In this document: positions 1-64,000 of the stretch, in pieces | How the letters are laid out: the number at the start of each line of letters is the position of its first letter | Position numbering within the stretch: position 1 is the stretch's first letter | From: Acutalibacteraceae bacterium | GTDB lineage: Bacteria > Bacillota > Clostridia > Oscillospirales > Acutalibacteraceae | Length of the DNA: 64,000 nucleotides | NCBI GenBank assembly: GCA_045598065.1 | Contig: JAZLLJ010000030.1 | Location: 7,832 to 71,831, forward strand | Direction of reading: 5' to 3' | Translations under genes and position numbers: made by a program | The notes under the pieces: generated by a model | Seen by the model: the letters and a program-made list of their open reading frames with translations, nothing else | Told to the model about the DNA's origin: nothing | Database searches by the model: none

Positions 1-226
1 TGGTGCCCGCGCCGTAGCTGGACACCGCCAAAAAGTCTACGCTGCACGGAATGGACAGCGCACGCACGAGATCTGCCGCAAAAATATACGAGCCTTTCAG
101 CACGGGGATAATAAATAGATTTTTCCCCTCATAGTCCTTGGAAATACGCGCTGCCACGTCGGTAACGAGAGATTTAATTCTTTCCTCGGTTACCAGCGTG
201 TAGGCGACGTCTTGTTCTCCGTTCAT
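1..226 (-). CDS. hpt: hypoxanthine phosphoribosyltransferase, N-terminal part (gene runs off the left edge)
   Basis: Manual reverse-strand translation from the ATG at 226-224 gives MNGEQDVAYTLVTEERIKSLVTDVAARISKDYEGKNLFIIPVLKGSYIFAADLVRALSIPCSVDFLAVSSYGAGT, a typical HPRT N-terminus. It lies directly downstream of tilS, the conserved tilS-hpt pair. Confidence 0.8.
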   Translation of the reverse strand, partial: MNGEQDVAYTLVTEERIKSLVTDVAARISKDYEGKNLFIIPVLKGSYIFAADLVRALSIPCSVDFLAVSSYGAGT

Positions 227-253
227 TTTGAAACCCTCTCTTTTTCAGTCGAA

Positions 254-1630
254 TTATTTTTCACGAAACGTTTCCGTTTTGGCAAACACTAAAACGTTTT
301 CGGTTTTTTCGGTAATTTTCGCCCGTTCGTCACAACCGAAACCGGGCACCATCACAACGCCGCACTCATCGCACAAGAGCGGTAGCTTGCGGCGGTCATT
401 TTCGGAAAGTCCTGCTTCGTTTAGTAATTTTTTCAGTGTCTTTGTTCCCCGACCGACCGGACGGTAGGCATCGCCGGGAAGACGGTTTCGCACCGTCAGA
501 CCGCCTTTGATTGTAGCATAGTCACAGCAAGAATAAAACAACAAACTGTGAACATTTCGACAATTTTCGAATTCCTTTGCCGAAAACAGCCGCAATGTAT
601 AGGATTCCCCGGCCACCGTCACCGATTCGTTGACATTGACGGGAAAGCAAAACGGCGCGACGTCCTCTTCGACTTCGGCAAGAAACAGTCGGTTGTTTTC
701 CGAAACCACGTTCACGCCGCCGGGAAGCGTCACGGCGCCGTCTTCCCGTGCCAGACGGCAAAGCGCGTCGATATGCTGTTTTTCCACGTTGACGGCGGTG
801 GGAAGCATTTGCAATACCGCGCGGCGTAAAATAGCAGGCGGCGCGGCGCACAGCACTTCCTTGTCGTACACACCGGGGTTTTCTTCAAATTCCGCACATT
901 CGAGGAGCAGCAGTCCTTGATCGCGCAAACATTCTTCGTCTTCACGCAACGTCTCGCAAAGGCGCAACAGTGCCAACTCCGTTTGGGGATTAACCGCTTT
1001 CAGCTCCGGCATAACCGTCGCGCGGATGCGATTGCGTGAATACGCTGTGTCACCGTTGGTTTCGTCGGTAACAAAATCCAAACCGTTTGCCTTTGCGTAG
1101 GCTTCCACGTCGGCGCGCGTGGCAAACAAGAGTGGGCGCACAAGAGAATCTCTTTTCGGAAAAATTCCGCAAAGCCCGTGCAATCCGCTTCCCCGTGTTA
1201 GATGAAGCAGCACGGTTTCGGCGTTATCGGATGCGGTATGCGCGGTAACAATGACGCCTTTTGCCGCGGAATACAGTGCTTCATACCGTAACCGACGGGC
1301 GGCTTGTTCCACGCTTTCCCCCGTTTCGGCCACAGTGGCAGGTACGTCCGCTTTCACCGCGGTAAACGGCACGTTCCACCGCGCACAAAGGGCTTTACAA
1401 AACGCCTCGTCCCGGTCAGCGGTCTCTCCGCGAAGTCTGTGATTAACGTGAAGCGCCGCAATCTCGCCCAAAGAAAGGCGATTCTTGGCGGCTAACAGTA
1501 AATGCAAAAGCACCACTGAATCCGCGCCGCCGGAAAGAGCGCAAAGCACCGGCTCTTTCGGCAAAAACAAACGGTGTTCTTCGGAAAAACCGCAAAAGCG
1601 GTCAAGCATCTCAGAAGGGATTGTCGGCAT
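254..1630 (-). CDS. tilS: tRNA(Ile)-lysidine synthase
   Basis: 458-aa ORF with the PP-loop motif SGGADSVVLL near the N-terminus and a TilS-type C-terminal domain, in tilS-hpt synteny. The start may be the internal Met at 1609, which would remove the 20-nt overlap with dnaB. Confidence 0.85.
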   Translation of the reverse strand: MPTIPSEMLDRFCGFSEEHRLFLPKEPVLCALSGGADSVVLLHLLLAAKNRLSLGEIAALHVNHRLRGETADRDEAFCKALCARWNVPFTAVKADVPATVAETGESVEQAARRLRYEALYSAAKGVIVTAHTASDNAETVLLHLTRGSGLHGLCGIFPKRDSLVRPLLFATRADVEAYAKANGLDFVTDETNGDTAYSRNRIRATVMPELKAVNPQTELALLRLCETLREDEECLRDQGLLLLECAEFEENPGVYDKEVLCAAPPAILRRAVLQMLPTAVNVEKQHIDALCRLAREDGAVTLPGGVNVVSENNRLFLAEVEEDVAPFCFPVNVNESVTVAGESYTLRLFSAKEFENCRNVHSLLFYSCCDYATIKGGLTVRNRLPGDAYRPVGRGTKTLKKLLNEAGLSENDRRKLPLLCDECGVVMVPGFGCDERAKITEKTENVLVFAKTETFREK

Positions 1631-2996
1631 TTTGCGCCTCCTGCTCCGAGCGAGACGCGGTAGAGAACTGGGTAAACTCGCCGGAGAAATTCATATCCAC
1701 CGTACCGAGGCGGCCGTGACGGTTTTTCGCCACAATGACCTCGGCGGTGCCGAATTTGACGTTCGACGGATCTTCGCCGGGATTGGCGGCCATTTCCTCA
1801 CGGTAGAGGAACAACACCTGGTCGGCATCCTGCTCGATAGAGCCGGATTCACGCAGGTGAACGAGTGTCGGGCGCTGGTCACGGGTTGCGGCTTCGCGGC
1901 GCAACTGAGCGCATACCACAACGGGGATGTTCAGTTCTTTGGCCAAGATCTTGAATCCGCGGGTGATATCCGAAACCTCTTGCACACGGTTTTCGGTCTT
2001 TTTAGGTGATTCCATAAGGCCGAGATAGTCCACGATAACCAATCCTACGTCGGGAACACGGCGCAAACGGGCTTTGATATCCGGCGCAGTGACGTTGGTG
2101 CTGTCGTCTAAGAAAATGTGTGCCTGCGAGAGCACGCTTGCGGCGGCGGCCAACCGTGTCCACTCCGCCGGAACGAGGTTGCCTACGCGAAGCCGCGTAG
2201 ACGGCACTTTTGCCTCAGCGGAAAGAAGGCGGTTGACCATTTCCTCTTTGCTCATCTCCAAGTTGAAGATGGCAACGGTACGGTGTTGTTCAATGGCGAC
2301 GTTACGCGCCAAGTTCAGCACAAACGACGTTTTACCCACACCGGGACGGGCACCGACAATAATCAAGTTGCCGCGGTTAAGACCGGTGGTAATGTTATCC
2401 AGTTCCGGCATACCCGTCGGAATACCGACCAGTTTTGCCCGTTCTTCCGGAATAGACATTTTATTGTAGATATCGTAATTCTCTTGGATGGCGGTGGCGA
2501 TGGGTGTCAATCCCCCGTCGTAGCGGTCGTGGCGAATGTCATAAATTCGCTGTTCCGCGTTTTCGATAAGGTTATCGAAATCCGCCGAAGGGTCCATGGA
2601 CTCGTCCAAGATTTTACGGGAAGCGTCAATCAATTTGCGAACGTCCGCCTTTTTCTGGACCATTTCGGCATAGCGACGCACACTACCCACTGACGGAACG
2701 ATGTCCACCAATTTGAGCAGATACTCTTTTCCCTCGTTGCCTGCAAAGAAACCTTCGGATTTCAGCGCTTCGCGAACGGTTACGAAGTCAATGACTTCGT
2801 TTTGCATCATTTTTTGAATCATCACGCGATAAATCGCCTGATGTTCCGGCAAATAAAAGTGTTCGGCTTTCAGCATATCGGCGACTTCATTGATAGCTTT
2901 CGCATCAATGAGAATCGCACCGAGCACCGCCTGTTCCGCTTCGAGACTGTACGGTAAGTTCAGTCCCTCGGAATAGGTTTGGGTATCTTTCGGCAT
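1611..2996 (-). CDS. dnaB: replicative DNA helicase
   Basis: 461-aa ORF. N-terminal LPYSLEAEQAVLGAIL, Walker A GARPGVGKTSF and the C-terminal RecA-like fold motifs typical of DnaB. It follows rplI as in many Firmicutes. Confidence 0.95.
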   Translation of the reverse strand: MPKDTQTYSEGLNLPYSLEAEQAVLGAILIDAKAINEVADMLKAEHFYLPEHQAIYRVMIQKMMQNEVIDFVTVREALKSEGFFAGNEGKEYLLKLVDIVPSVGSVRRYAEMVQKKADVRKLIDASRKILDESMDPSADFDNLIENAEQRIYDIRHDRYDGGLTPIATAIQENYDIYNKMSIPEERAKLVGIPTGMPELDNITTGLNRGNLIIVGARPGVGKTSFVLNLARNVAIEQHRTVAIFNLEMSKEEMVNRLLSAEAKVPSTRLRVGNLVPAEWTRLAAAASVLSQAHIFLDDSTNVTAPDIKARLRRVPDVGLVIVDYLGLMESPKKTENRVQEVSDITRGFKILAKELNIPVVVCAQLRREAATRDQRPTLVHLRESGSIEQDADQVLFLYREEMAANPGEDPSNVKFGTAEVIVAKNRHGRLGTVDMNFSGEFTQFSTASRSEQEAQNADNPF

Positions 2997-2998
2997 AC

Positions 2999-3442
2999 TT
3001 ACTCCTCCGCAACAGTAACGTTCAGCGTGGCAGACACTTCCTGATGGAATTTCACTTTCACCGGGAAGGTGCCGAACTGTTTGATATCGTCCATTTGGAC
3101 AAATTTCTTTTCCACCTCAATGCCGAACACGGTTTTCAGTTCTTCGGCAACGCGTTTGGAGGTCACAGCGCCGAACAGTTTGCCGGCAGAACCGGCTTTA
3201 GCGGCGATACGGATTTCTTTGCCCTCCACTTTAGCGGCGGCTTCTTTAGCTTCTTTCAGCGCCATTTCCGCGTGGTACTGTTTCGAGGATTCGCGGTTTT
3301 TGAGTTCGCTCATCGCTTTGGCATCTGCCGGCGTGGCGAGGTTACGGGGAAACAGATAGTTTCGGGCGTATCCATCGGATACAGTGACCAGTTCCCCTTT
3401 TTTGCCTTGCGCTTTAACATCTTGCAATAAAACGACTTTCAT
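2999..3442 (-). CDS. rplI: 50S ribosomal protein L9
   Basis: 147-aa ORF starting [32 protein letters not shown], the canonical L9 N-terminus. Confidence 0.95.
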
Positions 3443-3463
3443 TGTGATTTCCTCCTCTATTGG

Positions 3464-5326
3464 TTACACATCCATGATGACCGGCAAGATCATCGGGTTG
3501 CGTTTGGTTTTTTGGAATACAAAGCGAGACAGTTCATCTCGCACACGGTTTTTCATCATCGGCCAATCGCGACTGTGAGTGCGACAACAGTCTTCAAGCG
3601 TTTTTCGTGCCACCTGCTTCATCTCATCAAGCAGTTCTTCCGCCTCTTTGGCATACACGAAGCCACGCGTCACGATATCCGGGCCGGACACCAGGTCGCC
3701 GATAATAGAGTCGATTGACGCGACCACCACGATAAGGCCGTCCTGCGACAGTTTGGTACGGTCGCGTAACACCGCATTGCCCACGTCACCGATGCCGAGA
3801 CCGTCCACCAGTAAGCGGCCGGCAGGCACAGTGTTCGTTACTTCCATCTTGTCGCGCGTAAGGGACACTTCCTGCCCGATATCCGAAATCAATACGTTTT
3901 TCGGGGACATCCCCATTGACACCGCCAGCGCCGCGTGTTTGCGTAAATGGCGCTGTTCGCCGTGGACGGGAATAAAGTATTTCGGGCGGACAAGTCCGTG
4001 AATAATTTTCAGTTCTTCTTGGCAGGCGTGGCCGGACGTATGCACGTCGTACATCTTCTCATACACCACGTCACAGCCGCGGCGCATTAGCTCGTTGACT
4101 ACGCGACTGACAGATTTCTCGTTGCCGGGAATGGGGGTAGCGGAGATGATAATCGTGTCTTGCGGCCCGACTTCCACCTGACGATGGTCGGAGAACGCCA
4201 TTCTTGTCAATGCGGACATCGGTTCTCCCTGGCTGCCGGTCGTAATGATGACCAACTTACAAGCAGGATAGTTTCGAATTTCCTCAATGTCAATAAGGAT
4301 GCCTTTCGGCACTTTTAAGTAACCGAGTTCGGTCGCAATCGCCACAAAATTCACCATACTGCGACCGGAGATGGCCACTTTGCGTTTTTCTTTGGCGGCC
4401 GAGTCGATAATCTGCTGAATACGGTGCAAGTTCGATGAGAACGTTGCGACGATAATACGGTCGCCTTGCGCTTTACGGAACAGATTGGCGAGGCTGTCGC
4501 CCACCATTCGTTCGGTCGGCGTATAGCCGGAGCGCTCCACGTTGGTGGAATCGCAAAGAAGCGCCAATACGCCTTCGCGCCCCAATCCACCAAAACGGGC
4601 AAGGTCAATCATTTTGCCGTGAATCGGCGTACAGTCAATCTTAAAGTCGCCGGTGTGCACCACCGTTCCCTGCGGCGTTTTAACAGCAAGCGCCACCGCA
4701 TCGGGGATCGAGTGATTGACGTTGATAAATTCCACCGCGAGTTTACCGAGTTTCACCGTTTGCCCTGCCGCCACTTCGTGATAGTCAGTGGTTTTGTCAA
4801 GACCGAACTCCGTGAGTTTGGAGTTGACGAGCGCAAGCGTAAGTTTTGTACCGTAAACCGGCAGTTTCGCTTCTTTTAAGAAATACGGTAACGCACCGAT
4901 ATGGTCTTCGTGTGCGTGAGTAAGCACAATGCCTTTGATGCGGTCTTTGTTTTGCACCGCATAAGAAAAATCGGGTAATACCACGTCCACGCCCGGCAAA
5001 TCGGCTTCGGGAAAGGTCATACCGCAGTCGATGATGATTGCATCACCGTCGTATTCAAGCATCGTCATATTTTTGCCGATTTCGTTAAGACCGCCGAGGA
5101 ACGTAATTTTCACCGGTGCGGTCGGCAACGTCTCTTTGCGATTTCTTTGTTTCTTTTGCGGTTGTTTTTTCGCCGTTTGGGGTTTTTGTTGTTTTTTCGG
5201 CGGTTGTTTCGCCGTTTTCAAAGTCCGCGCGTCGGCCGCCGTCGTATTCTTTTTGGCAGGTTTCTTCGCGGATTTTTGCTGTTTTTGTTCGGACGGATTC
5301 GTCCGTGCGTTTTGTTGTTTTTTCAA
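3464..5326 (-). CDS. rnj: ribonuclease J (metallo-beta-lactamase/beta-CASP) with a Lys/Gln-rich N-terminal extension
   Basis: 620-aa ORF. It has the HAHEDHIG metal-binding motif, KITFLGGLNEIGKN and RNase J C-terminal domain architecture. The first ~70 aa are low complexity (KKQQ/PKK). Confidence 0.9.
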   Translation of the reverse strand: MKKQQNARTNPSEQKQQKSAKKPAKKNTTAADARTLKTAKQPPKKQQKPQTAKKQPQKKQRNRKETLPTAPVKITFLGGLNEIGKNMTMLEYDGDAIIIDCGMTFPEADLPGVDVVLPDFSYAVQNKDRIKGIVLTHAHEDHIGALPYFLKEAKLPVYGTKLTLALVNSKLTEFGLDKTTDYHEVAAGQTVKLGKLAVEFINVNHSIPDAVALAVKTPQGTVVHTGDFKIDCTPIHGKMIDLARFGGLGREGVLALLCDSTNVERSGYTPTERMVGDSLANLFRKAQGDRIIVATFSSNLHRIQQIIDSAAKEKRKVAISGRSMVNFVAIATELGYLKVPKGILIDIEEIRNYPACKLVIITTGSQGEPMSALTRMAFSDHRQVEVGPQDTIIISATPIPGNEKSVSRVVNELMRRGCDVVYEKMYDVHTSGHACQEELKIIHGLVRPKYFIPVHGEQRHLRKHAALAVSMGMSPKNVLISDIGQEVSLTRDKMEVTNTVPAGRLLVDGLGIGDVGNAVLRDRTKLSQDGLIVVVASIDSIIGDLVSGPDIVTRGFVYAKEAEELLDEMKQVARKTLEDCCRTHSRDWPMMKNRVRDELSRFVFQKTKRNPMILPVIMDV

Positions 5327-5470
5327 CGAATTTCCTCCTAAAATCTACAAGAAAAGACAAAAAGTCCTATAAATAACGCAAACACAGATATTAGTATATT
5401 CCATTTTTGCCGTTTTGTCAATCGAAAGTCTGTCGAAACATGCCTTCTCACAAATTTTTTCCGTTTTCTC

Positions 5471-5498
5471 TTGTATGTGGAGAAATTTTTGGTATAAT
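5471..5498 (+). promoter_or_regulatory. sigma-A-type promoter for rnhA
   Basis: TTGTAT (5471-5476), 16-nt spacer, TGgTATAAT extended -10 (5490-5498). An AGGAGG RBS follows at 5521-5526. Confidence 0.55.
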
Positions 5499-5534
5499 GG
5501 AATGGAAAAATCCGACACTAAGGAGGCGGCTTGT

Positions 5535-5981
5535 TTGAAACACGTGGATTTGTTTACCGACGGCGCTTGTTCCGGCAATCCAGGTCCCGGCGGCTACGGT
5601 ACGATTTTGCGCTATAACGGAAACGAAATAGAACTGTCCGCCGGTGAGGAATCGACCACCAATAATCGCATGGAATTGACCGCCGTAATCGTGGGGCTTG
5701 CCGCACTAAAAGAAACCTGCGACGTCACGGTTTACAGCGACTCAAAATACGTGGTGGATGGCATCCAAAAAGGCTGGGCGGAGAACTGGAAACGCAACGG
5801 TTGGCGCAAAGCGGACAAAAAACCGGCGCTCAACGCGGATTTGTGGGACAAGCTCCTCTCGCTCCTCGCTATCCACGAGGTCCGCTTCGTGTGGCTCAAA
5901 GGTCACGACGGCCATCCCGAAAACGAGCGATGCGACAAAATGGCGGTGGCGGCGTACCAAAAATTCTTGCAAAAACCGTAA
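5535..5981 (+). CDS. rnhA: ribonuclease HI
   Basis: [19 protein letters not shown]...TNNRMEL...SDSKYV...GH motifs of RNase H1. The ORF opens at 5415, but the promoter and RBS geometry favour the in-frame TTG at 5535. Confidence 0.85.
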
Positions 5982-6050
5982 TTTTTTGTGACGAAAGTAT
6001 TGCAATTTCTACCAAATTGGTGTATATTGATTTTCGGTAAAAATTCCCCT

Positions 6051-7259
6051 ATGAAACGAGATGATTCTGTGGCAAAAATGATTTATGCCGACAACGCCGC
6101 CACCACGCGGTTGTTGCCGGAAGTTTTGGATGCGATGATGCCGTATCTGACCGAAGAATACGGCAACGCCTCTTCCCTTTACGGCTTCGGCCAAACCTCC
6201 CGTTATGCGATTGCGGATGCGCGCGAAGATATCGCAAACTGCCTCGGCTGTCTTGCGAGCGAAGTGTATTTCACTTCCGGCGGCAGTGAAGCGGATAACT
6301 GGGCGATCAAAATGGTCGCCGCCGAAATGGCGAAAAAAGGCAAAAAACATTTGATTTCCACCGCGTTTGAACATCACGCCGTTCTTCACACGCTAAAAGC
6401 GCTTGAAAAACAGGGCTTTGAGGTAACGCTTCTCCCCGTTTACGACAACGGTGTGGTGCGCGTGGAAGACGTGAAAAACGCCATCCGCGAGGATACCGCA
6501 CTCGTGTCCGTGATGTTTGCGAACAACGAAATCGGCACGGTACAACCTATCGCCGAAATCGGCGCCGTTTGCCACGAGGCCGGTGTGCTGTTCCACACCG
6601 ATGCGGTGCAGGCGGCCGGCCATTTGCCGATCAACTTCAAAGAGATGAACGTCGACCTTTTATCCCTCTCCGCCCACAAATTCCACGGGCCGAAAGGCAT
6701 GGGCGCATTGCTCTGCCGCCGCGGACTTCGCTTCCCGAACCTCATTGACGGCGGCGCGCAAGAACGCAACCGCCGCGCCGGAACGGAAAATACCGCCGGC
6801 ATCATTGGTACGGCAACCGCGTTGAAACTCGCCTGCGAAAAGCTGGATACAGTTACCCCCGTTATTACGGCGAAGCGCGACCGCCTGATTGCCGGCCTTT
6901 CGCAAATCTCCCATAGCCGCTTAAACGGCGATGCAAAGAAACGCTTACCGGGCAACGTCAATATGAGTTTTGAAGGTGTCGAGGGCGAAAGCCTGCTCCT
7001 CTATCTCGATGCGAAAGGCATTTGCGCCTCCTCCGGCTCGGCGTGCACCTCCGGCTCGCTCGACCCGAGCCACGTGCTGTTGTCCATTGGACTTAAACAC
7101 GAAGTCGCCCACGGCTCGCTGCGCCTGACGATTGACGAGGACACGACCGACGACGATATCAACACGATTTTAACCGCCGTTCCCGAAGTGGTGGATCGCC
7201 TGCGCGCGATGTCGCCGCTGTGGGAAGATATGATGAAACGAGAGAAAGAAGGAAACTGA
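6051..7259 (+). CDS. nifS: cysteine desulfurase (NifS/IscS class)
   Basis: PLP-lysine motif [10 protein letters not shown], catalytic-loop SSGSACTSG and class V aminotransferase layout. The ORF opens at 5988; the start was chosen at the Met at 6051, with 6078 as an alternative. Confidence 0.9.
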
Positions 7260-7260
7260 A

Positions 7261-7704
7261 ATGGCCTCTGTTTACAGCGAAAAAGTAATGGATCACTTCA
7301 CGAATCCCCGCAACGTCGGCGAAATCGCGGACGCGAACGGTGTCGGTGAAGTGGGCAACGCCGTGTGCGGCGATATTATGAAAATGTACATCAAAGTGGA
7401 AAACGACGTGATTGTGGACGTGAAGTTCAAAACGTTCGGTTGCGGCTCCGCGATCGCCACCAGCTCGATGGCGACGGAACTTATCAAAGGCAAACCGCTT
7501 TCCGAAGCGCTGAAACTCACGAACAAAGCCGTTGTGGAAGCGCTGGACGGTCTGCCGGCGCATAAGATCCACTGCTCGGTTTTGGCGGAGCAGGCGATCA
7601 AAGCCGCAATTGCCGACTATTACACCCGTCTCGGCATCGATCCCACCCCGTTTGTGGGCGAACTTCCGAACTCCTGTGACGGCGACTGCTGCCATACGCA
7701 TTAA
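7261..7704 (+). CDS. nifU: Fe-S cluster assembly scaffold (NifU/IscU N-terminal type)
   Basis: 147 aa with the three conserved Cys contexts (NAVCGD, FGCGSAIA, HCSVLA). Tightly coupled downstream of nifS. Confidence 0.9.
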   Translation: MASVYSEKVMDHFTNPRNVGEIADANGVGEVGNAVCGDIMKMYIKVENDVIVDVKFKTFGCGSAIATSSMATELIKGKPLSEALKLTNKAVVEALDGLPAHKIHCSVLAEQAIKAAIADYYTRLGIDPTPFVGELPNSCDGDCCHTH

Positions 7705-7732
7705 AACACAAAACACAAAACCCGCAACCGAA

Positions 7733-8010
7733 GGCCGGGAGTTCTTAAGGAATGTGTTGTTTCTCGCCTAAAAATTCCCGTCTGCATTGTTCCAAAAGCC
7801 CGTAAGGCGTCAGCCTTACGTGCTTTTTCAACTTCCCAGAACGAAAATTTTTATCGGCTACGAAACCGCGAAGCGCCTTAAAACACAGATTTTGGATGAA
7901 GAACGCGAAAAACCGCCTCGACTATACTGGCGTATAGCGGGGCGGTTTGACAATGTTCTGCGCCAAAATCTCGTGTTCTTAAGGAATACATTCCTTAAGA
8001 AATCCCGGCC
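7733..8010. repeat. ~278-bp intergenic element bounded by 26-bp imperfect inverted repeats, with internal hairpins (MITE-like or structured RNA)
   Basis: Left arm GGCCGGGAGTTCTTAAGGAATGTGTT (7733-7758) matches the reverse complement of the right arm (7985-8010) at 24 of 26 positions. Internal stems are CGTAAGGC/GCCTTACG (7801-7820), AAACCGCC...GGCGGTTT (7909-7947) and a 12-bp palindrome TTCTTAAGGAAT/ATTCCTTAAGAA (7975-8000). Confidence 0.6.
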
Positions 8011-8090
8011 AAAGAACGGGGATTTCAAAGGATATTCATAAAACGTGTGTCCGTAAATTTCTTTCGAACATTCACCGGATTACCGCAGTA

Positions 8091-8957
8091 TTATTGTTGT
8101 TTTGGCCCAAAATGTATCAGATCTTCAAAAGCGGATTGCAAATCCGCATACTTTTGAATCGGCGTACCGGAGGAAAAGCTTTCACATTCCTTGTTATCAA
8201 CCGTTATGAACACGGTCATTACTCTTCCCAAATCTGCCGAAGATTGTATTTGTTTAATGCTTTCTGCATCCAGCGTTTCCTTAATCTTTTCTTCCGCCCA
8301 GCAAGCCTCTGACTCAGACAGAGTACGACTGTCTTTCTCCGAGAAAAGGCTTTTTACTGAAAGAATATAATGTCCTTTCTTTTGTTCCAGTGAGCAAAAA
8401 ATCTTAAAGTTGTTTTCTTTTGAAATTTCTATGTAAGCCTTATTAACATTCATCAGAGGCGCTTGGTCGCAATATTTCGAAACGTCGATTCCGTATTTTT
8501 GGTTTAATTCAGCTTCGTTTTCTTTTGCCATGCGTTCCGTTTCCGCAATCAGTTGCTCTTTTGCTTTTTCCATTTCTTCATCAAATATCATTTCCCAATC
8601 ATTCGCGGTTTGAAAACACTGTAATACATCCCAAAAGCGATACTTGACAGCGATTGTGTGGAACTCTTCCGGGGTGACGGGGCAGACAACAGAAAACCGT
8701 TCATCTTCAAGCAGTGCAAACGGCTTGTGTGTATTTAAATCTAAGTAGAACCGCGCATAATAGAAATGTGAACGCGCATAATCGGGAAAACAAATGGCAA
8801 TATCACCATGTTCAATATGAGAAAACAAATCGCCTGCCGGTGGAATATCCGAATTGTATTGTAGTCCTTCTTTTATGAGTTTTTTTCGAAGTACGACAAC
8901 GTTTTTTTCCAATGACGAAGCAAAATGAAAAATCCCAAAGCCTTTTTTCATTGTCAC
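8091..8957 (-). CDS. hypothetical protein (288 aa), AT-rich orphan
   Basis: Long ORF with no competing frame and no motif I recognise. Hand counts of two 60-nt lines inside it give 32% and 37% GC, against 72% for a line of nifS. Confidence 0.6.
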   Translation of the reverse strand: MTMKKGFGIFHFASSLEKNVVVLRKKLIKEGLQYNSDIPPAGDLFSHIEHGDIAICFPDYARSHFYYARFYLDLNTHKPFALLEDERFSVVCPVTPEEFHTIAVKYRFWDVLQCFQTANDWEMIFDEEMEKAKEQLIAETERMAKENEAELNQKYGIDVSKYCDQAPLMNVNKAYIEISKENNFKIFCSLEQKKGHYILSVKSLFSEKDSRTLSESEACWAEEKIKETLDAESIKQIQSSADLGRVMTVFITVDNKECESFSSGTPIQKYADLQSAFEDLIHFGPKQQ

Positions 8958-9121
8958 AACCTCCGTTCTTGCTGAAATTGCAATCCTCTTTGGTGCGAGT
9001 GTTCATAAGGGATTTCATTAAGAACAATGTCCGGTAGCGAACACACATACTCGCCGCATCATTTTCATCAAGGTTTTTAGAACTTTCCATAACAAGCGAA
9101 CTCCTACGAGTGTTTTTGCAG

Positions 9122-10603
9122 TTATTCTTCGTTCTTCGTTTTTTCTTTGTATTCAAGGCATAGCATAGTAATATCGTCAAACTGCGGCGCATCACCGACG
9201 AAGGCGTCAACATCCGCTTTGACTGCCGGAAGTAGGTCAGCGGGAGAGGCATCGGCGTTCTTCGTCAAGATCGCCTCCAACCGCTCCATTCCGTACAATT
9301 CGTTGTCGGCGTTGGTCGCTTCGGTGATACCGTCGGTGTATTGGAACAGTTTATCGCCCACGTCCAACCGGATAGCACCCGACTGGTATTTCATCTCTTC
9401 GATGCCGGCAAGCACAAACGCGGCTTTAATCTTGTACGGCTTAAACGTCTGCCCTTTTTTGCAAATAAACGGCATTTCGTGTCCCGCGTTGACAAAGCGG
9501 AATTCGCCCGTCCGCAAATTCAAAACACCCTCAAACGCGGTGACAAACAACCCCTCGCTGTTGGATTCGCAGAGCAATTCATTCACCTTGGTAAACACGT
9601 CGCCGAGGTCGTTGCCAATCATCGTGTGGTCTTTAATCAGCGTTTTGGCAATGACCATAAACAGCGCCGCCGGCACACCTTTGCCCGACACGTCCGCCAT
9701 CACGATGGCGAGGTGGTCGTCATCCACCATAAAGAAATCGTAAAAGTCACCGCCGACCTCTTTTGCAGGAATCATGCTGGCGTACAGTTCAATTTCATCG
9801 CGTTCCGGAAAAGCAGGGAAAATCCGCGGCAGCATATTGGCTTGGATAGTGGTGGCAAGACTTAATTCCGTTTCAATCCGCGATGCTTTTTTGGCGTTTT
9901 CCGATTGCATTTCAATCATCCGTTTGCCGCGGCTGGCGACGTAACGGCAACTGACCGAAAGCGCGAGGAAAATCAGACACCGCGGGATAAAATCGTTGAG
10001 GAACAAGCTTTTGATGTACGCGGCTTTATCAAATCCCGCATTCAAAACGGCATCGCGCAGCGTACTGTCTTGCAACACGGACAGTTCCGCGCCGTTCGGG
10101 AATTGCAGCATATTCAGGTTGATGATGCCGTAATACCCGTTGACAAAACTCGCCGCTGCAAACGCTATCGCCGTTACCCATGCGACGATGCGGGTGTATT
10201 TTTCGTCAAAATAGCGGGTGCTCACCACGACGGGGAACACCATGGCGAGCGTGACGTTGTGACCGAGCGTGGCGCTTAAAATGGCACACACCAAAATCAA
10301 ATCCACCATCAGCGGCACTTTAAGCCACTTTTTCGTGCCCACGTATTTGGAGTTGAGTACCGTGATGGGCAACTCGATAACGGTGGCGATGACGACCGCC
10401 CACCGCATAATGGTTTTATCGGCGGTAAACACACCGACCTCGTTGAGAATAAGACACAGCATCATAACGACCACGATAATCATCATCGTGGTACCCACCA
10501 TAACGTTGGCGGTAATTTCATTTGCCAAAAAAGCGTCGCCCGACGCAATCGCATTGTTCACCGCCTCGTGCATACGTTTTCTTGCAGATTTGGAACTCGG
10601 CAT
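9122..10603 (-). CDS. membrane-bound PP2C/SpoIIE-family serine phosphatase
   Basis: 493 aa. The N-terminal ~230 aa carry multiple hydrophobic helices. The C-terminal PPM domain has GGDFYDFF and ADVSGKGVPAALFM motifs. Strong RBS AAGGAGG 7 nt upstream of the ATG. Confidence 0.85.
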   Translation of the reverse strand: MPSSKSARKRMHEAVNNAIASGDAFLANEITANVMVGTTMMIIVVVMMLCLILNEVGVFTADKTIMRWAVVIATVIELPITVLNSKYVGTKKWLKVPLMVDLILVCAILSATLGHNVTLAMVFPVVVSTRYFDEKYTRIVAWVTAIAFAAASFVNGYYGIINLNMLQFPNGAELSVLQDSTLRDAVLNAGFDKAAYIKSLFLNDFIPRCLIFLALSVSCRYVASRGKRMIEMQSENAKKASRIETELSLATTIQANMLPRIFPAFPERDEIELYASMIPAKEVGGDFYDFFMVDDDHLAIVMADVSGKGVPAALFMVIAKTLIKDHTMIGNDLGDVFTKVNELLCESNSEGLFVTAFEGVLNLRTGEFRFVNAGHEMPFICKKGQTFKPYKIKAAFVLAGIEEMKYQSGAIRLDVGDKLFQYTDGITEATNADNELYGMERLEAILTKNADASPADLLPAVKADVDAFVGDAPQFDDITMLCLEYKEKTKNEE

Positions 10604-10629
10604 ACTGGTTCCTCCTTATGTTTTTTTAT

Positions 10630-10658
10630 ATAATAGCACATTTTTCCGTAACTTTCAA
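10630..10658 (-). promoter_or_regulatory. sigma-A-type promoter for the PP2C phosphatase gene
   Basis: On the minus strand: TTGAAA (10658-10653), 17-nt spacer, TGcTATTAT (10638-10630). Confidence 0.45.
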
Positions 10659-10840
10659 TACGAAAAGAAGAATATCATGGAAAAAGACTTGTCTTTCGAC
10701 AAGTCTTTTTCCATGATGCCGGTAGCCGGACAGCGACTCGCGCTCAGCGCTCGCTTGCATATGTTCCGCCACGCCAATCGCGCACGGCGCTCTTAGAGCG
10801 TCATGTATTGAACCTCCGGTTCTCATCCGGTTCTCGTGAC

Positions 10841-10879
10841 AAAAAAACTCCCCTTGAGGCGTTGCCCCAAGGAGAGTTT
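10841..10879 (-). terminator. rho-independent terminator after tRNA-Leu(GAG), usable in both directions
   Basis: Minus-strand reading AAAACTCTCCTTGG-loop-CAAGGGGAGTTTTTTT. A second palindromic hairpin GGAAAAAGACTTGTC-n4-GACAAGTCTTTTTCC lies at 10680-10713. Confidence 0.7.
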
Positions 10880-10963
10880 TGGTGCGCGAGACGGGACTTG
10901 AACCCGTACGTCGTCGACACACGCACCTCAAACGTGCCTGTCTGCCAGTTCCAGCACTCGCGC
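10880..10963 (-). tRNA. tRNA-Leu (anticodon GAG), class II with long variable arm, CCA encoded
   Basis: Hand-folded. Acceptor GCGCGAG/CTCGCGC, anticodon stem CACGT/GCGTG with loop TTGAGGT, T-arm ACGGG-TTCAAGT-CCCGT, 3-prime ACCA. Confidence 0.9.
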
Positions 10964-10976
10964 AAATGCAAGGTGT

Positions 10977-11005
10977 ATTATAACACCCGTTTTTCGGTCT
11001 GTCAA
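10977..11005 (-). promoter_or_regulatory. consensus sigma-A promoter driving tRNA-Leu(GAG)
   Basis: Minus strand TTGACA (11005-11000), 17-nt spacer, TATAAT (10982-10977). The tRNA 5-prime end is 13 nt downstream. Confidence 0.7.
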
Positions 11006-11093
11006 GCACTTTTCCCCTCTTTTTTATAAAAAAAGCAAAAAAATCCCGAGGATAGATATCCTCGGGATTTTGTCTTTTTGCCAAAGAAACGTT

Positions 11094-12371
11094 TTATGCC
11101 AAGGGGCTGCCGCATTCGGGGCAGAATTTCGCTCCACCGTCGGCTTTAGCGCCGCACTTCGGGCACACGCCGCCCTCCGGTTTTTTCGCGCCGCAGTTCT
11201 CGCAGAACTTGCCGCCGTTCACCTGACCGCAGGAGCAGGTCCAAGTACCTTGCGCCGCAGGTTTCGCTTTGCCGCATTCCGGGCAGAATTTGCCGGTAGC
11301 GGTCGCGCCGCATTCACATTTCCAACCGTCTGCCGGTTGTGCCGCAGCGGCCGCTTGTTTGTTTTGCTCGTTCATAGCGTAGAGGTTGCCGGCGTTAATA
11401 CCGGTCGCACCGGCGGCCATACCCATACCCATAAAGCCCATCATCGCGCCGTTTTCATTAGACGCGGCAGCTTTCATCGCTTCCGCCTGGGCGCCGGTAA
11501 GCGTACCGGCAGCCATACCCGGATCACGAAGCATACCGGCCTGTTGCGCCTGTTTGAGCATCGCGGCGTCTTCGTCGGTAAGAGAAATCGGATTCAGCGC
11601 GATAGACACGACTTTGATACCGCGTTTTTCGAGCCAATCACGAGTGAGTTCTTCGTTCATGTAATTACACATTTCTTTAGTGTGGCTCATCAGTTGGTTC
11701 GGGCGCAGTTCCAAATCGGACATACGGCCGATAACCGGCATCAGCGCGCTGATGAATTCGGTTTTCAGTTGCTCGTCAATCTCCGAGCGCATATACTCGC
11801 GTTCCACGTTGCCGCAGACGTTGGTGTAGAACAGAATCGGGTTTTCGAGCATATAGGAATACACACCGTTGCAACGAAGCGACATATCGATGTCGAGACC
11901 GATTTTGCTGTCCACCACGCGGAACGGAATGGGCGTCGGCGTGCCAAATTTGTTGTCGAGAATTTCTTTGGTGTTGAAGTAGTAGACACGCTGATCTTTC
12001 GCCGTGTCACCGCCATAGGTAAAACGTTTACCGATGGTCTTAAAGGTCTCCAAAATACCGGTACCGAGTTTGCCGGTAAAGATGCTCGGCTCGGTAGAGG
12101 TGTCATAGGTGAATTCACCCGGTTCGGCGCACACTTCCACGACTTTGCCCTGCTCGACGATGATCATGCACTGACCGTCGGCAACGGCGATACCGGAGCC
12201 GTTGGAAATGATGTTGTCGTTGCCCTTCGTGTTAGAAGAGCGGTTGCCGATTTGTTTTTGTCCTTTGACCACAAGCGTATCTTTAGAAAGCGCATCGCAG
12301 TAGAAAAATTCTTTCCATTGATCCGCCAAAGTGCCGCCGGCCGCACCGGCGATGGCTTTAATAAGTCCCAT
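11094..12371 (-). CDS. SPFH/Band-7-like (YdjI-type) protein with three C-terminal zinc ribbons
   Basis: 425 aa. The N-terminus MGLIKAIAGAAGGTLADQWKEFFYCDAL resembles the YdjI/virion-core-like SPFH family, followed by a Gly/Ala/Met-rich linker. The C-terminus has three CxC/CxxC...CxxC pairs (WKCECG..FCPECG, WTCSCG..FCENCG, CPKCG..FCPECG). Confidence 0.7.
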   Translation of the reverse strand: MGLIKAIAGAAGGTLADQWKEFFYCDALSKDTLVVKGQKQIGNRSSNTKGNDNIISNGSGIAVADGQCMIIVEQGKVVEVCAEPGEFTYDTSTEPSIFTGKLGTGILETFKTIGKRFTYGGDTAKDQRVYYFNTKEILDNKFGTPTPIPFRVVDSKIGLDIDMSLRCNGVYSYMLENPILFYTNVCGNVEREYMRSEIDEQLKTEFISALMPVIGRMSDLELRPNQLMSHTKEMCNYMNEELTRDWLEKRGIKVVSIALNPISLTDEDAAMLKQAQQAGMLRDPGMAAGTLTGAQAEAMKAAASNENGAMMGFMGMGMAAGATGINAGNLYAMNEQNKQAAAAAQPADGWKCECGATATGKFCPECGKAKPAAQGTWTCSCGQVNGGKFCENCGAKKPEGGVCPKCGAKADGGAKFCPECGSPLA

Positions 12372-12431
12372 AAGTAAAAATCCCCTTTCGAATGAGTATA
12401 CAAGGTATGTTATAAAAAGGCGTATGCCGTT

Positions 12432-12710
12432 TTACCGAAATAAATCGTCTGTCTTTTTGGAATACGGGTTTTTGTTCATCGTTTGGGGTTGCGGAGCGTT
12501 GCCTGCTTTGGAGGCAAGGCACAACAGCGCCACCGCCACCAAAATCCACAAAATCCACAATCCCACGGCGGCGGCTGTCCACCACAGCGACAGCCCGAAC
12601 AAAAAGTGGAGCACAAACAGCACCACCGCCGGGAAAAGCCACTGCAAATTCAGCGCCATGGTAAACAAAACTGAGGCCAAAAATCCGGTCGAATTGGAAC
12701 GTCGAAGCAT
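12432..12710 (-). CDS. small membrane protein (about 92 aa) upstream of the SPFH gene
   Basis: ORF 12432-12761. From the internal Met (MLRRSNSTGF...) it encodes three hydrophobic helices. It is co-directional and adjacent to the SPFH gene. No family recognised. Confidence 0.45.
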   Translation of the reverse strand: MLRRSNSTGFLASVLFTMALNLQWLFPAVVLFVLHFLFGLSLWWTAAAVGLWILWILVAVALLCLASKAGNAPQPQTMNKNPYSKKTDDLFR

Positions 12711-12764
12711 ATCGATTCCCCCATTCTTCGTCAGTATAACACATTTTCGAAAAAAAAGCAAGGA

Positions 12765-12799
12765 AAAATCCGCTTTCGATTTTTTCGAAAGCGGATTTT
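12765..12799 (-). terminator. rho-independent terminator after the 383-aa gene
   Basis: AAAAATCCGCTTTCGA-tttttt-CGAAAGCGGATTTT perfect hairpin with flanking T/A runs. Confidence 0.75.
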
Positions 12800-12820
12800 G
12801 ACCGTTTTAATCTGTTATGT

Positions 12821-13972
12821 TCAGAAATCCAGGGTTTCCGGCGCCTTCATTTCCTCGCCGTCCATTTTGAACTTCTCATCGATCTCTTTTGCAAAAAACT
12901 CTCCGTTTCCGAATTCCTCGCCGTCCAAAATGTTTTCAAGAGCCTTGACGTCTTCTTCCTTCAGCGGATTCAAAACGTTTTCGTCCTCATACATCACGCG
13001 GTCGTATTCCTCGGTCTCCCAAGGCTCCGGTTCCGGCTCCGGACCGGGATCTTTGCCGGTCTCCAAAATCACCTTTTCGCGGTCGGAAAGCGTGCCGAGG
13101 AATTTCTCGGTCAAATCATACTCCGTGATCTTGCCGGCGGCATAGTCATCCAGCATCCCGCGGTTGTTTTCGTCCATCTCGAACAGAAGCAGCCGATCGG
13201 CAAGCAATTCGTTGCCGAATTGCTCGGACATTCTGGCGGAAAACTCAAACATTTTTTCTTCGATTTCTTTCTGTGTTGCCTTTTGGGCAAAATCTTTGAA
13301 TTCCGGCCCGAGGTCTTCGCCGCTGTTGAGCTTGTTATAGAGGATTCCCGTGGCGATGGCAGCTCCAATACAAGAAGCCGTATTGTGTTTGTAGGTATCC
13401 AAGCCGGTTGACAGCATCGCGCGCTCATCGGCATCTATCGAATTGCCTTTCAAATCGTTCACGATATCGTCCTGTTTTTCGAGCAAACCCTTCAGCATAT
13501 CGCGCAGGCGATCCTGCACTCTGTCCAATTTGTCGAAAAAGCCTCGGTATTCCGCAACGGCTTCTTTGTTTTTAAGATGGTATTCGCGGTCATCGTTGCG
13601 GTCGGCTCTGTGCAAGTTTTGTTCGTACACTTTAGCCACTTTCTCACGGTCTTCCGTCAGTTGCTCCAGCATTTTCTGCTTTTTATCCGGCCACTTTTCG
13701 TTCAACAGCTTCGACTCTTTGTAGTCGTTATATTCTTCGTCCCCTTTTCCGTCTCCGAACAGCTTGTTCCACGCATTGCGGAAAAAGGCCGCAAGAGAAA
13801 ACGACACTTTCGGCGGGTCGTTTTGCTCGATCATTTTTTCGATATGATCCAGTTCATCTTTGTAGTTTTTTCCGGGATAATTGAGAAGACGATCGGAACG
13901 CTCTTGAATATCCTCAAACTGTTGATTCCAAATGTTCCGCTTTTGTTCGAAATCGACACTAAACTTCGGCAT
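12821..13972 (-). CDS. hypothetical acidic, helix-rich cytoplasmic protein (383 aa)
   Basis: Long ORF with RBS GGAGGTGG 4 nt upstream of the ATG. Very D/E/K rich with a PEPEPEP linker. No TM segment and no recognised motif. Confidence 0.6.
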   Translation of the reverse strand: MPKFSVDFEQKRNIWNQQFEDIQERSDRLLNYPGKNYKDELDHIEKMIEQNDPPKVSFSLAAFFRNAWNKLFGDGKGDEEYNDYKESKLLNEKWPDKKQKMLEQLTEDREKVAKVYEQNLHRADRNDDREYHLKNKEAVAEYRGFFDKLDRVQDRLRDMLKGLLEKQDDIVNDLKGNSIDADERAMLSTGLDTYKHNTASCIGAAIATGILYNKLNSGEDLGPEFKDFAQKATQKEIEEKMFEFSARMSEQFGNELLADRLLLFEMDENNRGMLDDYAAGKITEYDLTEKFLGTLSDREKVILETGKDPGPEPEPEPWETEEYDRVMYEDENVLNPLKEEDVKALENILDGEEFGNGEFFAKEIDEKFKMDGEEMKAPETLDF

Positions 13973-14029
13973 AACGCCACCTCCGATTTTGATAAACTCA
14001 ATAATAATACCGCTATACGCGGGAAAAAG

Positions 14030-16117
14030 TTACGTGGCTGGCGAATGGTTCTCGTCCGCGACTCCATCGGTGTCAGTGTACACTTTTTTTCCTAAAAGCG
14101 CACATCCGGAAACTCCGAATTGCTTCATTTCAGGGTATTTTTTGTAATCGATATACGGTGTGCCGCAATGGGGACAGTTAAACGAGTTGTAATATCGGAA
14201 TGTTTTTCCATCCACCGTACGTGTCCAAATGTCTTTATCGATTTCGTACTCAGTAATTCTGCACACGTCCAACCCGTCATCCGAATACGCAACGTCTTCT
14301 TGTACCATATAGAAGGCATAGCCATAGAAGGTAAACGAGCGTTTGCACTCCGGACAAATACCGATCAACCGCACGTTGGAAGGCGTGGTGGATCCCGGAT
14401 ACTTCAATCCTTTCGACACGAGATCGCGCCCCCGCACTTGCTCATAGGACTCTGTTTCCTCCGCGCCGTTGCAGGAAAGACAAAATCCTTCCATGCGATA
14501 ACCGATATCCTGTAACGTCATCGCACATTCTTCTTCGGTGTCGGAGATAAATCCGTCAATTTGGAACGCAATAAAGGACGACTCATTCTGAGATTGGGTA
14601 AAGTGCATTCTCACGGAAATATGGAAATATTTCCCGCTGAAATCCTCTTCGTCCTCTGTCTGCAAGCAGAAACTTCTCACCAACTGATCATTACCGTACA
14701 CGCAGATCGTGGGCGTTTTCTCGGAAAGGAGAATGGCCTCATTTTTTTCGTATACATCTTCGTTGAGATGATTGCATTTCCAATCAATCAAAGCATCGGG
14801 ATGGAAATGCACTTCCGTTCCCTTAATGGCAATCGGCTCTGCGACGGCTTTTTCTTCATTCTGTTGCGTCCTGCGTTCCTCAAAGCAATGATACAAATAG
14901 TTTCGGAAAGAGATAATGTTCTCGATGTTCAGTTTTCCGGATGCGAAAAGGATATGATTGCCCAGCAACGTCCACGCCTTTATCAACTCCACATCCGAGG
15001 CGGCAGCCACTTTTTCCTCCACACGCGACGTTTTGGTTGCTCCCAACAAATCGTTCATGACAAGCGTGATCGTCGCCGTTGCAACATATATTCCGTTAGC
15101 GATATCTTCTTTCGTTTCCCCTCTCAGGGTTCCTTCCGCTCGTTCTTTCTCATAATCACTCCATATCGCTTCAACGAAAACTCTTAACGGACCAAGATCC
15201 ACCACAGGCGAAAGCGCTGTCAGTTCTTCTTGGAAACCGTTGTAAAAAAGTGGCAATTTCGCAAACTCCGGCGCAAAAAAGTGACCGATTCTTCTCATTT
15301 TATACACATCGCCATCACTGTATGCATAGGACGGAATATCCAAGGTTTTCGAACCGGTAAGTTTGTTATATTTGATCCGCGCATACAGTATATCCTCAAG
15401 TCTGAACTTGTAAAGCGTGTCAAGGTTCTCTCGCGCTGTTCCTGATGTATCCCACACTACAAAGTAGTACATCAAAGTGATAAACGCGACAAAAATAAAC
15501 AATCCTCCTATGCCACTCAACCTTTGTTGGGGTCGAAAATCCGTTGTTTTGGCATTGAAGACCTCATAAGTCCTGCAATACGTCGTCTTGGGACCGGGCG
15601 CAGAATAGACAGCATACGGATCGACCGGTGTTTTGATTGAAGGCAAAGAATACGTTCTTTCCCGACGTTCCATTGTTCCGTAAAAAGTCTGCGTTACCGT
15701 TTCATTGTCTAAGTCAAAAAGCGCCTTTTTTACTTTTGCTTTTTCCTTGTCGGAAAAACATATATATCCCGTTGTGCCGTCCGGTGTCAAAAAGGTGAAA
15801 AATTGATTAACACCTGAACCTCCGACATTGTCGAGCAATTGCATTACTTCCAGTTTCATATAGTCCGACTTATTCTCGCTATACGGCACCGGCTTTTCAT
15901 GAAAGATAAAGGAAAGTCCCAAGAATACAACCGCCATAGCCGCCATTGCTCCTAAGATTATGTAGCGCAACCGACGGCTTTTTTTCATTTTTTCCATTCT
16001 CTTGATTTTTTTCTTCAGCTCTTCTTCGCTCTTGTCAAAAGATTGAATTGCTTTTTCGAGCATGGTAATCTCTTTTTTTAGATCCTTTCCCTTCTTTTTC
16101 TCGGAATCGCCTTTCAT
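14030..16117 (-). CDS. hypothetical membrane protein (695 aa) with a Cys-rich, zinc-ribbon-like C-terminus
   Basis: RBS GGGAGG upstream. N-terminal coiled-coil-like K/E stretch and two hydrophobic helices (around aa 50-72 and 205-225). C-terminal CPECKRS...CPHCGTPY pairs. About 40% GC by hand count of two lines. Confidence 0.6.
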   Translation of the reverse strand: MKGDSEKKKGKDLKKEITMLEKAIQSFDKSEEELKKKIKRMEKMKKSRRLRYIILGAMAAMAVVFLGLSFIFHEKPVPYSENKSDYMKLEVMQLLDNVGGSGVNQFFTFLTPDGTTGYICFSDKEKAKVKKALFDLDNETVTQTFYGTMERRERTYSLPSIKTPVDPYAVYSAPGPKTTYCRTYEVFNAKTTDFRPQQRLSGIGGLFIFVAFITLMYYFVVWDTSGTARENLDTLYKFRLEDILYARIKYNKLTGSKTLDIPSYAYSDGDVYKMRRIGHFFAPEFAKLPLFYNGFQEELTALSPVVDLGPLRVFVEAIWSDYEKERAEGTLRGETKEDIANGIYVATATITLVMNDLLGATKTSRVEEKVAAASDVELIKAWTLLGNHILFASGKLNIENIISFRNYLYHCFEERRTQQNEEKAVAEPIAIKGTEVHFHPDALIDWKCNHLNEDVYEKNEAILLSEKTPTICVYGNDQLVRSFCLQTEDEEDFSGKYFHISVRMHFTQSQNESSFIAFQIDGFISDTEEECAMTLQDIGYRMEGFCLSCNGAEETESYEQVRGRDLVSKGLKYPGSTTPSNVRLIGICPECKRSFTFYGYAFYMVQEDVAYSDDGLDVCRITEYEIDKDIWTRTVDGKTFRYYNSFNCPHCGTPYIDYKKYPEMKQFGVSGCALLGKKVYTDTDGVADENHSPAT

Positions 16118-16190
16118 TCTTTATCCTCCCATTCGCTTATCACTCGTTCGCAATACCTCTGTGGGCATTTTTGGAGTTCGGCTTATTCTA

Positions 16191-16230
16191 AAAATCCCGC
16201 CTTGCCCTATAAGGGGACAAAGCGGGATTT
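16191..16230 (-). terminator. rho-independent terminator after tRNA-Leu(TAG)
   Basis: AAAATCCCGC...GCGGGATTTT stem with an inner CCCT/AGGG pair, followed by a T-run on the minus strand. Confidence 0.65.
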
Positions 16231-16315
16231 TGGTGCGGATAACAGGGGTCGAACCTGCACGCCTTGCGGCACCGGATCCTAAATCCGGCGCGTCTGCCAA
16301 TTCCGCCATACCCGC
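16231..16315 (-). tRNA. tRNA-Leu (anticodon TAG), class II, CCA encoded
   Basis: Hand-folded. Anticodon stem CCGGA/TCCGG with loop TTTAGGA, T-arm GCAGG-TTCGACC-CCTGT, acceptor GCGGGTA/TATCCGC, 3-prime ACCA. Confidence 0.9.
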
Positions 16316-16359
16316 GTATCTCGCGTAAAGGTGTTGTCCTTTACGCGATGAAGTCGGAT

Positions 16360-18972
16360 TTAACCGATGGCGGCCATGCTCTGTTCGAGCAGGGCGAGTT
16401 TTTCCTGCAGCCGCGCGGCCTGCTCACGAGCGCCGTTGACCACAGCTTCGGGAGCTTTATCGGTAAACGCAGGGTTGGACAAACGGGCATTCACGCCGTC
16501 CAGCTGTTTTTTAACGTTTTCCATTTCTTTTTGCAGGCGTGTTTTCTCCTGCTCGGTGTCCACCAGTTCCGCGAGCGGGATCTTGATGGTCGCGTCCGGC
16601 GTAACGATGCTGACCGCACCGGCCACATCGAAGCTCTCGCCCACGTTCACGTCGGTGGCAAACGCCAAACGGTTCATAAACGCGGCGCCGGTCTTAAAGG
16701 TGTCGGCAAACGCGGTTTCGATGAACAGCTCCGTTTTCTTGGACGGCGGCACGTTCATCTCGGCGCGGCGGTTGCGGATGGCGCGAATAGCTTCCATCAA
16801 ACGTTCCATCTCTTTTTCCTCCGCCGTAAAGGCAAGCGCCTTGTCATACGCCGGCCAATCGGAGCGCATCAGCGTGTCACCCACGTGCGGCAACGACTGC
16901 CAAATTTCCTCCGTGATAAACGGCATAAACGGATGCAGGAGTTTGAGCATATTCGTCATCACGTACACAAGCACGCGGCAAACGTTCTCTTTATCCTCGC
17001 CCTGCAAGCGGTTTTTGCACAGTTCGATATACCAGTCGCAGAAATCGTCCCAAATAAAGTCGTACAGTTTCTGCACCGCCATACCGAGTTCGAATTTTTC
17101 GAGGTTATCGGTAACGGCCTGCGTCAGCGTGTTGAGTTTGGAAAGAATCCACTTGTCTTCGAGCGTCAGCGTATCGGGCAGCGAGAGTTCGGTGTTGTCG
17201 CCGAGGTTCATACGAATGAAGCGAGCGGCGTTCCAAATCTTGTTCGCGAAGTTACGGGAGGATTCCACTTTCTCCTGCATAAAGCGCATATCGTTTCCGG
17301 GGCTGTTGCCGGTTGCGAGCATAAAGCGCAGCGCATCCGCGCCGTATTCCTCGATGATTTCCAGCGGATCAATGCCGTTGCCGAGGGATTTGGACATCTT
17401 GCGGCCTTTGGAGTCGCGCACAAGGCCGTGGATAAACACGGTGTTGAACGGGGCTTTGCCGGTGTAGGCAAGGCCGGAGAACATCATACGCACCACCCAG
17501 AAGAAGATGATATCGTAACCGGTCACCATCGTGTGAGTGGGATAGAAATAGTCGTATTCGGGCGTTTTGTCCGGCCATCCCATGGTCGAGAACGGCCACA
17601 ACGCGGACGAGAACCAGGTATCGAGCGTGTCCTCATCCTGATGCAGATGGTCACAGCCGCAATGCGGACAAACGGTCGGATCTTCGCGAGTAACAATGGT
17701 TTCGCCGCATTCCGGGCAATACCACGCCGGAATCCGGTGGCCCCACCACAGTTGACGGGAAATGCACCAGTCGCGGATATTTTCGAGCCAGTGGAAATAC
17801 ACTTTTTCAAAACGCTCCGGCACAAATTTGGTTTGGCCGGATTTCACCGCTTCTATCGCCGGTTTCGCCAGCTCGTCCATCTTCACGAACCATTGCAGCG
17901 ACACACGCGGCTCCACGGTAGTGTGGCAGCGGTAACATTGGCCGACGTTGTGTTTCATCGGCTCGATTTTGACCACGTAGCCACCGGCTTCGAGGTCTTC
18001 CATAATCGCTTTGCGGCAATCGAGGATGCTCATGCCCTCGTATTTGCCGGCAAGTTCGTTCATAAAGCCGTCTTCGGTCGTAACGGTGATGACTTCGAGG
18101 TTGTGGCGCAAGCCAACCTCAAAGTCGTTCGGATCGTGGGCGGGAGTGATTTTCACCACGCCTGTACCGAAGTCCATCTCCACGTATTCGTCGGCGACGA
18201 TCGGGATTTCTTTGTTGACGATCGGCAAAACCACATTTTTGCCGACAATGTCTTTATAGCGTTCGTCATCCGGATGCACCGCCACGGCCGTATCACCGAG
18301 CAAGGTTTCCGGACGGGTGGTGGCGAGTTCCAAATAGCCGTTGCCGTCCGCCATCGGATAGCGCAGATGATAGAAGAACGCATCTTTTTCCTCAAACTCC
18401 ACCTCGGCATCCGAGATAGAGGTCAGGCAATGCGGACACCAGTTGATGATGCGCTCGCCGCGATAGATTTTGCCCTCTTCATACAGGCGCACAAACACCT
18501 CGCGCACCGCTTTGGAACAACCTTCGTCCATCGTGAAGCGCTCGCGTTCCCAGTCACAGGACGAGCCCATTTTACGCAGCTGCGACACAATGCGGCTGCC
18601 GTATTGCTCGCGCCATTTCCACGCACGTTCCAGGAACTTCTCGCGACCGAGATCGTCTTTCGTCAGTCCCTCTTTTTTCATGGACTCCACGATTTTCGCC
18701 TCGGTAGCAATAGAGGCGTGGTCGGTGCCCGGCATCCACAGCGCTTCATAGCCCTGCATCCGACGCCAGCGAATAAGGATATCCTGCAGCGTGTTGTCCA
18801 GCGCGTGGCCCATGTGCAGTTGTCCCGTAATGTTCGGGGGCGGCATCACGATGGTGTAGGGTTTCTTATCTTTATTTACCTCCGCGTGGAAGTAGCCGTT
18901 CGACTCCCAAAAGTCATAAATACGGTTTTCCACCTCACGGGGATCGTAGGTTTTTGCCAATTCTCGCTCCAT
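16360..18972 (-). CDS. valS: valine--tRNA ligase
   Basis: HIGH-type motif PPNITGQLHMGHAL, KMSKS motif, and a C-terminal coiled coil typical of ValRS. The ORF extends to 19053, but the Met at 18972 is preceded by RBS GGGAGG and gives the canonical MERELAKTYDP start. Confidence 0.95.
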   Translation of the reverse strand: MERELAKTYDPREVENRIYDFWESNGYFHAEVNKDKKPYTIVMPPPNITGQLHMGHALDNTLQDILIRWRRMQGYEALWMPGTDHASIATEAKIVESMKKEGLTKDDLGREKFLERAWKWREQYGSRIVSQLRKMGSSCDWERERFTMDEGCSKAVREVFVRLYEEGKIYRGERIINWCPHCLTSISDAEVEFEEKDAFFYHLRYPMADGNGYLELATTRPETLLGDTAVAVHPDDERYKDIVGKNVVLPIVNKEIPIVADEYVEMDFGTGVVKITPAHDPNDFEVGLRHNLEVITVTTEDGFMNELAGKYEGMSILDCRKAIMEDLEAGGYVVKIEPMKHNVGQCYRCHTTVEPRVSLQWFVKMDELAKPAIEAVKSGQTKFVPERFEKVYFHWLENIRDWCISRQLWWGHRIPAWYCPECGETIVTREDPTVCPHCGCDHLHQDEDTLDTWFSSALWPFSTMGWPDKTPEYDYFYPTHTMVTGYDIIFFWVVRMMFSGLAYTGKAPFNTVFIHGLVRDSKGRKMSKSLGNGIDPLEIIEEYGADALRFMLATGNSPGNDMRFMQEKVESSRNFANKIWNAARFIRMNLGDNTELSLPDTLTLEDKWILSKLNTLTQAVTDNLEKFELGMAVQKLYDFIWDDFCDWYIELCKNRLQGEDKENVCRVLVYVMTNMLKLLHPFMPFITEEIWQSLPHVGDTLMRSDWPAYDKALAFTAEEKEMERLMEAIRAIRNRRAEMNVPPSKKTELFIETAFADTFKTGAAFMNRLAFATDVNVGESFDVAGAVSIVTPDATIKIPLAELVDTEQEKTRLQKEMENVKKQLDGVNARLSNPAFTDKAPEAVVNGAREQAARLQEKLALLEQSMAAIG

Positions 18973-19080
18973 AATCGGTCGAGCCTCCCTTGTTTTTACA
19001 TATATGAAAAAGTATAGCCTATTTCCGTAAAAAAAGCAACCAAAAAATTTCATTTTTCTCTTTTCTTTTGCGAAAAAGGG

Positions 19081-19089
19081 TGTTATAAT
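19081..19089 (+). promoter_or_regulatory. extended -10 promoter element for the apgM-pdxK operon
   Basis: TGtTATAAT at 19081-19089. No good -35 at 17-nt spacing. Confidence 0.4.
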
Positions 19090-19102
19090 GGCAGACGAAT
19101 GA

Positions 19103-20332
19103 ATGGAAAGGATGATTTTCTTGAAATACGCAGTGCTTTTATGCGACGGTATGGCGGATTACCCCGTACCCGAATTGAATAACCAAACCCCCATGGAAGC
19201 CGCGAACAAACCGACGATGGATGCACTTGCAAAAGTGTCCGAACTGGGACTTATGAAAACTGTTCCGGATGGAATGCCTGCCGGAAGCGACGTTGCCAAC
19301 CTGTCGGTCGTGGGCTACAATCCTGCCGATTGCTACACCGGCCGCTCTCCCCTTGAAGCCGCCAACATCGGTGTCAAAATGGCGGACGATGACGTGGCGC
19401 TTCGCTGCAACCTCGTCACGCTGTCCGACGAGTCGGTCTACGCCGAAAAACGGATGGTGGACTACTGCGGCGGCGACATCTCCACCGCCGAAGCGGACGA
19501 ACTCGTGAAAGCGCTGCAAGCGGCGTTCGGCGGCGGCGAATTCGATTTTTATACCGGCACGGCGTATCGCCATTGTCTCATTTGGCACGGCGGCAAAACC
19601 GAGCTCGGCAAAATCACTCCGCCGCACGACATCAGTGGCCGCGTGGTCGGGGACTATCTCCCGAACGATCCTGCCGCGGCAAAACTTAAAGACATTATGG
19701 AAAAGAGCGTAGCGGTGCTCGAAAACCACCCGATTAACGTCGCACGCCGCGAAAAAGGCTTGTCTCCTGCCACCTCCGCGTGGTTTTGGGGCCAAGGTTC
19801 CCGTCCTGCGCTCGAAAATTTCAAAGAAAAATACGGCCTCGACGCCGCAATGATTTCCGCTGTGGACCTGCTTAAAGGCATCGGTCGCTTGGCAGGGATG
19901 AAAGTCTATAACGTCGAGGGCGCGACCGGCTATATCGACACGAATTTCGACGGTAAAGCCGCCGCCGCGATTGATGCGTTCAAAACCGGATGCGACTACG
20001 TATATATCCACGTGGAAGCGCCGGACGAATGCGGTCACCGCGGCGAAATCCAAAACAAGCCGCGCTCCATCGAACTCATTGACGAAAAAATTCTTGCGCC
20101 CCTGCTCACCTATTTGCGCGAAAGCGGCGAGGATTTCGCCCTGCTCATCTGCCCCGACCATCCGACGCCGCTCTCCATTCGCACCCACGTAGCAGACTGC
20201 GTGCCGTATCTTCTCTATCGCAGTAACGCCGAAATGAGCGGTGCCGACCGCTTCACCGAACAAACCGCTAAAGACACCGGACATTTCCTGCCCCGTGCCT
20301 CGGATATGCTTAAAAAAATGATGAATGCTTAA
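19103..20332 (+). CDS. apgM: cofactor-independent phosphoglycerate mutase, ApgM family
   Basis: LLCDGMAD N-terminal metal site, HVEAPDECGHRG and CPDHPTP motifs. The likely true start is the TTG at 19121, with RBS GGAAAGGA 8 nt upstream. Confidence 0.8.
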   Translation: MERMIFLKYAVLLCDGMADYPVPELNNQTPMEAANKPTMDALAKVSELGLMKTVPDGMPAGSDVANLSVVGYNPADCYTGRSPLEAANIGVKMADDDVALRCNLVTLSDESVYAEKRMVDYCGGDISTAEADELVKALQAAFGGGEFDFYTGTAYRHCLIWHGGKTELGKITPPHDISGRVVGDYLPNDPAAAKLKDIMEKSVAVLENHPINVARREKGLSPATSAWFWGQGSRPALENFKEKYGLDAAMISAVDLLKGIGRLAGMKVYNVEGATGYIDTNFDGKAAAAIDAFKTGCDYVYIHVEAPDECGHRGEIQNKPRSIELIDEKILAPLLTYLRESGEDFALLICPDHPTPLSIRTHVADCVPYLLYRSNAEMSGADRFTEQTAKDTGHFLPRASDMLKKMMNA

Positions 20333-20344
20333 CAGCAAAAGGAG

Positions 20345-21178
20345 ATGTCGAAAATGTATAAACGTGTCTTAACCATCCAAGACGTGTCGTGTGTCGGTCA
20401 GTGCTCGTTGACCGTCGCGCTGCCCATTCTCTCCGCCTGCGGACTGGAAACCGCGGTCATTCCGTCCGCCGTACTGTCCACCCACACCGCAGGATTTTCC
20501 GGCTATACCTTCCGTGACCTTACGGAAGATATGCCTGCCATCCTCGCGCATTGGGAAAAAGAAAATCTGACGTTCGACTCCATCTATACCGGCTACCTCG
20601 GCAGTACCGAGCAAATCGACTACGTAAAAGCCATCGCCAAAAGTCGCTTAAAAGCCGGCGGCAAACTTATCGTTGATCCTGCCATGGCGGACAACGGCAA
20701 GCTCTACCCCGCGTTCGACCAAGCCTACGTGGACGCAATGAAAACCCTCTGCGCCGAAGCGGACGTGCTCGTCCCCAACATCACCGAAGCCTGCTTCCTC
20801 ACGGATTTCGAGTATAAAGAAACCTACGACGAAGCGTATATCCTCGACTTGTGCAAAGCGCTCTTTGCGCTCTCCGGCAAGGATATCGTGCTGACCGGTG
20901 TCGGCTACGAAGAAGGTGCGACCGGCGTTGTCACCTTTGACGGCGCGGATTTACAGTATTACAAACACCGCAAGATCGCCAATGGGTGCCACGGCACCGG
21001 CGACGTGTACGCCTCCGCTTTCGTGGGCGCGCTCGAAAACGACCAGTCGCTTTACAACGCCGCTAAAACCGCCGCCGATTACACGTTGCGGTGCATTGAA
21101 TACACGCAGGGCGACGAGAGCCACTGGTACGGTGTCAAATTCGAGCCGGTGCTGAAAGAACTCATTGAGATGCTGTAA
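20345..21178 (+). CDS. pdxK: pyridoxal/pyridoxamine kinase
   Basis: 277 aa. TIQDVSCVGQCSLTVALPILSACG N-terminus and GTGDVYASAF ribokinase-superfamily anion-hole motif. Confidence 0.85.
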   Translation: MSKMYKRVLTIQDVSCVGQCSLTVALPILSACGLETAVIPSAVLSTHTAGFSGYTFRDLTEDMPAILAHWEKENLTFDSIYTGYLGSTEQIDYVKAIAKSRLKAGGKLIVDPAMADNGKLYPAFDQAYVDAMKTLCAEADVLVPNITEACFLTDFEYKETYDEAYILDLCKALFALSGKDIVLTGVGYEEGATGVVTFDGADLQYYKHRKIANGCHGTGDVYASAFVGALENDQSLYNAAKTAADYTLRCIEYTQGDESHWYGVKFEPVLKELIEML

Positions 21179-21195
21179 AACCGCAAAAAACAAAG

Positions 21196-21224
21196 AAAAA
21201 AGACGGGTCTTCCCGTCTTTTTTT
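21196..21224 (+). terminator. rho-independent terminator after pdxK
   Basis: AAAAAAGACGGG-tctt-CCCGTCTTTTTTT. Confidence 0.85.
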
Positions 21225-21254
21225 AATAAGTGTAATCCACCCGCCCACGGTGGT

Positions 21255-21500
21255 TTCACAGGAGACATTCACGAATGTCCCCCTTTTCGGTCGGTGCAAA
21301 AAACAAAATGGGGGGATTCATGAATCGCCCCTACATACACGCCGAAAACGCCATCAAAATTCCGCGGCGGCGCACAAACGCGGTGTAGGGACCGGCGTCC
21401 TCGATGGTCCATTTTTTGAATTCTGATAAAACCCGTGGCGGTTTTGTAGGGCAAGACCTTGGTCTTGCCGCCGTTGGTCGGTGCGGAATTCTAAAACTTG
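21255..21500. repeat. cluster of short GC-rich hairpin (REP-like) repeats in a convergent intergenic region
   Basis: Hairpins GGAGACATTC-acg-GAATGTCCCC (21261-21283), GGGGGGATTC-atg-GAATCGCCCC (21311-21334) and GGCAAGACC-tt-GGTCTTGCC (about 21450-21470). The flanks CC(A/G)(C/T)GG(T/C)GGTTT and GGTCGGTGC each occur twice. Confidence 0.6.
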
Positions 21501-21511
21501 ACTGCCACACC

Positions 21512-21546
21512 AAAAAAGAGGATGCTATCGCATCCTCTTTTTTTGC
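21512..21546 (-). terminator. terminator hairpin overlapping the stop codon of the Gx transporter gene
   Basis: AAAAAAGAGGATGC-tatc-GCATCCTCTTTTTTT, readable on both strands. Confidence 0.7.
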
Positions 21547-22031
21547 ATTTTCTTCGGCAGTCGCTGTACCACAAGCCCGCCGAGCACGCCGATGACCGCG
21601 CCGGCAATCGTGCCGGACAAAAGCAATACCGGCAAATACCACGAAAGCGACACCGTTTGCATCACCAAAATCGCGCAAATCAGTTGGCCGATATTGTGTG
21701 CCACACCGCCGACAACGCTGACACCGACCGGCGAAAACATCGGCAGTTTTTTGAAGAGCCACATCACGAGAAAGCTCAAAGTTCCGCCGCAAAACGCATA
21801 CAGCATCGAACTTAAACTGCCAAACGTAAACCCGGCCAACACGATGCGGCAAAGCGCCACTGCTGCCGCTCCGGGAACGGGAAGCAAATAGAGCGCAACA
21901 AGCGTTACAAGGTTGGCAAGCCCCAATTTCACGCCGGGAATACCGAGCGAAAACGGCATAAGCGCCTCGACGTAAGAAAACACAAAAGCCAGTGCCACCA
22001 GTATGCCGTAAAGAGGAATATTTTTCTTCAT
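21525..22031 (-). CDS. Gx transporter family membrane protein (heptaprenyl diphosphate synthase component I-like)
   Basis: 168 aa with five hydrophobic helices. The sequence and size are typical of the Hpre_diP_synt_I/Gx family, and it is paired with a NusG domain II protein as usual. Confidence 0.65.
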   Translation of the reverse strand: MKKNIPLYGILVALAFVFSYVEALMPFSLGIPGVKLGLANLVTLVALYLLPVPGAAAVALCRIVLAGFTFGSLSSMLYAFCGGTLSFLVMWLFKKLPMFSPVGVSVVGGVAHNIGQLICAILVMQTVSLSWYLPVLLLSGTIAGAVIGVLGGLVVQRLPKKMQKKRMR

Positions 22032-22043
22032 CTTTTCTCCCCC

Positions 22044-22442
22044 TTACACCACGAAATCGACCGTGTCCGAGGCTTCATCGTCCACCACAGAAACCGTCAT
22101 TTTATGCGGCAGGCAGACAATACTCTCCCCCGGCCGCGAAATAGCGCGGCTTTTGACACAGATTTGATTTTTGCAGTCCGCCTCGCGCACAAACACGCGG
22201 CCGTTTTCCACCACCACAACGTTATAGCCGTCATCCGTTTCCACGGTGTATGTAGAATTTTGCGACAAGGGCAACGTTTTCACCGTTTGGTTGTTGACGG
22301 TGATTTTCGCCACCGCGCCAGTCGGCTTCGGCGCGGCAAAATGAAAGACGAACAGCGCTGCCGCCAAAAGCAGCAACGCTGAAACAATCACGATATCTCC
22401 TCGCTTTAAAAAACGCGGTTTTTTCGTCTCATTCGCCATCAT
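22044..22442 (-). CDS. NusG domain II-containing membrane-anchored protein
   Basis: 132 aa. N-terminal TM anchor, then a beta-rich domain ending CKNQICV...IVCLPHK, typical of the NusG_II (DUF1312) family. Confidence 0.65.
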   Translation of the reverse strand: MMANETKKPRFLKRGDIVIVSALLLLAAALFVFHFAAPKPTGAVAKITVNNQTVKTLPLSQNSTYTVETDDGYNVVVVENGRVFVREADCKNQICVKSRAISRPGESIVCLPHKMTVSVVDDEASDTVDFVV

Positions 22443-23550
22443 CTGTCAAAAGAGCGGCGAAACCGGACGATTGCGCGGTGGTGCCGTCGGCAAGAATCCA
22501 AAACGCCTCCACACCGTCGGTTTTCTCGATAAGCGCTTTGCCCTTTTCGAGCGGAAGCAGAAACAACGCCGTAGACAACGCATCACACAGTCCTGCATCG
22601 TCGCCGACTACCGTGGTTGAACGGAACATACGGGCAGGATAGTTGGTATCGGGATCGATGATGTGGCAGTAACGCTCGCCCTCCACCTCGTAATAGCGCT
22701 CGTAGTCGCCGCTGGTAACAACACACTGGTTTTCCACGGAAATCGCTTCAATATACCCGTTTCCGTCCGGATCGGCGATGCCCACCGCCCATTTGGAACC
22801 GTCATCTTTCGTGCCGATAGTGCACACGTTGCCGCCCATATTCAGCGCCGCCGAGGTCACGCCCAACGCTCGCAGATATTCACAGCCTTTTTGTGCCGCG
22901 TACCCTTTGGCGATGGCGCCGACGTTCAACTGCATATCCGGATCTTTAAGAAACGCGGTACTGTTGTCACGGTTGATGACCACATCGTCAATATTCGAAT
23001 GGGCGGCACATTCCGCAAGCGTGTTCTCGTTAGGAAGCACGTACACGTTGTCCTCTTCCGCCACTTTCCACATCGTATGCCATTGCGCAAGTACGCGGCC
23101 GTAGGCGATATTCACTTTGCCTTCGCTAAATGCATAGGCTTCTTTGCCGAGTTCCAGCAAATCGAGGATTTCACCGTCAACGATAAGCGGTTTATCTCCG
23201 GCGGACATATTGAGTTCGCGCAGATTCTTCAAATCGCCGTACGCGTTATAAATATCGTACATCTGCTGGTAGGAAAGCAGGCGTTCATGCAGGTTTTCCG
23301 AAAGTTCCTTAAACTGCGCCTCGCTGTCGGTGTAGGCGATAAACGTGCAAACCGTATCGAACAAATCGTAGTAGGTTTCTTCATATTTTCCCGGTCCGGG
23401 ATCTTTCGACGTTTCGCTTTCAGAGGTGCCCGTCGCTCCCATCGGTTGACCGTTTACCGATACGGCCGAGCCGTCTTGCTCCACGGCTTTGCAGGCCGGC
23501 AAAGCCAGGCACAGGCACACACACAACGCCAAACACAGTAATTTTTTCAT
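22429..23550 (-). CDS. apbE: FAD:protein FMN transferase (ApbE family) lipoprotein
   Basis: Lipobox LALPAC. ApbE motifs GAIAKGYA and HIIDP..G. Located next to the rnf operon, whose RnfG and RnfD need flavinylation. Confidence 0.85.
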   Translation of the reverse strand: MKKLLCLALCVCLCLALPACKAVEQDGSAVSVNGQPMGATGTSESETSKDPGPGKYEETYYDLFDTVCTFIAYTDSEAQFKELSENLHERLLSYQQMYDIYNAYGDLKNLRELNMSAGDKPLIVDGEILDLLELGKEAYAFSEGKVNIAYGRVLAQWHTMWKVAEEDNVYVLPNENTLAECAAHSNIDDVVINRDNSTAFLKDPDMQLNVGAIAKGYAAQKGCEYLRALGVTSAALNMGGNVCTIGTKDDGSKWAVGIADPDGNGYIEAISVENQCVVTSGDYERYYEVEGERYCHIIDPDTNYPARMFRSTTVVGDDAGLCDALSTALFLLPLEKGKALIEKTDGVEAFWILADGTTAQSSGFAALLTDDGE

Positions 23551-23620
23551 TCCGTTTTCCTCCGACTTGCCTCTTCAAAAGCAAAGGCAAAAGCCTTTAC
23601 TTTTGAAGAGAACGAACTGT

Positions 23621-24748
23621 TTATCTGGATTCTATTAATTCTTCTCCTATACGGCTCAACGTGTCCTCAACTCGGCTGGCAACGTCTTCTGCCACGCTAG
23701 CCGCCTCGTCGAGAAAGCCGTCGGCCTCGGTTTTCGTGTCATTTTCCACCGTGGCATCCGCGGACGTTTCGTCCATAGCTTTCAATACGTTTTCGAGCAT
23801 TTCCGACACGCGAATATCGCATTTTTTCGCCAATTCGGTGTCGGCGGCAGGTTTCCCATTCGTCAAGGGCGTAACCTTTACTTGCTTTGCCGTCTTTCCC
23901 ACCACATATTCTTCAAACGCCTTGGCGCAGGCAATCCATTCCGCGTCTTTTTCCGTGTCGGACGTGTCATCCATTCCGGTTTTTTGGTCTTTTTTCGAAG
24001 AAAACGCTCCGGCCGTTCCGTCAAATGCACCGTCGGTCACAGCCACTTTTTTGCCAGCAACGTCCACTTGGCAATCGGTGACAACGCCGCGAGAATTCAT
24101 ACACACCGCCGCGATATGCACGTCCGTTTGCACCGCCTCGTCGCTGTTATTTGTTCCGTCCGTCGCCATCAACGCAAGCGACAGCGTATCCCCTTCCTGT
24201 GCCCCTCGTTCAGCCGCCATATCGCAGGCTTTTCCGATAGCTTCCAAAAACGGGGTAATATCCAGTTCACAGCGCGAGCGCAGAGCCTCGTCCTTTGCCA
24301 CACCGTTTTCAACGGGAATCTCCGCTACCTGTGCGGCGGTCTTTCCCACCACGTAGTCACAAAGAGCATCCGCCTGTTTGTACCACGCTTTCGAGAGCGG
24401 AGCCGAAGTGTTCAGACCATAGTCCTCCCCTTGAGCATACTTACTGCGTGGTGACTTCTCCCGAACAATTTTGCCGTCGCTCAGTTTGGCATCGGTCTCG
24501 ATCTCGTCCAGTTTGCAGGCGGCGATTTTTCCGTCTTTCTCCATAGCAACGGCGGCAACCACCGTTTTTTCGGTCAACGCATCGTCCGAGACGGCCAGTG
24601 TGTTCACCGAAGCCAGTCCCGTTTTCACCATAGCGACCGGCAAAGTAGACGACTCCGCCTTTTCGCCTTTGGAAATGTTGCTCTCACACGCCGTCAAAAG
24701 CATCGTCAGCGCCAGCAACACCGCCGGCAGTATTCTCCATTTTTTCAC
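23621..24748 (-). CDS. lipoprotein made of two homologous ~150-aa repeats, function unknown
   Basis: Lipobox LLTAC. Internal duplication: VVAAVAMEKDGKIAACKLDE...YVVGKTAAQVAEIP...RSRCELDITPFLEAIGKA aligns with IAAVCMNSRGVVTDCQVDV...YVVGKTAKQVKVTP...AKKCDIRVSEMLENVLKA. Confidence 0.7.
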   Translation of the reverse strand: MKKWRILPAVLLALTMLLTACESNISKGEKAESSTLPVAMVKTGLASVNTLAVSDDALTEKTVVAAVAMEKDGKIAACKLDEIETDAKLSDGKIVREKSPRSKYAQGEDYGLNTSAPLSKAWYKQADALCDYVVGKTAAQVAEIPVENGVAKDEALRSRCELDITPFLEAIGKACDMAAERGAQEGDTLSLALMATDGTNNSDEAVQTDVHIAAVCMNSRGVVTDCQVDVAGKKVAVTDGAFDGTAGAFSSKKDQKTGMDDTSDTEKDAEWIACAKAFEEYVVGKTAKQVKVTPLTNGKPAADTELAKKCDIRVSEMLENVLKAMDETSADATVENDTKTEADGFLDEAASVAEDVASRVEDTLSRIGEELIESR

Positions 24749-24805
24749 AAAGATACCTCCTTACAGTTGTCGGCGATTTCACGCCGCTGTAAGGTAGTAT
24801 ATCCG

Positions 24806-25597
24806 TTATCTGCGCCGAATAACCTTTGTCGGGCATTTTTCTACACACCAACCGCAGTTGATGCATTCCGATTGGTCAATATGCGCAATATTGTTTTTAA
24901 TCGTAATCGCGCCGGTAATACACTCTCTGGCGCAAAGGCCGCAACCGATACAACCCGCCTCGCACATATCTTTGACGGATTTGCCGCGCTCTTGGGACAA
25001 ACACGTCACCACGTATTGGGCGTCATACGGCACCATTTCGATGATGTTTTGTGGGCAGGCATCCGCACATTTACCGCAGGCGGTACATTTTTCTTTGTCC
25101 ACCACCGCCACACCTTCAATAATTTTGATGGCGTCATATTCGCACACTTTCACGCACGAGCCGAAACCGAGGCAACCGTAGGCGCACGCTTTAGTGCCGC
25201 GACCGGGAACCATCGTCACGCGGCGGCAATCCTCGTCGCCGAAATATTCGTAAATATGACGGGTTTTCTCGCACGTACCGGAACAGCGAACGTAGGCGGA
25301 CATCCGCACAAAGTCCGCTTTTTTGCCGGTCAATTCTCCAATCAATTCCGCGACCTTTTGGCCGCCGACAGGACAAGAGGTCGGACTGGCCTCTCCTTTG
25401 GCGATGGCTTCCGCCAACGCATCACATCCTGCATAGCCACATCCGCCGCAGTTGTTACCGGGCAAAACGTCTCGGATTTTTTCGGTGAGTTCGTCGGTAG
25501 GCACAGATAAAAACTTATCTGCCGTCACAAGCAACACACCGATAAGCAGGCCCATACCGCCTACCACCGCGGCAGCAATCAACACAGCCGTTCCCAT
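24806..25597 (-). CDS. rnfB: Rnf electron transport complex subunit B
   Basis: N-terminal TM helix, CGGCGYAGC cluster motif and multiple CxxCxxCxxxCP ferredoxin motifs. Last gene of the rnfCDGEAB order. Confidence 0.9.
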   Translation of the reverse strand: MGTAVLIAAAVVGGMGLLIGVLLVTADKFLSVPTDELTEKIRDVLPGNNCGGCGYAGCDALAEAIAKGEASPTSCPVGGQKVAELIGELTGKKADFVRMSAYVRCSGTCEKTRHIYEYFGDEDCRRVTMVPGRGTKACAYGCLGFGSCVKVCEYDAIKIIEGVAVVDKEKCTACGKCADACPQNIIEMVPYDAQYVVTCLSQERGKSVKDMCEAGCIGCGLCARECITGAITIKNNIAHIDQSECINCGWCVEKCPTKVIRRR

Positions 25598-25627
25598 AAG
25601 GTCGCCTCCTTTCGAGAAGATCAGAAA

Positions 25628-26203
25628 TTACAAAAGCGATTTGAATCCGTAAAATGCAATCGCCATCAACCCCGCAGTCAACAGCGTAATGGGCATTCCC
25701 TTAAACGATTCGGGCACGTCGTTGTTGGCGATTTTTTCGCGCAATCCTGCCATCACCACAATCGCAATAAGGAAGCCGAGAGATGTGCCGAATCCGTTGG
25801 CCACCGAGGTCAAAAACCCGTTTTCCTGCTGCACGTTTTGCAACGCCACACCGAGCACCGCGCAGTTGGTGGTAATAAGCGGCAAATACACGCCGAGCGC
25901 CGCATACAGCGGACGGCTATACCGTTTGAGTGTCATTTCCACCAGTTGCACCAACGCCGCGATTACCAAGATAAAAGCGATGGTGTTCATATACTCCAAA
26001 TGGAGCGGCAACAAAACACCGGTATATAACAGCGACGTAATGGCAGAGGACAGCGTGACCACACACATAACCGCCAAACCCATACCGGCGGCGGTTTTCA
26101 GTTGTTTGGAGACGCCAAGGAACGGACAAAGTCCCAAAAACTGGCTTAAAACCACGTTGTTAACGAGCGCGGTAGTCAGCAAGAGAAGAAGCATGGTCGT
26201 CAT
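25628..26203 (-). CDS. rnfA: Rnf complex subunit A
   Basis: 191-aa polytopic membrane protein. NNVVLSQFLGLCPFLGVS motif typical of RnfA/NqrE. Confidence 0.9.
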   Translation of the reverse strand: MTTMLLLLLTTALVNNVVLSQFLGLCPFLGVSKQLKTAAGMGLAVMCVVTLSSAITSLLYTGVLLPLHLEYMNTIAFILVIAALVQLVEMTLKRYSRPLYAALGVYLPLITTNCAVLGVALQNVQQENGFLTSVANGFGTSLGFLIAIVVMAGLREKIANNDVPESFKGMPITLLTAGLMAIAFYGFKSLL

Positions 26204-26913
26204 CGGTCATCCCCCTCTCTCTTGGCATCTGCATCCGCGGCGCAACCCAAGCAGCCGGAGGGGCAAGCGGCACAGTTACCGGAGCAAGTGCGGTTTTTCG
26301 CTTTGGGGGTATTGGTTGCCGACGGCGCTTTCAGTTTGTTTTGCAGCGCCGTAAGGCACGCAAGCACAAAGAACGCGCCGGGCGCCATCGTAAAGATTGC
26401 GATGCGTGCCACGTTTTCCGGTACTACCGTCAGCCCGAACACCGAACCGTTACCAAGCAATTCGCGCACCGCACCGATACAGGTCAGCGCCAACGTGAAG
26501 CCAAGCCCCATTCCGAGACCGTCAAACAGCGACGGCCACACGGGATGTTTGGAGGCATACGCCTCAGCGCGACCGAGGATAATGCAGTTGACCACAATCA
26601 GCGGAATATACAGTCCGAGCGCCTCGTTCAGCGACGGGACGTAGGCTTGCATCAGCAGTTGAACCATCGTCACAAACGTGGCAACGATGACGATATAGGC
26701 AGGCATCCTCACTCTTTGCGGAATGACGTTGCGCAAAGCGGAAATCATCAGGTTGGACAGTGTCAGCACCGCCGCGGTGGAAAGTCCCATGCCGAGGCCG
26801 TTGATGGCCGCCGTTGTTACCGCGAGTGTCGGGCACATACCAAGCATCAGCACAAAAGTGGGGTTTTCTTTGATAAGGCCGTTATACAGCCGTTCCCACG
26901 CTTGTTTAAGCAT
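26200..26913 (-). CDS. rnfE: Rnf complex subunit E
   Basis: LIKENPTFVLMLGMCPTLAVTT motif typical of RnfE/NqrD. Cys-rich C-terminal tail. Confidence 0.9.
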   Translation of the reverse strand: MLKQAWERLYNGLIKENPTFVLMLGMCPTLAVTTAAINGLGMGLSTAAVLTLSNLMISALRNVIPQRVRMPAYIVIVATFVTMVQLLMQAYVPSLNEALGLYIPLIVVNCIILGRAEAYASKHPVWPSLFDGLGMGLGFTLALTCIGAVRELLGNGSVFGLTVVPENVARIAIFTMAPGAFFVLACLTALQNKLKAPSATNTPKAKNRTCSGNCAACPSGCLGCAADADAKREGDDR

Positions 26914-27517
26914 CGGCGCTCACCCCGCTTTCCGCCTCGCGTACCGTATACAACGCCGCGCCGCAAATTTCTTTCAGCGCGTTGGACGTGTAGGTGGCAC
27001 CGGAAATCATATCCACATCGGCGGCGGACTTGTCGCCGACAAAGGTTTTTTGGTAGTCTGCATCATCGCATTGTGCGCCGAAGCCGGCCGTCTCGCTGTG
27101 GGAGATGACGGTCAAACCGCAAATTTCTCCCTCGTTCGTCACACCCACGGCGGCCACGATGTCTCCGCCGTAACCGCTTTTGGACGTCACGGACAGCACG
27201 TAGCCGCACGGCGCGCCGTTCTTGTCCACCGCGCGGAGGATTTCCGACACGGATGCTTTTTTAAGCGACCAATCGCCGTCTTTCGCCTCGCCGGAAGCAA
27301 ACGCCTCGTTCGCATCCGAGAGAAGGTCTTCCGCCTTGTCGATGTTCTCGAAAGAGACATCATCAAATACTTTTTCATACGCCTCTTGTTTGGTTTCCTC
27401 GGCGGCTTTTTCGATCGGTTCTTTCGTCAGCGCATACACGCAGGAAAGCGCCACCGCCGCCACCAGCGTGATGGTGAACAGGATCAGGGCATCTTTGAGC
27501 AGTCCTTTTTTCTTCAT
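26906..27517 (-). CDS. rnfG: Rnf complex subunit G (FMN-binding)
   Basis: N-terminal TM anchor, FMN-binding domain with the flavinylation motif ISGATYTS. Confidence 0.9.
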   Translation of the reverse strand: MKKKGLLKDALILFTITLVAAVALSCVYALTKEPIEKAAEETKQEAYEKVFDDVSFENIDKAEDLLSDANEAFASGEAKDGDWSLKKASVSEILRAVDKNGAPCGYVLSVTSKSGYGGDIVAAVGVTNEGEICGLTVISHSETAGFGAQCDDADYQKTFVGDKSAADVDMISGATYTSNALKEICGAALYTVREAESGVSADA

Positions 27518-28497
27518 AAACGACCGCCCCCTTTACCGAACGCGCGGGGCATCGTGATTTTTTCAATCAGCGGCACCAGCAGGTTGGCGGTGATAATAGC
27601 GAACGATACGCCTTCCGGCATTTTGCCGAGAATACGGAACGCCGCCGTCAAAAAACCGAGGAACAATCCGTATAGCAATCGACCGCCGTTGGTAATCGGG
27701 CAGGTCACGTAGTCCGTCGCCATAAAGAAAGCGCCGAGCATCAAACCGCCGCCGCACAGCTGCGCAGCAAGATACGGCAGCATATCCATATCGGCAGGCA
27801 CAGCACCTTTCACGCTTGCAAACACCGCGAAAAACGCCGCAGCAGAGGCAAGATACGCCACGGGAATATGCCAGGTAATCACGCGGCGGAAGAACAAATA
27901 GGCCGCACCAATCAGCACCGCCGCCACCGAGGTTTCACCGATACAACCGGCGTGCGTTCCCAAAAACATACTCAAAAGATCTACGCTGTTGCCGGCTTTC
28001 ATTTCCGCAAGCGGCGTGGCGGAAGAGATAAGATCCACCGCTTTTTGCGTTTGTTCGGTATGAATCGGAAGATATTTTGTCATCTCCTGCGCAAACGAGA
28101 TAAACAAAAAGCAACGTGCCGCGAGCGCAGGGTTCATAATGTTTTGGCCGATACCGCCAAACAGTTGTTTTACTACGAGAACAGCAAAGATTCCGCCGAT
28201 AATCGGGATATACAGCGGCACGGATGCCGGCAAGCAATACGCCAGCAAAAGGCCGGTCACGACAGCACTACCGTCCGACACGGTCACGGGACGTTTCATC
28301 GCTTTTTGGAACACGAATTCCGTCAACATACAGGTAATAACGCTCGTCGCAATCACCCACAACGCCTTTAAGCCGAACAGATAAACACCGCAAATGCCGC
28401 AGGGCAAAAGCGCGATAACCACGTCCTGCATAATGCGCTCGGTGGTTACGTCACAGCGAATATGCGGCGCGGAAGAAACATGAATTTTATCGGTCAT
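27514..28497 (-). CDS. rnfD: Rnf complex subunit D
   Basis: Polytopic protein with SSAPHIR near the start and the RnfD/NqrB layout. The ORF opens at 28746, but the Met at 28497 overlaps the rnfC stop (ATGA) and gives the canonical MTDKIHVSSAPH start. Confidence 0.9.
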   Translation of the reverse strand: MTDKIHVSSAPHIRCDVTTERIMQDVVIALLPCGICGVYLFGLKALWVIATSVITCMLTEFVFQKAMKRPVTVSDGSAVVTGLLLAYCLPASVPLYIPIIGGIFAVLVVKQLFGGIGQNIMNPALAARCFLFISFAQEMTKYLPIHTEQTQKAVDLISSATPLAEMKAGNSVDLLSMFLGTHAGCIGETSVAAVLIGAAYLFFRRVITWHIPVAYLASAAAFFAVFASVKGAVPADMDMLPYLAAQLCGGGLMLGAFFMATDYVTCPITNGGRLLYGLFLGFLTAAFRILGKMPEGVSFAIITANLLVPLIEKITMPRAFGKGGGRL

Positions 28498-29840
28498 TTT
28501 TCTCCCCCGCTTTCTTTCGTGGATTTTACTTGTAACAGGGCTTTGGTTTTCCGTCGGGCATATTGGAAACTTTGTGTCAACGGAATTTTTGCAGGACAGA
28601 CGTACGTACACGAGCCGCACTCGATACACTCCATCCCGTTGAGCTCCATAAACCGCTCGAAATCCTCCGCTTGCGCAGCAGCATGCATCGAACGTGGCAC
28701 GAGCAGTTCCGGGCAGGCGCGCAAGCACCGTCCGCAATGGATGCACGCGGTGGTTTTCGACTGTTCCACCTCGTCCTCGGCAAATGCGAGGATGCAGGAA
28801 GAGGTTTTTACCACGGGAATTTCGAGAGAGAACAACGAAAGTCCCATCATCGGGCCGCCGGAAATCACTTTTTTCGGTTCTCCGATAAAGCCGCCCGCTT
28901 CTTCCACAACGTGGGAGTACAAATCACCGCAGGCAACGCGCAGGTTGCACGGATGTTTCACCGCATCACCGGACACCGTAACCACACGGTGCGTCAGCGG
29001 CAACCCGTCGCACACCGCTTCTTCAATCGCGACCATCGTGGCGATGTTGTCCACAAGGCAGCCAACCGCGGCAGGCAGTTGACCGGAGTGGATATCCCGA
29101 CCGGTCACGGCGTGGATAAGCATCCTCTCGTCGCCTTCGGGGTACTTGGTTTTAAGCGGCGCCACCGAAATGCGCGGCTCGCTTGCCACTTTTTCGCTCA
29201 AAAGCCGAATGGCTTCGGGTTTGTTTTTCTCAATAGCGATAATCGCCTTGGCATGGGGGAACATCGACAAAACGATTTGCAATCCGCGAATGATTTTGTC
29301 GGGCTGCTCTATCATCAGCCGATAGTCTGTGGTGAGGTACGGCTCACATTCCACACCGTTGGCAATAATCGTATCAATTTCCTCCGGCTTCGGAGGGCTC
29401 AGTTTGATATGTGTCGGGAAGCCTGCACCGCCGAGACCGACGATACCGGCACCTTTGATAATCTCGCGAATTTCATCCGGCGACAGTTGGGTATAATCCC
29501 GTTTTTGACCGAAACCCTCAATCGTTTCGTACTGTTCGTCGTTTTCCACTACAATGGCATCAATCATCTCGCCGCGCACACCGAGGAACGCGCCCACGCG
29601 CGTGACGGTGCCGGACACAGCAGAGATAACGTCGGCAGACACCGCAGCAGAAGCGGCGGCAATCGTCTGACCGACCAACACGCGGTCTCCTTGGGAAACA
29701 AGTGGCGAAGCAGGACGCCCGATATGCTGCGCCAACGGGTACGCCATAATCTTTCCGGGCAAAATCTCACGAATGACTTCATTTTCCGCCAACGCTTTGT
29801 TGCCATCCACGTGAACACCGTGTGCAAAAGAACGCCACAT
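28494..29840 (-). CDS. rnfC: Rnf complex subunit C
   Basis: 448 aa. NADH-binding GLGGAGFPTHIK motif and two CxxCxxCxxxCP clusters at the C-terminus. Confidence 0.92.
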   Translation of the reverse strand: MWRSFAHGVHVDGNKALAENEVIREILPGKIMAYPLAQHIGRPASPLVSQGDRVLVGQTIAAASAAVSADVISAVSGTVTRVGAFLGVRGEMIDAIVVENDEQYETIEGFGQKRDYTQLSPDEIREIIKGAGIVGLGGAGFPTHIKLSPPKPEEIDTIIANGVECEPYLTTDYRLMIEQPDKIIRGLQIVLSMFPHAKAIIAIEKNKPEAIRLLSEKVASEPRISVAPLKTKYPEGDERMLIHAVTGRDIHSGQLPAAVGCLVDNIATMVAIEEAVCDGLPLTHRVVTVSGDAVKHPCNLRVACGDLYSHVVEEAGGFIGEPKKVISGGPMMGLSLFSLEIPVVKTSSCILAFAEDEVEQSKTTACIHCGRCLRACPELLVPRSMHAAAQAEDFERFMELNGMECIECGSCTYVCPAKIPLTQSFQYARRKTKALLQVKSTKESGGEK

Positions 29841-30006
29841 ATCGTTTCCCTCCTTTTGGGCGAAATACTGAGAAATAAAAAATCACCCATTCTCCGTGAG
29901 TATATCATAGCTTATATAATAAATCTATGTTTTCGCGCATTTTTATAAATATTTCGACAGAATTTACAACAGAACCAAAATTTATAGCCTTTTGGAATGG
30001 TTTTTG

Positions 30007-30036
30007 TTGACAAATCCCCTTTCTATGCGGTAGAAT
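30007..30036 (+). promoter_or_regulatory. sigma-A-type promoter for glnA (type III)
   Basis: TTGACA (30007-30012), 18-nt spacer, TAGAAT (30031-30036). AGGAGG RBS before the ATG at 30071. Confidence 0.5.
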
Positions 30037-30070
30037 AACCATAGGAATGTATAAAAGGAGGGGATTTCCC

Positions 30071-32176
30071 ATGACCAATATTCCGGAAATCTTCGGCTCG
30101 ATGGTTTTCGGCGATTCCGCAATGAAACGGTATCTGCCGTCGGACACCTATCGCGCTTTAAAAAATACTATGGAGAACGGCAAGCGTTTAGATCCCGCTT
30201 TGGCCAACGATATCGCCGCGGCAATGCGTGACTGGGCGGTGGAACGCGGTGCGACGCACTATACCCACTGGTTCCAGCCGATGACCGGCATCACCGCCGA
30301 AAAACACGACAGCTTCCTGATGCCCGACGGCAAAGGCGGCGTCATTATGGAATTCTCCGGCAAAGAACTGGTCAAAGGCGAGTCGGATGCATCCAGCTTC
30401 CCCTCCGGCGGTCTGCGCGCCACCTTCGAGGCACGCGGCTACACCGCATGGGATCCCACGTCCTACGCGTTCATCAAAGACAACACGCTTTGCATCCCCA
30501 CGGCGTTCTGCTCGTTCGGCGGCGAAGCGCTCGATAAGAAAACGCCGCTCCTCCGCTCGATGGAAGCGGTCAGCCGCGAGGCACTCCGCGTTCTCCGTCT
30601 GTTCGAGGTGGGCGAAAAGTCCGCTATCAATATGGTCCATCCCACCGTCGGCGCCGAGCAAGAATATTTCCTCGTTGACCGTGCGATGTTTGATGCTCGC
30701 CGCGACTTGATTTTCACCGGCCGCACGCTGTTCGGTGCAAAACCGCCACGCGGTCAGGATTTGGATGACCACTATTTCGGTACCATCAAACCCCGTGTCG
30801 CCGCCTTTATGCGCGACTTGGACGAAGAGCTGTGGAAACTGGGCGTTTACGCCAAAACCGAACATAACGAGGCCGCTCCCGGACAACACGAGTTGGCCCC
30901 GTTCTATAACACGGTCAACATCGCCACCGACCACAACCAGTTGACCATGGAAACCATGAAAAAACTCGCCACCCGTCATGGGATGGTGTGCCTGCTCCAC
31001 GAAAAGCCCTTTGCAGGTGTCAACGGTTCGGGCAAACATATCAACTGGTCGTTGCAAACCGATACCGGCGAAAACCTCTTTGAACCGGGCGACACGCCGC
31101 ACCAAAACGCTCGCTTTCTCTTGTTCCTCTGTGCAGTGATTAAAGGCGTAGATGAACATCAAGACCTTCTGCGTATCTCGGTTGCCGGCCCCGGCAACGA
31201 CCACCGTCTCGGCGCGAACGAGGCACCACCTGCCGTGGTATCGCTGTTCCTCGGGGACGAACTGACCGAGATTCTCACCGCAATCGAAGAAGGCATCCCC
31301 TACGATCCGAAAGAAACCGTGTCGATGAAAGTGGGCGTGCACGTACTGCCCCGTTTCCCGAAAGACACCACCGACCGCAACCGCACCTCGCCGTGTGCCT
31401 TTACCGGCAACAAATTCGAATTGCGGATGCTCGGTTCTTCCGCCTCGGTTGCCGGCCCGAACATCGCCTTAAACACCATCGTCGCCGACGAGTTAGCGCA
31501 GTTCGCCACTCGTTTGGAATCGGCAAGAGATTTTCAAGCGGAGATGCACAACCTTATCCGCGAAACCATCCATGCCCACAAACGCATCATCTTCAACGGC
31601 AACGGCTACGATGACCGCTGGATTGCCGAAGCAACGCAAGGCCGCGGTTTGCTCAATCTCAAAACCACACCCGATTGCCTGCCCTACTGGGTTTCCAGTA
31701 AAAATGTGGCGCTGTTCTCCCGTCATCGGGTGTTCACCGAAAGCGAGCTCCGTTCGCGTTGCGAAATCTTGCTCGAAAATTACGTCAAAGTGCTGAACAT
31801 CGAAGCGCTGACCATGCTCGATATGGCGCGCAAAGATATCTATCCGGCAGTGTCCGGCTATCTGCGTAAACTGTCCGAGAGCGTTCTCCTTCGCAAAACC
31901 GCTTTGCCGGAAGCGAACGTCGCCTCGCCGGAAGAAACCGTTATCGCAAAACTGTCCACGCTGCTGGATGCGCTGGGCAAAGAGATTGACACGCTCGATG
32001 CTGCTTTGTCTAAGGCGAAAGAGTATCCCGATGCGTGGGAACTTTCCGTCTACTACCGCGACTACGTGCTGCGCGCGATGAACGCTCTGCGCGAAACAGC
32101 GGACGAAATGGAAACGCTCACCGCCAAAGCGGATTGGCCGTTCCCCACCTACGGCGACATTCTTTTCAGCGTCTAA
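30071..32176 (+). CDS. glnA: glutamine synthetase, type III
   Basis: About 700 aa, the size of a GSIII. EQEYFLVD and HNEAAPGQHELAP catalytic-domain motifs, and the GSIII-type N-terminus IPEIFGSMVFGDSAMKRYLP. Confidence 0.9.
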   Translation: MTNIPEIFGSMVFGDSAMKRYLPSDTYRALKNTMENGKRLDPALANDIAAAMRDWAVERGATHYTHWFQPMTGITAEKHDSFLMPDGKGGVIMEFSGKELVKGESDASSFPSGGLRATFEARGYTAWDPTSYAFIKDNTLCIPTAFCSFGGEALDKKTPLLRSMEAVSREALRVLRLFEVGEKSAINMVHPTVGAEQEYFLVDRAMFDARRDLIFTGRTLFGAKPPRGQDLDDHYFGTIKPRVAAFMRDLDEELWKLGVYAKTEHNEAAPGQHELAPFYNTVNIATDHNQLTMETMKKLATRHGMVCLLHEKPFAGVNGSGKHINWSLQTDTGENLFEPGDTPHQNARFLLFLCAVIKGVDEHQDLLRISVAGPGNDHRLGANEAPPAVVSLFLGDELTEILTAIEEGIPYDPKETVSMKVGVHVLPRFPKDTTDRNRTSPCAFTGNKFELRMLGSSASVAGPNIALNTIVADELAQFATRLESARDFQAEMHNLIRETIHAHKRIIFNGNGYDDRWIAEATQGRGLLNLKTTPDCLPYWVSSKNVALFSRHRVFTESELRSRCEILLENYVKVLNIEALTMLDMARKDIYPAVSGYLRKLSESVLLRKTALPEANVASPEETVIAKLSTLLDALGKEIDTLDAALSKAKEYPDAWELSVYYRDYVLRAMNALRETADEMETLTAKADWPFPTYGDILFSV

Positions 32177-32190
32177 ATAACCAACCGCTC

Positions 32191-32224
32191 GGGCGGCTTT
32201 CTTTCGGGAGAGCCGCCCTTTTCT
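32191..32224 (+). terminator. rho-independent terminator after glnA
   Basis: GGGCGGCT-ttctttcgggag-AGCCGCCC followed by TTTTCT. Confidence 0.7.
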
Positions 32225-32239
32225 AAAAGGAGATGCCTT

Positions 32240-32890
32240 ATGGATAAATCTGCCATTCTCGCGCGCGTGGACCACACTCTGCTTTCCCCCACCGCCACGC
32301 GAGACGAACTGTATGCCCTTTGCGACGATGCCCGAAAATTTGCCTGCGCCTCGGTGTGTGTGCCACCGTCGCTCGTAAGCGCTGCCTATCGCTATATGAA
32401 AAAGCGTTTTCCGGTGTGCACCGTCATCGGTTTCCCGAACGGCTACAACTCCACCGCCGCCAAAATCGCGGAAGCGCGGCTTGCCATTGAAGACGGCGCG
32501 ACCGAGCTGGATATGGTGGTCAATTTAGGGATGGTGAAAGAGGGCGATTTTGCTGCTGTCACCGCCGAAATTGCCGCGCTCAAAGCAGTGTGCGGCGACC
32601 TTGTACTCAAAGTCATTGTGGAGACCTGCCTTTTGACCGAAGAGGAGAAAATCGCGCTGTGTCACTGTGTTTCGGATGCCGGCGCGGATTTTATCAAAAC
32701 CTCTACCGGCTTTTCGAAAGGCGGCGCCACAGTGGAAGATATCGCGCTGTTCAAGGCACACGTTGCCGAAAACGTCAAAATCAAAGCCGCCGGCGGCATT
32801 CGCACCTTTGAAGCCGCCGAAACGCTGATTAAAGCCGGCGCGGACCGCATCGGCGCCTCCGCGCTTGTGAAACTGATGAAAGAATCCTAA
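32240..32890 (+). CDS. deoC: deoxyribose-phosphate aldolase
   Basis: 216 aa. VDHTLL start region and Schiff-base lysine context DFIKTSTGF. Confidence 0.9.
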   Translation: MDKSAILARVDHTLLSPTATRDELYALCDDARKFACASVCVPPSLVSAAYRYMKKRFPVCTVIGFPNGYNSTAAKIAEARLAIEDGATELDMVVNLGMVKEGDFAAVTAEIAALKAVCGDLVLKVIVETCLLTEEEKIALCHCVSDAGADFIKTSTGFSKGGATVEDIALFKAHVAENVKIKAAGGIRTFEAAETLIKAGADRIGASALVKLMKES

Positions 32891-32908
32891 CGAAAAGGAG
32901 TGTTGTTT

Positions 32909-33631
32909 ATGATTCCCTCTACCCCCCATATCAAACTGCAAAACGACCGCGGTTTTGCCAAAACCGTGTTGATGCCCGGCGATCCGCTCCGCTCGAAATA
33001 TATCGCCGAAAATCTGATGACCGATGCCGTTTTAGTCAACGACGTGCGCGGTGTGCAGGGCTATACCGGTCTTTATAATGGCAAGCCCGTGTCGGTGATG
33101 GCAAGCGGTATGGGAATGCCGTCTATCGGCATTTACTCCTACGAACTCTATACAAAATTCGGCGTGGAAACCATTCTCCGTGTCGGTTCTGCCGGCGCAA
33201 TGCAGGAACATCTCCATTTGCGCGACGTGGTGGCCGGCGCCGGCGCTTGTACCAACTCGAATTTTGCCGCTCAATACGGACTTTCCGGCACGTTTGCCCC
33301 TATCGCCGACTACGGCACACTCAAAAAAGCGGAAGCCGCCGCGGCAGAAATGGGGCTGACACTTCACGTAGGCAACATTCTCTCCTCCGACACGTTTTAT
33401 TCGGACGATACCGAAGCCAACGCGAATTGGAAAAAGATGGGCGTGCTCGCGGTGGAAATGGAAGCCGCCGCACTCTATATGACCGCGGCGCGGTGCGGCA
33501 AAAAGGCGCTTTGCCTTTGCACCATCTCCGATTTGCTGTTTGACCAAAGCCGTGAACTCACCCCCGACGAACGCCAACAGGGAATGAACGATATGCTCCG
33601 TTTGGCATTGAATGTCGCTACCGCCGATTGA
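32909..33631 (+). CDS. deoD: purine nucleoside phosphorylase (DeoD type)
   Basis: TPHI...GDPLR, GMGMPSIGIYSYEL and AVEMEAAAL motifs. AGGAG RBS 8 nt upstream of the ATG at 32909 (the ORF opens at 32900). Confidence 0.9.
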   Translation: MIPSTPHIKLQNDRGFAKTVLMPGDPLRSKYIAENLMTDAVLVNDVRGVQGYTGLYNGKPVSVMASGMGMPSIGIYSYELYTKFGVETILRVGSAGAMQEHLHLRDVVAGAGACTNSNFAAQYGLSGTFAPIADYGTLKKAEAAAAEMGLTLHVGNILSSDTFYSDDTEANANWKKMGVLAVEMEAAALYMTAARCGKKALCLCTISDLLFDQSRELTPDERQQGMNDMLRLALNVATAD

Positions 33632-33642
33632 AAGGAAAAACT

Positions 33643-34815
33643 ATGACCAAACGTATTTTTTGGATTGTGCTCGACAGCCTCGGCATCGGCCATGCACCGG
33701 ATGCCGCCGCTTTCGGTGACGAGGGAAGCCACACCTTAAAAAGCGCCTATTCCGATCCCGTTTGCCGTCTGCCCAACCTGCAGAAACTGGGACTTTTCAA
33801 CATCGAAGAAGTAGACTGCGGCGAAGCAATCACCGCTCCTACTGCCGCTTTCGGTCGCCTCACCGAGCGTTCCGGCGGCAAAGACACCACTTCCGGCCAC
33901 TGGGAAATGGCAGGACTTGTGTCTGAAACGCCGTTTCCCACCTATCCGAATGGGTTCCCCGACGAAATCCTACAAAAATTTTCCAAAAAAACCGGCCGCG
34001 GCGTTTTATGCAACATGCCCTATTCCGGTACGGAAGTCATTAAGGACTACGGCGAGGAACATCTGAAAACCGGCGACCTTATCGTGTACACTTCGGCGGA
34101 CAGCGTATTCCAAATCGCCGCCCACGAGGACGTCGTGCCGGTAAAAACACTGTACGAATATTGCCAAATCGCCCGTGATATCTTGCAGGGCGAACACGGT
34201 GTCGGCCGCGTCATCGCGCGCCCGTTTGTGGGCACTTGCGCCGCCGATTTCACTCGTACTCCCCGTCGTCACGATTTTTCGCTTGTGCCGCCGAAAGACA
34301 CGGTGCTGAACGTGGCGGAAAATGCAGGACTTTCGGTGATTTCTATCGGAAAAATCCGCGATATTTTTGCCGGAAGCGGCATCACCGAGTCGAATCCCAC
34401 CACCGGCAACACCGACGGGATGGACAAAACGCTCGCGGTTGCCGACCGCGATTTTACCGGCATCTGCTTTACGAATTTAGTCGATTTTGATATGCTCTAC
34501 GGCCATCGCAACGACATCCACGGTTACGCCGCCGCTTTAGCGGAATTTGACGCGTGGCTTCCGCAACTGCTCGAAAAACTCAAAGCCGACGACGTGTTGC
34601 TCATCACCGGCGACCACGGCTGTGATCCTGCCACCGACAGCACCGACCACTCTCGCGAGCGCGTACCGCTTCTCGTTTACGGAAACGCCGTCAAATCGGG
34701 GAATTTCGGCACACGCGCCTGCTTTGCCGACCTCGGCAAAACCGTTGCGGATTTGCTGGGAATCGACGGCTCTTCCCTTTCGGGCGAAAGCTTCAAAAAG
34801 GAGATTGTAAAATGA
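33643..34815 (+). CDS. deoB: phosphopentomutase
   Basis: VLDSLGIG, TSGHWEMAG and TGDHGCDP motifs of the alkaline-phosphatase-superfamily mutase DeoB. Confidence 0.9.
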   Translation: MTKRIFWIVLDSLGIGHAPDAAAFGDEGSHTLKSAYSDPVCRLPNLQKLGLFNIEEVDCGEAITAPTAAFGRLTERSGGKDTTSGHWEMAGLVSETPFPTYPNGFPDEILQKFSKKTGRGVLCNMPYSGTEVIKDYGEEHLKTGDLIVYTSADSVFQIAAHEDVVPVKTLYEYCQIARDILQGEHGVGRVIARPFVGTCAADFTRTPRRHDFSLVPPKDTVLNVAENAGLSVISIGKIRDIFAGSGITESNPTTGNTDGMDKTLAVADRDFTGICFTNLVDFDMLYGHRNDIHGYAAALAEFDAWLPQLLEKLKADDVLLITGDHGCDPATDSTDHSRERVPLLVYGNAVKSGNFGTRACFADLGKTVADLLGIDGSSLSGESFKKEIVK

Positions 34816-35219
34816 ACGAATGGAATTTGATAGAAGCCGCCGAACAGGCGCGCAAACACGCCTACGTCCCCTATTCCCACTTTGCGGTTGGCGCGGCGCT
34901 CCTTTGTGCCGACGGCACGGTAGTGACCGGTTGTAACGTGGAAAACGCATCCTATCCGCTCGGCAACTGCGCCGAGCGAACGGCGATTTTTGCCGCCGTC
35001 GCCGCCGGAAAACGGGAGTTCTCCGCTCTCGCTATCGTCGGCGGAAAAGAAAACGAATCCGCCGACACACTTTGCCCTCCGTGCGGCGCCTGTCGGCAGG
35101 TCATCCGTGAATTTTGCGCTCCGGATTTCCCCGTTTTTCTCAAAAACGGCAGCGAAATCGTCCACCGCACACTTTCCGAGCTTCTTCCCGACAGTTTTGG
35201 ACCGGATAACCTCGCCTGA
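34812..35219 (+). CDS. cdd: cytidine deaminase
   Basis: 135 aa with zinc motifs CAERTAIF and PCGACRQV. Confidence 0.92.
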   Translation: MNEWNLIEAAEQARKHAYVPYSHFAVGAALLCADGTVVTGCNVENASYPLGNCAERTAIFAAVAAGKREFSALAIVGGKENESADTLCPPCGACRQVIREFCAPDFPVFLKNGSEIVHRTLSELLPDSFGPDNLA

Positions 35220-35294
35220 TATCACCGTTTTGCTGTAAAGCGTTTCGCCTTTTCGCATCAGAAAAATTCTCTTGATTCATCCAAGCGTCCTTCA

Positions 35295-35329
35295 AAGAAA
35301 CCGCTTTCCAAAGCGGTTTCTTTTGTTTT
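35295..35329 (+). terminator. rho-independent terminator after the deo-cdd operon
   Basis: AAAGAAACCGCTTT-cca-AAGCGGTTTCTTTTGTTTT. Confidence 0.8.
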
Positions 35330-35440
35330 ATCTTTTTTCGTCGAAACGGGCAACATCTCGAAAAAGTATAAAGCGAAATCCCTTTACGAATTCGCGCATT
35401 TTCCCCAACGCGAAAAGTGACGAAATCCGCGAAAAAACTA

Positions 35441-35469
35441 TTGACATTTCGATTGTTTTTCTGTATAGT
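35441..35469 (+). promoter_or_regulatory. near-consensus sigma-A promoter for the pot operon
   Basis: TTGACA (35441-35446), 17-nt spacer, TATAGT (35464-35469). Confidence 0.65.
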
Positions 35470-35474
35470 TATAT

Positions 35475-35712
35475 CGTTGCTTTCTTATATATATAAAAAA
35501 GAATGCGTCTTTTTTCCATCGGCAGGTGCCGATAGCGGCAGAAACGAATACGCCGCAGGCGACTTTTTTCAAAAAAGTACGCTTGTGAAAAACCCTTTGC
35601 GGAGGGCGTTTTCAAAATCTGCCGCGGTTTCTTGTTCCAAGGAACGCCGGAACGTTCGATTTCGGCTGACTACGGGAGACTTCATACGCGGTCAAATCCG
35701 CGTATCCGCAAA
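35475..35712 (+). promoter_or_regulatory. ~240-nt structured 5-prime leader of potA (candidate cis-regulatory RNA)
   Basis: It lies between the promoter and the potA RBS. Stems seen are ATCGGCA-gg-TGCCGAT, GCGGC-n12-GCCGC and ACGCGG-tcaaat-CCGCGT, the last just before the RBS. ORF 35417-35773 in it has no RBS. Confidence 0.4.
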
Positions 35713-35726
35713 GGGGGATGCACTCA

Positions 35727-36875
35727 ATGAACAACTCTATCATTACGCTCAAAGACATCGCTGTATCGTTTGACGGTGAACAGGTGCTGAAGGACTTTAA
35801 CCTTAGCATCTCCGATGGCGAATTCGTCACCTTGCTCGGCCCTTCCGGCTGTGGCAAGACGACGACACTTCGTCTTATCGGCGGTTTTATTTCACCAACA
35901 AGCGGCGATGTTTTTTTTGGCGAAAAAAACGTCCGCGACCTGCCGCCGTATAAGCGTGAGGTCAACACCATTTTCCAGCGGTATGCCCTGTTTCCGCACA
36001 TGGACGTCTACGAAAACGTAGCGTTCGGTTTACGCGTGCAAAAAAAGAGCAAAGCCGAAATCGAGGAAACGGTACAGCAGATGTTGTCTCTCGTCAACCT
36101 TAAAGGCTTCGAACACCGCAAGGTGTCTACCCTTTCCGGTGGCCAGCAACAACGTGTTGCCATTGCCCGTGCGCTTGCCAACCGCCCGAAAGTGCTGCTT
36201 TTGGATGAGCCGCTCGCCGCGCTCGACTTAAAACTGCGTAAAGATATGCAAAACGAGCTGAAAAGTATGCAAAAGCAGCTCGGTATTACGTTTGTTTACG
36301 TTACCCACGACCAGGAAGAGGCTCTCTCGATGTCCGACACCGTCGTCGTGATGGACGGCGGCAAAATTCAACAAATCGGCACGCCGCTCGATATTTATAA
36401 CGAGCCGATTAACGCCTTTGTCGCGGATTTTATCGGCGAAAGCAATATTTTGGACGGCGTGATGAAACGCGACTTTTTGGTGGAGTTCTTCGGCCGCACG
36501 TTTGAATGTCTCGACAGCGGTTTTGCCGAAAACGAACCGGTGGACGTGGTTATCCGCCCGGAGGATATCGATATTGTGGAACCGATTAAAGGCCACCTGA
36601 TGGGTACGGTGACGTCCGTAACGTTCAAAGGCGTCCACTACGAAACCATCGTGGACTTCAAGGGTTTCAAATGGCTCATTCAAACCACCGATTACTATGC
36701 TCCCGGCACCGTCATCGGCATCGTCTTAAACCCCGAAGACATCCACATTATGAAAAAATCCGAATACTCCGGCATGTTCGGCGATTACAGTTCCTATTCC
36801 GAGGAATTTGACGAAATGGCCGATCCGGAAATCGACCTCGTTGAAGAAACCAAGGAGGCCGAAAGCTATGAATAA
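35727..36875 (+). CDS. potA: spermidine/putrescine ABC transporter ATP-binding protein
   Basis: Walker [10 protein letters not shown], signature [15 protein letters not shown], Walker B LLLDEPL, and a PotA-type C-terminal regulatory domain. The start at 35727 fits RBS GGGGGA. Confidence 0.9.
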
Positions 36876-37686
36876 AAAACGTCTGGCGGCTCCCTTCGGG
36901 CTGTGGATGTTTTTATTCACGGTCGTTCCCCTCGGTATGGTGCTTTGGTTTGCGCTGACCGACCAAAGCGGCACATTCACTTTTTCGAATTTGCCGAAAA
37001 TCACCGTCTATTCCAAAAGTTTTTGGTACTCTCTTTACGTAGGGGCCGTGTCCACCGCGGTATGTCTGGTGCTTGCCTATCCCTTGGCTTTTTCCATCTC
37101 GCGCCGCAGCGAACGCGCCCAGCGCATCCTCGTTATGCTCGTGATGCTTCCTATGTGGATGAACTCCGTTTTGCGCATTACGGCGCTGAAAAACATCTTG
37201 ATGAACAACGGTATCCTCAACGCACTTCTCTCGGCACTTCACCTGCCGGAACAGCATCTAATGTATTCCACCGGCGCCATCATTCTCGGCACAGTGTTCG
37301 ACTTCTTGCCTTTTATGGTACTGCCGCTCTACTCCGTTATGACCAAAATCGACAACAAAGTATTGGAAGCGGCTCAAGACCTCGGCGCCAACGGATTCCA
37401 GGTGTTTTGGCGTGTCGTTCTCCCCTTGTCCGTTCCCGGCATTACCGCCGGCATCACAATGGTGTTTGTGCCGTCGGTCAGTTCCTTTGTTGTGTCGGTT
37501 CTCTTGGGCGGTCAAGACAATATGATGATCGGTCAATGGATTGAAAAACTGTATACCGGCACCTCCCCTGATTTCAACGTCGGCGCGGTGCTGTCCCTTG
37601 TGCTGATGGTGCTGATGCTCCTTTGCATGGCGGTCATGAACGTCTTCGATAAAGACGATGACGAGATGGAGGGGATGATTGCATGA
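36868..37686 (+). CDS. potB: spermidine/putrescine ABC transporter permease
   Basis: Six-helix ABC permease with an EAAQDLGA loop. The start overlaps the potA stop (ATGAATAA). Confidence 0.88.
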
Positions 37687-38489
37687 AAACACTCTCCAAA
37701 ATCTACAATTTCCTCATTTTCGCGTTCTTGTACGCTCCTGTATTGGTGCTGATTGTCTTTTCGTTTAACGACGCAAGAAGCCAATCAAAATGGACCGGTT
37801 TTTCGTTTCACTGGTATCAAGACCTTTTCACAGACAGCGAGATTATGGAATCGCTGAAAATCACGTTGGAAATTGCCTCTCTTGCCGCCATTATTTCCAC
37901 CGTCATCGGCGTGCTGTCAGCGCTCGGCATCTTTGCGATGAACGGCAAACTCCGCAAAACGTTTTTGGCGGTCAACAACATCCCGATGGTCAACCCCGAA
38001 ATCGTGACCGGCATCTCGCTGATGCTGCTCTTTGTGTTCATTTACCGCGCCATCGGGATCCTACAACCGGGTTTTGTCACGTTGCTGATCGCCCACGTCA
38101 CCTTCTGTATCCCCTACGTCATCCTGCAGGTGATGCCGAAACTGCGGCAGCTGGACCCTCACCTTTACGAAGCGGCGGTCGATCTCGGCTGCCCGCCCAC
38201 CAAAGCCTTTTTGAAAGTGGTACTTCCGGAAATCACCTCCGGCGTACTCACCGGCGCGCTGATGGCGTTCACCATGTCGCTCGACGATTTCGTCATCAGT
38301 TATTTCAACTCCGGCTCGACGGCGCAAACGCTGTCGGTGTATATCTACAACATCACCAGAAAAAAAGTTCCGAACAGCATCAACGCACTGTCCACCTTGA
38401 TGTTCGGCGCCATTTTGCTGTTGCTCGTTCTTATCAACATCCGCCAAGTGCGGGATATTGACAAAAAACAAAAGGGGGTTTCCAAATGA
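37683..38489 (+). CDS. potC: spermidine/putrescine ABC transporter permease
   Basis: ABC permease with a YEAAVDLGC loop. 4-nt overlap with potB. Confidence 0.88.
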   Translation: MKTLSKIYNFLIFAFLYAPVLVLIVFSFNDARSQSKWTGFSFHWYQDLFTDSEIMESLKITLEIASLAAIISTVIGVLSALGIFAMNGKLRKTFLAVNNIPMVNPEIVTGISLMLLFVFIYRAIGILQPGFVTLLIAHVTFCIPYVILQVMPKLRQLDPHLYEAAVDLGCPPTKAFLKVVLPEITSGVLTGALMAFTMSLDDFVISYFNSGSTAQTLSVYIYNITRKKVPNSINALSTLMFGAILLLLVLINIRQVRDIDKKQKGVSK

Positions 38490-39547
38490 AAAAATTTATC
38501 GCGCTCGTTCTCTGCTTGGTTCTGATTGTTCCTTTTGCCGGTTGCAACAACGGCAAGAACACCGTCACCATCAACGTTTATAACTGGGGCGAATACATCG
38601 ACGACGAAGTGATGGACGTCAACGCAGAATTTACCAGACGTACCGGCATCAAAATCAATTACAAGACCTTTGAAAACAACGAAAGAATGTATGCTCTGCT
38701 CAGTAAAGGCGGTGCCGATTATGACGTCGTGTGCCCGTCCGATTATATGATGGGAAAAATGATTGACGAAGGAATGATGAAAAAACTCAACTTCGACAAT
38801 ATCCCGAACTACAAGTACATCGGCGACGAGTACAAAAACCTCGCCTATGATCCCCAAAACGAATACTCCGTTCCCTATACGTGGGGCACGGTGGGCATTT
38901 TCTATAACTCCAAATACGTGTCGGAAGAAGACGTGAAACAAAACTGGGACGTCCTTTGGAACGAGAAATACAAAGGAAAAATCTTAATGTTCGAGAGCCA
39001 GCGCGATGCGTTCGCTATCGCGCTGCAAAAACTCGGATATTCCCTCAACACCACAAACGAAAGCGAGTGGAACGAGGCGTATGACCTGTTGGAAGAACAA
39101 AAGCCGTTGGTGTTGCAATATGTTAACGACCAAGTGTACGACCTTATGATTAACGAAGAAGCGTGGATTGCGCCGTATTATGCCGGCGACGCCAACATTA
39201 TGATTTACGACGAAGCCGGTAACGAGGACATTAAGTTCTACATCCCCGAATCCGGCACCAACTTCTTTGTGGATTGCTGGGGCGTTCTTGAAAACAGCAA
39301 ACATCCGGACGAAGCGGAGCAATATATCAACTTCCTCTGCGAAACCGAAGTCGCCAAAGCCAACGCGGAATACATCGGCTACTCTACACCGCACGTCGAG
39401 GCGCGCAAAATCCTTGATCCGGAAGTGGGCGAAAACCCCTATTTCTATCCGCCGGAAAGCATTATGAAAAACACCGAGATGTTCCTGCCGCTGGACGATA
39501 AAATCAACAAACTGCAAGATGATTTGTGGGTGAAACTGCGCCAGTAA
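38486..39547 (+). CDS. potD: spermidine/putrescine-binding lipoprotein
   Basis: Lipobox PFAGC and the PotD/PotF-family layout (VYNWGEYID..., PSDYM, YTWGT). Confidence 0.88.
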   Translation: MKKFIALVLCLVLIVPFAGCNNGKNTVTINVYNWGEYIDDEVMDVNAEFTRRTGIKINYKTFENNERMYALLSKGGADYDVVCPSDYMMGKMIDEGMMKKLNFDNIPNYKYIGDEYKNLAYDPQNEYSVPYTWGTVGIFYNSKYVSEEDVKQNWDVLWNEKYKGKILMFESQRDAFAIALQKLGYSLNTTNESEWNEAYDLLEEQKPLVLQYVNDQVYDLMINEEAWIAPYYAGDANIMIYDEAGNEDIKFYIPESGTNFFVDCWGVLENSKHPDEAEQYINFLCETEVAKANAEYIGYSTPHVEARKILDPEVGENPYFYPPESIMKNTEMFLPLDDKINKLQDDLWVKLRQ

Positions 39548-39577
39548 TTACAACGTCGTCGAAAAGGAGAAACCGCT

Positions 39578-40453
39578 ATGTTAACAACGCTTAAAAACGA
39601 AACGACCACCGTTACCATTTCCTCGCTCGGTGCCGAGATGCAATCCTTTGTGTCCGGCGGCATTGACTATCTGTGGAACGGCGATCCTGCCTACTGGTCC
39701 GGCCGTGCGCCGCACCTGTTCCCCATTGTCGGCGGCCTCAGAAACGGCAAAGCCACCTCCTCCGGCGGTGACGTCACCTGCGCAAAACACGGTTTTGTGC
39801 GCAAAAGTGAGCTTGCCTTGGTGGAGGCGGACGACGAAAACGCCACCTATGCGCTGTACGCCAACGACGAAACGCGCGCGGTGTATCCGTATGACTTCGC
39901 GTTTTTCGTGAAATACCAACTGTCCGGCGTGTCGCTCAAAGTCACTTATGAAGTCCACAACACCGGCGACAAACCCCTGCCGTTTTGCATCGGCGGCCAT
40001 CCGGGCTTCCGCGTGCCGCTGACGGCGGACGACTGCTTCGAGGATTATTGCATCGAACTGGAGCAAAAAGAAACCCTCGACTGCCCGCAGGTGGATATGT
40101 CCGCCGCGCTCATCAACGACCGCATCCGCAACCGCGTGCTGACCGACAACAACAAACTCACCTTAAACCACGTGATGTTCCGCGGAGATGCGCTCATTTT
40201 CGACCGTCTTCAATCCCGTGTTATCCGCCTCTATTCCCAAAAAACCGGCCACGGCGTGGATATGAACTTCGAGAGCTTCCCCTTTGTCGCCGTATGGACG
40301 CCGGTGGAAGACAGCCCGTTCGTTTGCTTGGAGCCGTGGAACGGTATGGCAACCTGCGTGTCGGAGGACGACGTGTTCGAGCATAAAATCGGCGCGGAAA
40401 TCCTGCCTGCCGGTGAAAAGAGCGTCTATAACTTCACGCTCACCGTGTATTAA
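39578..40453 (+). CDS. aldose 1-epimerase family protein (LacX-like)
   Basis: 291 aa. WNGDPAYWSGRAPHLFPIVG and GGHPGF motifs typical of the LacX/YihR-type mutarotase fold. Confidence 0.8.
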   Translation: MLTTLKNETTTVTISSLGAEMQSFVSGGIDYLWNGDPAYWSGRAPHLFPIVGGLRNGKATSSGGDVTCAKHGFVRKSELALVEADDENATYALYANDETRAVYPYDFAFFVKYQLSGVSLKVTYEVHNTGDKPLPFCIGGHPGFRVPLTADDCFEDYCIELEQKETLDCPQVDMSAALINDRIRNRVLTDNNKLTLNHVMFRGDALIFDRLQSRVIRLYSQKTGHGVDMNFESFPFVAVWTPVEDSPFVCLEPWNGMATCVSEDDVFEHKIGAEILPAGEKSVYNFTLTVY

Positions 40454-40520
40454 ACGAAAAACGCCGTTTTTCGGGCTTTCTTCGAAAGAGACTCTTTCCC
40501 GCAAAATGAAAATAAACGCA

Positions 40521-40557
40521 AAAAACCGCCCGTATTCTTGCGAATACGGGCGGTTTT
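40521..40557. terminator. bidirectional terminator between the convergent epimerase gene and the T4SS-like operon
   Basis: AAAAACCGCCCGTATTC-ttgc-GAATACGGGCGGTTTT. Confidence 0.85.
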
Positions 40558-40561
40558 CATT

Positions 40562-41332
40562 TTATTCTTCGGTCTCGTCAATTTCCGGCGTTTCCTCGTC
40601 AGGTTCTTCATCAAGAGCGGCTTGCAGTTTCTCCAATTTAGCTTTCATCTTCTGTTTTTTCCGCTCTTTCTTTTCGGCGGCGGCGCGTTCTTTCATTTCC
40701 GCCTTGTACGCTTTTTTCTCCTCTTTGGTCATTGTTTTCTCGATGACTTTTTTGTCCTCGTCGGTCGCATCCTTCTTGGCTTTCTTAATCTTCACCACAT
40801 CCAGGCGTTCCAACTCGTAAGGAATATTCCGACTCCACTTCCAAAACGCGTGAGCAGCGTTAAGGCGCGCAATCAGCGTACGAGCGGTCACTACCGTCAT
40901 CTCCACGGCCTCCTCTTCCTTGTCGAGAGAAAGAAGAAGTACCGAGGGGTTATAGAGGACCGGGGCGTAAAAGGTGGCAATTTGGTCGGGATCAGCATCC
41001 AGAAGCACACGCCGTCCGAGGTTTTGCAAAGATTTGTCGCCCTCTTCAAGCAATTTGCGCGCCCGTTGTTTTTTTCGGGTATCGCCGGTTTTACGGTTCT
41101 TTTTCTTTTCCTCTTTAGAGAGCACGTCCGACGACGACTCCTCTTCCGAGAAACGATAGCGGCGCTTGATCGCCGTAACACCAAATACACGAGCAAAACC
41201 CGTCCCGTTAAACGTGCCAAGCATCCGCATTTTCACCGATTCCCGAGCGGCCACGATGCAAGTATCGTAGTATGCGATATATCCCAACAGAATGCGGCGT
41301 ATTTCTTTTTTTACATCATTGATGTCGCTCAT
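40562..41332 (-). CDS. hypothetical cytoplasmic protein (256 aa) with a Lys/Glu-rich tail; last gene of the T4SS-like operon
   Basis: Long ORF with no TM segment. Contains basic and acidic low-complexity stretches (KKKNRKTGDTRKKQRARK; C-terminal KERAAAEKKERKKQKMKAKLEKL...EEPDEETPEIDETEE). No family recognised. Confidence 0.6.
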   Translation of the reverse strand: MSDINDVKKEIRRILLGYIAYYDTCIVAARESVKMRMLGTFNGTGFARVFGVTAIKRRYRFSEEESSSDVLSKEEKKKNRKTGDTRKKQRARKLLEEGDKSLQNLGRRVLLDADPDQIATFYAPVLYNPSVLLLSLDKEEEAVEMTVVTARTLIARLNAAHAFWKWSRNIPYELERLDVVKIKKAKKDATDEDKKVIEKTMTKEEKKAYKAEMKERAAAEKKERKKQKMKAKLEKLQAALDEEPDEETPEIDETEE

Positions 41333-41371
41333 AACGGCTCTCTCTTTTCTAAAAGTTCGCGAATATACTGA

Positions 41372-42142
41372 TTATTCCGCTTCGGTCGAAACCGGCGCAA
41401 GAGTTACCCACTCGTGCGAGAGGATTGAAAATCCGCCATCGTCGTTGTGCTGCAATTCCACTTTCAAGGTATCGTTGTTTTTCGCGTCGCGAATATAAAT
41501 CAGACAGTTTTCCGTGCCGGAGCAAGCGAACGAATATCCGACAAGCGACACGCCGTTACCGACTTCTTCGCCCATATCCATTTTCTCATACTTCACTTCA
41601 CCGCGCATCGGGAAAAATTCCCATTCGGCATCTTCTTTTCCGGCAACGGTGACCGCAAAGCTACCGTCTGCCAGTTGTTTTACGGTATAGGAATCACTCT
41701 CAATGTCATCAGCCATTTCTTTGTGGCTCAAAGCCTTGTACGTGACCTTTTGCCCTTGCGCCGTTGCCGTCATGAAAATCTGACTGCGAACATCCGTGCG
41801 AGAGAAAACGTCTCGCAAAGAGAACGTCAAGCAAGACTCGCCGGACATCAACGGCTTAATAAGGAACGTAGTTCCTTCTTCATTGGTGCTTTCAAGAACG
41901 GTGGACAGCGTGTTTCGCTCGTAGTCCGTGACAACCCACTCGTATCCTTCGAGAGAGCCTTTGATAAACAGTTTAATGTTGTCACCGTCTTGCGTCACGG
42001 TACACGGATATTTCGCGCTGCTGTCGTCCGCGTTCAGCGGAACAATCGCAGGCTTTTTGGGCGTGCAAAGCCACAGAATCAAGAGCGCCACCGCCAAAGC
42101 GACCACGATACCCAAAACAATCCATATCACTTTCTTTTTCAC
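41372..42142 (-). CDS. hypothetical N-terminally membrane-anchored extracytoplasmic protein (256 aa)
   Basis: One N-terminal TM helix (IWIVLGIVVALAVALLILWLC) followed by a ~225-aa beta-rich domain. No family recognised. Confidence 0.6.
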   Translation of the reverse strand: MKKKVIWIVLGIVVALAVALLILWLCTPKKPAIVPLNADDSSAKYPCTVTQDGDNIKLFIKGSLEGYEWVVTDYERNTLSTVLESTNEEGTTFLIKPLMSGESCLTFSLRDVFSRTDVRSQIFMTATAQGQKVTYKALSHKEMADDIESDSYTVKQLADGSFAVTVAGKEDAEWEFFPMRGEVKYEKMDMGEEVGNGVSLVGYSFACSGTENCLIYIRDAKNNDTLKVELQHNDDGGFSILSHEWVTLAPVSTEAE

Positions 42143-42172
42143 AACGATGTCCCCCTTGATACGTGGTAAAAC

Positions 42173-45100
42173 TTATTCGGTCACAGAAGTTGTTGTCGGT
42201 TCGGTAACTTCCGTTTCCGAACCGGAGGCGACGGTTTCCGTCGTCTCCGGCGAAGTCTCTTCGGTAGGTGTCGGCTCGGTAGATGCTGTCGTCGGCTCAG
42301 TGGTCGTGAGCATCGTGTTTTCCGCCTCAACGCTGATTTCCACTACCGCCTGAACAGCCGGGTTTTCATCCGACGTGATAATCACACGGTACACTTCGAT
42401 TCCACCGGTCGTGTTCCGCGGCGAATCAAACACAATCTGACTGCCGTTTTTCGTGAAGCAATCCACTTCGGAAACCGCGTCGCCGACCGCTTTGACCGCC
42501 GACACCGTGTACCCGTATCCGGCAAGCGAACCGTTCACTGTCGGTTTAATCGTCACCTGATCGCCGGAGTACACGAGCACCGCGCTCTTCCCTTGGGAAT
42601 CGCTGTTGATGGTGCTGGATTTTTCAACTTTGCTGTTATAGAAACTGGTCTTCGTCGAAATCGAAATGTTGCACAGGTTAATCGTGCGCGGATCACCCTC
42701 ACGGATAATCGGATCGGACAATTTACGCTCAGCCAACTGCTCTTTGCCGTCAACAATCGTCCGCACTTTGAGATTTTCTATACCCCACGCCGCCTGGCTG
42801 TACGGCTCCTTGGAGTGCGGTTCAATAACGACATACCGAATCTCACTGCAATTCTTCATCAGGAAACTAAACGTTGCCGTTTTGCCGGCTTCCAGTTTCC
42901 CGTCGGTCATATAGGCACGCACGTCGTCGATGGCCATCGTACGGGTTTGGCGACCATCCTGGCTGACATAACCAATCGTCATGCGAATGGGATCCGCCGT
43001 AGACGAACTTACAACATCTGTGCTTTCCGCGGTAGTAACGGTAATTTCCACGGGCGCAACGTTGACATCCGTCACACTCATCAGTACCGGAGTAGCTGTA
43101 AGTTTGGCCGCTGCCGCGAAGTTATACCATTTGGTCGGCGTGCTGGTATCACCCTGTATCGGATAGCAACCCACCGTCATTCCGTCCACCGAAGCATTGA
43201 CGCTGCCGGTGCCGGCGACGGTAATGCCGGTAATCTCTTTCAGGTTGGGGATAGCAAAAGGAACCTGAACGAGCAATCCCGGTTTCACAGCCGCATACTT
43301 CATAATTTCCTGTCCATCAGCATCCTTTGTCTTCACATCCGTCAGGAAAACGTACGGCGAACTGTATTCTTTCCCCAGAGGATCGCCTTTCAGCGTATAG
43401 CGAATCGAAATAGCCACATCGGATGCCTCGGCAACCAAGCCGGAGGCAACCGTGTCCTTACCAAACAGCATCGTAACGATCTGCTGTTCAGTGGATATGG
43501 AATGCTTGCTCGAGGGGAATTGCTCACCGGTACTGCTGAATACGTTGATGGGATTTCCAGTACCCGGCGTATGATAATCCATATAGTAATATCCGATAAC
43601 CACACCGGAACGTACGTGCTGAACAATCATATGGTCCACCAAAGCGCTGACCTTATCCAAACTGGGCACGACGAGGTTCGTCTTGTTCAGCGTGGTAAAG
43701 CCGTACGCCGTGATGCCGGTAGCATAGAACACTCTGTCGGTAGTATCGTAGTTAAGACCGTTGACCGTCATTCGCATCGGGCCGTCGTGATCGGAAGATT
43801 CATACGTCAACTCCGCTCTGAGGTCATAGACCTTGGTGGTCTGCCCGTTCGATACTTTCACCGGTGACTGAGCGTTTTCCGCCATATAGACGTACACGTT
43901 CAGTGAATCGTTTCTATTTTCCGGTTTACGGGTGATCGTAGAGGACCAACCCTCTTCCGATTCCTTCGTTACAATAGTGTTGTCCTCAAAAGTGATTACC
44001 TGGTTACCCTCATCTTGGTTCGGAGGAAGAATGACGGCATAAGTATTTTGATCGCTCTTGGTAATCAATTTCATCTGATTATCGGTGTGACGTTGGAACT
44101 CATCCACGCAGTTTAGACGAAGCGTGCCGTTCTCCAACAACTGCCACACTTTCACTTCCTTGATGTTCCACGTTGTACCGTACACGTCGCGTGCAAAGAG
44201 TTCTATTTTCTTAATAGAAGTCACATCCGTCAGACTGATAAAGAAACGGTCGGTATGTCCCTCGCGGAACATATATTCGCGGTTGCTGACAGCGCAGACC
44301 ACTTCTCCGCCGCTCTCGCCGGTCATTTTGCCGAGTGACTTACCTTCACGTGTCTCGTAGCGAGGTTGCTGACCGTTGTACTCGTACATCTTCTGGACAA
44401 CGTCAAAGTTCTTCTTTTGTTCTCCGTCTTTATTGATGTAGGTAACCGTCGCCGTCACTGTTCCTTCAAACTGACTATCGAAAGCCTCACCCGAATACGT
44501 ATCCTCGGCGGCCACATTATACGGATCCGTCGTAATGGAGACCATCAAGTTGGAACTGACGCCCTTTCCGGAGACCGTAAACTCACGCACCAAGTCGCTG
44601 GCGTTACGGCCTTGAAGACCGGACGCCGTGTTTTTCGGCGCATCGTCGCGGTAGTCAATCTTAATCCATCCGACGTTGTCGAAGAACCACGAAGTCGAAG
44701 CCACCGCCGAACTTTTCTTCGTCACGGTGATACTCTTGATATTCAATTTATCGAAAATGTCGGTGCTCTCGTTGGTATCCGAATCGTCCGGCAAAATGCG
44801 AATCGCCGTCAAGTCGCCGAGGTCTTGGTTCGTATAAATGGTAAACGATTCTTTCTCACCGGCACGGAAACCGTCTGCCGTCAACTGTTGGTTTGCGAGA
44901 ACGTACCCACTGTTGCCGCCTTGGAACGTCAACTGGAAGTAGAACAAGTTTTTCGAGCCGGTGTCACCGTCTTTTTCGTTTGCGGAATCGTTGCCTGCCA
45001 CCTGGACTTCCACCTCATAGGTTCCACGAACACGGTTGAAGCCCAGATCCTGCATCGACTCCTTGTAGGTCATAGAATGCTTCAGTTTGTTCCAGTCGAG

Positions 45101-47131
45101 ATCGGTTTCGACGTCGCTTTCTTTGTTTTCGGAACTTTCTTCAAATTCCCCTTTACGGTTGGCGGTCTCTTCATCGCCACCGTTCACATAAATCGGCTCT
45201 TCACCGGGTTTCTCCTTGTCAGAGGCGCCATAAGAGCACATAATCGTCGATTTATCGAAATCACGGGTAATAATCCAGTTGGAAGTGACTTTGCCGGTAC
45301 CGGCGCCCTCTCCCCGTTCATGAAGTTCCAAAACGCGATGGCCGATCCATTCGGGATCGTAGATGATAAGGCTCTTCATCTGCCAGTCGTCGGCGTAGGT
45401 GGAATTCATAGATATATCAAACGACTTGAATTGAGAGACATCGTCCACATCCATAAAGAACATAATCTCTCCACCGGGACGCAGCCCATAATAGCGATGG
45501 TAATCCGGAAATGCCGAACCGTCATCGTAGAATACGTTATCATAGTACGGCCAATATCCATAGAAATCCTCGGGTGCGGTAATCAATGAGTAGGTTTTGG
45601 TGGTTTTGGTAACACCGGAGGTGGATTGATAGGTGAATTTAATTTTCACCTCAGACGTCGTGCCTGCATCTTTGGGCGTATCGGTCTTGATAACGACCAC
45701 GTAGCGACCTTTATAATCGGGCGACAAATCAGCACCGGTGTCATTTTCTTTCACCGAAAGCGTTTTCGGCGAGTCATAAGACAGCGTAATACCGCTGTTT
45801 CCTTCCGCCATCACATACGCAATCGGAATACCGTTGATAGTGTAGAACAAATCCGTCTCACCGTCACCGGTATATTCCAGTTGATCAACATTCTTATACA
45901 GTTTGAAGGACGAAATGGACAGCGTATCTTTTTCGAGTTTATCTTTCGTCCAGTTCTCTAAATCCGGTGAGAGTCTCCCTGAAACGGTGTTTTTAATCCC
46001 CGCGAGTTCAGGCACATCCAAGGTGTAGGACAGTTTGCAGGAAGTCATTTTCTTGAACGCAGGAAGCTTACCGGAGAACACTAACTGCTCTCCCTGCTGC
46101 AACACTTTCCACGGGCACAACGCTTTGTCGTATTCAGCATACCCGTTTTCCGTCGACCACGCAGCCGCGCTGGAAAGCACCGGGAGTTTTGCTGAATACG
46201 AAACACCGCCGACATCTTCATAGGTGATATCCAGCATCAGCACCTCTTTGATAAGTATCATATCCCGGAACGGACACTCGATCATCATTTTTTCAATACC
46301 GGCTTTATAAAAATCCGCAATATCGATTTCAAACAAGTATTCGTCGCTGTCATGGGTGGAATACGCCTCGTTGTTACCGCTGACGAACTGGTAATCGCCG
46401 CCGGAGGGGGCAAAGCAAAACACCTTGTCATTGCCGGACAGGTTTAAATCCACCGTCTTGTTGAAAGAGTAAATCGCTTTGCCGGAGAAATCAATGAACA
46501 GACTGGTAGAATAATATCCAATCATCTGCAGGCCGTAAAGCGTTTCCACTTTATAAATGCTGATACCTTTACAGGTCCACCCCTTCTTGTAGGTAGAAGA
46601 GTAATGTTCGTGAACGTCCACCGAGGTAATGCTGTCCACCGTGTAGTGCGGCGTAAACAGAATCTCATCGGTACTGTTGGGCATCAGCATATTGCTCGAC
46701 ATTAGATTATCAATGTCAACGGTATAGCCGGTATAGTTTTCGACGTTGCTCAGGCGTTTTTCCAAACCGCTGACAGACATCGCTAATTCATAGGTACTTT
46801 CTTTCGGATGGGAATTCGGCGACACAAATTCCACACGGGACACGCCACCCTTGTCCTTATAATGCACTGCAAAATAACTGACGTCCGCGCCGCCGTTGAC
46901 ACCGGTGGAAACGCGAAGGAGATAGGTGTTTTCACAGGCTTTCCCTTCCTGTGAAGCAACACTAACACCGCCGGATGACTTACTTATCCCTTCGTTTGCC
47001 GCAGATGCCGGCAAAGCAGGTGCAATATAAGGCATGACAAAGCAGAGGATCAGCAAAAGCGCCGTAAAACGCCATACTGTCCTCTTTGCTTTTTGCAAAG
47101 AATGCCGTGTTGTCGAGTGTTCCATAGCCAT
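42173..47131 (-). CDS. giant secreted protein (1652 aa) built from repeated beta-sandwich (PLAT/LH2-like) modules with a Thr/Glu/Pro-rich C-terminus
   Basis: Signal-like N-terminus (FTALLLILCFVMPYIAPALPASAANEG). At least 6-8 modules follow the pattern Y.v.v.T....G(T/A)....v...f....G......f.....d...i..i.i......W....i.v. No LPXTG motif and no C-terminal TM. Confidence 0.75.
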   Translation of the reverse strand: MAMEHSTTRHSLQKAKRTVWRFTALLLILCFVMPYIAPALPASAANEGISKSSGGVSVASQEGKACENTYLLRVSTGVNGGADVSYFAVHYKDKGGVSRVEFVSPNSHPKESTYELAMSVSGLEKRLSNVENYTGYTVDIDNLMSSNMLMPNSTDEILFTPHYTVDSITSVDVHEHYSSTYKKGWTCKGISIYKVETLYGLQMIGYYSTSLFIDFSGKAIYSFNKTVDLNLSGNDKVFCFAPSGGDYQFVSGNNEAYSTHDSDEYLFEIDIADFYKAGIEKMMIECPFRDMILIKEVLMLDITYEDVGGVSYSAKLPVLSSAAAWSTENGYAEYDKALCPWKVLQQGEQLVFSGKLPAFKKMTSCKLSYTLDVPELAGIKNTVSGRLSPDLENWTKDKLEKDTLSISSFKLYKNVDQLEYTGDGETDLFYTINGIPIAYVMAEGNSGITLSYDSPKTLSVKENDTGADLSPDYKGRYVVVIKTDTPKDAGTTSEVKIKFTYQSTSGVTKTTKTYSLITAPEDFYGYWPYYDNVFYDDGSAFPDYHRYYGLRPGGEIMFFMDVDDVSQFKSFDISMNSTYADDWQMKSLIIYDPEWIGHRVLELHERGEGAGTGKVTSNWIITRDFDKSTIMCSYGASDKEKPGEEPIYVNGGDEETANRKGEFEESSENKESDVETDLDWNKLKHSMTYKESMQDLGFNRVRGTYEVEVQVAGNDSANEKDGDTGSKNLFYFQLTFQGGNSGYVLANQQLTADGFRAGEKESFTIYTNQDLGDLTAIRILPDDSDTNESTDIFDKLNIKSITVTKKSSAVASTSWFFDNVGWIKIDYRDDAPKNTASGLQGRNASDLVREFTVSGKGVSSNLMVSITTDPYNVAAEDTYSGEAFDSQFEGTVTATVTYINKDGEQKKNFDVVQKMYEYNGQQPRYETREGKSLGKMTGESGGEVVCAVSNREYMFREGHTDRFFISLTDVTSIKKIELFARDVYGTTWNIKEVKVWQLLENGTLRLNCVDEFQRHTDNQMKLITKSDQNTYAVILPPNQDEGNQVITFEDNTIVTKESEEGWSSTITRKPENRNDSLNVYVYMAENAQSPVKVSNGQTTKVYDLRAELTYESSDHDGPMRMTVNGLNYDTTDRVFYATGITAYGFTTLNKTNLVVPSLDKVSALVDHMIVQHVRSGVVIGYYYMDYHTPGTGNPINVFSSTGEQFPSSKHSISTEQQIVTMLFGKDTVASGLVAEASDVAISIRYTLKGDPLGKEYSSPYVFLTDVKTKDADGQEIMKYAAVKPGLLVQVPFAIPNLKEITGITVAGTGSVNASVDGMTVGCYPIQGDTSTPTKWYNFAAAAKLTATPVLMSVTDVNVAPVEITVTTAESTDVVSSSTADPIRMTIGYVSQDGRQTRTMAIDDVRAYMTDGKLEAGKTATFSFLMKNCSEIRYVVIEPHSKEPYSQAAWGIENLKVRTIVDGKEQLAERKLSDPIIREGDPRTINLCNISISTKTSFYNSKVEKSSTINSDSQGKSAVLVYSGDQVTIKPTVNGSLAGYGYTVSAVKAVGDAVSEVDCFTKNGSQIVFDSPRNTTGGIEVYRVIITSDENPAVQAVVEISVEAENTMLTTTEPTTASTEPTPTEETSPETTETVASGSETEVTEPTTTSVTE

Positions 47132-47226
47132 TCCTCCAAGTTTCCGCGTTTTGCAAGGTTTCTCTAACCAAAAAAGGGAAAAACGCGGTGAAAGGTTACA
47201 TTATTAAAGAGAATATTTTCCGATAC

Positions 47227-47532
47227 TTATCCGTTATCAATATGCAAAAGCCCTGCAAATCCGGTCATTTCAAATACTTCCATCACCATACGGTTAACAC
47301 GGCGAAGGACCAGTTCTCCCTCTCGCTTACGCATTTTGATGTGGAGATTTTTAAGAATGCGCAGACCGGCGGAAGAAACGTACTCCATTCCTTCCATATT
47401 CAAAATCACACGGGAAAACCGTTCGGAAACGTTTTCAAAAATCGTTTCCATTTCCTTTGACGTTACCGAATCCAGTCGGCCCATCAGAATGAGTTCTCCT
47501 TCATCCCCTCGGTTAATCAGTTTTACTTTCAT
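47227..47532 (-). CDS. STAS-domain protein (anti-sigma-factor antagonist, SpoIIAA/RsbV-like)
   Basis: About 101 aa from MKVKLINRGDEGELILMGRLD. Conserved phospho-serine context MEYVSSAGLRIL. The ORF extends to 47571, but the internal Met gives the normal STAS length. Confidence 0.8.
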   Translation of the reverse strand: MKVKLINRGDEGELILMGRLDSVTSKEMETIFENVSERFSRVILNMEGMEYVSSAGLRILKNLHIKMRKREGELVLRRVNRMVMEVFEMTGFAGLLHIDNG

Positions 47533-47571
47533 AGCAGGAAAAGAGAACCTCCTTTCTGTCCTTTGTTTCAC

Positions 47572-50500
47572 TTAACCACGTTTCGAATTATAATGCGCCA
47601 GTTCTTCAATCGTAATGGCAATTACGGTCTCACCGTAATCTTTCATACGATCAATCGGCGACACATCGCCAAGGCGCTTGGCTTCCATAACCAAAAGCGA
47701 CATAATATCGAAGCCGGATTTCTTCTTTTCCTCGTCGCCTTCGGCAGCGGAATCCGGTTTTTCCGCCGGTTTTTCTTCCGGTTTTTCCGTCGGTTTTTCT
47801 TCCGGTTTTTCCGTCGGTTTTTCTTCCGGTTTTTCCGCCGGTTTTTCTCCCGGCTTTTCTTCCGGTTTTTCTGCCGCCGGCGTCTCTGCTTTTTCGGCAA
47901 CAGGCGGTATGTCGTTGGCCTCGTCTCTATCCACAGTCACTGTGCCGGAAGCGCCCGGAATCATACCCGGCACCTCATACTGCGCCACCGTAGGCTCCGT
48001 TGCCAATCCGCCGGAAGCATTCGTTCCACGCTCCACTGCCAAAGCGGCATCCACGGCGCGGCGAATCTCCTCCTGCATAGCATCGTGGCTGAATTTAGAC
48101 AAAAGTTCCGCCAACAACCGCTCTGTTTCGCCGGAAGAAGCCGGTGCCTGCACCACAACAGGTTGCATCAAAGGTGTGGCCGACGCCGCGATAAGCGCCG
48201 GATCCACCGTCGGAACGACCGGAGCGGAAACCGCGTTGCTCTCGGGCAGGTCGAACTCCTCTTCCAGCTCGATTTCTTCTGTAAAGGCAACCGCCTTTTC
48301 AGAAGAACGTTTAGTTTCTTCGGCGGCAAGTTCTTCTTCCTCGGTAATCTCTTCAAATACCACGTGCGCACGAGCTTCTTTTTCAACGATTTCCTCTTCC
48401 ATAACCTTCTTCACGTGGACATTCTGTTCGTGAATTTCACGGGAATCGCCCATAAAGTCATCCCATGCGGCTTCACCGTCGTCATCACGGAAATAACGGG
48501 AAATATACTCCCGTTCTTTGAACATCGCCACAACGTCCTCCGGCACTGCCACCTTAAAGGTGGAACGGCTTTGGGGCGACATAATAGCAAATGCCTGACC
48601 GCGAGGAGCAGAAATAATTTCTTCCTGCTCACTTTCGTTGATTCCGCCCGCTTTTTCATACAGCGTGCACAAATCTTCCATATCGTTCGGCGCCAAAGAG
48701 AACACAAAACTGTATTGGCAGGCATTAATGATAGCCGTGGATTTGCGAGCAATTTCTTCCGAGCCCACAAAGTCCTTGATGTTCTGGGTAATGACAATCT
48801 GCATACCGTTGTATTTACGAATACGCTTCGCCAACTGATACATAAAGTCAAGCGCGACCGGGAATTTGGTATCAATAAACACGTGTGCCTCATCAATAAC
48901 TACCACAATTTTACGCTTGACACCGTAACGCATATTGTAGTCGCGGTTTTTGATGATCTCGTTGTCGATGTATTTCAGCACCAAAAGCATCTGTGCATTG
49001 GCAATGGTGCCGTTACGGTTGGCAAGCAAGCTTTGGAAGTTGAACACCGTGAAGTTCTCGTCGGTCGTAACCGTAGACGGACCGTTCCAAATGTTGGCGT
49101 TGCGCCCACCGGCAGAGAATTTCGCAATGTAGTTCATCAGCGTACGAAGCATAGTGCGAATATACTCGTTGTCGGTGGTCTGGAACTCCGACAGCACCGC
49201 ATCGTACAAGTCATCAAACACCGGGTAATCTTCCGGGCGCAGACGGCTCAAATCCGTTTCGGCGGTGATACCCATATTGGTATACATCCGGTCGATAATG
49301 GAGTTTAAGTATTCCATCGCATCGCGGTCGCAATCCGGCAGAATCTGGCGGAAGAACTCCTCTAAGAACTGCAGGTGTGTCGCATAACTGCCCGAAACCG
49401 TCTCCGTTCCCTCTTCGTCATCATCCAAAGCGGTGATGATATGGAACGGGTTGAGTCGCCCATATTGCGCGTTGCCCACGTTGATAAACTTGCCGTGGAG
49501 GTTGTGCGCCAATTCGGTATATTCATTTTCCGGATCAAGGATAAAGATTTTGCTGTCATCTGCAGCCAAGTTAGCAAGCAGACTCTTGGTGGCATAGGAT
49601 TTACCGGAACCGGATTTACCCACAATCACCATATTGGAGTTAACGCGCTCGGAATCGCGGCGGAAGAAGTCAATAAACACCGGCACGCCGTCCGATTGAC
49701 CGAGTTTAATACCCTTTTCATCCGAAATGTGGGCGAAAATCCACGGATAGGAAGCCGCAACAGAGTTGCTGGGAATTCCGCGGCCGTCTTTGTGCATAGG
49801 ATCCCACGCGCTGATTTGACTGCCCACAAACGCATGGACTTGGTCAAAGTCCATATTGTTAAGGCGCAGGTTGGATTCACTGTAAAGTCGACGGACCGTG
49901 CGTTTCATATTGGTGATGTTGGCAAGCGACGACTCTTTCAATTTGGGATCGTCGTTAAGCACGCACGTTTGGTTGATATCGTAGCAAGTCACGTAGATGT
50001 TGACCGAAAGAAGGGTTTCGTTATCCCCTTGCAGTGTGGCCAGTAAATCGCTTAACGTCTCAATGTGTTCTTGCAGTTCAATACGTTTGGAATCGATACC
50101 GGTAGCACGATATTGGGCGCGCAGTTCTTGCAGCGAGAAGTCGATGGCACGCACCGATTTATTGCGGTCCATCGGCGTGCATTTCACCACCACTTTGGTG
50201 GCCGGCATAGACATTACACCGGCAAGCCACGCATCGCCGACAACCGACGGATAGTTGACCACTCGCATATTGTGGGTAACAATTTGGTTAACGAGAACCG
50301 TCCGGGCTTTCATCTGCACGTACTGTGGCATCGCCCATTTGGCATAATCCTCGGGTTTCACGTTGTCAATCTCTTTTTCGTCAAAATCCAACGCGTTGGA
50401 ATATTTAAGGAACACTGCCAATTCTTTGTTTCCGAGGCGGTGAACTTTGAGTTCGGCGTTACGCAAAAGGTCCAGCGCAGAATGCACCGCATTGTTCAGT

Positions 50501-51465
50501 TGATTGCGATCGCTGTCGAACAGCACGACGTAATAGAACGGCACCACCACTTTGTCACCGAAGCAGAGATTGCGCAGGTCGTTGATTCGATCATACAGCA
50601 CCTCCACACGGGCTTTCATCTCATCTTCCGAGAGAAAGCCTTTTTCGTAGGACTGTTTCAGTTCGTCCAATTTGTCATACTCATGGTCCAAATGGCTTTC
50701 AAAATCGACCGGTCGCTCAATCTTTACAATGTTGGCGGCAAATTCCGGCGGCAAAGAACGCAGCACACGCCCTAAACCGTTTTCAATGGAGTTTGCGCGG
50801 CGAGAAGGCGAGAAGAAACGGAATTCCACCGGATCAATCTCAATCGCCGCACCGTAATATTTGTTGCCGTATTTGATAAAATTGTCCCGAATATCGGTAA
50901 ACGCTATAATCTCTTCCATCTCAAAAGAGTTAGCGGAAGGCGCGTTTTTCTTTTTCGCTTTTTCGCGTTTTTTCGCGGCACTTTGGTTGGCACGTTTCAG
51001 CCAAATCGCATCTTTTTCCTCATCGGACACGTTTTTGTCCTTCAGGATTTTGTCATCCGCTTTGCGCTCGGCTTTTTCGGCTTTGAGACGCGCCTTGCGG
51101 TTCAACTCGTTTTCCGGCGCCTGCTGTCCGTCCACAAACAGTTCCTCAAACGCCGCTTCTTTCATTCCCTTGTCGTTTTGTAAACGCAAAGAAGCGTCGT
51201 CATAGGTGCGCTCGTAATGGTGGCGATACCCGAAATGCCGCAACATATGGAGCAAAAAGATATAGTTCGGCTCTTTGTCTAAACGCACCAAAAGGATTGC
51301 TGCCAAAAACAGCAATCCTGCGGCAATAAACAGTCGTCCGGGGATGGTCGAAAGCAGAATGAGTAAAATCAGTCCCGCTGCCACAACACCAATGGCAACG
51401 TCTGCAATTCGAACGCCCTTAAAGAACTCGACTTGTACTTTTGTTCTGCCCGGAATCAGGCGCAT
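47572..51465 (-). CDS. VirB3(PrgI)-VirB4-like T4SS ATPase fusion with a ~330-aa acidic repetitive C-terminal tail
   Basis: 1297 aa. Two N-terminal TM helices, then the IEIDPVEFRFFS VirB4 N-domain. Walker A GKSGSGKS is encoded at 49597-49621 and Walker B VVVIDEAHVF at 48877-48906. The tail is rich in E/A/P with (PEEKPxEK)n. Confidence 0.85.
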   Translation of the reverse strand: MRLIPGRTKVQVEFFKGVRIADVAIGVVAAGLILLILLSTIPGRLFIAAGLLFLAAILLVRLDKEPNYIFLLHMLRHFGYRHHYERTYDDASLRLQNDKGMKEAAFEELFVDGQQAPENELNRKARLKAEKAERKADDKILKDKNVSDEEKDAIWLKRANQSAAKKREKAKKKNAPSANSFEMEEIIAFTDIRDNFIKYGNKYYGAAIEIDPVEFRFFSPSRRANSIENGLGRVLRSLPPEFAANIVKIERPVDFESHLDHEYDKLDELKQSYEKGFLSEDEMKARVEVLYDRINDLRNLCFGDKVVVPFYYVVLFDSDRNQLNNAVHSALDLLRNAELKVHRLGNKELAVFLKYSNALDFDEKEIDNVKPEDYAKWAMPQYVQMKARTVLVNQIVTHNMRVVNYPSVVGDAWLAGVMSMPATKVVVKCTPMDRNKSVRAIDFSLQELRAQYRATGIDSKRIELQEHIETLSDLLATLQGDNETLLSVNIYVTCYDINQTCVLNDDPKLKESSLANITNMKRTVRRLYSESNLRLNNMDFDQVHAFVGSQISAWDPMHKDGRGIPSNSVAASYPWIFAHISDEKGIKLGQSDGVPVFIDFFRRDSERVNSNMVIVGKSGSGKSYATKSLLANLAADDSKIFILDPENEYTELAHNLHGKFINVGNAQYGRLNPFHIITALDDDEEGTETVSGSYATHLQFLEEFFRQILPDCDRDAMEYLNSIIDRMYTNMGITAETDLSRLRPEDYPVFDDLYDAVLSEFQTTDNEYIRTMLRTLMNYIAKFSAGGRNANIWNGPSTVTTDENFTVFNFQSLLANRNGTIANAQMLLVLKYIDNEIIKNRDYNMRYGVKRKIVVVIDEAHVFIDTKFPVALDFMYQLAKRIRKYNGMQIVITQNIKDFVGSEEIARKSTAIINACQYSFVFSLAPNDMEDLCTLYEKAGGINESEQEEIISAPRGQAFAIMSPQSRSTFKVAVPEDVVAMFKEREYISRYFRDDDGEAAWDDFMGDSREIHEQNVHVKKVMEEEIVEKEARAHVVFEEITEEEELAAEETKRSSEKAVAFTEEIELEEEFDLPESNAVSAPVVPTVDPALIAASATPLMQPVVVQAPASSGETERLLAELLSKFSHDAMQEEIRRAVDAALAVERGTNASGGLATEPTVAQYEVPGMIPGASGTVTVDRDEANDIPPVAEKAETPAAEKPEEKPGEKPAEKPEEKPTEKPEEKPTEKPEEKPAEKPDSAAEGDEEKKKSGFDIMSLLVMEAKRLGDVSPIDRMKDYGETVIAITIEELAHYNSKRG
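47750..47880. repeat. 12/24-bp in-frame tandem repeat inside the VirB4-like tail
   Basis: CCGGTTTTTCCG/CCGGTTTTTCTT units repeated about 10 times, encoding PAEKPEEKPTEKPEEKPTEKPEEKPAEKP. Confidence 0.85.
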
Positions 51466-51509
51466 AGGGGTTCACCTCCCAAAAGGTTCGGGGTTTATAA
51501 CGGGGTTTA

Positions 51510-51545
51510 CCCGACCGCGCAAAACACTTTTTTTGCGCGGTCGGG
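51510..51545 (-). promoter_or_regulatory. strong intra-operon stem-loop between the VirB6-like and VirB4-like genes
   Basis: CCCGACCGCGCAAAA-n6-TTTTGCGCGGTCGGG (15-bp stem). No T-run on the minus strand, so a partial terminator or mRNA-stability element is more likely than a full stop. Confidence 0.5.
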
Positions 51546-51556
51546 GATGCTAAAAT

Positions 51557-54280
51557 TTATTTTTTATTTTGGTTTCCCGGAAGTGGCTTCGGATTACTCA
51601 GCGGATCGTAAATTCTCTTCGGCGGAGACTTTTTCTTCGGAACATCCACCGCCGCATTGCTCGCTTGAACGTTGCCGTTGTTCGCCGGGACGGCGTTGTT
51701 GTTCGCCGGGACGGCGTTGTTGTTCGCCGGGACGGCGTTGTTGTTCGCCGGAACAGCGTTGTTGTTCGCCGGAACAGCGTTGTTGTTCGCCGGAACAGCG
51801 TTGCCGCCGCCTTGGTTTCCACCACCGACATTACCGCCTCGGTTTCCACCGCCGACATTACCGCCTTGGTTTCCACCACCGACATTACCGCCTTGGTTTC
51901 CACCACCGACATTACCACCTTGGTTTCCACCGCCGGCTACGTTGCCGCCGTTTCCGCCTTGGTTTCCGCCCTTCGGCTGCGCAGGCTTACTCGGTGCCGG
52001 AGCAGGTTTCGATTGGTCCGCACCCACGGCATCCTTACCGTAATACACACCGCCGAGGCCTTTTCCGTCATGGCCTTTTTTGTAGGCATCGTTCTCGGCT
52101 TCGGTATACTTTTTGCCGTTTTCGGCGCGGCCGACGTACTGTTCACCGCGTTCGTTTTTGCCAAGACCTTTCAGCATGGACTGGCGTTCCGACTCGGTAA
52201 ACGCATTGCCCATATCGTCTTTACCAACGTAGGCCTCACCGTCGGCATTAGTGCCAAGACCATAGTCTTGCTGACTCTGCGGAAGCGGTTGTTCGCCTTC
52301 GACATTCGTACCGTTTTCATTGTTCAAAGAGGTAGTGCTTTCCGTCTGGTTCTCGTTTCCGTTGCCCTGCTGATTACTCGGAAGCACGCCGTTTGTATTG
52401 TTGTCTTCGGTATTATTAGCCGTGTTCGTACCGTTTTGGTTAGTGTTATCCGTGGTGGTGTTGTTGTTATTATTATCCTTTTGCTGGTTGTCGGGCAAGC
52501 CATTAGAGTTGTTGTTATTGTTATTGTTGTTGTTTTCGGCTTTCTTCGCAACAGCACCAGCAGCGGCCGCACCGGCAGCGCCGGCAACACCGGCGCCGAC
52601 TTTTTGCGCCAATTTCGCCGCTTTTTCTTTCTTCGCAGCTTCTTTCTTATCCTTTTCGCGATCTTTTTTCGCCTGTTTCTTCTCGCCGAGCGGATCATCC
52701 GGATCCTCGCCGCCGAAGTGCTTACCGAAGTGACGGCCGAACTGACGGTCAGCCAAATCGTTGGTATTCGATGCCTGGATAGCGGCAAAGCCCGCGTTGT
52801 TCGCCAAGATACCGGTGAGGATGCCGCTGAAACGGCTGACACCTTCCATCATACCGGTGATAAGTAAACCTTTGGCAACCACGTTTAACGTGGCGGAAGG
52901 AAGCAGAATCAAATTCGAATCCATCACCATAGGAACGAACAAAATGACAAGACGCATGGGAATAATGTTGCCGAACACGCCGAACATCTGGATAATCATA
53001 GAAGTCGTCCACTCCTTAAAACGACGACCGTCATCCAAAGACATAGTCGCCGCAAGAGGAGGCGCAATAACATAAAGTCCGACAATGTTTACAAGACGTG
53101 TGCAGCAGTTGAGGATACAACGGTACAAGTTTTTCAGTACCCAATATCCCACAAACCAAATCATAAAGTAGGAAATACCGCCAAGCTGATAACGGAAAGC
53201 GGATTTCACGTCGCTAAACGAATAAATGCTCTTTTCGCCGGTATAGAACGCACCGCGCAATCCATCAGAAACACTGGGATTCTTGTTAAAGTTATCATTC
53301 TTCGCCGCATTCATCGTTCCCATAAGGAACACCACGCGGTCAAGGGATGCGCTGTCGGCAGAAGTATATTCGTTTTTGTAACTCTTCAGTGCACGGAAAC
53401 TGGCATCCGTTCGGAGAATATCCATAATATCGGTAAGTGCCTGCGAAGTCTCCGGATAATAGAGATCCATGCTCAACTCGTTTTCGGGGTTGGCCGCATA
53501 TACCAACCGTTCGAGCTCACTTTGCCAGGTATGTATCGGTTTTTGCTCTTCGTCCCGGGTGGGATACACCAAATCGAATATCCCTTTGTCCTGCAAATAG
53601 AGCAGTTTAGGACGAATTTCGTTATAACAAGTATTCAAATTGTAACGATGGTTATACGTGGCGTTCATAGAATACTCATCAATGGTCGTGAGAATATCGA
53701 ACATCACGGCACGATCCTCGTCCGTAAATTCAATCTCTTGCTTTTGAGTAAGCGCTTTATTTTGGTCAAACACGTAACTGACACGCTCGATAAGGACGTT
53801 TGTAAAGGTCATCGTCACCGACATAACAGCGGTCAACATAACCATCACAAACAAACTTTTCAGCATACCGCCGATAATCTGTCCCAGCGACTGCTGCTGT
53901 TTGTCGTTGATATCGAACATCTTTCGCACCACGGCGATAATGGTGAACACAACGGCAAGGACGGCGCCTATCATTACCATTCCCCAATAGATGCCGTTGA
54001 TGGCCTCATTTTCAAAGAACAGGTTGGTCAGATAGGTAAAATCCTCTTTCATCTGCACCTTGCTGATGCCTGCAAACACCGCAAACACCGCGTATGCCGC
54101 TTTGATGATATCGCACCAGGCCCAGGTCAAGTAATAGCAAGCAATTCCAAGGCCTTCTTTGATCGCGTCAAGGATGGCATTACCGATGGCATCCGCGATA
54201 CTGTCAAATACATCGCCGATAACATCAACGATGGAATCAAACACATCGAAAATGCCCATTATTCCCAAGGATCGGAACAT
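51557..54280 (-). CDS. VirB6-like polytopic membrane protein (907 aa) with a ~400-aa Asn/Gly/Gln-rich low-complexity C-terminal region
   Basis: About 8 hydrophobic helices in the first ~500 aa with a large loop, and a position between VirD4-like and VirB4-like genes. The tail has a poly-Asn run, (GGNQGGNVG)n and (NNAVPAN)6. The VirB6 call rests on architecture only. Confidence 0.6.
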   Translation of the reverse strand: MFRSLGIMGIFDVFDSIVDVIGDVFDSIADAIGNAILDAIKEGLGIACYYLTWAWCDIIKAAYAVFAVFAGISKVQMKEDFTYLTNLFFENEAINGIYWGMVMIGAVLAVVFTIIAVVRKMFDINDKQQQSLGQIIGGMLKSLFVMVMLTAVMSVTMTFTNVLIERVSYVFDQNKALTQKQEIEFTDEDRAVMFDILTTIDEYSMNATYNHRYNLNTCYNEIRPKLLYLQDKGIFDLVYPTRDEEQKPIHTWQSELERLVYAANPENELSMDLYYPETSQALTDIMDILRTDASFRALKSYKNEYTSADSASLDRVVFLMGTMNAAKNDNFNKNPSVSDGLRGAFYTGEKSIYSFSDVKSAFRYQLGGISYFMIWFVGYWVLKNLYRCILNCCTRLVNIVGLYVIAPPLAATMSLDDGRRFKEWTTSMIIQMFGVFGNIIPMRLVILFVPMVMDSNLILLPSATLNVVAKGLLITGMMEGVSRFSGILTGILANNAGFAAIQASNTNDLADRQFGRHFGKHFGGEDPDDPLGEKKQAKKDREKDKKEAAKKEKAAKLAQKVGAGVAGAAGAAAAGAVAKKAENNNNNNNNNSNGLPDNQQKDNNNNNTTTDNTNQNGTNTANNTEDNNTNGVLPSNQQGNGNENQTESTTSLNNENGTNVEGEQPLPQSQQDYGLGTNADGEAYVGKDDMGNAFTESERQSMLKGLGKNERGEQYVGRAENGKKYTEAENDAYKKGHDGKGLGGVYYGKDAVGADQSKPAPAPSKPAQPKGGNQGGNGGNVAGGGNQGGNVGGGNQGGNVGGGNQGGNVGGGNRGGNVGGGNQGGGNAVPANNNAVPANNNAVPANNNAVPANNNAVPANNNAVPANNGNVQASNAAVDVPKKKSPPKRIYDPLSNPKPLPGNQNKK
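51668..51803. repeat. 21-bp in-frame tandem repeat, 6 copies (3+3 subtypes)
   Basis: GTTGTTCGCCGGGACGGCGTT x3 then GTTGTTCGCCGGAACAGCGTT x3, encoding NNAVPAN x6 on the minus strand. Confidence 0.9.
51811..51970. repeat. 27-bp in-frame tandem repeat, about 5 copies
   Basis: CTTGGTTTCCACCACCGACATTACCGC units with few substitutions, encoding GGNQGGNVG repeats. Confidence 0.9.
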
Positions 54281-54318
54281 ATCTTAACGCTCTCCCTTCT
54301 TTGTGGATTTGTGCGAAA

Positions 54319-55275
54319 TCAACGCACACGCAATTTCTTTCTGGAAACAACAAGATACGCAATGAGTCCTCCGAGCGTCGCCAACAACAGCAGGGCAAAC
54401 GCGACAGCGGACAGGTTAAAATAAATCAAAATGCGGAAATTATAGGTAGTTTCATTGCCTGCGGCATCCGTGAGAATCAGGTGGTAGACACCGCTTTGTG
54501 TCAATTTGTCTTTCTTTTGAATTTCCCGATTGCCGAGCAGGATTTTAATGGAAACATCCGGCTCCAAATCGGAAATATCCACCGGGCCTTTGGCCACGTT
54601 GTTTTTCACCGCTTCCAATTTCAATGTCGGCGGCGTGTGATCCACTTCAACGCTAAGGGTGTACGGATGGTCAATCACATCACAGCGATAACTGATTGTG
54701 TATTTTCCCTCCGCAGACATATCCGCCACGTTAAAACTAAACGGAGCCTCCGCTCCATCGAGACGGGCATCTGTAATAGTAAACCCCTCAGGAACCATAA
54801 AAGTTTCAAGAAGTCCGGTTTTTTTTGCTAAAATTGTGAAGCGGAGGATTTGTTCGGCGCGAGTACCAACACCCGTAGCCAACAGAATGTATTCTCCGGT
54901 TTCTTCGATGTGGTCATAATCCACATCCTTCACCGTTTCTCCGTCACGGGTAAGTGTCGGAGTGACGCCGGCGGGAATTTTTATTTTCACCGGTTCCGTC
55001 GTGTACATTCCATCCGCCACAGAAGCATAAAAACTACCTTCCGGCGTAACGGTTTCTTTGGTATAGCAAAACATTCCCTCGTTTTTATCGTACCAGGTCG
55101 TTTCGTTGACACAAACAAGCGTGTAGCCGGTTTCCTCGTCCAGAGGTTGGTCGGTATCGGGGTTGATTTGTTCGATGGTGGTGGAAACCGCCGCTGCATT
55201 GAATCCAAGCGACATACACAGCACAACCGTCAAAACTATCGCAATAAGCTTTTTCACGTTCTCCACCCCTCTCAC
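54319..55275 (-). CDS. hypothetical surface protein (318 aa): signal peptide, beta-rich ectodomain, C-terminal TM anchor
   Basis: N-terminal LIAIVLTVVLCMSLGFNAAAV, C-terminal LSAVAFALLLLATLGGLIAYLVVSRKKLRVR. Its start overlaps the stop of the upstream VirD4-like gene by 4 nt. Confidence 0.65.
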   Translation of the reverse strand: MRGVENVKKLIAIVLTVVLCMSLGFNAAAVSTTIEQINPDTDQPLDEETGYTLVCVNETTWYDKNEGMFCYTKETVTPEGSFYASVADGMYTTEPVKIKIPAGVTPTLTRDGETVKDVDYDHIEETGEYILLATGVGTRAEQILRFTILAKKTGLLETFMVPEGFTITDARLDGAEAPFSFNVADMSAEGKYTISYRCDVIDHPYTLSVEVDHTPPTLKLEAVKNNVAKGPVDISDLEPDVSIKILLGNREIQKKDKLTQSGVYHLILTDAAGNETTYNFRILIYFNLSAVAFALLLLATLGGLIAYLVVSRKKLRVR

Positions 55276-57269
55276 TGCTTCAGCACGGTAGCGTTTCGTG
55301 CCTTGATATCATAAAACGCTTCATCCGCTCGGAAAATGTGAGAACGAATCTCGTCCAAATCCATCCGACCGAACTGATAGAAGTCGCATTTGTATGACGG
55401 GGTGTATTTGGTCATCAGCGGATAGTTACCGAACGTCACGATAATGGCGTTACCGGTCGAGGTTTTATTGTTAAGTTTTTGCAAATCCGACGGATAAATA
55501 AGCGGACGAGTCTGCAACTGGTTACTGACGTTCATATCGCCGTCTTTCGAACCGAGACCGGCGGAAGTCGAAGTGGTACGCACCGTTTTGTTACCGCACA
55601 ACTCCGAGAACTCTTTACAAGTGCCGATATCGTTCGAACCGATAAACATTTTCAGCGCACAGTTGGATTTCACAACGTCCGCCACGCCCTCGCCGTAAAT
55701 ATTGTTGAGCTGGGCGTAACTCTGCACCACCATATTGAACCAAATCTTACGGCTACGACCGACGGTAATCATCTTGTCGAATTTCTCGATACGCGGCATA
55801 TTACCGAACTCATCGAGGATGAAATACACGTTGCGCGGCAAAGACAAATCCTCGCGCGCGGACGCGACTTTAATTAAACCCTTATAGAGACTCAGGATAA
55901 ACAACGACGCCAATCCGTGTCGAGTATCCTTTTCGTCCGGGATTTTAAGGAACAACGCCGTGGGACGTTCGGCGAATTGTTCGGCGCGGATATCCGTGGC
56001 CGAAGTCAAGCCGCAAATGCCGCGGTCGTTGAAAATATTCAATTTATCGAAGGTAATAGACATATAGCTGGAAAGCGTTTGATCCGCCGCCGCCAACACC
56101 TGGCGAGACAGCGACACCGCTTGGGACAGTTTGCTTCTGCCCTCAAAATAGCGTTTTAAATGGATATAGTTTTTCTCACTGTTAGTGAGAATCTTGTTAA
56201 GATTAAAGAAATTGAATTTCTCCTTGGTCATGCCGAGGCGTTTATCTTGGCTGTCTTCGAGCATGGCAATGCAGGTCGCCAAAATGATAGAACGGGCACC
56301 TTTTTCCCACAAGGGATCTTTTTCGTTGGTAATGGGGCAAATACCCGAAATGAGGTCGTTTAAGTCCTCGTACATCTCATCGTAAATGCGCTGTTTCGCC
56401 ACAGAAACGTCGTCCTGACAGTGGCGAAGGTCCGTATACGCTTTGCCGTCCCACTCGCACCACACCTCACCGGCAGGCTCGTCATCCATCCGCTTAAGGG
56501 ACGGATAATCATCAAGGCTGTCGCGGTGAGCAAGGATATCCTTGCCCATCTCGGCGTACTGCTGATACATATCCCAAACGGATTCCAACGGATTCCAACG
56601 GGAGGAAGAATAGGTGTCGCGCAAATCGAGCACCATCACGTCATAACCGCGGGATTTCAGGAATTTGGAGTGCATATCGAACAACTCGCCCTTCGGGTCG
56701 GTCATCACCATGCTGGAACCGCAGTTGGTCGCGCCGATTAACTGAATCATGGGGTTAATAAACGTGGTGGTTTTACCGGAACCGGTAGAACCGATAACAA
56801 GCGCATGCGCACCGGACATCATATTGATGTGCATTTGCCCTTTTTTGTCCACAATCGCACGCAACGGCGCGCCGTCTTTCTTTGCATTCGGCAGCATTTC
56901 ATAGGTCAACGGGGTAAACAACTTATCCCGTTCTTTTTCGGTCATATAGCGGCTGTTCTCCAACACGGATTCCACGTCGCCGTTTTTACCTTTTCCCATA
57001 ATGTTGTGACCGCGGCCGAAGTTGCTGCCCATAAAGACCAAAAGCAAAACCAGCGCCACAATCACAAAGCCGGTCAGCCACGTACCGATGGACACCAAAT
57101 ATTTCCAGTAGAGCACGAACGATTCGCCATGAATGATACCTCGTGCGTTGGCAATAATATTACGCAACAGAAAGCCCAAAAGGCCTGCTCCGAACAATGC
57201 AATCGCGCCATACGCAATCAACTTGTCCAGAGGCAGGCTTTTAAACCAATCTTTGAGTTTGTTCATCAT
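55272..57269 (-). CDS. VirD4/TraG-type type IV coupling protein
   Basis: 665 aa. Two N-terminal TM helices. Walker A IGSTGSGKTT is encoded at 56766-56795. The FILDEFGNMPRIEKF...GRSRKIWFNMVVQSYAQLNNIYG block is typical of T4CPs. Confidence 0.85.
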   Translation of the reverse strand: MMNKLKDWFKSLPLDKLIAYGAIALFGAGLLGFLLRNIIANARGIIHGESFVLYWKYLVSIGTWLTGFVIVALVLLLVFMGSNFGRGHNIMGKGKNGDVESVLENSRYMTEKERDKLFTPLTYEMLPNAKKDGAPLRAIVDKKGQMHINMMSGAHALVIGSTGSGKTTTFINPMIQLIGATNCGSSMVMTDPKGELFDMHSKFLKSRGYDVMVLDLRDTYSSSRWNPLESVWDMYQQYAEMGKDILAHRDSLDDYPSLKRMDDEPAGEVWCEWDGKAYTDLRHCQDDVSVAKQRIYDEMYEDLNDLISGICPITNEKDPLWEKGARSIILATCIAMLEDSQDKRLGMTKEKFNFFNLNKILTNSEKNYIHLKRYFEGRSKLSQAVSLSRQVLAAADQTLSSYMSITFDKLNIFNDRGICGLTSATDIRAEQFAERPTALFLKIPDEKDTRHGLASLFILSLYKGLIKVASAREDLSLPRNVYFILDEFGNMPRIEKFDKMITVGRSRKIWFNMVVQSYAQLNNIYGEGVADVVKSNCALKMFIGSNDIGTCKEFSELCGNKTVRTTSTSAGLGSKDGDMNVSNQLQTRPLIYPSDLQKLNNKTSTGNAIIVTFGNYPLMTKYTPSYKCDFYQFGRMDLDEIRSHIFRADEAFYDIKARNATVLKQ

Positions 57270-57293
57270 AAAGATGCCCCGCTTTCTGTCAAA

Positions 57294-57325
57294 CGCTTAG
57301 GCGAGAGTTTCCCCTCGCCTAAGCG
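57294..57325 (-). promoter_or_regulatory. intra-operon stem-loop between the 672-aa gene and the coupling-protein gene
   Basis: CGCTTAGGCGAG-n8-CTCGCCTAAGCG (12-bp perfect stem), followed on the minus strand by only TTT. Confidence 0.5.
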
Positions 57326-57362
57326 GAATTTTCAAATGTATTTTATCCGGTCGATTCTCCTG

Positions 57363-59381
57363 TCAGCGATAAAAAACGTTTTTTTGACCGGACACGGTTT
57401 TCGCGGCGTTATCCATTTTGAGGGTTCCGTTTAACACCGTGGTTCCTTCGTTGTTGAAATAACTACCGGAACTACCGAAAAAGTCTGCCTGGGCTGCCAT
57501 TTTTTCAAGTCCGTCAATGGTCGCATTGTTGGACTTATCATTAAGAATTTTCGGTCCGGGAGTGAATTTTTTTGCATAAAAACCGGCAAAAATACCGGCG
57601 CCACCCCGGTTTTGCACCTCTCCGTCTTCAATCGAAATACCGTTCGGCAACACCATAACGCCCATATTCAGCACCGTTGCCCCTTGGTACACGTACAGAG
57701 GTTGGCCGGACTCACTTCCCATATACAAGGCGGCTTCATTCATTACAATCAATTCGCCGCCGCAATCGTCATACGACGTGGGATCGTCCGTAGTTTTATT
57801 TTCCGCCATATAGTCGCGGATGACTTGGTCACGGTTGGCAATGAAATCATCATAGTCCTCGCGCAACTTTGCCGTATCTTCCTTCAGTTTCTGTTCCTCT
57901 TTTTCCAAGTCTGCAAGAGCCGCCTCAATGCTGGCTCTATCCGTGGGAGAAGCATACTTCAGAGAGGCATTATACGCCAGACGTCTTGATTGGATGGTGG
58001 CATACGGAAGAGAAAACTGCGTTCGCCACGATTCTTCATATTCCGCCAGTTTTTCTTCGTATTTTTCCGTGGCTTTTTTCACGTTGTCGCGGAAGAAGGT
58101 ACTGGAAAATTCCACAGTACTGCCATAGTTATTGATACACCCTTCCGAACCGTTGTCGGTGCATATCGCGGAGTCATTGTTGATGACAATCGTACCGCAG
58201 TTTTCAATCGTACCGCGGTTGTACAAAATACCGGACACCGTCAAGGTGGCACCGGGTTCAATCAACAACCGCGTGCCTTCGTCGATAACGGTATTGCTTT
58301 TGGCGTTGTACGTCGAACCTTTGGTAATGGTGTAGTCTTCTTTAATATCCATCATTTCACGGGAAGTACCGTAGTACAGCGCAAAGTTACTGGTACAAAG
58401 AGGCGGAATTCCTATCAACGGACAGACAACAGCAACACCGGCACCGTCATAACAAAGACCGTATGGAGAAATTTCACCTTCGATACAGAAGGGTAACTGC
58501 ACTTTATCGGGATCGACAAGTTTCGTACCAAATCCGAAAAATCCGGGTTCATTTTTGTTGTCAGCAGTAAGCACAGCACACTCAACATTCGTTAAATACG
58601 TGCCGTTGCCCCAATCCAAATCTAAAGAACCAACAACAATAGGAGACGACATCACACTCAGACTTTTGCCGTCGCCCTTGAAGAGCACGATAGGCGTTCC
58701 TTCATCGGTGTATTTTTTTACATCCATACTCAATTTCGAGTTGTTCTCGGCGGTATAAAACACGTCCGAATCAATCGAAACACCGGAAAGATCGGAGATT
58801 TTCTTTCCTTTCAGCGGTCTAGCAAACGAAAAGTCCCCTGAGCCGGATATCCAAAAGCGCTGCGCCGCCGGGCTTGTCGCCCAGCTTTCTTTGCTGTTTC
58901 CGGCCACGTTATCGCGGAAAGCATCCAACAAGTTGCTGTTGTTGGCATTTGCTACAAAATAGTCGTCAAAACTGTTGTAACCGCTGATAGCACTTTCTTG
59001 CGTTTCCTGCAGATATTTCTTATATGCGGTCAGCATATCAGCAGGCATATTCGCCACGTTACGGCTGGAGATACCGTCGAGATAGAACGAACGGAAAGTG
59101 GATTCTCTTTCGGTTCCCGACAGGGCATACGTCGTTCCGTCGGCAGCCTCCCAGCAGATGTACACCGGCACGTTTTTGCCCACAAAGGCCTTTAAATCGT
59201 TTTTGCCGGTCACACGTTTCCATTCCCATACGGTGGTTCTGCCTCCATTCGCAGAATCGGTTGCTCCCGCCGATGCCGGAACGGCATAGACGGCAAGCAT
59301 GGATGCCGCCGTAAGGCAGGCAAGCGAGAAGGCGAGCATATGTCGCATATTCGATTGAATTCTCTTGAAAACGGCTTTCAT
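57363..59381 (-). CDS. hypothetical secreted protein (672 aa) with a central coiled-coil segment and Gly/Asn-rich beta-helix-like stretches
   Basis: Signal peptide MLAFSLACLTAASMLAVYAVPASA. Segment NRGTIENCGTIVINNDSAICTDNGSEGCINNYGSTVEF. Coiled-coil-like KKATEKYEEKLAEYEE...LADLEKEEQKLKEDTAKLREDYDDF. No family recognised. Confidence 0.65.
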   Translation of the reverse strand: MKAVFKRIQSNMRHMLAFSLACLTAASMLAVYAVPASAGATDSANGGRTTVWEWKRVTGKNDLKAFVGKNVPVYICWEAADGTTYALSGTERESTFRSFYLDGISSRNVANMPADMLTAYKKYLQETQESAISGYNSFDDYFVANANNSNLLDAFRDNVAGNSKESWATSPAAQRFWISGSGDFSFARPLKGKKISDLSGVSIDSDVFYTAENNSKLSMDVKKYTDEGTPIVLFKGDGKSLSVMSSPIVVGSLDLDWGNGTYLTNVECAVLTADNKNEPGFFGFGTKLVDPDKVQLPFCIEGEISPYGLCYDGAGVAVVCPLIGIPPLCTSNFALYYGTSREMMDIKEDYTITKGSTYNAKSNTVIDEGTRLLIEPGATLTVSGILYNRGTIENCGTIVINNDSAICTDNGSEGCINNYGSTVEFSSTFFRDNVKKATEKYEEKLAEYEESWRTQFSLPYATIQSRRLAYNASLKYASPTDRASIEAALADLEKEEQKLKEDTAKLREDYDDFIANRDQVIRDYMAENKTTDDPTSYDDCGGELIVMNEAALYMGSESGQPLYVYQGATVLNMGVMVLPNGISIEDGEVQNRGGAGIFAGFYAKKFTPGPKILNDKSNNATIDGLEKMAAQADFFGSSGSYFNNEGTTVLNGTLKMDNAAKTVSGQKNVFYR

Positions 59382-59447
59382 ACTACATCATCCTTCCGCT
59401 TGCCTGCCGTTATTTCACGGATTCGGCAAACAATTTACTCTCAAAAG

Positions 59448-59852
59448 TTACAGTTTGCTGGCGTCAATGACGTCGCCGCCGCTGACGTTGTCGTTCACCC
59501 ACTCGGCGAGGAGAGGCGTGACCAGGTTCAGGACAAGGATCAAGACGAAGATCAGCACGAAGCCGATAACCGCGTTTTGCAGGTGAGATTTCGCTTTCTC
59601 ACGATCCTGCGGCTCTTCCGCTTTGGCGAATTTCACACCGAGGATGATGCAGTACAGAGCGCCCACGGCAACGACGAGGACGAGGGCCGCCGTCATCAAC
59701 GTGCGGAGAAGGTTAACGATCGGGTCGGTAACTGCTTCCAGGCCCTCACCTTCCGCCAGAACGGCGAAGCCCATGAGCATCGCGGTGCCCATAATGGCAG
59801 CGAGACGCGCGGTCAGTTGTTTTGCGGTGAATTTTTTGCTGAGTTTTTTCAT
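59448..59852 (-). CDS. VirB2/TrbC-like pilin-type small membrane protein (134 aa)
   Basis: Signal-like N-terminus, then two hydrophobic helices separated by a short charged loop (KFAKAEEPQDREKAKSH), the canonical T4SS pilin topology. RBS GGAGGAAC. Confidence 0.55.
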   Translation of the reverse strand: MKKLSKKFTAKQLTARLAAIMGTAMLMGFAVLAEGEGLEAVTDPIVNLLRTLMTAALVLVVAVGALYCIILGVKFAKAEEPQDREKAKSHLQNAVIGFVLIFVLILVLNLVTPLLAEWVNDNVSGGDVIDASKL

Positions 59853-59920
59853 TGTTTGTTCCTCCTAAGAAGTTTTTTTATTTGATTTGCATTGCTGCAA
59901 AAGAAACCAAGTGAATTCGT

Positions 59921-60367
59921 TTACATCATCGGTGCCTGTTTTTCCGGCACGTTCAGTTCCGGCTCATTTACCGTCACCGACACAAGATTGACGTCTTTCA
60001 GTTCGTTTTCGGCGATGCGTGTAAGCTCGTCGGTGAATTTGCCGTTTTCCAAATCGTGGCCGATTTCCTCAGGCGAGCGGTCAACCAACGCCTCAAACGC
60101 CGGCAACTCTTTCATCTGAGTGGCAAGCGCTTCCACGTCCGTTCCGGCAGGTAGACGGTTATTCTGTGCCAAACGGCCGACGGCGGCAGCAGCGGTCAAA
60201 TCGCGCATGTCGCTTTTCGACGCGGTATTTCCGAGCGATTTCAGCTCTTTTTCCGCCTCACGGCCCTTTTCAACGGCCTTGACGGTCGTCACCATGCTCT
60301 CGACCAGCTCTTTCGGAGCGCCGGCCGGTTCGCCGATGGCTTTCGATACTTTCTCTTTCGGTGTCAT
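59921..60367 (-). CDS. hypothetical soluble helical protein (148 aa), tightly coupled to the ECF sigma gene
   Basis: Starts 4 nt after the sigma stop codon. No TM segment and no HxxxCxxC zinc anti-sigma motif. Confidence 0.6.
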   Translation of the reverse strand: MTPKEKVSKAIGEPAGAPKELVESMVTTVKAVEKGREAEKELKSLGNTASKSDMRDLTAAAAVGRLAQNNRLPAGTDVEALATQMKELPAFEALVDRSPEEIGHDLENGKFTDELTRIAENELKDVNLVSVTVNEPELNVPEKQAPMM

Positions 60368-60371
60368 TCCA

Positions 60372-60833
60372 TCATCCCTCTAACTGCGTTTTGAGCGCTT
60401 CTCTTGCCCGCATTAGCGTGACCTTTATCGTGTTTTCCGGTTTGCCGAGAATCTCGGCAATTTCCTTAATCTTCAGGTCTTGTAGGTAGAACAGCGTAAT
60501 GACTTCCCGTTGGGCATCGGGAAGTTTTTGGATAGCGCGCCGCAAATCGAGAATTTCATCGTTTTCGGTGCGTTCCCCTTTGTCGTCGGTCAACCCTTCA
60601 TCCAACTCCACGTCGTACGTCCGGCCGGACAGCATATCTTTCGCGCAGTTGATGGTCACGCGAATGAGCCAGGCCTTGCGATGTTCCTCGCTTTCAAAGG
60701 AGCGTTCCTTCTTGAAATACGCGAGGAACGTCTCGGAGTAAACATCTTCCGCGTCAGCGGGGTTGCGAACATAGCGCATGGCAATTTTATACACCATGTC
60801 GGAATACGTGCGGACGATTTCTTCGCCGTTCAT
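60372..60833 (-). CDS. ECF-type (group IV) sigma-70 family sigma factor
   Basis: Region 2 (AEDVYSETFLAYFKK...KAWLIRVTINCAKD) and region 4 HTH (REVITLFYLQDLKIKEIAEILGKPENTIKVTLMRAREAL). The ORF opens at 60902; the start was chosen at MNGEEIV. Confidence 0.85.
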   Translation of the reverse strand: MNGEEIVRTYSDMVYKIAMRYVRNPADAEDVYSETFLAYFKKERSFESEEHRKAWLIRVTINCAKDMLSGRTYDVELDEGLTDDKGERTENDEILDLRRAIQKLPDAQREVITLFYLQDLKIKEIAEILGKPENTIKVTLMRAREALKTQLEG

Positions 60834-61094
60834 AAACAACACCCGCTCCTTTCGGGAAAGGTTACAACCCATCCAAATTTTTTGCGCAGCTTTTGGGACC
60901 ACAGTATCATATATACGCGCACATGATAGCCCAATTTCCCTTATTTTCGCATATTATATAAGAAAAGTCAACCCCTCTTTACAAGAAATAGTATAAATTT
61001 CTTCCATAATTCACCGTTTTTCGACCGACACCGGGGTTTTCGGAATATTTTTTCTCCTCTTTGCATAGCGTAAGACCAAAAAGGAGGCTTTTTT

Positions 61095-61388
61095 ATGCAA
61101 ACAAAACCCCTATCCCCACCCGAACTTGCCGAAACACAGCAAATCGTCACCCTTACCGATCGTCGCCGCCTTTCCGTCTCCGGTATCACCGAAGTCATCC
61201 GCTTTGATGACACCACCGCCGCCTTTGATACCGTGCAAGGACGGCTGACCGTTCGAGGCGAAAATCTGCGCGTAGAAAGGCTGGACGTGGACGCCGGAAA
61301 TTTGATACTAAAAGGCACGATAAGCGCCCTTGGGTATACCGGAAACAATGCGGAAAAATCCGGCGTTTTCGGAAAAATATTTCGCTGA
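61095..61388 (+). CDS. yabP: sporulation protein YabP
   Basis: 97 aa. The pattern (L.V.GI..V..FD......DT..G.L.V.G..L.....D) and its position ahead of yabQ-divIC match YabP. Confidence 0.8.
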   Translation: MQTKPLSPPELAETQQIVTLTDRRRLSVSGITEVIRFDDTTAAFDTVQGRLTVRGENLRVERLDVDAGNLILKGTISALGYTGNNAEKSGVFGKIFR

Positions 61389-61403
61389 GGAAGCCGCGGC
61401 TAT

Positions 61404-61784
61404 ATGGAACTTATCAACAACGAAAAAGCGCTGTATACCTTGTTTTTGTGCATAGGATACGGCGTGGTATGCGGAGCGCTTTTTGCCGGCATTGCCCACC
61501 TGCTTCCACTGCGAAAGCACCAGAAAATTCGGCGAATGATACGGGACATATCTTTATCTTTTTGGTCAGCTCTCGGACTGTTTCTTTTGTCGCTTTCCCT
61601 CACCGACGGCCGTCCGCGTTTTTCTCTTTTTTTCGGAACAGCCATCGGTTGGTTTTCTTGGAAATTGATTTTTAAGCAACCGTTTTTCACGGCAATTCAT
61701 TGGCTCTGCCGTCCGATCGCGCTATGTTGTCATACAATCCGTTCGTTTTTTTATTCTCTGAGGGTAATCATTCAAAAAAAATAA
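61404..61784 (+). CDS. yabQ: spore cortex biosynthesis protein YabQ
   Basis: 126-aa membrane protein immediately after yabP, with YabQ-like helices. Confidence 0.7.
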   Translation: MELINNEKALYTLFLCIGYGVVCGALFAGIAHLLPLRKHQKIRRMIRDISLSFWSALGLFLLSLSLTDGRPRFSLFFGTAIGWFSWKLIFKQPFFTAIHWLCRPIALCCHTIRSFFYSLRVIIQKK

Positions 61785-61813
61785 AAAAACCTGAAATTTT
61801 TTTCAAAAACCTA

Positions 61814-61843
61814 TTGAAATCCCCGAGGGAATCAGTATATAAT
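61814..61843 (+). promoter_or_regulatory. sigma-A-type promoter upstream of the divIC-like gene
   Basis: TTGAAA (61814-61819), 18-nt spacer, TATAAT (61838-61843). Confidence 0.5.
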
Positions 61844-61892
61844 AGCAACAATTAAATATATTTTTCCCATTGGGAATTGAGGATGGTAGAAA

Positions 61893-62156
61893 ATGAAGAC
61901 AAAAGGAAGTCTCCTGCTTCGCCTTGCTTTGATTCTTTTCGCCGGATATATAATCGTTATGCTCGTCCAACTCCAAATGCAAATCAACTCAAAGCAGATG
62001 GAAATCGACAGCATACAGGCTCAAATTCGCGAACTTCAAGAAGGAAACGCCGTTTTGGAAGAGGAGCTTAAAAGCCCCGATAAAGCACAGGAAAAAGCGG
62101 CGCAAGACCAAGGCTACGTCGGACACGACGATGACATATACGAGGAATATAACTGA
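61893..62156 (+). CDS. divIC: septum formation initiator (DivIC/FtsB family)
   Basis: 87 aa. N-terminal TM helix followed by a coiled coil (QMQINSKQMEIDSIQAQIRELQEGNAVLEEEL). Synteny after yabQ. Confidence 0.8.
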   Translation: MKTKGSLLLRLALILFAGYIIVMLVQLQMQINSKQMEIDSIQAQIRELQEGNAVLEEELKSPDKAQEKAAQDQGYVGHDDDIYEEYN

Positions 62157-62182
62157 GTCAACAAGTAAAGGCAGGCGGCAGT

Positions 62183-62668
62183 ATGCAACTGGAAGTAGGT
62201 TCGATTTTAGAGGGTAAAGTCACCGGCATCGCCAAATTCGGCGCCTTTGTCGAAGTGGCGGACGGTGTTACCGGCATGGTCCATATCTCGGAGGTTTCGT
62301 CCTCTTTTGTCAACGATATTCACGACCATTTGACCGAAGGACAATCCGTTAAAGTAAAAGTGATGTCGGTGGAAGAAAACGGCAAAATTGCCCTTTCCAT
62401 CAAAAAAGCCGAGGCGCCGGACACCCAAAAACGCGCGCCCCGTCCCACTGCGCCCGGTTCCAAGCGCGAAACCGCCCAAAAGAAACGCGCGCCGCGCCCT
62501 GCTGCCGAGCCGGTCACTCGTCCCGGTGATGCGGAATGGGAGCCGCGCAAGAGCAATTCCGGCTCGTTTGAAGAAATGATGTCCCGCTTCAAGCAGGACA
62601 GCGATGAGAAACTCTCCGGTATGAAAAAAGCGGTGGACGATCGCCGCACCGGATATCACCGCAAATAA
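62183..62668 (+). CDS. yabR: S1 RNA-binding domain protein (YabR-like)
   Basis: GSILEGKVTGIAKFGAFVEV...GMVHISEVS S1 motif and a basic C-terminal tail. Synteny after divIC. Confidence 0.85.
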   Translation: MQLEVGSILEGKVTGIAKFGAFVEVADGVTGMVHISEVSSSFVNDIHDHLTEGQSVKVKVMSVEENGKIALSIKKAEAPDTQKRAPRPTAPGSKRETAQKKRAPRPAAEPVTRPGDAEWEPRKSNSGSFEEMMSRFKQDSDEKLSGMKKAVDDRRTGYHRK

Positions 62669-62678
62669 TGTCAAAAAT

Positions 62679-62706
62679 AGGCAGGTGAACCCTGCCTGTT
62701 TTTCCG
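62679..62706 (+). terminator. rho-independent terminator after yabR
   Basis: AGGCAGG-tgaacc-CCTGCCT followed by GTTTTTCC. Confidence 0.75.
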
Positions 62707-62736
62707 TTTTAGAACTGAAAAAGCGAGGATTTTACT

Positions 62737-63384
62737 ATGAAAAAAGGCGCTGCAACCTCCAAAAAAGAAGGTTCTGCATCCCCGAAAAAGGACGTTTCCC
62801 CTAAAAAAGATAATACAAAATCCGCCAAAAATAACACCTCTTCCGAGCCCCCGAAAAGTCCCTTTATCGCCAAGGTGTTTTCTGTGTTTTTTATGATTTT
62901 GGCGTGGACAGTCGAGGCTATCGGCGGCCTGTTTTATCCTCTGCTCCTCATTCTCGGTTCACTGCTCGTCCCCACCAACGAGGGCAATTATATTGTCCAC
63001 ACTCCCGGTCTTCCGTTGGTTTTGGTGGGACTTGGTTTTGCCGCCGTATTTATGTTAACCGGCCTCATCCTCTTTCACAAAAAGAAAACCAAATGGGCAT
63101 TTATTTTCATGATTACCGCTGCCGTGCTGTTCATCGCTTGTTTCATCGGCATTTCCAGCCTCTTTATCAACAAAAACAGCGCCATCAGTTTGGATTATCG
63201 CGGAGAATACAAATTAACGCAAGCAAAACTCATCTGGCGCCACGGTATTCCGGTACTGATTCCCGTTTTTGCGATGCTCTCTATGGTGGTTAAAAACGTT
63301 GCCAGCGAACGCAAACTGTTTAAAGAAGCCATAGACGAGATCAAAGAAGACGAAAAGAAAGGCAAGAAAGTCTCTTTGGATTAA
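62737..63384 (+). CDS. hypothetical membrane protein (215 aa) with a Lys/Ser-rich N-terminus
   Basis: Four to five hydrophobic helices. No family recognised. Confidence 0.6.
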   Translation: MKKGAATSKKEGSASPKKDVSPKKDNTKSAKNNTSSEPPKSPFIAKVFSVFFMILAWTVEAIGGLFYPLLLILGSLLVPTNEGNYIVHTPGLPLVLVGLGFAAVFMLTGLILFHKKKTKWAFIFMITAAVLFIACFIGISSLFINKNSAISLDYRGEYKLTQAKLIWRHGIPVLIPVFAMLSMVVKNVASERKLFKEAIDEIKEDEKKGKKVSLD

Positions 63385-63443
63385 GCCTTTTCGTCCCTAA
63401 CTGTGTTTATAAATTTTCAATATAAGAAAGAAGGATGTTCCAA

Positions 63444-64000
63444 ATGAAGCAAGACCTCATCGCCATTTTGGACGTTGGTTCGGAGGAGAACTCCCGCCTC
63501 GCCCGCGCTATCCGCGCCCTCGGTGTGTATAGCGAAATCTATCCCCACGACATCAAAAAAGAGGAACTGTTCGGTCAGCAAAACCTCCGCGGTATCATCG
63601 TAAACGGCGGCCCGAACAACGTGCTGAACGGCAAACCCGTGACTGTCAAAGACTTTGTCTATGACAGCGACGTGCCGGTGCTGGTCATCGACCACAAAAC
63701 CAAAAAACACCCGACCGACGTGAAAAAACTCCCGTCTTCGGATGCGAAACTCGCCGCGGTGCTCAAAGACTTCCTCTTTAAGACCTGCAAAGCCGAGAAA
63801 AACTGGAATATGGAAAACTTCATCGCCGACCAGGTGGAAGCCATCCGCGCCCAAGTGGGCAAGAAAAAGGTGCTTCTCGCCCTCTCCGGCGGTGTCGATT
63901 CCTCTGTTGTTGCCGCGTTGTTGCTCAAAGCCATCGGCAACCAACTTCACACCGTCCACGTCAACCACGGTCTGATGCGCAAAAACGAGAGCGAAAGCGT
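63444..64000 (+). CDS. guaA: GMP synthase, N-terminal part (runs off the right edge), with an apparently truncated glutaminase domain
   Basis: Manual translation gives MKQDLIAILDVGSEENSRLARAIRALGVYSEIYPHD...WNMENFIADQVEAIRAQVGKKKVLLALSGGVDSSVVAALLLKAIGNQLHTVHVNHGLMRKNESES. The PP-loop SGGVDSS and its context match GuaA. An in-frame stop at 63423 fixes the N-terminus. Confidence 0.8.
   Translation, partial: MKQDLIAILDVGSEENSRLARAIRALGVYSEIYPHDIKKEELFGQQNLRGIIVNGGPNNVLNGKPVTVKDFVYDSDVPVLVIDHKTKKHPTDVKKLPSSDAKLAAVLKDFLFKTCKAEKNWNMENFIADQVEAIRAQVGKKKVLLALSGGVDSSVVAALLLKAIGNQLHTVHVNHGLMRKNESES

What the first reader, a model, noticed from the sequence alone, without database searches (positions are those of the whole stretch)
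40562..60902. Chromosomal T4SS-like operon with no recognisable relaxase, integrase or hydrolase, wedged between housekeeping and sporulation genes
Twelve co-directional, tightly spaced minus-strand genes run from an ECF sigma factor (60833) to a bidirectional terminator (40521-40557).
- Recognisable secretion parts are a VirB2-like pilin (59448-59852), a VirD4-type coupling protein (Walker A at 56766-56795), a VirB6-like polytopic protein (51557-54280) and a VirB3-VirB4 fusion ATPase (Walker A at 49597-49621, Walker B at 48877-48906).
- I could not recognise several things a conjugative element normally carries: a relaxase, an oriT-like repeat, an integrase or recombinase, replication or partition genes, or a CHAP/NlpC/lysozyme-type hydrolase.
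- The locus is bounded on both sides, inside the window, by core genes: potABCD and an epimerase on one side, yabP-yabQ-divIC on the other. The missing functions therefore cannot simply lie off-window.
- The other seven genes are a sigma partner, a STAS protein, a 1652-aa secreted protein and four secreted, anchored or cytoplasmic proteins with no family I recognise.

Together this looks like a domesticated or repurposed Gram-positive type IV apparatus, for protein, adhesin or pilus export or for non-conjugative DNA release or uptake. It does not look like an ordinary ICE.
Basis: partly seen in the sequence, partly recalled or inferred. Interest (0 to 1): 0.85.

Follow-up and report, generated by a model that had tools for sequence, protein, structure and literature searches.

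The report
Relaxase-less type IV secretion operon, Clostridia
A small gut Clostridia genome (family Acutalibacteraceae) carries a conserved, intact 12-gene type IV secretion operon with its own sigma factor but no DNA-transfer or integration genes, so it looks like a Gram-positive secretion or contact machine used for something other than ordinary conjugation.

Summary
Twelve co-directional minus-strand genes (40562-60902) encode an ECF sigma factor, a T4SS pilin, a VirD4 coupling protein, a VirB6-like protein, a VirB3/VirB4 ATPase, a STAS protein and six proteins of no known family. They lie between an ABC transporter plus aldose epimerase and yabP-yabQ-divIC.

- **No mobility genes.** No relaxase (MOBP, T, Q, V, H) or serine recombinase was found in the locus or anywhere in the 99%-complete MAG. 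There are no att-like flanking repeats.
- **Conserved and selected.** Four congeners keep the block at the same site, with dN/dS of 0.035-0.35 for every gene. A fifth congener lost it by an imprecise deletion.
- **Spread.** The same gene order recurs in other Oscillospirales and in Lachnospiraceae, among different housekeeping neighbours.
- **Relatives.** The closest known parts are the minimal T4SS of Mollicutes ICEs and plasmids.
- **New here.** A bipartite ECF-type promoter motif sits before the sigma gene and before about 10 dispersed genes. Most of these encode signal-less, fast-evolving proteins, and their homologues were found only in T4SS-positive congeners. A PP2C/STAS partner-switching module is linked to the cluster. 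The 1652-aa protein is a tandem beta-sandwich array with a PLAT domain.

My best reading is a regulated contact-dependent translocator, with the substrate not shown. Relaxase-independent DNA transfer remains a live rival.

The parts
60943..60971 (-). Housekeeping-type promoter upstream of the sigma gene (TTGACT-17 nt-GAAAAT, with a TG extension)
   Evidence: The promoter scan finds it. The same TTGACT/TTGACA-N17-TATAAT-like arrangement stands upstream of the sigma orthologues in 7 other loci.
60834..60866 (-). ECF-type bipartite promoter motif TGTAACCTTT-N14-GGTGTT, ending just before the sigma ATG (probable autoregulation)
   Evidence: Conserved in register in congeners and in Cacconaster. 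It is one of 14 genome sites, against about 1 in shuffles.
60372..60902 (-). g1, ECF sigma factor (ORF from GTG 60902; probable true start ATG 60833, 153 aa)
   Evidence: Sigma70_r2, r4_2 and ECF domains. An RBS AAGGAG precedes 60833. dN/dS is 0.035.
59921..60367 (-). g2, 148-aa helical cytoplasmic protein with no family. It is conserved in the cluster, but follows the pilin gene in some genera.
   Evidence: A profile search of PDB found nothing.
59448..59852 (-). g3, VirB2-like T4SS pilin
   Evidence: PF18895 at 45 bits. NF045849 (Mbov_0395) at 60.7 bits, cut-off 40.
57363..59381 (-). g4, 672-aa secreted protein. It has a conserved beta-helix-like repeat core (residues about 330-445) and a hypervariable remainder.
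   Evidence: Signal peptide. GxLxNxGTI-type repeats. A weak tapirin hit. Only 33-35% identity among congeners.
55272..57269 (-). g5, VirD4-type coupling protein with two N-terminal TM segments
   Evidence: PF02534 at 174 bits, TraG-D_C, TrwB_AAD_bind, and NF045973 at 291 bits.
54319..55275 (-). g6, 318-aa surface protein with a signal peptide, beta-rich domains (DHTPPTL motif) and a C-terminal TM anchor
   Evidence: Alignment of 13 orthologues. No PDB sequence relative was found.
51557..54280 (-). g7, VirB6-like polytopic protein with a variable, repeat-rich C-terminal part
   Evidence: NF045848 at 101 bits, cut-off 90. NF045889 at 67.5 bits. TM segments. Tandem repeats of 21 and 27 nt at 51636-51970.
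47572..51465 (-). g8, VirB3-like TM N-terminus plus VirB4 ATPase plus a 320-aa C-terminal extension
   Evidence: The only VirB4 in the genome. EKP-type 12-nt repeats at 47731-47898.
47227..47571 (-). g9, STAS anti-sigma-antagonist-type protein (probable start at M14, 47532) with an invariant YxSSAGLR motif
   Evidence: PF01740, TIGR00377. Alignment. It follows VirB4 in every related locus, including the divergent G029 type.
47164..47200 (-). TGTAACCTTTC element (only the -35 half of the ECF motif) 69 nt upstream of g10
   Evidence: Conserved in congeners. A similar element is present in Vescimonas and in a Lachnospiraceae locus. Its -10 differs, so function is uncertain.
42173..47131 (-). g10, 1652-aa N-terminally anchored giant protein made of tandem beta-sandwich domains, including one PLAT domain (residues 700-830)
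   Evidence: PF01477. The AF2 model of residues 41-1200 has pLDDT 80. Foldseek matches the PLAT domains of lipoxygenases and lipases at probability 1.0, rmsd 2.9 A. The family has 301 representatives, all long.
41372..42142 (-). g11, 256-aa bitopic or lipoprotein-like protein with repeated beta domains, evolving fast
   Evidence: TM segment. Homologous to the 378-380-aa proteins at the same position in other genera. 42-44% identity among congeners. There is a weak chagasin-like lead only.
40562..41332 (-). g12, 256-aa cytoplasmic protein with a conserved 170-aa alpha/beta core and a Lys/Glu-rich tail
   Evidence: Alignment. Model at pLDDT 80. No specific fold match: Foldseek E above 0.08 and best VIA Z of 7.0.
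40522..40557 (.). Bidirectional intrinsic terminator closing the operon
   Evidence: Perfect 16-nt inverted repeat with a 4-nt loop and flanking A and T runs.
9122..10603 (-). SpoIIE-type PP2C phosphatase, probable partner-switching input for the STAS protein. It lies 30 kb from the operon here.
   Evidence: PF07228 at 152 bits. Homologues at 49-58% identity lie next to the T4SS block in 8 fetched loci from other taxa.
12821..14034 (-). ECF-motif promoter (14002-14034) and its 383-aa signal-less gene (12821-13972), one of the dispersed candidate regulon members
   Evidence: No Pfam family. No homologue in 40 relatives.

Best explanation
**What it is.** This is a chromosomally resident type IV secretion apparatus that is maintained by selection and lacks a relaxase. 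It belongs to the monoderm MPF-FATA lineage, and its closest known relatives are the T4SS of Mollicutes ICEs and plasmids. It is conserved as a 10-12-gene block in gut Clostridia. It is not a self-transmissible element.

**Proposed working: regulation.**
- A housekeeping promoter gives basal sigma expression.
- When released, the ECF sigma g1 fires its own TGTAAC...GTGTT promoter. That drives the operon that follows and about ten dispersed genes carrying the same promoter.
- The STAS protein g9 is linked in other genomes to a PP2C phosphatase and an RsbW-like kinase. It would provide a phosphorylation-controlled switch.

**Proposed working: the machine.**
- The membrane machine is VirB3/VirB4 (g8), VirB6 (g7) and VirD4 (g5), with the pilin g3.
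- It is decorated by fast-evolving surface proteins: the beta-helix protein g4, g6, g11 and the giant PLAT-bearing g10. These would make contact with a target cell or membrane.
- VirD4 would recruit cytoplasmic, signal-less substrates. My candidates are the co-regulated dispersed proteins, possibly together with g12.

**Shown.** Gene content, absence of mobility genes, conservation, purifying selection, the promoter motif and its distribution, and the PLAT and beta-sandwich fold.

**Inferred.** Which sigma reads the motif, that the regulon proteins are substrates, what the target is, and the role of STAS.
For: **T4SS parts and missing mobility genes.**
- The T4SS parts pass profile thresholds.
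- The genome has a single VirB4.
- No MOBP, T, Q, V or H relaxase and no serine recombinase was found in the 99%-complete genome.
- There are no att repeats.

**Conservation.**
- Congeners G002, G007 and G011 share the block and site. G008 has it split over contigs.
- dN/dS is 0.035-0.35 for all 12 genes, and dS is like that of the flanks.
- G006 lost the block by a deletion that leaves a g12 remnant.
- The same gene order occurs in Cacconaster, Vescimonas, Dysosmobacter, Agathobaculum and Lachnospiraceae, next to trmD/rimM/rpsP, response regulators or histidine kinases.

**Promoter motif and regulon.**
- The motif occurs 14 times in the genome, against about 1.1 in shuffles.
- It stands before g1 in congeners and in Cacconaster.
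- Counts are 4-14 in T4SS-positive congeners, 3 in the deletion strain and 0-1 in the others.
- Most downstream proteins lack signal peptides and Pfam families.
- Homologues of one of them occur only in T4SS-positive congeners, at 28-48% identity.
- G011 has an island with three motif sites.
- Two relic sites in G006 precede interrupted reading frames.

**Regulatory module and g10.**
- PP2C homologues lie adjacent to the block elsewhere.
- The STAS phospho-serine motif is invariant.
- g10 is a beta-sandwich array with a PLAT domain.

**Context from the literature.** A 2025 review states that non-conjugative functions of Gram-positive T4SSs are almost unknown (PMC12857230).
Against: - **No substrate, target or expression is shown.**
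- **The sigma assignment is confounded.** A second ECF-like sigma (G000:C33) has the same subclade distribution and is kept in G006. Only the position of the motif before g1 favours g1.
- **The motif is local.** The exact motif is not enriched in five other genera that carry the block.
- **The regulon is not uniform.**
  - Two motif genes encode secreted proteins (C15 with a dockerin, C64).
  - The regulon proteins have acidic rather than basic C-termini.
- **The operon's own promoters are partial.** Within the operon only the sigma promoter has the full motif; the elements before g10 and g4 have only the -35 half.
- **DNA transfer is not excluded.**
  - The nearest characterised relatives are DNA-transfer machines.
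  - VirD4 keeps its DNA-binding-type domain.
- **Expected parts are missing.** No cell-wall hydrolase or VirB8-like part was found, although the host has sporulation genes and probably a wall.
- **Transfer has happened.** The patchy distribution, about 30 of 2445 Clostridia genera in the upper likeness bands, implies horizontal movement or many losses.
- **MAG limits.** MAGs can lose mobile elements, and the interrupted frames in G006 could be assembly errors.
Confidence: 0.45

Rival explanations
1. The block is a relaxase-independent or trans-acting DNA conjugation machine. It would move chromosomal DNA, or elements that bring their own relaxase, as the Mollicutes ICE apparatus does in mycoplasma chromosomal transfer. 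The surface proteins would act as mating adhesins.
For: - The best family matches are to Mollicutes ICE parts: Mbov_0395, Mbov_0396/MMCAP2_0566 and Mbov_0397.
- The nearest plasmid relatives are Spiroplasma citri plasmids, a mycoplasma ICE and Bacillus thuringiensis plasmids.
- VirD4 carries TrwB_AAD_bind and TraG-D_C domains.
- Mollicutes ICEs also lack VirB1 and VirB8 (PMC12857230).
- The patchy distribution across Clostridia, with 58-66% VirB4 identity between orders, suggests past transfer.
- No MOBP relaxase lies within 10 kb of any of the 195 carriers of this VirB4 clade.
Against: - No relaxase of five families exists anywhere in the genome for it to serve.
- No SSB, DDE transposase, partition or replication gene is seen in the block.
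- The block is fixed at one site in four species, with dS like that of the flanks.
- An ECF regulon of dispersed unknown proteins is not a feature of known conjugation systems.
Confidence: 0.25
2. The block is a surface-display, adhesion or pilus machine only. It would build a T4SS pilus and present g4, g6, g10 and g11 for attachment to substrate, host mucus or other cells, without moving any cytoplasmic cargo.
For: - A pilin gene is present.
- Four surface proteins have adhesin-like folds: beta-helix repeats, Ig-like domains, and a PLAT/beta-sandwich array that resembles streptococcal AgI/II C-domains at probability 0.5-0.75.
- These proteins diverge very fast, at 33-59% identity among congeners against 86-94% for the sigma factor and the two ATPases.
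- The organism is rich in dockerin proteins, which fits a life on surfaces.
Against: - All four surface proteins have Sec-type N-termini and do not need a T4SS.
- A coupling protein is conserved at 91% identity among congeners and is normally dedicated to recruiting cytoplasmic substrates.
- The co-regulated dispersed genes mostly encode signal-less proteins.
Confidence: 0.15
3. The block is the inert remnant of an old ICE that lost its relaxase and integrase and is decaying.
For: - Mobility genes are absent.
- One congener has deleted the block.
- It is absent from more distant congeners.
Against: - All 12 reading frames are intact in four species.
- dN/dS is 0.035-0.35 at dS of about 1-2.
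- The same 10-12 genes, in the same order, occur across two orders of Clostridia.
- There are more than 3400 homologues of the ATPase core, and the top 120 are all at 72% identity or more and full length.
- The block has a dedicated regulator and promoter.
Confidence: 0.04
4. The block is a DNA release or uptake system, like the Neisseria GGI or Helicobacter ComB systems.
For: - It is a T4SS without a relaxase, sitting in the chromosome.
- There are weak profile hits of VirD4 and VirB4 to the archaeal DNA-import proteins CedB and CedD.
Against: - The Ced hits are far below their cut-offs: 18.7 bits against 700, and 31.3 bits against 600.
- The GGI system uses a relaxase, and ComB lacks a VirD4.
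- Neither system explains the giant PLAT protein or the regulon.
Confidence: 0.06

Closest known systems
T4SS of Mollicutes ICEs and plasmids (Mycoplasma ICE CDS5, CDS15-17; NCBIfam Mbov_0395, Mbov_0396, Mbov_0397, MMCAP2_0566; Spiroplasma citri plasmids)
   Same: - The pilin-like protein, the VirB6-like protein and the VirB4 give their best family matches here.
- The best plasmid hits are Spiroplasma citri plasmids and a Mesomycoplasma ICE.
- It is a minimal set with no recognisable VirB1 or VirB8.
- It also has surface proteins essential to the process.
   Different: - VirB4 is only about 28% identical and scores below the equivalog cut-off (549 bits against 590).
- The host here has sporulation genes and probably a cell wall.
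- No DDE transposase, SSB or ICE ends are present.
- This block adds an ECF sigma, a STAS protein, a giant PLAT protein and a 320-aa VirB4 tail.
- It is fixed in the chromosome.
Chromosomal relaxase-less T4SS of Patescibacteria (PMC12102498; reviewed in PMC12857230)
   Same: - A monoderm MPF-FATA-derived T4SS with VirB2-like pilins.
- It is chromosomal.
- Most clusters have no relaxase.
- It is proposed to have been co-opted for a non-conjugative, contact-dependent role.
- The host genome is small.
   Different: - This VirB4 type was found only in Bacillota at 100 bits or more.
- Patescibacterial loci are reported to carry VirB1- and VirB8-like genes, and none was recognised here.
- No ECF, STAS or PLAT partners are reported there.
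Gram-positive conjugation T4SSs (Tn916/CTn type CD1110/CD1115, ICEBs1, pCF10, pCW3)
   Same: - The VirD4 passes the CD1115-family cut-off (291 bits against 250).
- It has VirB4 and VirB6.
- It has large surface adhesins, comparable to PrgB.
   Different: - VirB4 scores only 153 bits against 325 for CD1110.
- No relaxase, integrase, VirB1-type hydrolase or VirB8/TcpC-like protein was found.
Effector-translocating and bacteria-killing T4SSs (Xanthomonas X-T4SS, Legionella Dot/Icm, Streptococcus suis 89K)
   Same: - A chromosomal T4SS with a coupling protein and no role in self-transfer.
- A dispersed, fast-evolving set of co-regulated candidate cargo proteins.
   Different: - No shared recognised signal domain (such as XVIPCD) or basic C-terminal tail was found.
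- No toxin-immunity pairs were recognised.
- Translocation has not been tested.
- The 89K island keeps VirB1 and VirB8.

Membership tests
Type IV secretion system (monoderm, MPF-FATA type) | VirB4-family ATPase with Walker A and Walker B motifs | tested here: met
   P-loop_TraG at 78 bits, AAA_10, and NF045975 at 549 bits. GKSGSGKS and DEAH are invariant.
Type IV secretion system (monoderm, MPF-FATA type) | VirD4-type coupling protein | tested here: met
   PF02534 at 174 bits. NF045973 at 291 bits, above its cut-off of 250.
Type IV secretion system (monoderm, MPF-FATA type) | VirB6-like polytopic channel protein | tested here: met
   NF045848 at 101 bits, above its cut-off of 90. About seven hydrophobic TM-like segments.
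Type IV secretion system (monoderm, MPF-FATA type) | VirB1-type cell-wall hydrolase | tested here: not met
   No hydrolase family matched any of the 12 proteins in Pfam or NCBIfam. The model of g10 residues 41-1200 shows only beta-sandwich domains. g4, g6, g11 and the g10 C-terminus were not modelled.
Type IV secretion system (monoderm, MPF-FATA type) | VirB8/TcpC-like (NTF2-fold) bitopic protein | tested here: inconclusive
   There was no family hit. g11 has the right topology, but its only lead is a weak chagasin-like beta-sandwich. No structure was predicted for g6 or g11.
Integrative conjugative element (ICE) | Relaxase (MOB family) in or near the T4SS genes | tested here: not met
   None in the locus. 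None of PF03432, PF02486, PF03389, PF01076 or TIGR03760 anywhere in the genome. None within 10 kb in 195 carrier genera.
Integrative conjugative element (ICE) | Integrase or recombinase, and flanking att repeats | tested here: not met
   No recombinase in the window locus. Two tyrosine recombinases lie on other contigs, and there is no serine recombinase. No flank-spanning direct repeat beyond chance.
Integrative conjugative element (ICE) | Precise presence/absence polymorphism at the insertion site | tested here: not met
   The junction in G006 lies inside g12 and keeps its 3' 430 nt, so it is an imprecise deletion.
Integrative conjugative element (ICE) | oriT | not testable with these tools
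   No relaxase was found to anchor an oriT search. Only intergenic hairpins were seen.
Mycoplasma ICE T4SS (NCBIfam equivalogs) | Scores above the equivalog cut-offs for Mbov_0395, Mbov_0396 and Mbov_0397 | tested here: inconclusive
   Mbov_0395 is met (60.7 bits against 40). Mbov_0396 falls just under (67.5 against 70). Mbov_0397 falls under (549 against 590). This is a sister family, not a member.
ECF sigma factor system | Sigma-70 regions 2 and 4 only, plus an autoregulated promoter | tested here: met
   Domains. A conserved TGTAAC-N17-GGTGTT lies upstream of the ATG in congeners and in Cacconaster.
ECF sigma factor system | Cognate anti-sigma factor next to the sigma gene | tested here: inconclusive
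   g2 has no anti-sigma domain, no zinc motif and no TM segment. In Agathobaculum-type loci it follows the pilin gene.
Partner-switching module (RsbU/RsbV/RsbW type) | STAS protein with a conserved phosphorylatable serine, a PP2C phosphatase, and an HATPase_c_2 kinase | tested here: met
   - The STAS motif YxSSAGLR is invariant.
- The PP2C is in the window at 9122-10603 and lies adjacent to the block in other taxa.
- The kinase is on G000:C37.
- Physical interaction was not shown.
Effector-translocating T4SS | T4SS-dependent export of defined substrates | not testable with these tools
   Only co-regulation by a shared promoter motif and co-occurrence with the T4SS are available.

The most novel reading that the evidence does not exclude
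Gut Clostridia carry a dedicated Gram-positive effector-translocating T4SS. An ECF sigma factor switches on the machine together with a species-specific, rapidly turning-over repertoire of cytoplasmic cargo proteins, including ADP-ribosylglycohydrolase-domain proteins. These are injected into neighbouring bacterial or host cells after a giant PLAT-domain protein docks on the target membrane. This would be the first such system defined in commensal Firmicutes.
Probability: 0.3. Interest if true: 0.9.

Novelty: new variant of a known kind. Interest (0 to 1): 0.72.

Why it matters
**The open question.** A 2025 review of T4SSs notes that nearly all known Gram-positive systems only move DNA. It calls the existence of dedicated Gram-positive effector translocators a long-standing open question (PMC12857230).

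**What this block offers.**
- It is a concrete and abundant candidate: more than 3400 VirB4 homologues, mostly from metagenome assemblies, in about 30 Clostridia genera.
- It has no mobility genes and is under clear purifying selection.
- It comes with a regulator, a promoter motif and a candidate cargo list, which makes the question testable.

**If DNA transfer is the answer instead.** If it moves chromosomal DNA without a relaxase, it would be an unrecognised route of gene flow in the gut microbiota.

**An annotation warning.** ICE finders that key on VirB4 plus T4CP will miscall this block as a decayed ICE.

Tried and rejected
- **VirB4-STAS complex.** Complex prediction on VirB4 (residues 185-985) with STAS gave no verdict, with a score of 0.04 against a mark of 0.32. 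It counts neither way.
- **Sequencing runs.** The look-up of sequencing runs listed no holder for 51000-60950, so expression could not be examined.
- **Window's own VirB4.** The look-up of encoding contigs has no record of it.
- **ESM Atlas.** It gave no usable hit for g10. For g11 it gave only sub-threshold chagasin-like leads.
- **PDB profile searches.** Profiles of g6, g10 and g2 found nothing below E = 0.06.
- **g12 fold searches.**
  - Foldseek found no match at E of 0.001 or better.
  - The wide VIA search gave a best Z of 7.0 to generic alpha/beta domains, which is within the noise level the tool states.
- **g10 internal repeats.** Repeat tests (an HMM of the PLAT region, and hhalign between nine model-derived domains) gave only weak, partial relations. 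I claim one PLAT domain, not many.
- **A false promoter lead.** An apparent 'ATGTAAAC' promoter before the pilin gene is only the stop-codon end of the upstream gene in several genera, so I dropped it.
- **Motif in other genera.** The exact regulon motif is not enriched in five other genera that carry the block, so the regulon is shown only for this subclade.
- **Relaxase-neighbour census.** It had no band with positive neighbours and therefore lacks an internal positive control.
- **Spurious ORFs.**
  - The 152-aa ORF at 10626-11084 overlaps a tRNA-Leu.
  - The 126-aa ORF at 60968-61348 overlaps yabP.
- **Literature.** Two full-text searches found no description of this block. The gut 'Hodor' megaplasmids use a different context, with Rep_3 and a MOBH-like HD nuclease, and TIGR03760 is absent here.

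Full report
**1. Observation**

The window is G000:C30:7832-71831 of a 1.6-Mb, 98-contig MAG that is 99% complete by marker genes. Congeneric genomes are titled Acutalibacteraceae bacterium.

Twelve minus-strand ORFs run from 60902 to 40562, with gaps of -4 to 95 nt.

- ECF sigma factor (g1)
- T4SS pilin (g3; PF18895 and Mbov_0395 above cut-off)
- VirD4 coupling protein (g5; CD1115 family, 291 bits against a cut-off of 250)
- VirB6-like protein (g7; MMCAP2_0566 domain, 101 bits against 90)
- VirB4 with an N-terminal TM part (g8; Mbov_0397 family, 549 bits, just under the 590 cut-off)
- STAS protein (g9)

The Walker motifs fall at the stated bases. The terminator at 40522-40557 is a perfect 16-nt hairpin.

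The flanks are an ABC transporter of potABCD type and an aldose 1-epimerase on one side. On the other side are YabP, YabQ, DivIC and an S1-domain protein.

**2. It is not an ICE**

- None of the 12 proteins matches a relaxase, recombinase, replication, partition or hydrolase family.
- The whole genome has no match to MOBP, MOBT, MOBQ, MOBV or MOBH relaxase models, nor to serine recombinases. Its two tyrosine recombinases lie on other contigs.
- It has only one VirB4.
- No att-like direct repeats bracket the block.
- The only cytoplasmic unknowns are g2 and g12. Neither has conserved catalytic residues.
- A pLDDT-80 model of g12 matches no HUH or recombinase fold.

**3. Comparative genomics**

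*Within the genus.*
- The same 12 genes sit at the same site in three congeners (G002, G007, G011). In a fourth (G008) the block is split across contigs.
- A fifth close congener, G006, is 98% complete and its flanking proteins are about 96% identical. It joins yabP's upstream region directly to the last 430 nt of g12. That is an imprecise deletion, not an excision.
- More distant congeners lack the block.

*Selection, G000 against G011.*
- Every gene has dN/dS of 0.035-0.35. dS (0.5-2.4) is comparable to that of the flanks (0.86-1.24).
- The sigma factor, VirD4 and VirB4 are 86-94% identical, and the STAS protein about 83%.
- The surface proteins diverge far faster: g4 33%, g11 44%, g10 57%, g6 59%.

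*Beyond the genus.*
- The same order recurs in Cacconaster, Vescimonas, Dysosmobacter, Ruminococcus sp. CAG:382, Agathobaculum and several Lachnospiraceae. That order is pilin, g4, VirD4, g6, VirB6, VirB4, STAS, giant protein, g11-like, g12, often with the sigma factor and g2.
- Its neighbours there differ: trmD/rimM/rpsP/ffh, response regulators, or a hybrid kinase. No mobility genes are in view.
- The VirB4 core has more than 3400 homologues. The top 120 are all at 72% identity or more and 1131-1606 residues long.
- A census of one genome per genus finds this VirB4 type only in Bacillota. About 30 Clostridia genera fall in the upper likeness bands.
- A STAS gene lies within 5 kb in 9 of the 15 carriers in the top band, and in fewer than 3 of 78 in the 20-39% band.
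- No MOBP relaxase lies within 10 kb in any band, but that census had no positive control.
- Among 72,556 plasmids the best relatives are Spiroplasma citri plasmids, a mycoplasma ICE and Bacillus thuringiensis plasmids, at about 28-29% identity. None exceeds 60%.

**4. The unknown proteins**

- **g4** is secreted. It has a beta-helix-like GxLxNxGTI repeat core and a hypervariable remainder.
- **g6** has a signal peptide, beta-rich domains and a C-terminal anchor.
- **g10** defines a family of 301 representatives, all long.
  - Its first 1200 residues fold (pLDDT 80) as a chain of beta-sandwich domains.
  - One domain is a clear PLAT domain: Foldseek probability 1.0 and rmsd 2.9 A to the PLAT domains of lipoxygenases and lipases.
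  - There are weaker resemblances to multi-C2 ferlins and to streptococcal AgI/II domains.
- **g11** is bitopic and homologous to the 380-aa lipoprotein-like proteins at the same position elsewhere.

No hydrolase or VirB8-like fold was recognised. g4, g6, g11 and the g10 C-terminus were not modelled.

**5. Regulation (new)**

*Two promoters before the sigma gene.*
- A housekeeping-type promoter is conserved across genera.
- Immediately before the probable ATG at 60833 lies TGTAACCTTT-N14-GGTGTT. It is conserved in register in congeners and in Cacconaster.

*The motif elsewhere in the genome.*
- GWAACYTT-N14-16-GTRTT occurs 14 times in the genome, against about 1.1 in shuffles.
- A weight-matrix scan adds two more sites.
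- Counts per genome are 4-14 in T4SS-positive congeners, 3 in the deletion strain G006 and 0-1 in the others.
- One site lies in this window, at 14002-14034 before the gene at 12821-13972.

*What the motif genes encode.*
- Most encode proteins of 250-1333 aa, or longer where a contig end cuts them, without signal peptides or Pfam families.
- The exception is an ADP-ribosylglycohydrolase domain.
- Some share shuffled modules.

*Distribution of the motif genes.*
- Homologues of one of them were found only in T4SS-positive congeners, at 28-48% identity.
- The window's own member has no homologue in 40 relatives.
- G011 has an island with three motif sites driving homologous proteins.
- In G006 two relic sites precede frames interrupted after 22 and 13 codons.

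*Caveats.*
- A second ECF-like sigma on C33 has the same subclade distribution.
- The exact motif is not enriched in five other genera.
- Two motif genes encode secreted proteins.

*The STAS link.*
- The STAS protein keeps an invariant YxSSAGLR phospho-serine motif.
- A PP2C phosphatase (window 9122-10603) has homologues at 49-58% identity adjacent to the block in 8 fetched loci from other taxa. In those loci an HATPase_c_2 kinase and a second STAS gene are sometimes alongside.
- In this genome the kinase module is on contig C37.

**6. Interpretation**

The block is a functional, selected, regulated T4SS of the monoderm lineage nearest to the Mollicutes ICE apparatus. It has no self-transfer functions.

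I favour a contact-dependent translocator whose cargo is the co-regulated set of signal-less proteins. The fast-evolving surface proteins and the PLAT array would serve for target contact. My confidence in the full mechanism is 0.45. My confidence that it is not an ordinary or decaying ICE is about 0.85.

Relaxase-independent or trans-acting DNA transfer is the main rival (0.25). It is supported by the family relationships and by the patchy distribution.

A 2025 review calls non-conjugative Gram-positive T4SS functions a long-standing open question. It lists only the Streptococcus suis 89K island and the Patescibacteria systems. The Patescibacteria case is the nearest precedent for a chromosomal relaxase-less monoderm T4SS.

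I found no description of this block in two literature searches.

Noticed in passing
window 10880-16315: Two tRNA-Leu genes (10880-10963 and 16231-16315, minus strand) bracket a low-GC stretch (0.45-0.48). It holds an SPFH/Band-7 plus zinc-ribbon protein (11094-12371), a 128-aa ORF, the ECF-motif gene (12821-13972) and a 695-aa protein of no family (14030-16117). It looks like an acquired islet.
   Followed up: partly
own genome, about 50 places (e.g. G000:C15:4605-5384, G000:C96:1478-4993): About 50 ORFs end in a type I dockerin module. This suggests a cellulosome- or amylosome-like surface lifestyle in a genome of only 1.6 Mb. Cohesin partners were not looked for.
   Followed up: no
window 47731-47898 and 51636-51970: There are in-frame tandem repeats. 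A 12-nt period (EKP-type peptide repeats) lies in the VirB4 C-terminal extension. Periods of 21 and 27 nt (Gly/Asn-rich repeats) lie in the C-terminal part of the VirB6-like protein. Both are likely to vary in length between strains.
   Followed up: no
regulon promoters, e.g. G000:C16:1051, C96:7586, C2:12659, C85:923: A further conserved element, GTGAACCC or GAACCCC, lies about 5-8 nt downstream of the -10 GTRTTA in many motif sites, at or just after the expected transcript start. Its role is unexplained.
   Followed up: no
N-termini of motif-driven proteins in G000, G002, G008, G011: Many begin with a Pro/Gly-rich start: MGFGPTGY, MGFKPLS, MAFGPNGY, MPPKVM, MGPKEY, MKPKEY, MPPFEG, MAPPIF. 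This could be a shared N-terminal recognition feature, or simply relatedness.
   Followed up: no
G000:C72:2212-3870 and G000:C87:3034-4317: Two ADP-ribosylglycohydrolase-domain proteins (PF03747). One lies directly behind the best-scoring motif site. The other is divergent from a motif-driven gene encoding 966 aa or more. Both contigs end inside these genes.
   Followed up: partly
G000:C37:5400-9000: A signalling cluster holds a HAMP-PP2C-HATPase_c_2 fusion protein (605 aa), an HD_4 protein and a STAS-APH fusion. It corresponds to the PP2C / kinase / STAS / HD_4 module that lies directly after the T4SS block in locus L046.
   Followed up: partly
L019 (G029:C25:1-20000): A divergent relative of the block occurs in another family of the order. 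It has three or four large VirB6-like paralogues, an 888-aa VirB4 without the C-terminal tail, then STAS and a CvpA-like protein. The VirB4-STAS pair is therefore older than the rest of the block.
   Followed up: partly
window 57292-57265 and intergenic hairpins at 57270-57362 and 51466-51556: GC-rich hairpins without T-runs lie between g4 and g5 and between g7 and g8. A near-consensus sigma-70-like match overlaps the VirD4 start codon. These are possible processing or attenuation sites inside the operon.
   Followed up: no

Follow-up and report, generated by a model that had tools for sequence, protein, structure and literature searches.

A giant exported PLAT/LH2-domain protein encoded in a chromosomal T4SS-like operon of Acutalibacteraceae

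Introduction

How monoderm T4SSs span the thick wall and contact their targets is an open question. Reviews describe these systems as devoid of pili, reliant on LPxTG adhesins, and with a VirB10-like component still missing. In Gram-positive T4SSs, surface adhesins serve mating-pair formation, an example being the LPxTG protein PrgB (aggregation substance) of pCF10 (PMC12857230). The locus analyzed here lies in a 64-kb stretch of Acutalibacteraceae DNA (the window in the following) and places a giant gene among T4SS-like genes. The question is what the giant protein consists of and what it could do for the machine encoded next to it. The gene product had earlier been described, in a reading made without database searches (the sequence-only reading), as a secreted protein of tandem PLAT/LH2-like modules and as a candidate cargo or adhesin of the T4SS-like system.

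Results

The giant gene is the longest open reading frame of the window, as had been stated from the sequence; its features and those of the surrounding cluster are listed in Table 1. For the mature form, a mass of ~177 kDa and a pI of 4.7 were calculated from composition. The N-terminus, MAMEHSTTRHSLQKAKRTVWRFTALLLILCFVMPYIAPALPASA/ANEG (the slash marks the predicted cleavage site), has a basic n-region, a hydrophobic segment (aa 22-40), and an A-x-A site, and the signal-like start described earlier was read as a Sec-type signal with this single hydrophobic segment. Possibly, aa 1-45 could instead be an uncleaved signal anchor. No TM-like segment other than aa 22-40 was found in the giant. 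The sequence-only reading was also right that the protein has no sortase motif (LPxTG), has no C-terminal anchor, and ends in a Thr/Glu/Pro-rich tail, which comprises the last 46 aa and carries a net charge of -10. A search of the giant for LPxTG, a C-terminal TM, and Pfam anchors gave nothing known to anchor proteins in the wall, so the protein could simply be released. Neither the NCBIfam scan of the giant nor the comparison of half-protein profiles with PDB sequences gave a match.

Table 1. Positions of the giant gene, its domains, and cluster genes (nucleotide positions are those of the window; residues are those of the giant protein).
Feature	Residues	Position	Strand	Description
VirB2-like T4SS pilin		59448..59852	(-)	Pfam T4SS_pilin PF18895 E=9.8e-12
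VirD4-type coupling protein		55272..57269	(-)	Pfam T4SS-DNA_transf 7.9e-51, TraG-D_C
VirB4-like ATPase		47572..51465	(-)	1297 aa, N-terminal TM; Pfam P-loop_TraG 6.9e-22, DUF87
STAS gene (anti-sigma-factor antagonist-like)		47227..47571	(-)	Pfam STAS E=8e-14; directly upstream of giant
Giant gene	1-1652	42173..47131	(-)	1652 aa
Sec-type signal peptide	1-45	46997..47131	(-)	Direct sequence reading; ends ALPASA/AN
M1	62-205	46517..46948	(-)	Divergent PLAT-like, helical insertion
M2	250-420	45872..46384	(-)	Divergent PLAT-like
M3	470-605	45317..45724	(-)	PLAT-like; hub of repeat family
L34	606-699	45035..45316	(-)	Small conserved domain, homologous to L56
M4	700-822	44666..45034	(-)	Canonical PLAT/LH2 domain
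M5	856-1008	44108..44566	(-)	Divergent PLAT-like; modelled pLDDT ~70-86
L56	1009-1072	43916..44107	(-)	Small beta domain, homologous to L34
M6	1073-1192	43556..43915	(-)	Beta-sandwich, all-beta in model
M7	1210-1340	43112..43504	(-)	Divergent PLAT-like; HHalign 92-94% vs M3
M8	1355-1468	42728..43069	(-)	PLAT-like; bridge between M4 and M3 group
M9	1513-1606	42314..42595	(-)	Ig-like beta-sandwich; model strands pLDDT ~75-85
Acidic tail	1607-1652	42176..42313	(-)	Thr/Glu/Pro/Ser-rich by composition; no anchor motif
p256a and p256b		40562..42142	(-)	p256a with N-terminal TM, p256b cytoplasmic and highly charged; downstream, same operon
Common terminator		40521-40558		Strong; after p256b

By exhaustive HMMER search, the giant was found to belong to a family of 326 clusters (at 50% identity) from uncultured gut and rumen Clostridia; word-indexed searching, by protein and then by alignment, recovered 6-7 clusters only and badly under-reported the family. 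The full architecture of ~1650 positions is kept collinearly in ~150 of 155 members, and the lengths range from ~800 to 3278 aa with large variable N- or C-terminal extensions. One long homologue carries a NosD-type beta-helix extension. An N-terminal hydrophobic segment was present in 139 of the 156 members inspected and a C-terminal one in 1 of 156. LPxTG/sortase signals were found in none (0/156), and a sortase-anchored adhesin was rejected because of this family-wide absence. None of the sources gave a name for family members, and the literature on PLAT domains with T4SS or conjugation, and on PF18895, held nothing describing the giant or the cluster.

The giant gene has a fixed, collinear place in a T4SS-like operon of the chromosome, with the order ECF sigma, pilin, p672, VirD4, p318, p907, VirB4, STAS, giant, p256a, p256b, closed by one common terminator. 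The operon occurs in Acutalibacteraceae plus related gut and rumen Clostridia. Among nine sampled loci, the giant adjoined VirB4 and/or STAS in eight, including relatives at 27% identity, and an unannotated truncated gene was located upstream of it in the ninth (L011). The STAS gene was immediately upstream of the giant in L002-L006, L010, L012, L013, and L014, and the synteny with p256a/p256b held in L002-L006. Chance co-location with T4SS genes was rejected, since the synteny persists down to 27% identity, and the tie to a T4SS-like system proposed earlier proved to be strong. The VirB4 of the cluster was closest to Spiroplasma and Bacillus plasmid VirB4 (<30% identity), while p672 and p907 had no match in PDB.

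The flanks of the window consist of core genes, and a related species shares the downstream one (aldose epimerase, ABC transporter). The cluster proteins and the other large ORFs scanned in the 64-kb window gave no Pfam match to a relaxase, integrase, or recombinase, although a very divergent relaxase might be among the unannotated proteins. By tblastn, the giant had no match in 72,556 plasmids. A passenger of a conjugative plasmid or ICE was rejected on the grounds of the core-chromosome flanks and the relaxase and integrase not being found. When compared with conjugative T4SSs (MPF-FA / FATA), the cluster has the VirB4 and VirD4 that define them, but the relaxase and the plasmid/ICE integrase that also do were not found.

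The giant is a Sec-exported beads-on-a-string chain of ~11 beta domains. Self-BLASTP (word size 2, E<=10) gave no off-diagonal match, hhalign in self-mode on a 7-sequence alignment returned nothing, and windowed hhalign at the same depth of 7 homologues gave one module pair only. With profiles built from 155 family members, M1, M2, M3, M5, M7, and M8 were mutually related at 92-98% HHalign probability, with scores of 41-79 against <=18 in reversed or column-shuffled controls. The links to M3 were 96% over 109 columns for M1 (score 48.6, control <=13), 95% for M2 (which also had 92% with M8; score 47.8, control <=16.8), 98.1% over 116 columns for M5, and 96% for M8. These six modules are a divergent paralogous group. 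M8 connects M4 to the network (72%, score 30.6, shuffled maximum 12.9), and the comparison of M4 with M3 was at noise level. Four non-PLAT beta domains are interspersed among the modules: L34 and L56, homologous to each other (aa 561-680 pair with aa 966-1062 at 95% in HHalign), M6, which has no significant HHalign link to any other module, and M9, which has no link to the others. Internal repeats are thus present, in line with the sequence-only reading. Of the at least six to eight modules of ~110-130 aa in that reading, the repeats are real (six linked, M4 the seventh), but their lengths are 114-171 aa, and they are repeated without being strictly tandem, with L34, L56, M6, and M9 lying between or after them. 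The three modules that it gave as examples correspond to M1, M3, and M4.

The PLAT identity of the modules was addressed with Pfam and with structural models. M4 (aa 723-819) clears the gathering cutoff of PF01477 (28.7 bits vs 23, E=2.4e-6), whereas the query's own M1, M2, M3, M5, M7, and M8 segments had no Pfam PLAT match. Among the orthologues of M3, PLAT was the top Pfam family (8/51, best E=1.9e-4), followed by ATS3 (2/51); PLAT was matched by 1 of 40 orthologues of M5, 0 of 38 of M1, and 0 of 41 of M8, the scan covering these modules. Five of the seven PLAT-like modules (M1, M2, M5, M7, and M8) reach PLAT only transitively, through homology with M3. Against a thin lipoxygenase PLAT reference profile of three PDB-verified sequences, with which even the positive control M4 reached merely 33%, M3 gave 26% (85 collinear columns) and M8 13.5% (80 collinear columns). 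The sole match of the M3 profile to PDB sequences was a chance scaffoldin (E=0.59).

AlphaFold models were made of the two halves of the giant, the C-terminal one excluding M4. The N-terminal model, built on 7 sequences, was poor (mean pLDDT 46.5), and its use was limited to local PLAT matches of high probability. Both models were all-beta. In Foldseek, the N-terminal half matched 5-LOX (7ttj_B, 6n2w_B; probability 1.0, rmsd 2.5-2.9 A, ~120 columns), as well as 8R-LOX and C. absonum alpha-toxin (1olp, probability 0.99), and the C-terminal half matched the PLAT domains of pancreatic-lipase-related protein 2 and lipoprotein lipase (1bu8, probability 1.0, rmsd 4.4 A, 132 columns; 6u7m); as these PLAT matches stem from multi-domain models, they are not assignable to single modules. 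The best E-values of the half-models went to generic Ig, cadherin, CBM22, or ConA-like arrays, and viral structures returned generic multi-beta-sandwich arrays only.

These data support the assignment of seven domains of the giant (M1-M5, M7, M8) to the PLAT/LH2 superfamily, and about four further domains (M6, M9, and the two linker domains) are not PLAT. The PLAT pattern recognized by eye was borne out by M4 above its Pfam threshold, by the 8/51 M3 orthologues, and by Foldseek probabilities of 0.99-1.0 in both halves; no other common fold without PLAT similarity took its place. It is very improbable that M4 is the sole PLAT domain, with the M3-type modules being generic beta-sandwiches (Ig, CBM, or C2-like) in a glycan-binding surface protein that is merely co-located with the T4SS genes. 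The Pfam counts for M1, M8, and M5, the noise-level comparison of M3 and M4, the top Foldseek E-values, and the NosD-type extension of one homologue speak for such a protein. However, PLAT is the only recurrent Pfam family in the M3 orthologues, the C-terminal model still matches lipase PLAT domains at probability 1.0 with M4 left out, the scores by which M8 connects M4 and M3 clearly exceed those of shuffled controls, and the collinear alignments of M3 and M8 to lipoxygenase PLAT are about as good as that of the certified M4, the thin profile considered; the synteny in 8/9 loci is at odds with a co-location by chance.

M4 is the most conserved module of the family (2.55 bits/column vs ~1.5 elsewhere) and includes a conserved acidic loop (D723-G725-S726-N728), for which a role in Ca2+ binding is speculation. 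Between Acutalibacteraceae species, the identity of the giant was 56-59%, compared with ~86% for VirB4 (full length) and 92-96% for VirD4, and in distant loci 27-28%, compared with 55-57% and 62-65%, respectively. No other cluster gene with measurable homology in distant loci evolves as fast as the giant, and by these sequence comparisons its evolution looks surface-like.

Conservation and divergence bear differently on whether the giant belongs to the structure of the apparatus itself, for example as a stalk or scaffold across the wall or as a factor at the base or tip of the pilus, and so replaces VirB5 or VirB9/VirB10. To our knowledge, these proteins are absent from monoderm systems. Strict co-occurrence, the fixed position after VirB4 and STAS, the collinear conservation of the whole architecture, and the VirB2-like pilin in the cluster agree with a structural part, as does the very strong conservation of M4, which suggests a constant partner. 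In addition, an unidentified component must, according to a review, replace VirB10 in Gram-positive systems (PMC12857230). Nevertheless, a structural part is somewhat unlikely: the giant evolves faster than every other measurable cluster gene in distant loci, its variable N- and C-terminal extensions suit an exposed specificity element better, and none of the VirB proteins was detected as a homologue.

Discussion

The sequence-only reading had left cargo and adhesin side by side. An adhesin or surface fibre fits better and is preferred over T4SS cargo because of the Sec-type signal peptide and the fixed collinear place in the cluster. As cargo, the giant would be an effector, either a membrane-targeting toxin or a host-interaction factor acting through its PLAT domains. 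PLAT targets membranes in clostridial alpha-toxin and lipoxygenases, both of which were among the Foldseek matches, and the giant is encoded in a secretion operon and has an acidic C-terminal tail. Yet T4SS effectors are characterized by having no Sec signal and by being recognized through VirD4 via a C-terminal or internal signal, and the classical Sec signal on the giant implies export via Sec and not via the VirD4-VirB4 pathway. Moreover, no catalytic or toxin domain was detected in the giant, and its presence and order are invariant, with no apparent immunity-like polymorphism, unlike typical effector repertoires. A 177-kDa chain of folded beta domains would also be an unlikely T4SS substrate. 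Cargo is thus quite unlikely.

We favor, with a probability of about one half, a role as a surface fibre, exported through Sec, by which a non-conjugative T4SS-like machine contacts its target. After export, the giant could be retained at the surface if its N-terminal signal stays uncleaved and serves as an anchor, or if it binds other cluster proteins. If extended, ~11 domains of ~4 nm each would reach ~40 nm, sufficient for crossing a Gram-positive wall, and in the machine the task of the giant would probably be contact or adhesion. The partner of the conserved M4 PLAT would be constant: a lipid of the membrane, perhaps together with Ca2+, or else a subunit of the machine. The divergent PLAT copies and variable termini may set the target specificity. 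The giant would thereby replace the LPxTG adhesins of Gram-positive conjugation systems.

PrgB offers one parallel. Both are large secreted multi-domain proteins encoded within a monoderm T4SS gene cluster, and the role proposed for the giant is likewise cell-cell contact for its machine. Unlike PrgB, the giant has no LPxTG and contains PLAT domains instead, and its cluster is chromosomal, with no relaxase found. No polymer-adhesin domain (GbpC / antigen I/II) was matched in the giant by Pfam or NCBIfam at E<=10. The T4SS of Patescibacteria is relaxase-less, encodes a pilin, and is derived from the monoderm MPF-FATA class, and adhesins such as PrgB were not detected in that dataset (PMC12102498). 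The cluster described here resembles it in having monoderm VirB4/VirD4 and a VirB2-like pilin (PF18895), in being chromosomal, and in the relaxase not being found; it differs in belonging to Bacillota (Acutalibacteraceae) and in having a constant giant and a STAS/partner-switching module.

PLAT domains bind lipids and proteins (PMC8051682). As in lipoxygenases, pancreatic and lipoprotein lipases, and alpha-toxin, the PLAT/LH2 domain (PF01477) of the giant is a beta-sandwich of ~120 aa. Those enzymes have a single accessory PLAT each, whereas the giant has seven copies and no enzyme, and six of the copies are so diverged that Pfam rarely or never recognizes them. LOXHD1, a vertebrate stereocilia protein of 15 PLAT repeats, is thought to join a membrane to a protein machine (PMC8051682). 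Like LOXHD1, the giant is large, consists essentially of repeated PLAT, and has no catalytic domain. In contrast to LOXHD1, which is eukaryotic and intracellular, it is exported and interleaved with non-PLAT beta domains, and the two have no sequence relationship beyond the domain type. A bolder reading takes the 20-kb operon, apparently under the control of an ECF sigma factor and a STAS partner switch, as an undescribed, domesticated, non-conjugative T4SS-like contact machine of gut and rumen Clostridia, and the giant as a membrane tether like the LOXHD1 arrays. The giant would then grip the membrane of the target or the donor's own membrane, coupling the channel to the recipient. We consider this rather improbable; if true, it would mean that monoderm T4SSs have a new class of accessory protein.

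For the question of how monoderm T4SSs reach their targets, the locus offers a different solution: a VirB2-like pilin together with a conserved non-sortase PLAT giant, and no relaxase found. If the giant is only a surface fibre, its gene would still be useful as a marker for clusters of this type. If it is the contact element, it would define a new class of accessory proteins in Gram-positive T4SSs and bring to bacterial surfaces the PLAT arrays known so far from eukaryotes (LOXHD1). It would then also help to find out what use abundant commensals make of a non-conjugative T4SS.

Export signal and tail of the giant protein

The 1652-aa giant is an exported, all-beta, multi-PLAT protein. The sequence-only reading had described the longest gene of the window as having a signal-like N-terminus; no longer ORF was found, and the N-terminus (MAMEHSTTRHSLQKAKRTVWRFTALLLILCFVMPYIAPALPASA followed by ANEG) consists of a basic n-region, a single hydrophobic stretch, and an A-x-A site. 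It had also reported no sortase motif, no C-terminal anchor, and a Thr/Glu/Pro-rich tail, and this held: LPxTG was absent from the whole protein, no TM-like segment was found beyond the N-terminal stretch, and the C-terminal 46 residues form an acidic Thr/Glu/Pro/Ser tail. The mature protein was predicted from its composition to be ~177 kDa with a pI of 4.7. Among 156 family members, 139 had an N-terminal hydrophobic segment and none had LPxTG; Thr-, Glu-, and Ser-rich tails were typical. Some family tails were Big_2-like in appearance.

Features of the T4SS-like operon (window positions) and modules of the giant (aa positions unless stated)
Feature	Position	Strand	Remark
ECF sigma factor	60372-60902	-	operon head
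148-aa protein		-	second, after ECF sigma
VirB2-like pilin	59448-59852	-	third; PF18895, E=1e-11
Secreted 672-aa protein		-	fourth, after pilin
VirD4		-	fifth, after 672-aa protein
318-aa protein		-	sixth; signal peptide and C-terminal TM segment
Polytopic 907-aa protein		-	seventh, before VirB4
VirB4-like ATPase, 1297 aa		-	eighth, after 907-aa protein
STAS (anti-sigma-antagonist-like)	47227-47571	-	ninth, directly upstream of giant
Giant gene, 1652 aa	42173..47131	-	tenth, after STAS
TM-anchored 256-aa protein		-	eleventh, downstream of giant
Charged cytoplasmic 256-aa protein		-	twelfth, last gene
M1	aa 62-205		HHalign network
M2	aa 250-420		HHalign network
M3	aa 470-605		HHalign network, hub
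M5	aa 856-1008		HHalign network
M7	aa 1210-1340		HHalign network
M8	aa 1355-1468		HHalign network
Duplicated-unit copies	window ~45092-45451 and 43946-44236		HHalign

Module identity and internal repeats

The beta modules were numbered M1 to M9 from the N-terminus, with linker domains L34 (aa 606-699) and L56 (aa 1009-1072) after M3 and M5. The sole Pfam domain above threshold was PLAT/LH2 at aa 723-819 (E=2.4e-6, 28.7 bits, cutoff 23), and M4 (aa 700-822) is a certified PLAT domain; an NCBIfam scan of the giant gave no match. The query's own M3 was unrecognised by Pfam. Among 51 diverse M3 orthologue segments, PLAT was the commonest family (8/51, best E=1.9e-4), followed by ATS3 (2/51). PLAT was matched by 1/40 M5 orthologues and by no orthologue of M1 (0/38) or M8 (0/41).

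BLAST of the giant against itself revealed no repeats, and the seven homologues from a word-indexed search yielded just one module pair. In windowed HHalign with deep family profiles, M1, M2, M3, M5, M7, and M8 were mutually related (92-98% probability; pair scores 41-79 vs <=18 for reversed or column-shuffled profiles), so the internal repeats proposed from sequence were recovered, invisible as they are to BLAST. Independently re-aligned orthologue sets gave 98.1% for M3/M5 (116 columns), 96.1% for M1/M3, and 96.2% for M8/M3. Against M3, M4, M6 (aa 1073-1192), and M9 (aa 1513-1606) stayed at noise level. M4 was linked to M8 over 84 collinear columns (72%, score 30.6; shuffled maximum 12.9), and its link to M5 was marginal. 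L34 matched L56, and aa 561-680 (M3 end and L34) aligned with 966-1062 (M5 end and L56) at 95-97%; this therefore indicates duplication of a two-domain unit beyond single PLAT units.

A PLAT assignment is probable for M5, M1, and M8 by homology to M3 (for M8 also to M4), and M2 and M7 are candidates through HHalign alone. Against a thin lipoxygenase PLAT reference of three sequences only (5-LOX domain verified against PDB entry 3o8y), certified M4 itself reached only 33%; M3 scored 26% over 85 collinear columns, M8 scored 13.5% over 80, and the remaining modules were near zero. In our reading, seven modules of the giant belong to the PLAT superfamily (one canonical, six from a divergent paralogous subfamily), and some four further beta domains (L34, L56, M6, M9) are interspersed. 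The modules first recognised by their PLAT pattern were thus supported by Pfam for M4 (above cutoff) and M3 (PLAT as top family of its orthologues), with uneven grading across modules.

Predicted structure

The two halves of the giant were modelled with AlphaFold2, using 7 sequences per alignment. Both models were all-beta and bead-like, with mean pLDDT of 46.5 (aa 40-900) and 69.0 (aa 800-1620). By E-value, the best Foldseek matches in the PDB were generic arrays (Ig, cadherin, or CBM); PLAT domains made up the local matches of high probability (~120-130 columns). The N-terminal half matched 5-lipoxygenase (probability 1.0, rmsd 2.5-2.9 Å), 8R-lipoxygenase, and C. absonum alpha-toxin (0.99), and the C-terminal half, which lacks M4, matched pancreatic-lipase-related protein 2 (probability 1.0, rmsd 4.4 Å, 132 columns) and lipoprotein lipase. 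Because the Foldseek output came without query coordinates, these matches locate to a half-protein, not to a given module. With solved PLAT domains matched locally in both halves (probability 0.99-1.0 where given), the predicted structures lend independent support to the PLAT modules proposed from sequence.

Family and divergence

Exhaustive HMMER search recovered 326 clusters at 50% identity (E<=1e-3; 265 at E<=1e-30) vs 7 by the word-indexed search. Among the 150 matches listed, nearly all were giant (most 1300-3300 aa, few shorter fragments) and collinear with the query. The full-length profile spanned position ~100 to 1600 in ~150/155 retrieved members; therefore, the whole architecture is conserved, beyond the repeat unit. 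Some members attain 3100-3300 aa by N-terminal extensions, one containing a NosD-type beta-helix. M4 (window 44666-45034) was conserved at 2.55 vs ~1.5 bits per column for the rest of the giant; near-invariant residues include D723, G725, S726, N728, N747, Q748, Q749, D794, K795, and W822, and the acidic/polar loop residues among them may form a ligand or Ca2+ site.

Acutalibacteraceae MAGs encode relatives with 56-59% identity, and those in MAGs of rumen Bacillota and Clostridiales are 27-28% identical. At distant loci, the giant was 27-28% identical, VirB4 55-57%, VirD4 62-65%, and the pilin 52-54%; in close species (pilin not covered), the values were 56-59% for the giant, ~86% for VirB4, and 92-96% for VirD4. 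Of the cluster genes whose homology was measurable, the giant diverges fastest.

Genomic setting and synteny

The giant gene sits in a 20-kb minus-strand operon from ~61 kb to 40.5 kb of the window. A strong bidirectional intrinsic-terminator-like hairpin (40521-40558; 17-bp stem, 8 G-C pairs) separates the operon from the converging aldose-epimerase/ABC-transporter genes. The remaining large ORFs scanned were core chromosome (TilS, DnaB, RNase J, ValRS, Rnf complex, GS-III, DeoC/PNP, ABC transporter, aldose epimerase, S1-domain protein, DivIC). Among the cluster proteins and other large ORFs scanned in the 64-kb window, no relaxase, integrase, or recombinase was detected. tblastn of the giant in 72,556 plasmids gave no match, and the best plasmid matches to the window VirB4 (Spiroplasma, B. 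thuringiensis) shared <30% identity with it.

Several side observations were made. The VirB4 C-terminus (~47755-47898) consists of ~ten low-complexity (E/T/A)EKP units (EKPEEKPGEKPAEKPEEKPTEKP...), which, read in another frame and on the opposite strand, give rise to spurious ORFs rich in Arg/Lys, and the 907-aa protein ends in low-complexity NAVPANN repeats (~51560-51740). A 96-aa ORF bordering the cluster upstream (61400-61690, minus strand) had a sub-threshold match to DUF4096 (E=0.0023), the IS4/IS5 transposase N-terminal domain, and may be a transposase remnant. Two minus-strand ORFs between an SPFH-domain gene and the tRNA-Leu/ValRS region (12821-13972, 383 aa; 14030-16117, 695 aa) had no Pfam match at E<=1e-5.

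The operon was kept in close species, and likewise the aldose-epimerase/ABC flank in L002, the one locus with a listing of called genes. The distant-locus order was pilin, one gene, the 318-aa and 907-aa proteins, VirB4, giant, one gene, VirD4, one gene, and STAS. STAS-giant or VirB4-giant adjacency was seen in 5/6 further members sampled across the family; in the sixth (L011), the upstream gene was truncated and unannotated. VirB4 and/or STAS adjoined the giant gene in 8/9 loci (close group, distant group, and distant locus L001 each taken as one, plus the six members), and STAS was directly upstream in most. The giant is a constant, collinear, fast-diverging part of this chromosomal T4SS-like operon, for which the scan showed no relaxase. 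Set beside this adjacency, a giant whose sole genuine PLAT domain sits amid generic sandwiches, neighbouring the cluster by chance, appears very improbable.

In L001 (9699-12175), genes for an RsbW-like kinase (HATPase_c_2) and a SpoIIE phosphatase come after STAS, and the window encodes a 493-aa SpoIIE-domain phosphatase 37 kb away (9122-10603). Together with STAS beside the giant, these genes suggest partner-switching control of the T4SS-like machine.

Proposed role

We consider it about an even chance (roughly 0.5) that the giant is a surface-held contact fibre of the machine. It would be exported by Sec and retained at the surface by an uncleaved signal anchor or cluster partners, its chain stretching to ~40 nm; the conserved M4 would engage a constant ligand (a lipid or machine subunit), and specificity would come from the variable ends and the divergent copies of PLAT. 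Lipids and proteins are both known ligands of PLAT domains (PMC8051682), and Gram-positive T4SSs are known to need surface adhesins (PMC12857230). That the giant is a structural part of the apparatus, as a stalk or in association with the pilus, is a tentative and rather unlikely alternative. The giant had initially been proposed as cargo or adhesin: the adhesin part, as a surface fibre, is favoured, whereas a T4SS effector is quite improbable given the Sec signal, the lack of a catalytic domain, and the invariable presence of the gene.

The contact fibre is likened to PrgB-type adhesins in its working, yet the giant is not a member, as the LPxTG signal and polymer-adhesin domain were both tested and absent. 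Vertebrate LOXHD1 (15 PLAT repeats, PMC8051682) shares the all-PLAT design at the domain-type level only. The cluster around the giant is similar to the T4SS of Patescibacteria, systems that encode a pilin, have no relaxase, and are descended from the monoderm MPF-FATA class (PMC12102498). VirB2 pilins are stated to be absent from Gram-positive T4SSs (PMC12102498; 2025 review PMC12857230), and the pilin-encoding cluster is therefore itself notable. The literature search yielded no publication that describes PLAT proteins at T4SS loci. The giant would represent a T4SS-associated surface protein of unprecedented domain content and anchoring.

What the first reader, a model, noticed from the sequence alone, without database searches (positions are those of the whole stretch)
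47227..60902. ECF sigma factor, non-canonical partner and STAS protein embedded in a secretion operon: a possible partner-switching control circuit with no kinase in sight
The operon opens with an ECF sigma gene (60372-60833). Four nucleotides later comes a 148-aa soluble helical protein. It has neither the zinc anti-sigma motif (HxxxCxxC) nor a TM segment, so if it is the anti-sigma factor it is of an unrecognised type. Further down, between the VirB4-like gene and the giant protein gene, sits a STAS-domain protein with the conserved phosphorylatable serine context (YVSSAGL). In established systems STAS antagonists work with a kinase/anti-sigma factor and a PP2C phosphatase. Examples are SpoIIAA/AB/E, RsbV/W/U, and Bordetella BtrS (ECF sigma) with BtrU/V/W, which controls type III secretion. 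Here no HATPase-type kinase is visible anywhere in the window. The only PP2C phosphatase is the membrane-bound one at 9122-10603, about 37 kb away.
Basis: partly seen in the sequence, partly recalled or inferred. Interest (0 to 1): 0.65.

Follow-up and report, generated by a model that had tools for sequence, protein, structure and literature searches.

The report
Two regulators in a Clostridial T4SS operon
A secretion-machine operon of an uncultured gut Clostridium carries two separate control devices, a sigma factor with its own small partner protein and a phosphorylatable STAS switch protein whose kinase and phosphatase sit in the same gene cluster in related bacteria but not here. This layout resembles the control of type III secretion in Bordetella, and I found no report of it for type IV secretion.

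Summary
A minus-strand operon (60833 to 40562) opens with an ECF sigma gene and a 148-aa soluble helical protein (p148). It then encodes a pilin, VirD4, a VirB4-like ATPase, a STAS protein with the YVSSAGL motif and a giant PLAT protein. No HATPase-type kinase lies on this contig.

Across 80 related clusters the two modules travel independently:
- p148-like genes occur in 23 of 24 sigma-bearing loci and in none of 55 loci where no sigma was detected, so p148 is the sigma's own partner.
- STAS follows VirB4 in 40 of 42 clusters, with or without sigma.
- At least 26 related clusters also encode an RsbW-type kinase, usually with a membrane PP2C.

This cluster is a reduced version. Its STAS remains under strong purifying selection (dN/dS 0.07). 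The only related kinase is a PP2C-kinase fusion elsewhere in the genome, and it is not specific to the T4SS. The PP2C in the window is not the cluster type.

A two-block promoter motif (TGTAAY-N16-GGGTRT) precedes the sigma gene. It also precedes about ten genes elsewhere for large, signal-peptide-less orphan proteins, which are candidate cargo. The closest analogue is the Bordetella BtrS/BtrA plus BtrU/V/W system.

The parts
60943..60971 (-). Housekeeping (sigma-A type) promoter-like site, TTGACT-17-(TG)GAAAAT, about 110 nt upstream of the sigma start
   Evidence: Equivalent TTGACT-17-TATAAT sites lie upstream of the sigma gene in most related loci. By consensus only.
60839..60866 (-). Two-block motif TGTAAC-N16-GGGTGT ending 5 nt before the sigma start codon. 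It is the candidate promoter read by this sigma (autoregulation).
   Evidence: The motif is 16-fold enriched on the operon strand of sigma-bearing loci. There are 6 exact copies in this genome against 0-1 in shuffles.
60372..60833 (-). ECF-type sigma factor (153 aa)
59921..60367 (-). p148, the sigma's cognate small soluble helical partner (inferred anti-sigma, no known family)
59448..59852 (-). VirB2-like T4SS pilin
   Evidence: PF18895 9.8e-12; NF045849 60.7 bits.
57363..59381 (-). 672-aa protein of unknown family (function not examined here)
   Evidence: no Pfam hit. Weakly conserved in related loci.
55272..57269 (-). VirD4-type coupling ATPase
   Evidence: PF02534 7.9e-51. 422 relatives found.
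54319..55275 (-). 318-aa conserved cluster protein of unknown family
51557..54280 (-). 907-aa conserved cluster protein with no Pfam hit (an earlier scan note calls it a VirB6-like polytopic membrane protein; not tested here)
47572..51465 (-). VirB4-like ATPase (1297 aa)
   Evidence: PF19044 6.9e-22.
47227..47532 (-). Single-domain STAS protein (101 aa) with invariant Y-x-S-S-[AS]-G-[LI]-R. It is the constant element of the cluster's partner-switching module.
47190..47200 (-). TGTAACCTTTC, identical to the -35 block upstream of the sigma gene. This 11-mer occurs only twice in the 1.6-Mb genome. No matching -10 block follows.
47144..47188 (-). Hairpin in the STAS-PLAT intergenic leader (CCGCGTTTT...AAAACGCGG)
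   Evidence: L013 shows a change on both arms that keeps the pair. Seen by eye in 3 sequences.
42173..47131 (-). 1652-aa PLAT-domain giant protein
40562..42142 (-). Two 256-aa proteins that end the operon. In relatives a p256b-like gene is followed by the kinase and the PP2C, which are missing here.
40520..40557 (-). Intrinsic terminator-like hairpin plus T-run that ends the operon
   Evidence: Sequence read.
9122..10603 (-). Membrane SpoIIE-type PP2C. It is a possible trans-acting phosphatase but is not of the T4SS-cluster type.

Best explanation
The operon encodes a chromosomal type-IV-secretion-like machine of gut and rumen Clostridia; no relaxase domain was found among its gene products. 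The machine is controlled by two separable modules.

**Module 1, transcription.** The ECF sigma factor and its co-transcribed partner p148 form a sigma/anti-sigma-type pair.
- The sigma gene is read from a housekeeping promoter and, I infer, from its own promoter (TGTAAY-N16-GGGTRT) that abuts the start codon.
- The same motif sits upstream of about ten genes elsewhere in the genome. These encode large, signal-peptide-less, fast-evolving orphan proteins, which I take to be candidate cargo.
- p148 holds the sigma through its conserved N-terminal helix until it is removed. Removal by degradation or by export is speculation.

**Module 2, the machine itself.** The STAS protein is translationally linked to VirB4 and is a core part of the apparatus.
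- In most lineages an RsbW-type serine kinase phosphorylates its invariant serine, and a membrane-sensor PP2C removes the phosphate. Both are encoded in the cluster in those lineages.
- By analogy with Bordetella BtrU/V/W, this switch gates secretion or the stability of machine parts rather than releasing the sigma.
- In this genome the cluster has lost, or never had, its own kinase and phosphatase. STAS then either works unphosphorylated or is served in trans by the 964-aa PP2C-kinase fusion on contig C37.

**Shown:** gene content, co-occurrence patterns, motif statistics and purifying selection.
**Inferred:** all protein-protein contacts, phosphorylation, promoter use and cargo status.
For: **STAS is a core machine gene.**
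- It lies -16 to +176 nt after VirB4 in 40 of 42 related clusters, and its Ser motif is invariant.
- In the kinase-less clade its dN/dS is 0.068, like VirD4 (0.066) and VirB4 (0.055).

**The kinase and phosphatase belong to the cluster in relatives.**
- Cluster-linked RsbW-type kinases occur in 9 loci upstream of the machine genes and in 17 genomes downstream of PLAT or next to STAS. A PP2C usually accompanies them.
- The kinase lies directly next to STAS in the genomes of the sigma-bearing loci L055 and L070.
- The cluster PP2C shares its TM sensor domain with the cluster's LytS-type histidine kinase (E = 2e-12).

**p148 belongs to the sigma.**
- p148-like ORFs occur in 23 of 24 sigma-bearing loci and in 0 of 55 loci without a detected sigma.
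- In about 13 loci the gene starts within roughly 35 nt of the sigma stop codon, or overlaps it.
- Short forms of 69-84 aa keep only the N-terminal helix and the C-terminal tail.

**The motif behaves like this sigma's promoter.**
- It is 16-fold enriched in sigma-bearing loci.
- In relatives second copies lie upstream of STAS, of the pilin gene and of large cytoplasmic proteins.
- This genome has 6 exact copies against 0-1 in shuffles, plus 6 one-mismatch look-alikes. Of these 12 sites, 10 lie 40-99 nt before the start of an ORF of 296 to 1333 aa (several run off contig ends); the other two face contig ends.
- The promoter is conserved in G001 although the downstream protein is only 37% identical.

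**Precedent.** In Bordetella, BtrS and BtrA control transcription while BtrU/V/W control secretion (PMC7498569).
Against: - There is no direct evidence for any interaction.
- The one available test of sigma-p148 binding was AF2 on a natural read-through fusion from L055. It gave pTM 0.55 without a PAE map and an unusual sigma2/sigma4 arrangement, so it is inconclusive.
- p148 has no resemblance to any known anti-sigma domain.
- No VirB4-STAS fusion exists among the 150 best-scoring proteins listed in a search of 1.84 billion representatives.
- The site upstream of PLAT in this window has only the -35 block.
- The genome holds other sigma-70-family genes, so assigning the motif to this sigma rests on autoregulation logic and on enrichment.
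- The C37 fusion has its own STAS partners and is also present in a same-genus genome that lacks the T4SS. Its action on the T4SS STAS is therefore a guess.
Confidence: 0.5

Rival explanations
1. p148 is a kinase-less anti-sigma factor, and the STAS protein is its antagonist. STAS binds p148 and frees the sigma.
For: All three genes lie in one operon. p148 is tied to the sigma. No kinase lies in the window.
Against: STAS is kept in 40 of 42 clusters, most of which have no detected sigma or p148. STAS has the full kinase-substrate motif, and in relatives a classical RsbW-type kinase lies beside it. p148 and the kinase coexist in L025 and L084.
Confidence: 0.08
2. Canonical partner switching in trans. 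An RsbW-type kinase (here the C-terminal domain of the C37 964-aa protein) is the real anti-sigma of this ECF sigma, and unphosphorylated STAS releases the sigma. p148 has another role.
For: The C37 kinase domain is 41-47% identical to the cluster-encoded kinases, against 35% for C49 and about 21% for SpoIIAB. In L025 the genes run kinase-PP2C-sigma in one string, and L084 has the same order with other ORFs between the PP2C and the sigma.
Against: Kinase and STAS occur in many clusters without any detected sigma. The C37 module has its own two STAS proteins and is present in a same-genus genome without the T4SS. In the Bordetella precedent, none of the three partner switchers acts as a negative regulator, and they control secretion rather than releasing BtrS.
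Confidence: 0.12
3. p148 is not an anti-sigma. It could be a sigma-dependent accessory such as a co-activator, a chaperone or adaptor for the large proteins, or simply a secreted substrate.
For: In L066 the p148-like ORF sits behind a large cytoplasmic protein under a sigma-type promoter, not next to the sigma. In seven loci it follows the pilin gene. It evolves faster (dN/dS 0.19) than the sigma (0.035). It has no anti-sigma fold match.
Against: Near-perfect co-occurrence with the sigma, and tight coupling to the sigma stop codon in about 13 loci, are the usual signature of a cognate anti-sigma.
Confidence: 0.17
4. The STAS gene is a decaying remnant in this lineage, because its kinase and phosphatase are gone.
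For: No cluster kinase or PP2C is found here or in the closest relative G001, and the more distant Acutalibacteraceae relatives G002 and G003 have only the fused form elsewhere in the genome.
Against: dN/dS is 0.068 and the motif is intact.
Confidence: 0.03

Closest known systems
Bordetella btr locus (BtrS ECF sigma, BtrA/BspR secreted anti-sigma, BtrU PP2C, BtrW kinase, BtrV STAS), which controls the Bsc type III secretion system
   Same: An ECF sigma sits next to a soluble, non-canonical antagonist. A separate STAS/kinase/PP2C set is tied to a secretion machine. The sigma also drives an effector gene (bteA) far from the apparatus locus (PMC7498569).
   Different: This is a type IV-like machine in a Gram-positive spore former. 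STAS lies inside the apparatus operon directly behind VirB4. The kinase and PP2C are absent from this particular cluster. p148 has no detectable similarity to known proteins. Nothing has been shown experimentally.
Bacillus SpoIIAA/SpoIIAB/SpoIIE and RsbV/RsbW/RsbU partner switching
   Same: The STAS protein has the phosphorylatable serine motif. Relatives have HATPase_c_2 kinases and SpoIIE-family PP2C phosphatases.
   Different: The module occurs mostly without any sigma gene nearby and is fixed to a secretion ATPase gene. The output is probably not sigma release.
Vibrio fischeri SypA/SypE, and MlaB of the MlaFEDB transporter
   Same: These are single-domain STAS proteins whose output is not a sigma factor (papers listed). 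That SypA acts on a non-transcriptional target and that MlaB binds and regulates an ATPase is from my own knowledge; I did not read those papers.
   Different: There is no sequence-level relation beyond the STAS fold. Binding of this STAS to VirB4 is only a hypothesis.
FlgM/sigma-28 of flagella
   Same: A small, partly disordered soluble anti-sigma is encoded with an export machine (my own knowledge).
   Different: Export of p148 is pure speculation, and the sigma class is different.
T4SS modules of Mollicute ICEs (Mbov_0395-family pilin-like protein)
   Same: The pilin matches NF045849 above its cut-off.
   Different: No relaxase or integrase domain was found among the operon products. The cluster sits between the housekeeping genes potABCD and yabP-yabQ-divIC.

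Membership tests
ECF (group 4) sigma-70 factors | Only regions 2 and 4; matches ECF profile models | tested here: met
   Pfam r2 and r4_2; TIGR02937 101.7 bits against a cut-off of 42.9; best PDB match SigW.
ECF (group 4) sigma-70 factors | Autoregulatory two-block promoter with an AAC-type -35 block upstream of its own gene | tested here: met
   TGTAAC-N16-GGGTGT lies at 60839-60866. The same architecture is seen in 17 related loci and is enriched 16-fold in sigma-bearing loci. This is in silico only.
ECF (group 4) sigma-70 factors | Assignment to a numbered ECF group | not testable with these tools
   No ECF-group HMM library was available. The best NCBIfam subfamily hit, TIGR02954, is far below its cut-off (108.9 against 188.5).
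Anti-sigma factor antagonists (SpoIIAA/RsbV/BtrV, single-domain STAS) | STAS fold with a conserved phosphorylatable Ser in a D/S-S-x-G-L context | tested here: met
   PF01740 8e-14; TIGR00377 58.9 bits against 53.45; S-S-[AS]-G invariant in 41 orthologues.
Anti-sigma factor antagonists (SpoIIAA/RsbV/BtrV, single-domain STAS) | Cognate HATPase_c_2 serine kinase encoded with it | tested here: not met
   There is none on the window's contig. The feature is met in at least 26 related clusters.
Anti-sigma factor antagonists (SpoIIAA/RsbV/BtrV, single-domain STAS) | Actual phosphorylation and partner binding | not testable with these tools
   Needs Phos-tag or mass spectrometry and binding assays.
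Class I / zinc-binding anti-sigma domains (p148) | HxxxCxxC motif, or a match to a profile or fold of an anti-sigma domain | tested here: not met
   No Cys. No Pfam or NCBIfam hit. Best Foldseek PDB match E = 1.3. The profile search of PDB sequences found only chance hits.
Cognate anti-sigma factor in the functional sense (p148) | Co-transcribed and co-inherited with its sigma | tested here: met
   23 of 24 against 0 of 55 loci. The gene is adjacent to or overlaps the sigma stop codon in about 13 loci.
Cognate anti-sigma factor in the functional sense (p148) | Binds and inhibits the sigma | tested here: inconclusive
   AF2 of the natural read-through fusion gave pTM 0.55 with no interface read-out.
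Type IV secretion systems | VirB4 ATPase, VirD4 coupling protein and VirB2-like pilin in one cluster | tested here: met
   PF19044, PF02534 and PF18895/NF045849.
Conjugative elements (ICE or plasmid T4SS) | Relaxase and integrase with the T4SS | tested here: not met
   No such Pfam domains were found among the operon products. The flanks are potABCD and yabP-yabQ-divIC-yabR. The rest of the genome was not scanned for relaxases.

The most novel reading that the evidence does not exclude
The sigma/p148 pair is a secretion-coupled feedback loop of the FlgM or BtrA kind. In this reading p148 is itself exported by the T4SS-like machine through its conserved C-terminal tail (...PEKQAPMM). This would free the sigma to boost both the apparatus and a scattered regulon of about ten large, fast-evolving cargo proteins, two of which carry ADP-ribosylglycohydrolase domains. 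The STAS phospho-switch would gate the VirB4 ATPase. If so, this would be a regulated, non-conjugative protein-delivery T4SS of Gram-positive gut commensals, with its effector set identifiable from a promoter motif.
Probability: 0.12. Interest if true: 0.85.

Novelty: new variant of a known kind. Interest (0 to 1): 0.62.

Why it matters
Type IV secretion in Gram-positive bacteria is known almost only as conjugation, and in the searchable literature I found no regulation of it by partner switching.

Here a widespread chromosomal T4SS-like machine of gut and rumen Clostridia, with no sign of DNA-transfer genes, carries a STAS phospho-switch as a fixed part. In one lineage it also carries an ECF sigma with a new kind of partner protein.

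The sigma's promoter motif gives a direct, testable way to list what the machine may deliver. In this genome that list is about ten large orphan proteins.

Cultured carriers exist, including Ruminococcus sp. FC2018, Ruminococcaceae bacterium FB2012 and Lachnospiraceae bacterium LC2019. The circuit can therefore be tested at the bench.

Tried and rejected
- Rfam on the sigma leader gave nothing.
- Fold search of the p148 model against the PDB gave no significant hit. The profile search against PDB sequences gave only chance hits.
- Sigma-p148 complex:
  - No multimer tool was available, so I used natural same-frame read-through fusions (L023 with TAA, L055 with TGA).
  - Two alignments were misaligned and discarded (A4, A5). 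A6 was used.
  - The result was inconclusive.
- Search for VirB4-STAS fusions with a STAS profile against 1.84 billion representatives found none among the 150 best-scoring proteins listed.
- The window's PP2C as the STAS phosphatase is not supported:
  - Its closest relatives are PP2Cs of generic STAS-kinase-PP2C modules (2e-112 to 4e-116). T4SS-cluster PP2Cs that lie downstream of PLAT in Lachnospiraceae-type clusters score only 2e-33 to 2e-45, although the cluster PP2Cs of L084, L025, L057 and L083 score about 1e-84.
  - It lacks the cluster-type sensor domain.
- The C37 PP2C-kinase module as a dedicated T4SS regulator is not supported. It is present in a same-genus genome that lacks the T4SS, and it has its own STAS genes.
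- The claim that this is the only ECF sigma of the genome was dropped, because other small sigma-70-family genes exist on C32 and C33.
- The idea that the motif next to the start codon is coding sequence was rejected. It lies in different reading frames in different clades.
- A shared C-terminal export signal between p148 and the large proteins is suggestive only. It is kept as speculation.


Full report
**What is there.**
- The minus strand between 60833 and 40562 carries one gene string. In order: ECF sigma, a 148-aa protein (p148), a VirB2-like pilin, a 672-aa protein, VirD4, a 318-aa protein, a 907-aa protein, a 1297-aa VirB4-like ATPase, a STAS protein, a 1652-aa PLAT giant and two 256-aa proteins.
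- Gaps between genes are short, and no convincing minus-strand terminator lies inside the string. A clean hairpin plus T-run follows the last gene.
- The flanks are housekeeping genes: potABCD on one side and yabP-yabQ-divIC-yabR on the other.
- The genome is a 1.6-Mb, 99%-complete assembly of a spore-forming Clostridium. Its nearest relatives are labelled Acutalibacteraceae.
The only coordinate correction is the STAS start, ATG 47532.

**The cluster is a widespread accessory system.**
- VirD4 finds 422 relatives in species-representative genomes, and 80 loci were fetched. They come from Acutalibacteraceae, Lachnospiraceae, Ruminococcus and others at 65-92% identity.
- Gene order is conserved.
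- A VirB4 orthologue is absent from 80 other genera of the same family, including the same-genus representative.

**STAS is a core gene of the machine.**
- In 40 of the 42 loci that extend past VirB4, a STAS gene of about 99 aa starts -16 to +176 nt after it.
- The motif Y-x-S-S-[AS]-G-[LI]-R and the EVxEhTG segment are invariant.
- The family is tight. Only 12 clusters at 50% identity reach E <= 1e-30 among 1.84 billion representatives. The orthologue-level hits are single-domain proteins, and there are no VirB4 fusions.
- Between this window and L013 (a lineage without cluster kinases), STAS has dN/dS 0.068. VirD4 has 0.066 and VirB4 has 0.055.

**The missing kinase and phosphatase are in the cluster in relatives.**
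- HATPase_c_2 kinases of 135-160 aa (PF13581, 8e-26) and membrane SpoIIE-type PP2Cs lie upstream of the machine genes in nine loci: L025, L032, L046, L053, L057, L063, L083, L084 and L087.
- Whole-genome searches of 39 carrier genomes found a kinase of this subfamily in all but two.
- In 17 of them the kinase is downstream of PLAT on the operon strand. It lies next to a p256b-like gene, a response regulator, a PP2C or the STAS gene itself. Examples are ...STAS-PLAT-p256-kinase-PP2C in G006 and G007, PLAT-kinase-STAS in the genome of L055, and PLAT-STAS-kinase in that of L070.
- The cluster PP2C of L025 shares its N-terminal multi-TM sensor with the cluster's LytS-type histidine kinase (E = 2e-12).

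**This genome is a reduced version.**
- No kinase of either HATPase type lies on the contig.
- The genome has three RsbW-type kinase domains:
  - SpoIIAB, in spoIIAA-spoIIAB-sigF.
  - A 662-aa PP2C-kinase fusion followed by a STAS gene.
  - A 964-aa 5TMR-LYT/HAMP/PP2C/kinase fusion followed by an HD_4 protein, a STAS-APH fusion and a STAS protein (domains).
- The kinase domain of the 964-aa protein is 41-47% identical to the cluster kinases. The cluster kinases are 45-56% identical across subgroups. The values for C49 and SpoIIAB are 35% and about 21%.
- That module also exists in the same-genus genome without the T4SS and in G004, so it is not dedicated to the T4SS.
- The PP2C at 9122-10603 has a 99% orthologue in G001. 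Its nearest relatives are PP2Cs of generic STAS-kinase-PP2C modules, and it lacks the cluster-type sensor.
- Who phosphorylates this STAS, if anyone, therefore remains open.

**Sigma and p148 form their own module.**
- A sigma gene precedes the pilin gene in only 16 of the 48 loci with enough upstream sequence, and in 24 of the 80 loci overall. The other loci mostly carry a LytS-type kinase and a response regulator instead.
- p148 is a narrow, fast-evolving family.
- A profile of its N-terminus finds long (138-199 aa) or short (69-84 aa) forms in 23 of 24 sigma-bearing loci and in none of the 55 others. One locus starts too late to judge.
- Most copies start within about 35 nt of the sigma stop codon. 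In seven loci the gene follows the pilin gene. In L066 it ends an operon for a large cytoplasmic protein under a sigma-type promoter.
- Two parts are conserved: an N-terminal helix (P-x-A-P-x-x-L-V...G-R-x-A-E) and a short C-terminal tail ending in a hydrophobic residue.
- The AF2 model is a confident helical bundle (residues 19-125) with a disordered tail. It has no structural or sequence relatives in the PDB.
- The only binding test I could run, AF2 on a natural read-through fusion, was inconclusive.

**A promoter motif and a probable regulon.**
- Upstream of the sigma gene there is a housekeeping-type promoter about 110 nt away.
- Ending 5 nt before the start codon there is a two-block motif: TGTAAC-N16-GGGTGT here, and TGCACC-N16-GGGTAT in the Ruminococcus-type loci.
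- The blocks fall in different reading frames in different clades, so the motif is not coding sequence.
- The degenerate motif occurs 23 times on the operon strand of sigma-bearing loci against 3 times in the others (16-fold per kb), and 4 times on the opposite strand.
- In relatives, second copies lie upstream of STAS (L025, L037, L061, L072, L078), of the pilin gene (L070) or of large cytoplasmic proteins (L066, L088).
- In this window the 11-mer TGTAACCTTTC occurs only twice in the whole genome: upstream of the sigma gene and in the STAS-PLAT spacer. The second site has no matching -10 block.
- Genome-wide, TGTAAY-N16-GGGTRT has 6 exact copies against 0-1 in shuffles, plus six close look-alikes.
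- Of these 12 sites, 10 lie 40-99 nt upstream of the start of an ORF of 296 to 1333 aa, usually with a visible ribosome-binding site; several ORFs run off contig ends. The other two sites face contig ends. These proteins have no signal peptide by eye, and the seven I scanned had no Pfam domain apart from ADP-ribosylglycohydrolase in two.
- One family has three paralogues here and a 37%-identical homologue with the same promoter in G001. It is absent from the same-genus genome that lacks the T4SS.
- I read these proteins as candidate cargo co-regulated with the machine. This is inference.

**Comparison with what is known.**
- The logic matches the Bordetella btr locus: an ECF sigma (BtrS), a soluble exported antagonist (BtrA), and BtrU/V/W controlling secretion rather than sigma release. 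BtrS also drives an effector gene (bteA) far from the apparatus locus (PMC7498569).
- I found no paper linking STAS partner switching to type IV secretion.
- Notes from other agents of this scan on other genomes reached the same view of the STAS/kinase/PP2C set. I read them after my own analysis, and they are not independent proof.

**Verdict.**
There is a partner-switching link, but STAS is wired to the machine and to an RsbW-type kinase, not to p148.
- The sigma/p148 pair is a separate, lineage-specific transcription module with its own promoter motif and a probable regulon.

Noticed in passing
own genome outside the window: C2:12659(-), C2:12897(+), C67:5206(-), C72:2085(+), C85:923(-), C87:4407(-), C87:4523(+), C16:7955(-), C16:1051(-), C19:229(-), C96:7586(+): Sigma-type promoter motifs lie 40-99 nt upstream of large orphan proteins without signal peptides (296 to 1333 aa as read; several are cut by contig ends). 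Several sit on short contigs, and two pairs are divergent. Two of the proteins carry N-terminal ADP-ribosylglycohydrolase domains. They are candidate cargo of the T4SS-like machine.
   Followed up: partly
window 47144-47188 (-): A long hairpin lies in the STAS-PLAT intergenic leader. L011 and L013 keep it, and L013 shows a change on both arms (GCCGCGT/ACGCGGC versus GCCGCTT/AAGCGGC). It may be a structured leader or a processing site in front of the PLAT gene.
   Followed up: no
window 57294-57325 and about 51500-51545 (-): Strong GC-rich hairpins without T-runs lie in the p672-VirD4 and p907-VirB4 spacers. They may be stabilisers or attenuators inside the operon.
   Followed up: no
own genome C37:5098-10059: A separate signalling module: a 964-aa 5TMR-LYT/HAMP/PP2C/RsbW-type kinase fusion, an HD_4 protein, a STAS-aminoglycoside-phosphotransferase-like fusion (393 aa) and a STAS protein (98 aa). 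It is conserved in related genomes with and without the T4SS.
   Followed up: partly
L025:5858-7438 and L053:6179-7480: The cluster-linked PP2C phosphatase and the cluster-linked LytS-type histidine kinase share a homologous N-terminal multi-TM sensor domain (E = 2e-12). This suggests one signal feeds both transcriptional and post-translational control.
   Followed up: partly
L053, L046, L032, L063, L117, L120, L130, L131: The RsbW-type kinase gene repeatedly sits next to a 258-aa response regulator whose C-terminal half matches no Pfam family. In sigma-less clusters this regulator may be the kinase's partner.
   Followed up: no
L027, L028, L029, L031, L083, L087: Loci carrying this Clostridial cluster are labelled Bacteroidaceae, Barnesiella or Paludibacteraceae in their record titles. 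This is probably mis-binning or mislabelling of the assemblies.
   Followed up: no
window 59921-59960 (p148 C-terminus) and the C-termini of the C2, C16, C58 and C67 large proteins: These proteins have acidic, Pro/Gln/Asn-rich C-terminal tails that end with Pro plus hydrophobic residues (PEKQAPMM, QPNVSMPM, QMNIPGQS, NNPSI). This may be a shared export signal, but the evidence is weak.
   Followed up: partly
window 60834-60866: The distance from the -10-like block to the sigma start codon is fixed at 5 nt in the two clades where sigma begins MN-/MD-. Sigma-dependent transcripts of the sigma gene would therefore be leaderless or nearly so. The same (A/G)TGAAC sequence follows the -10 block at other sites, where it is not a start codon.
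   Followed up: partly
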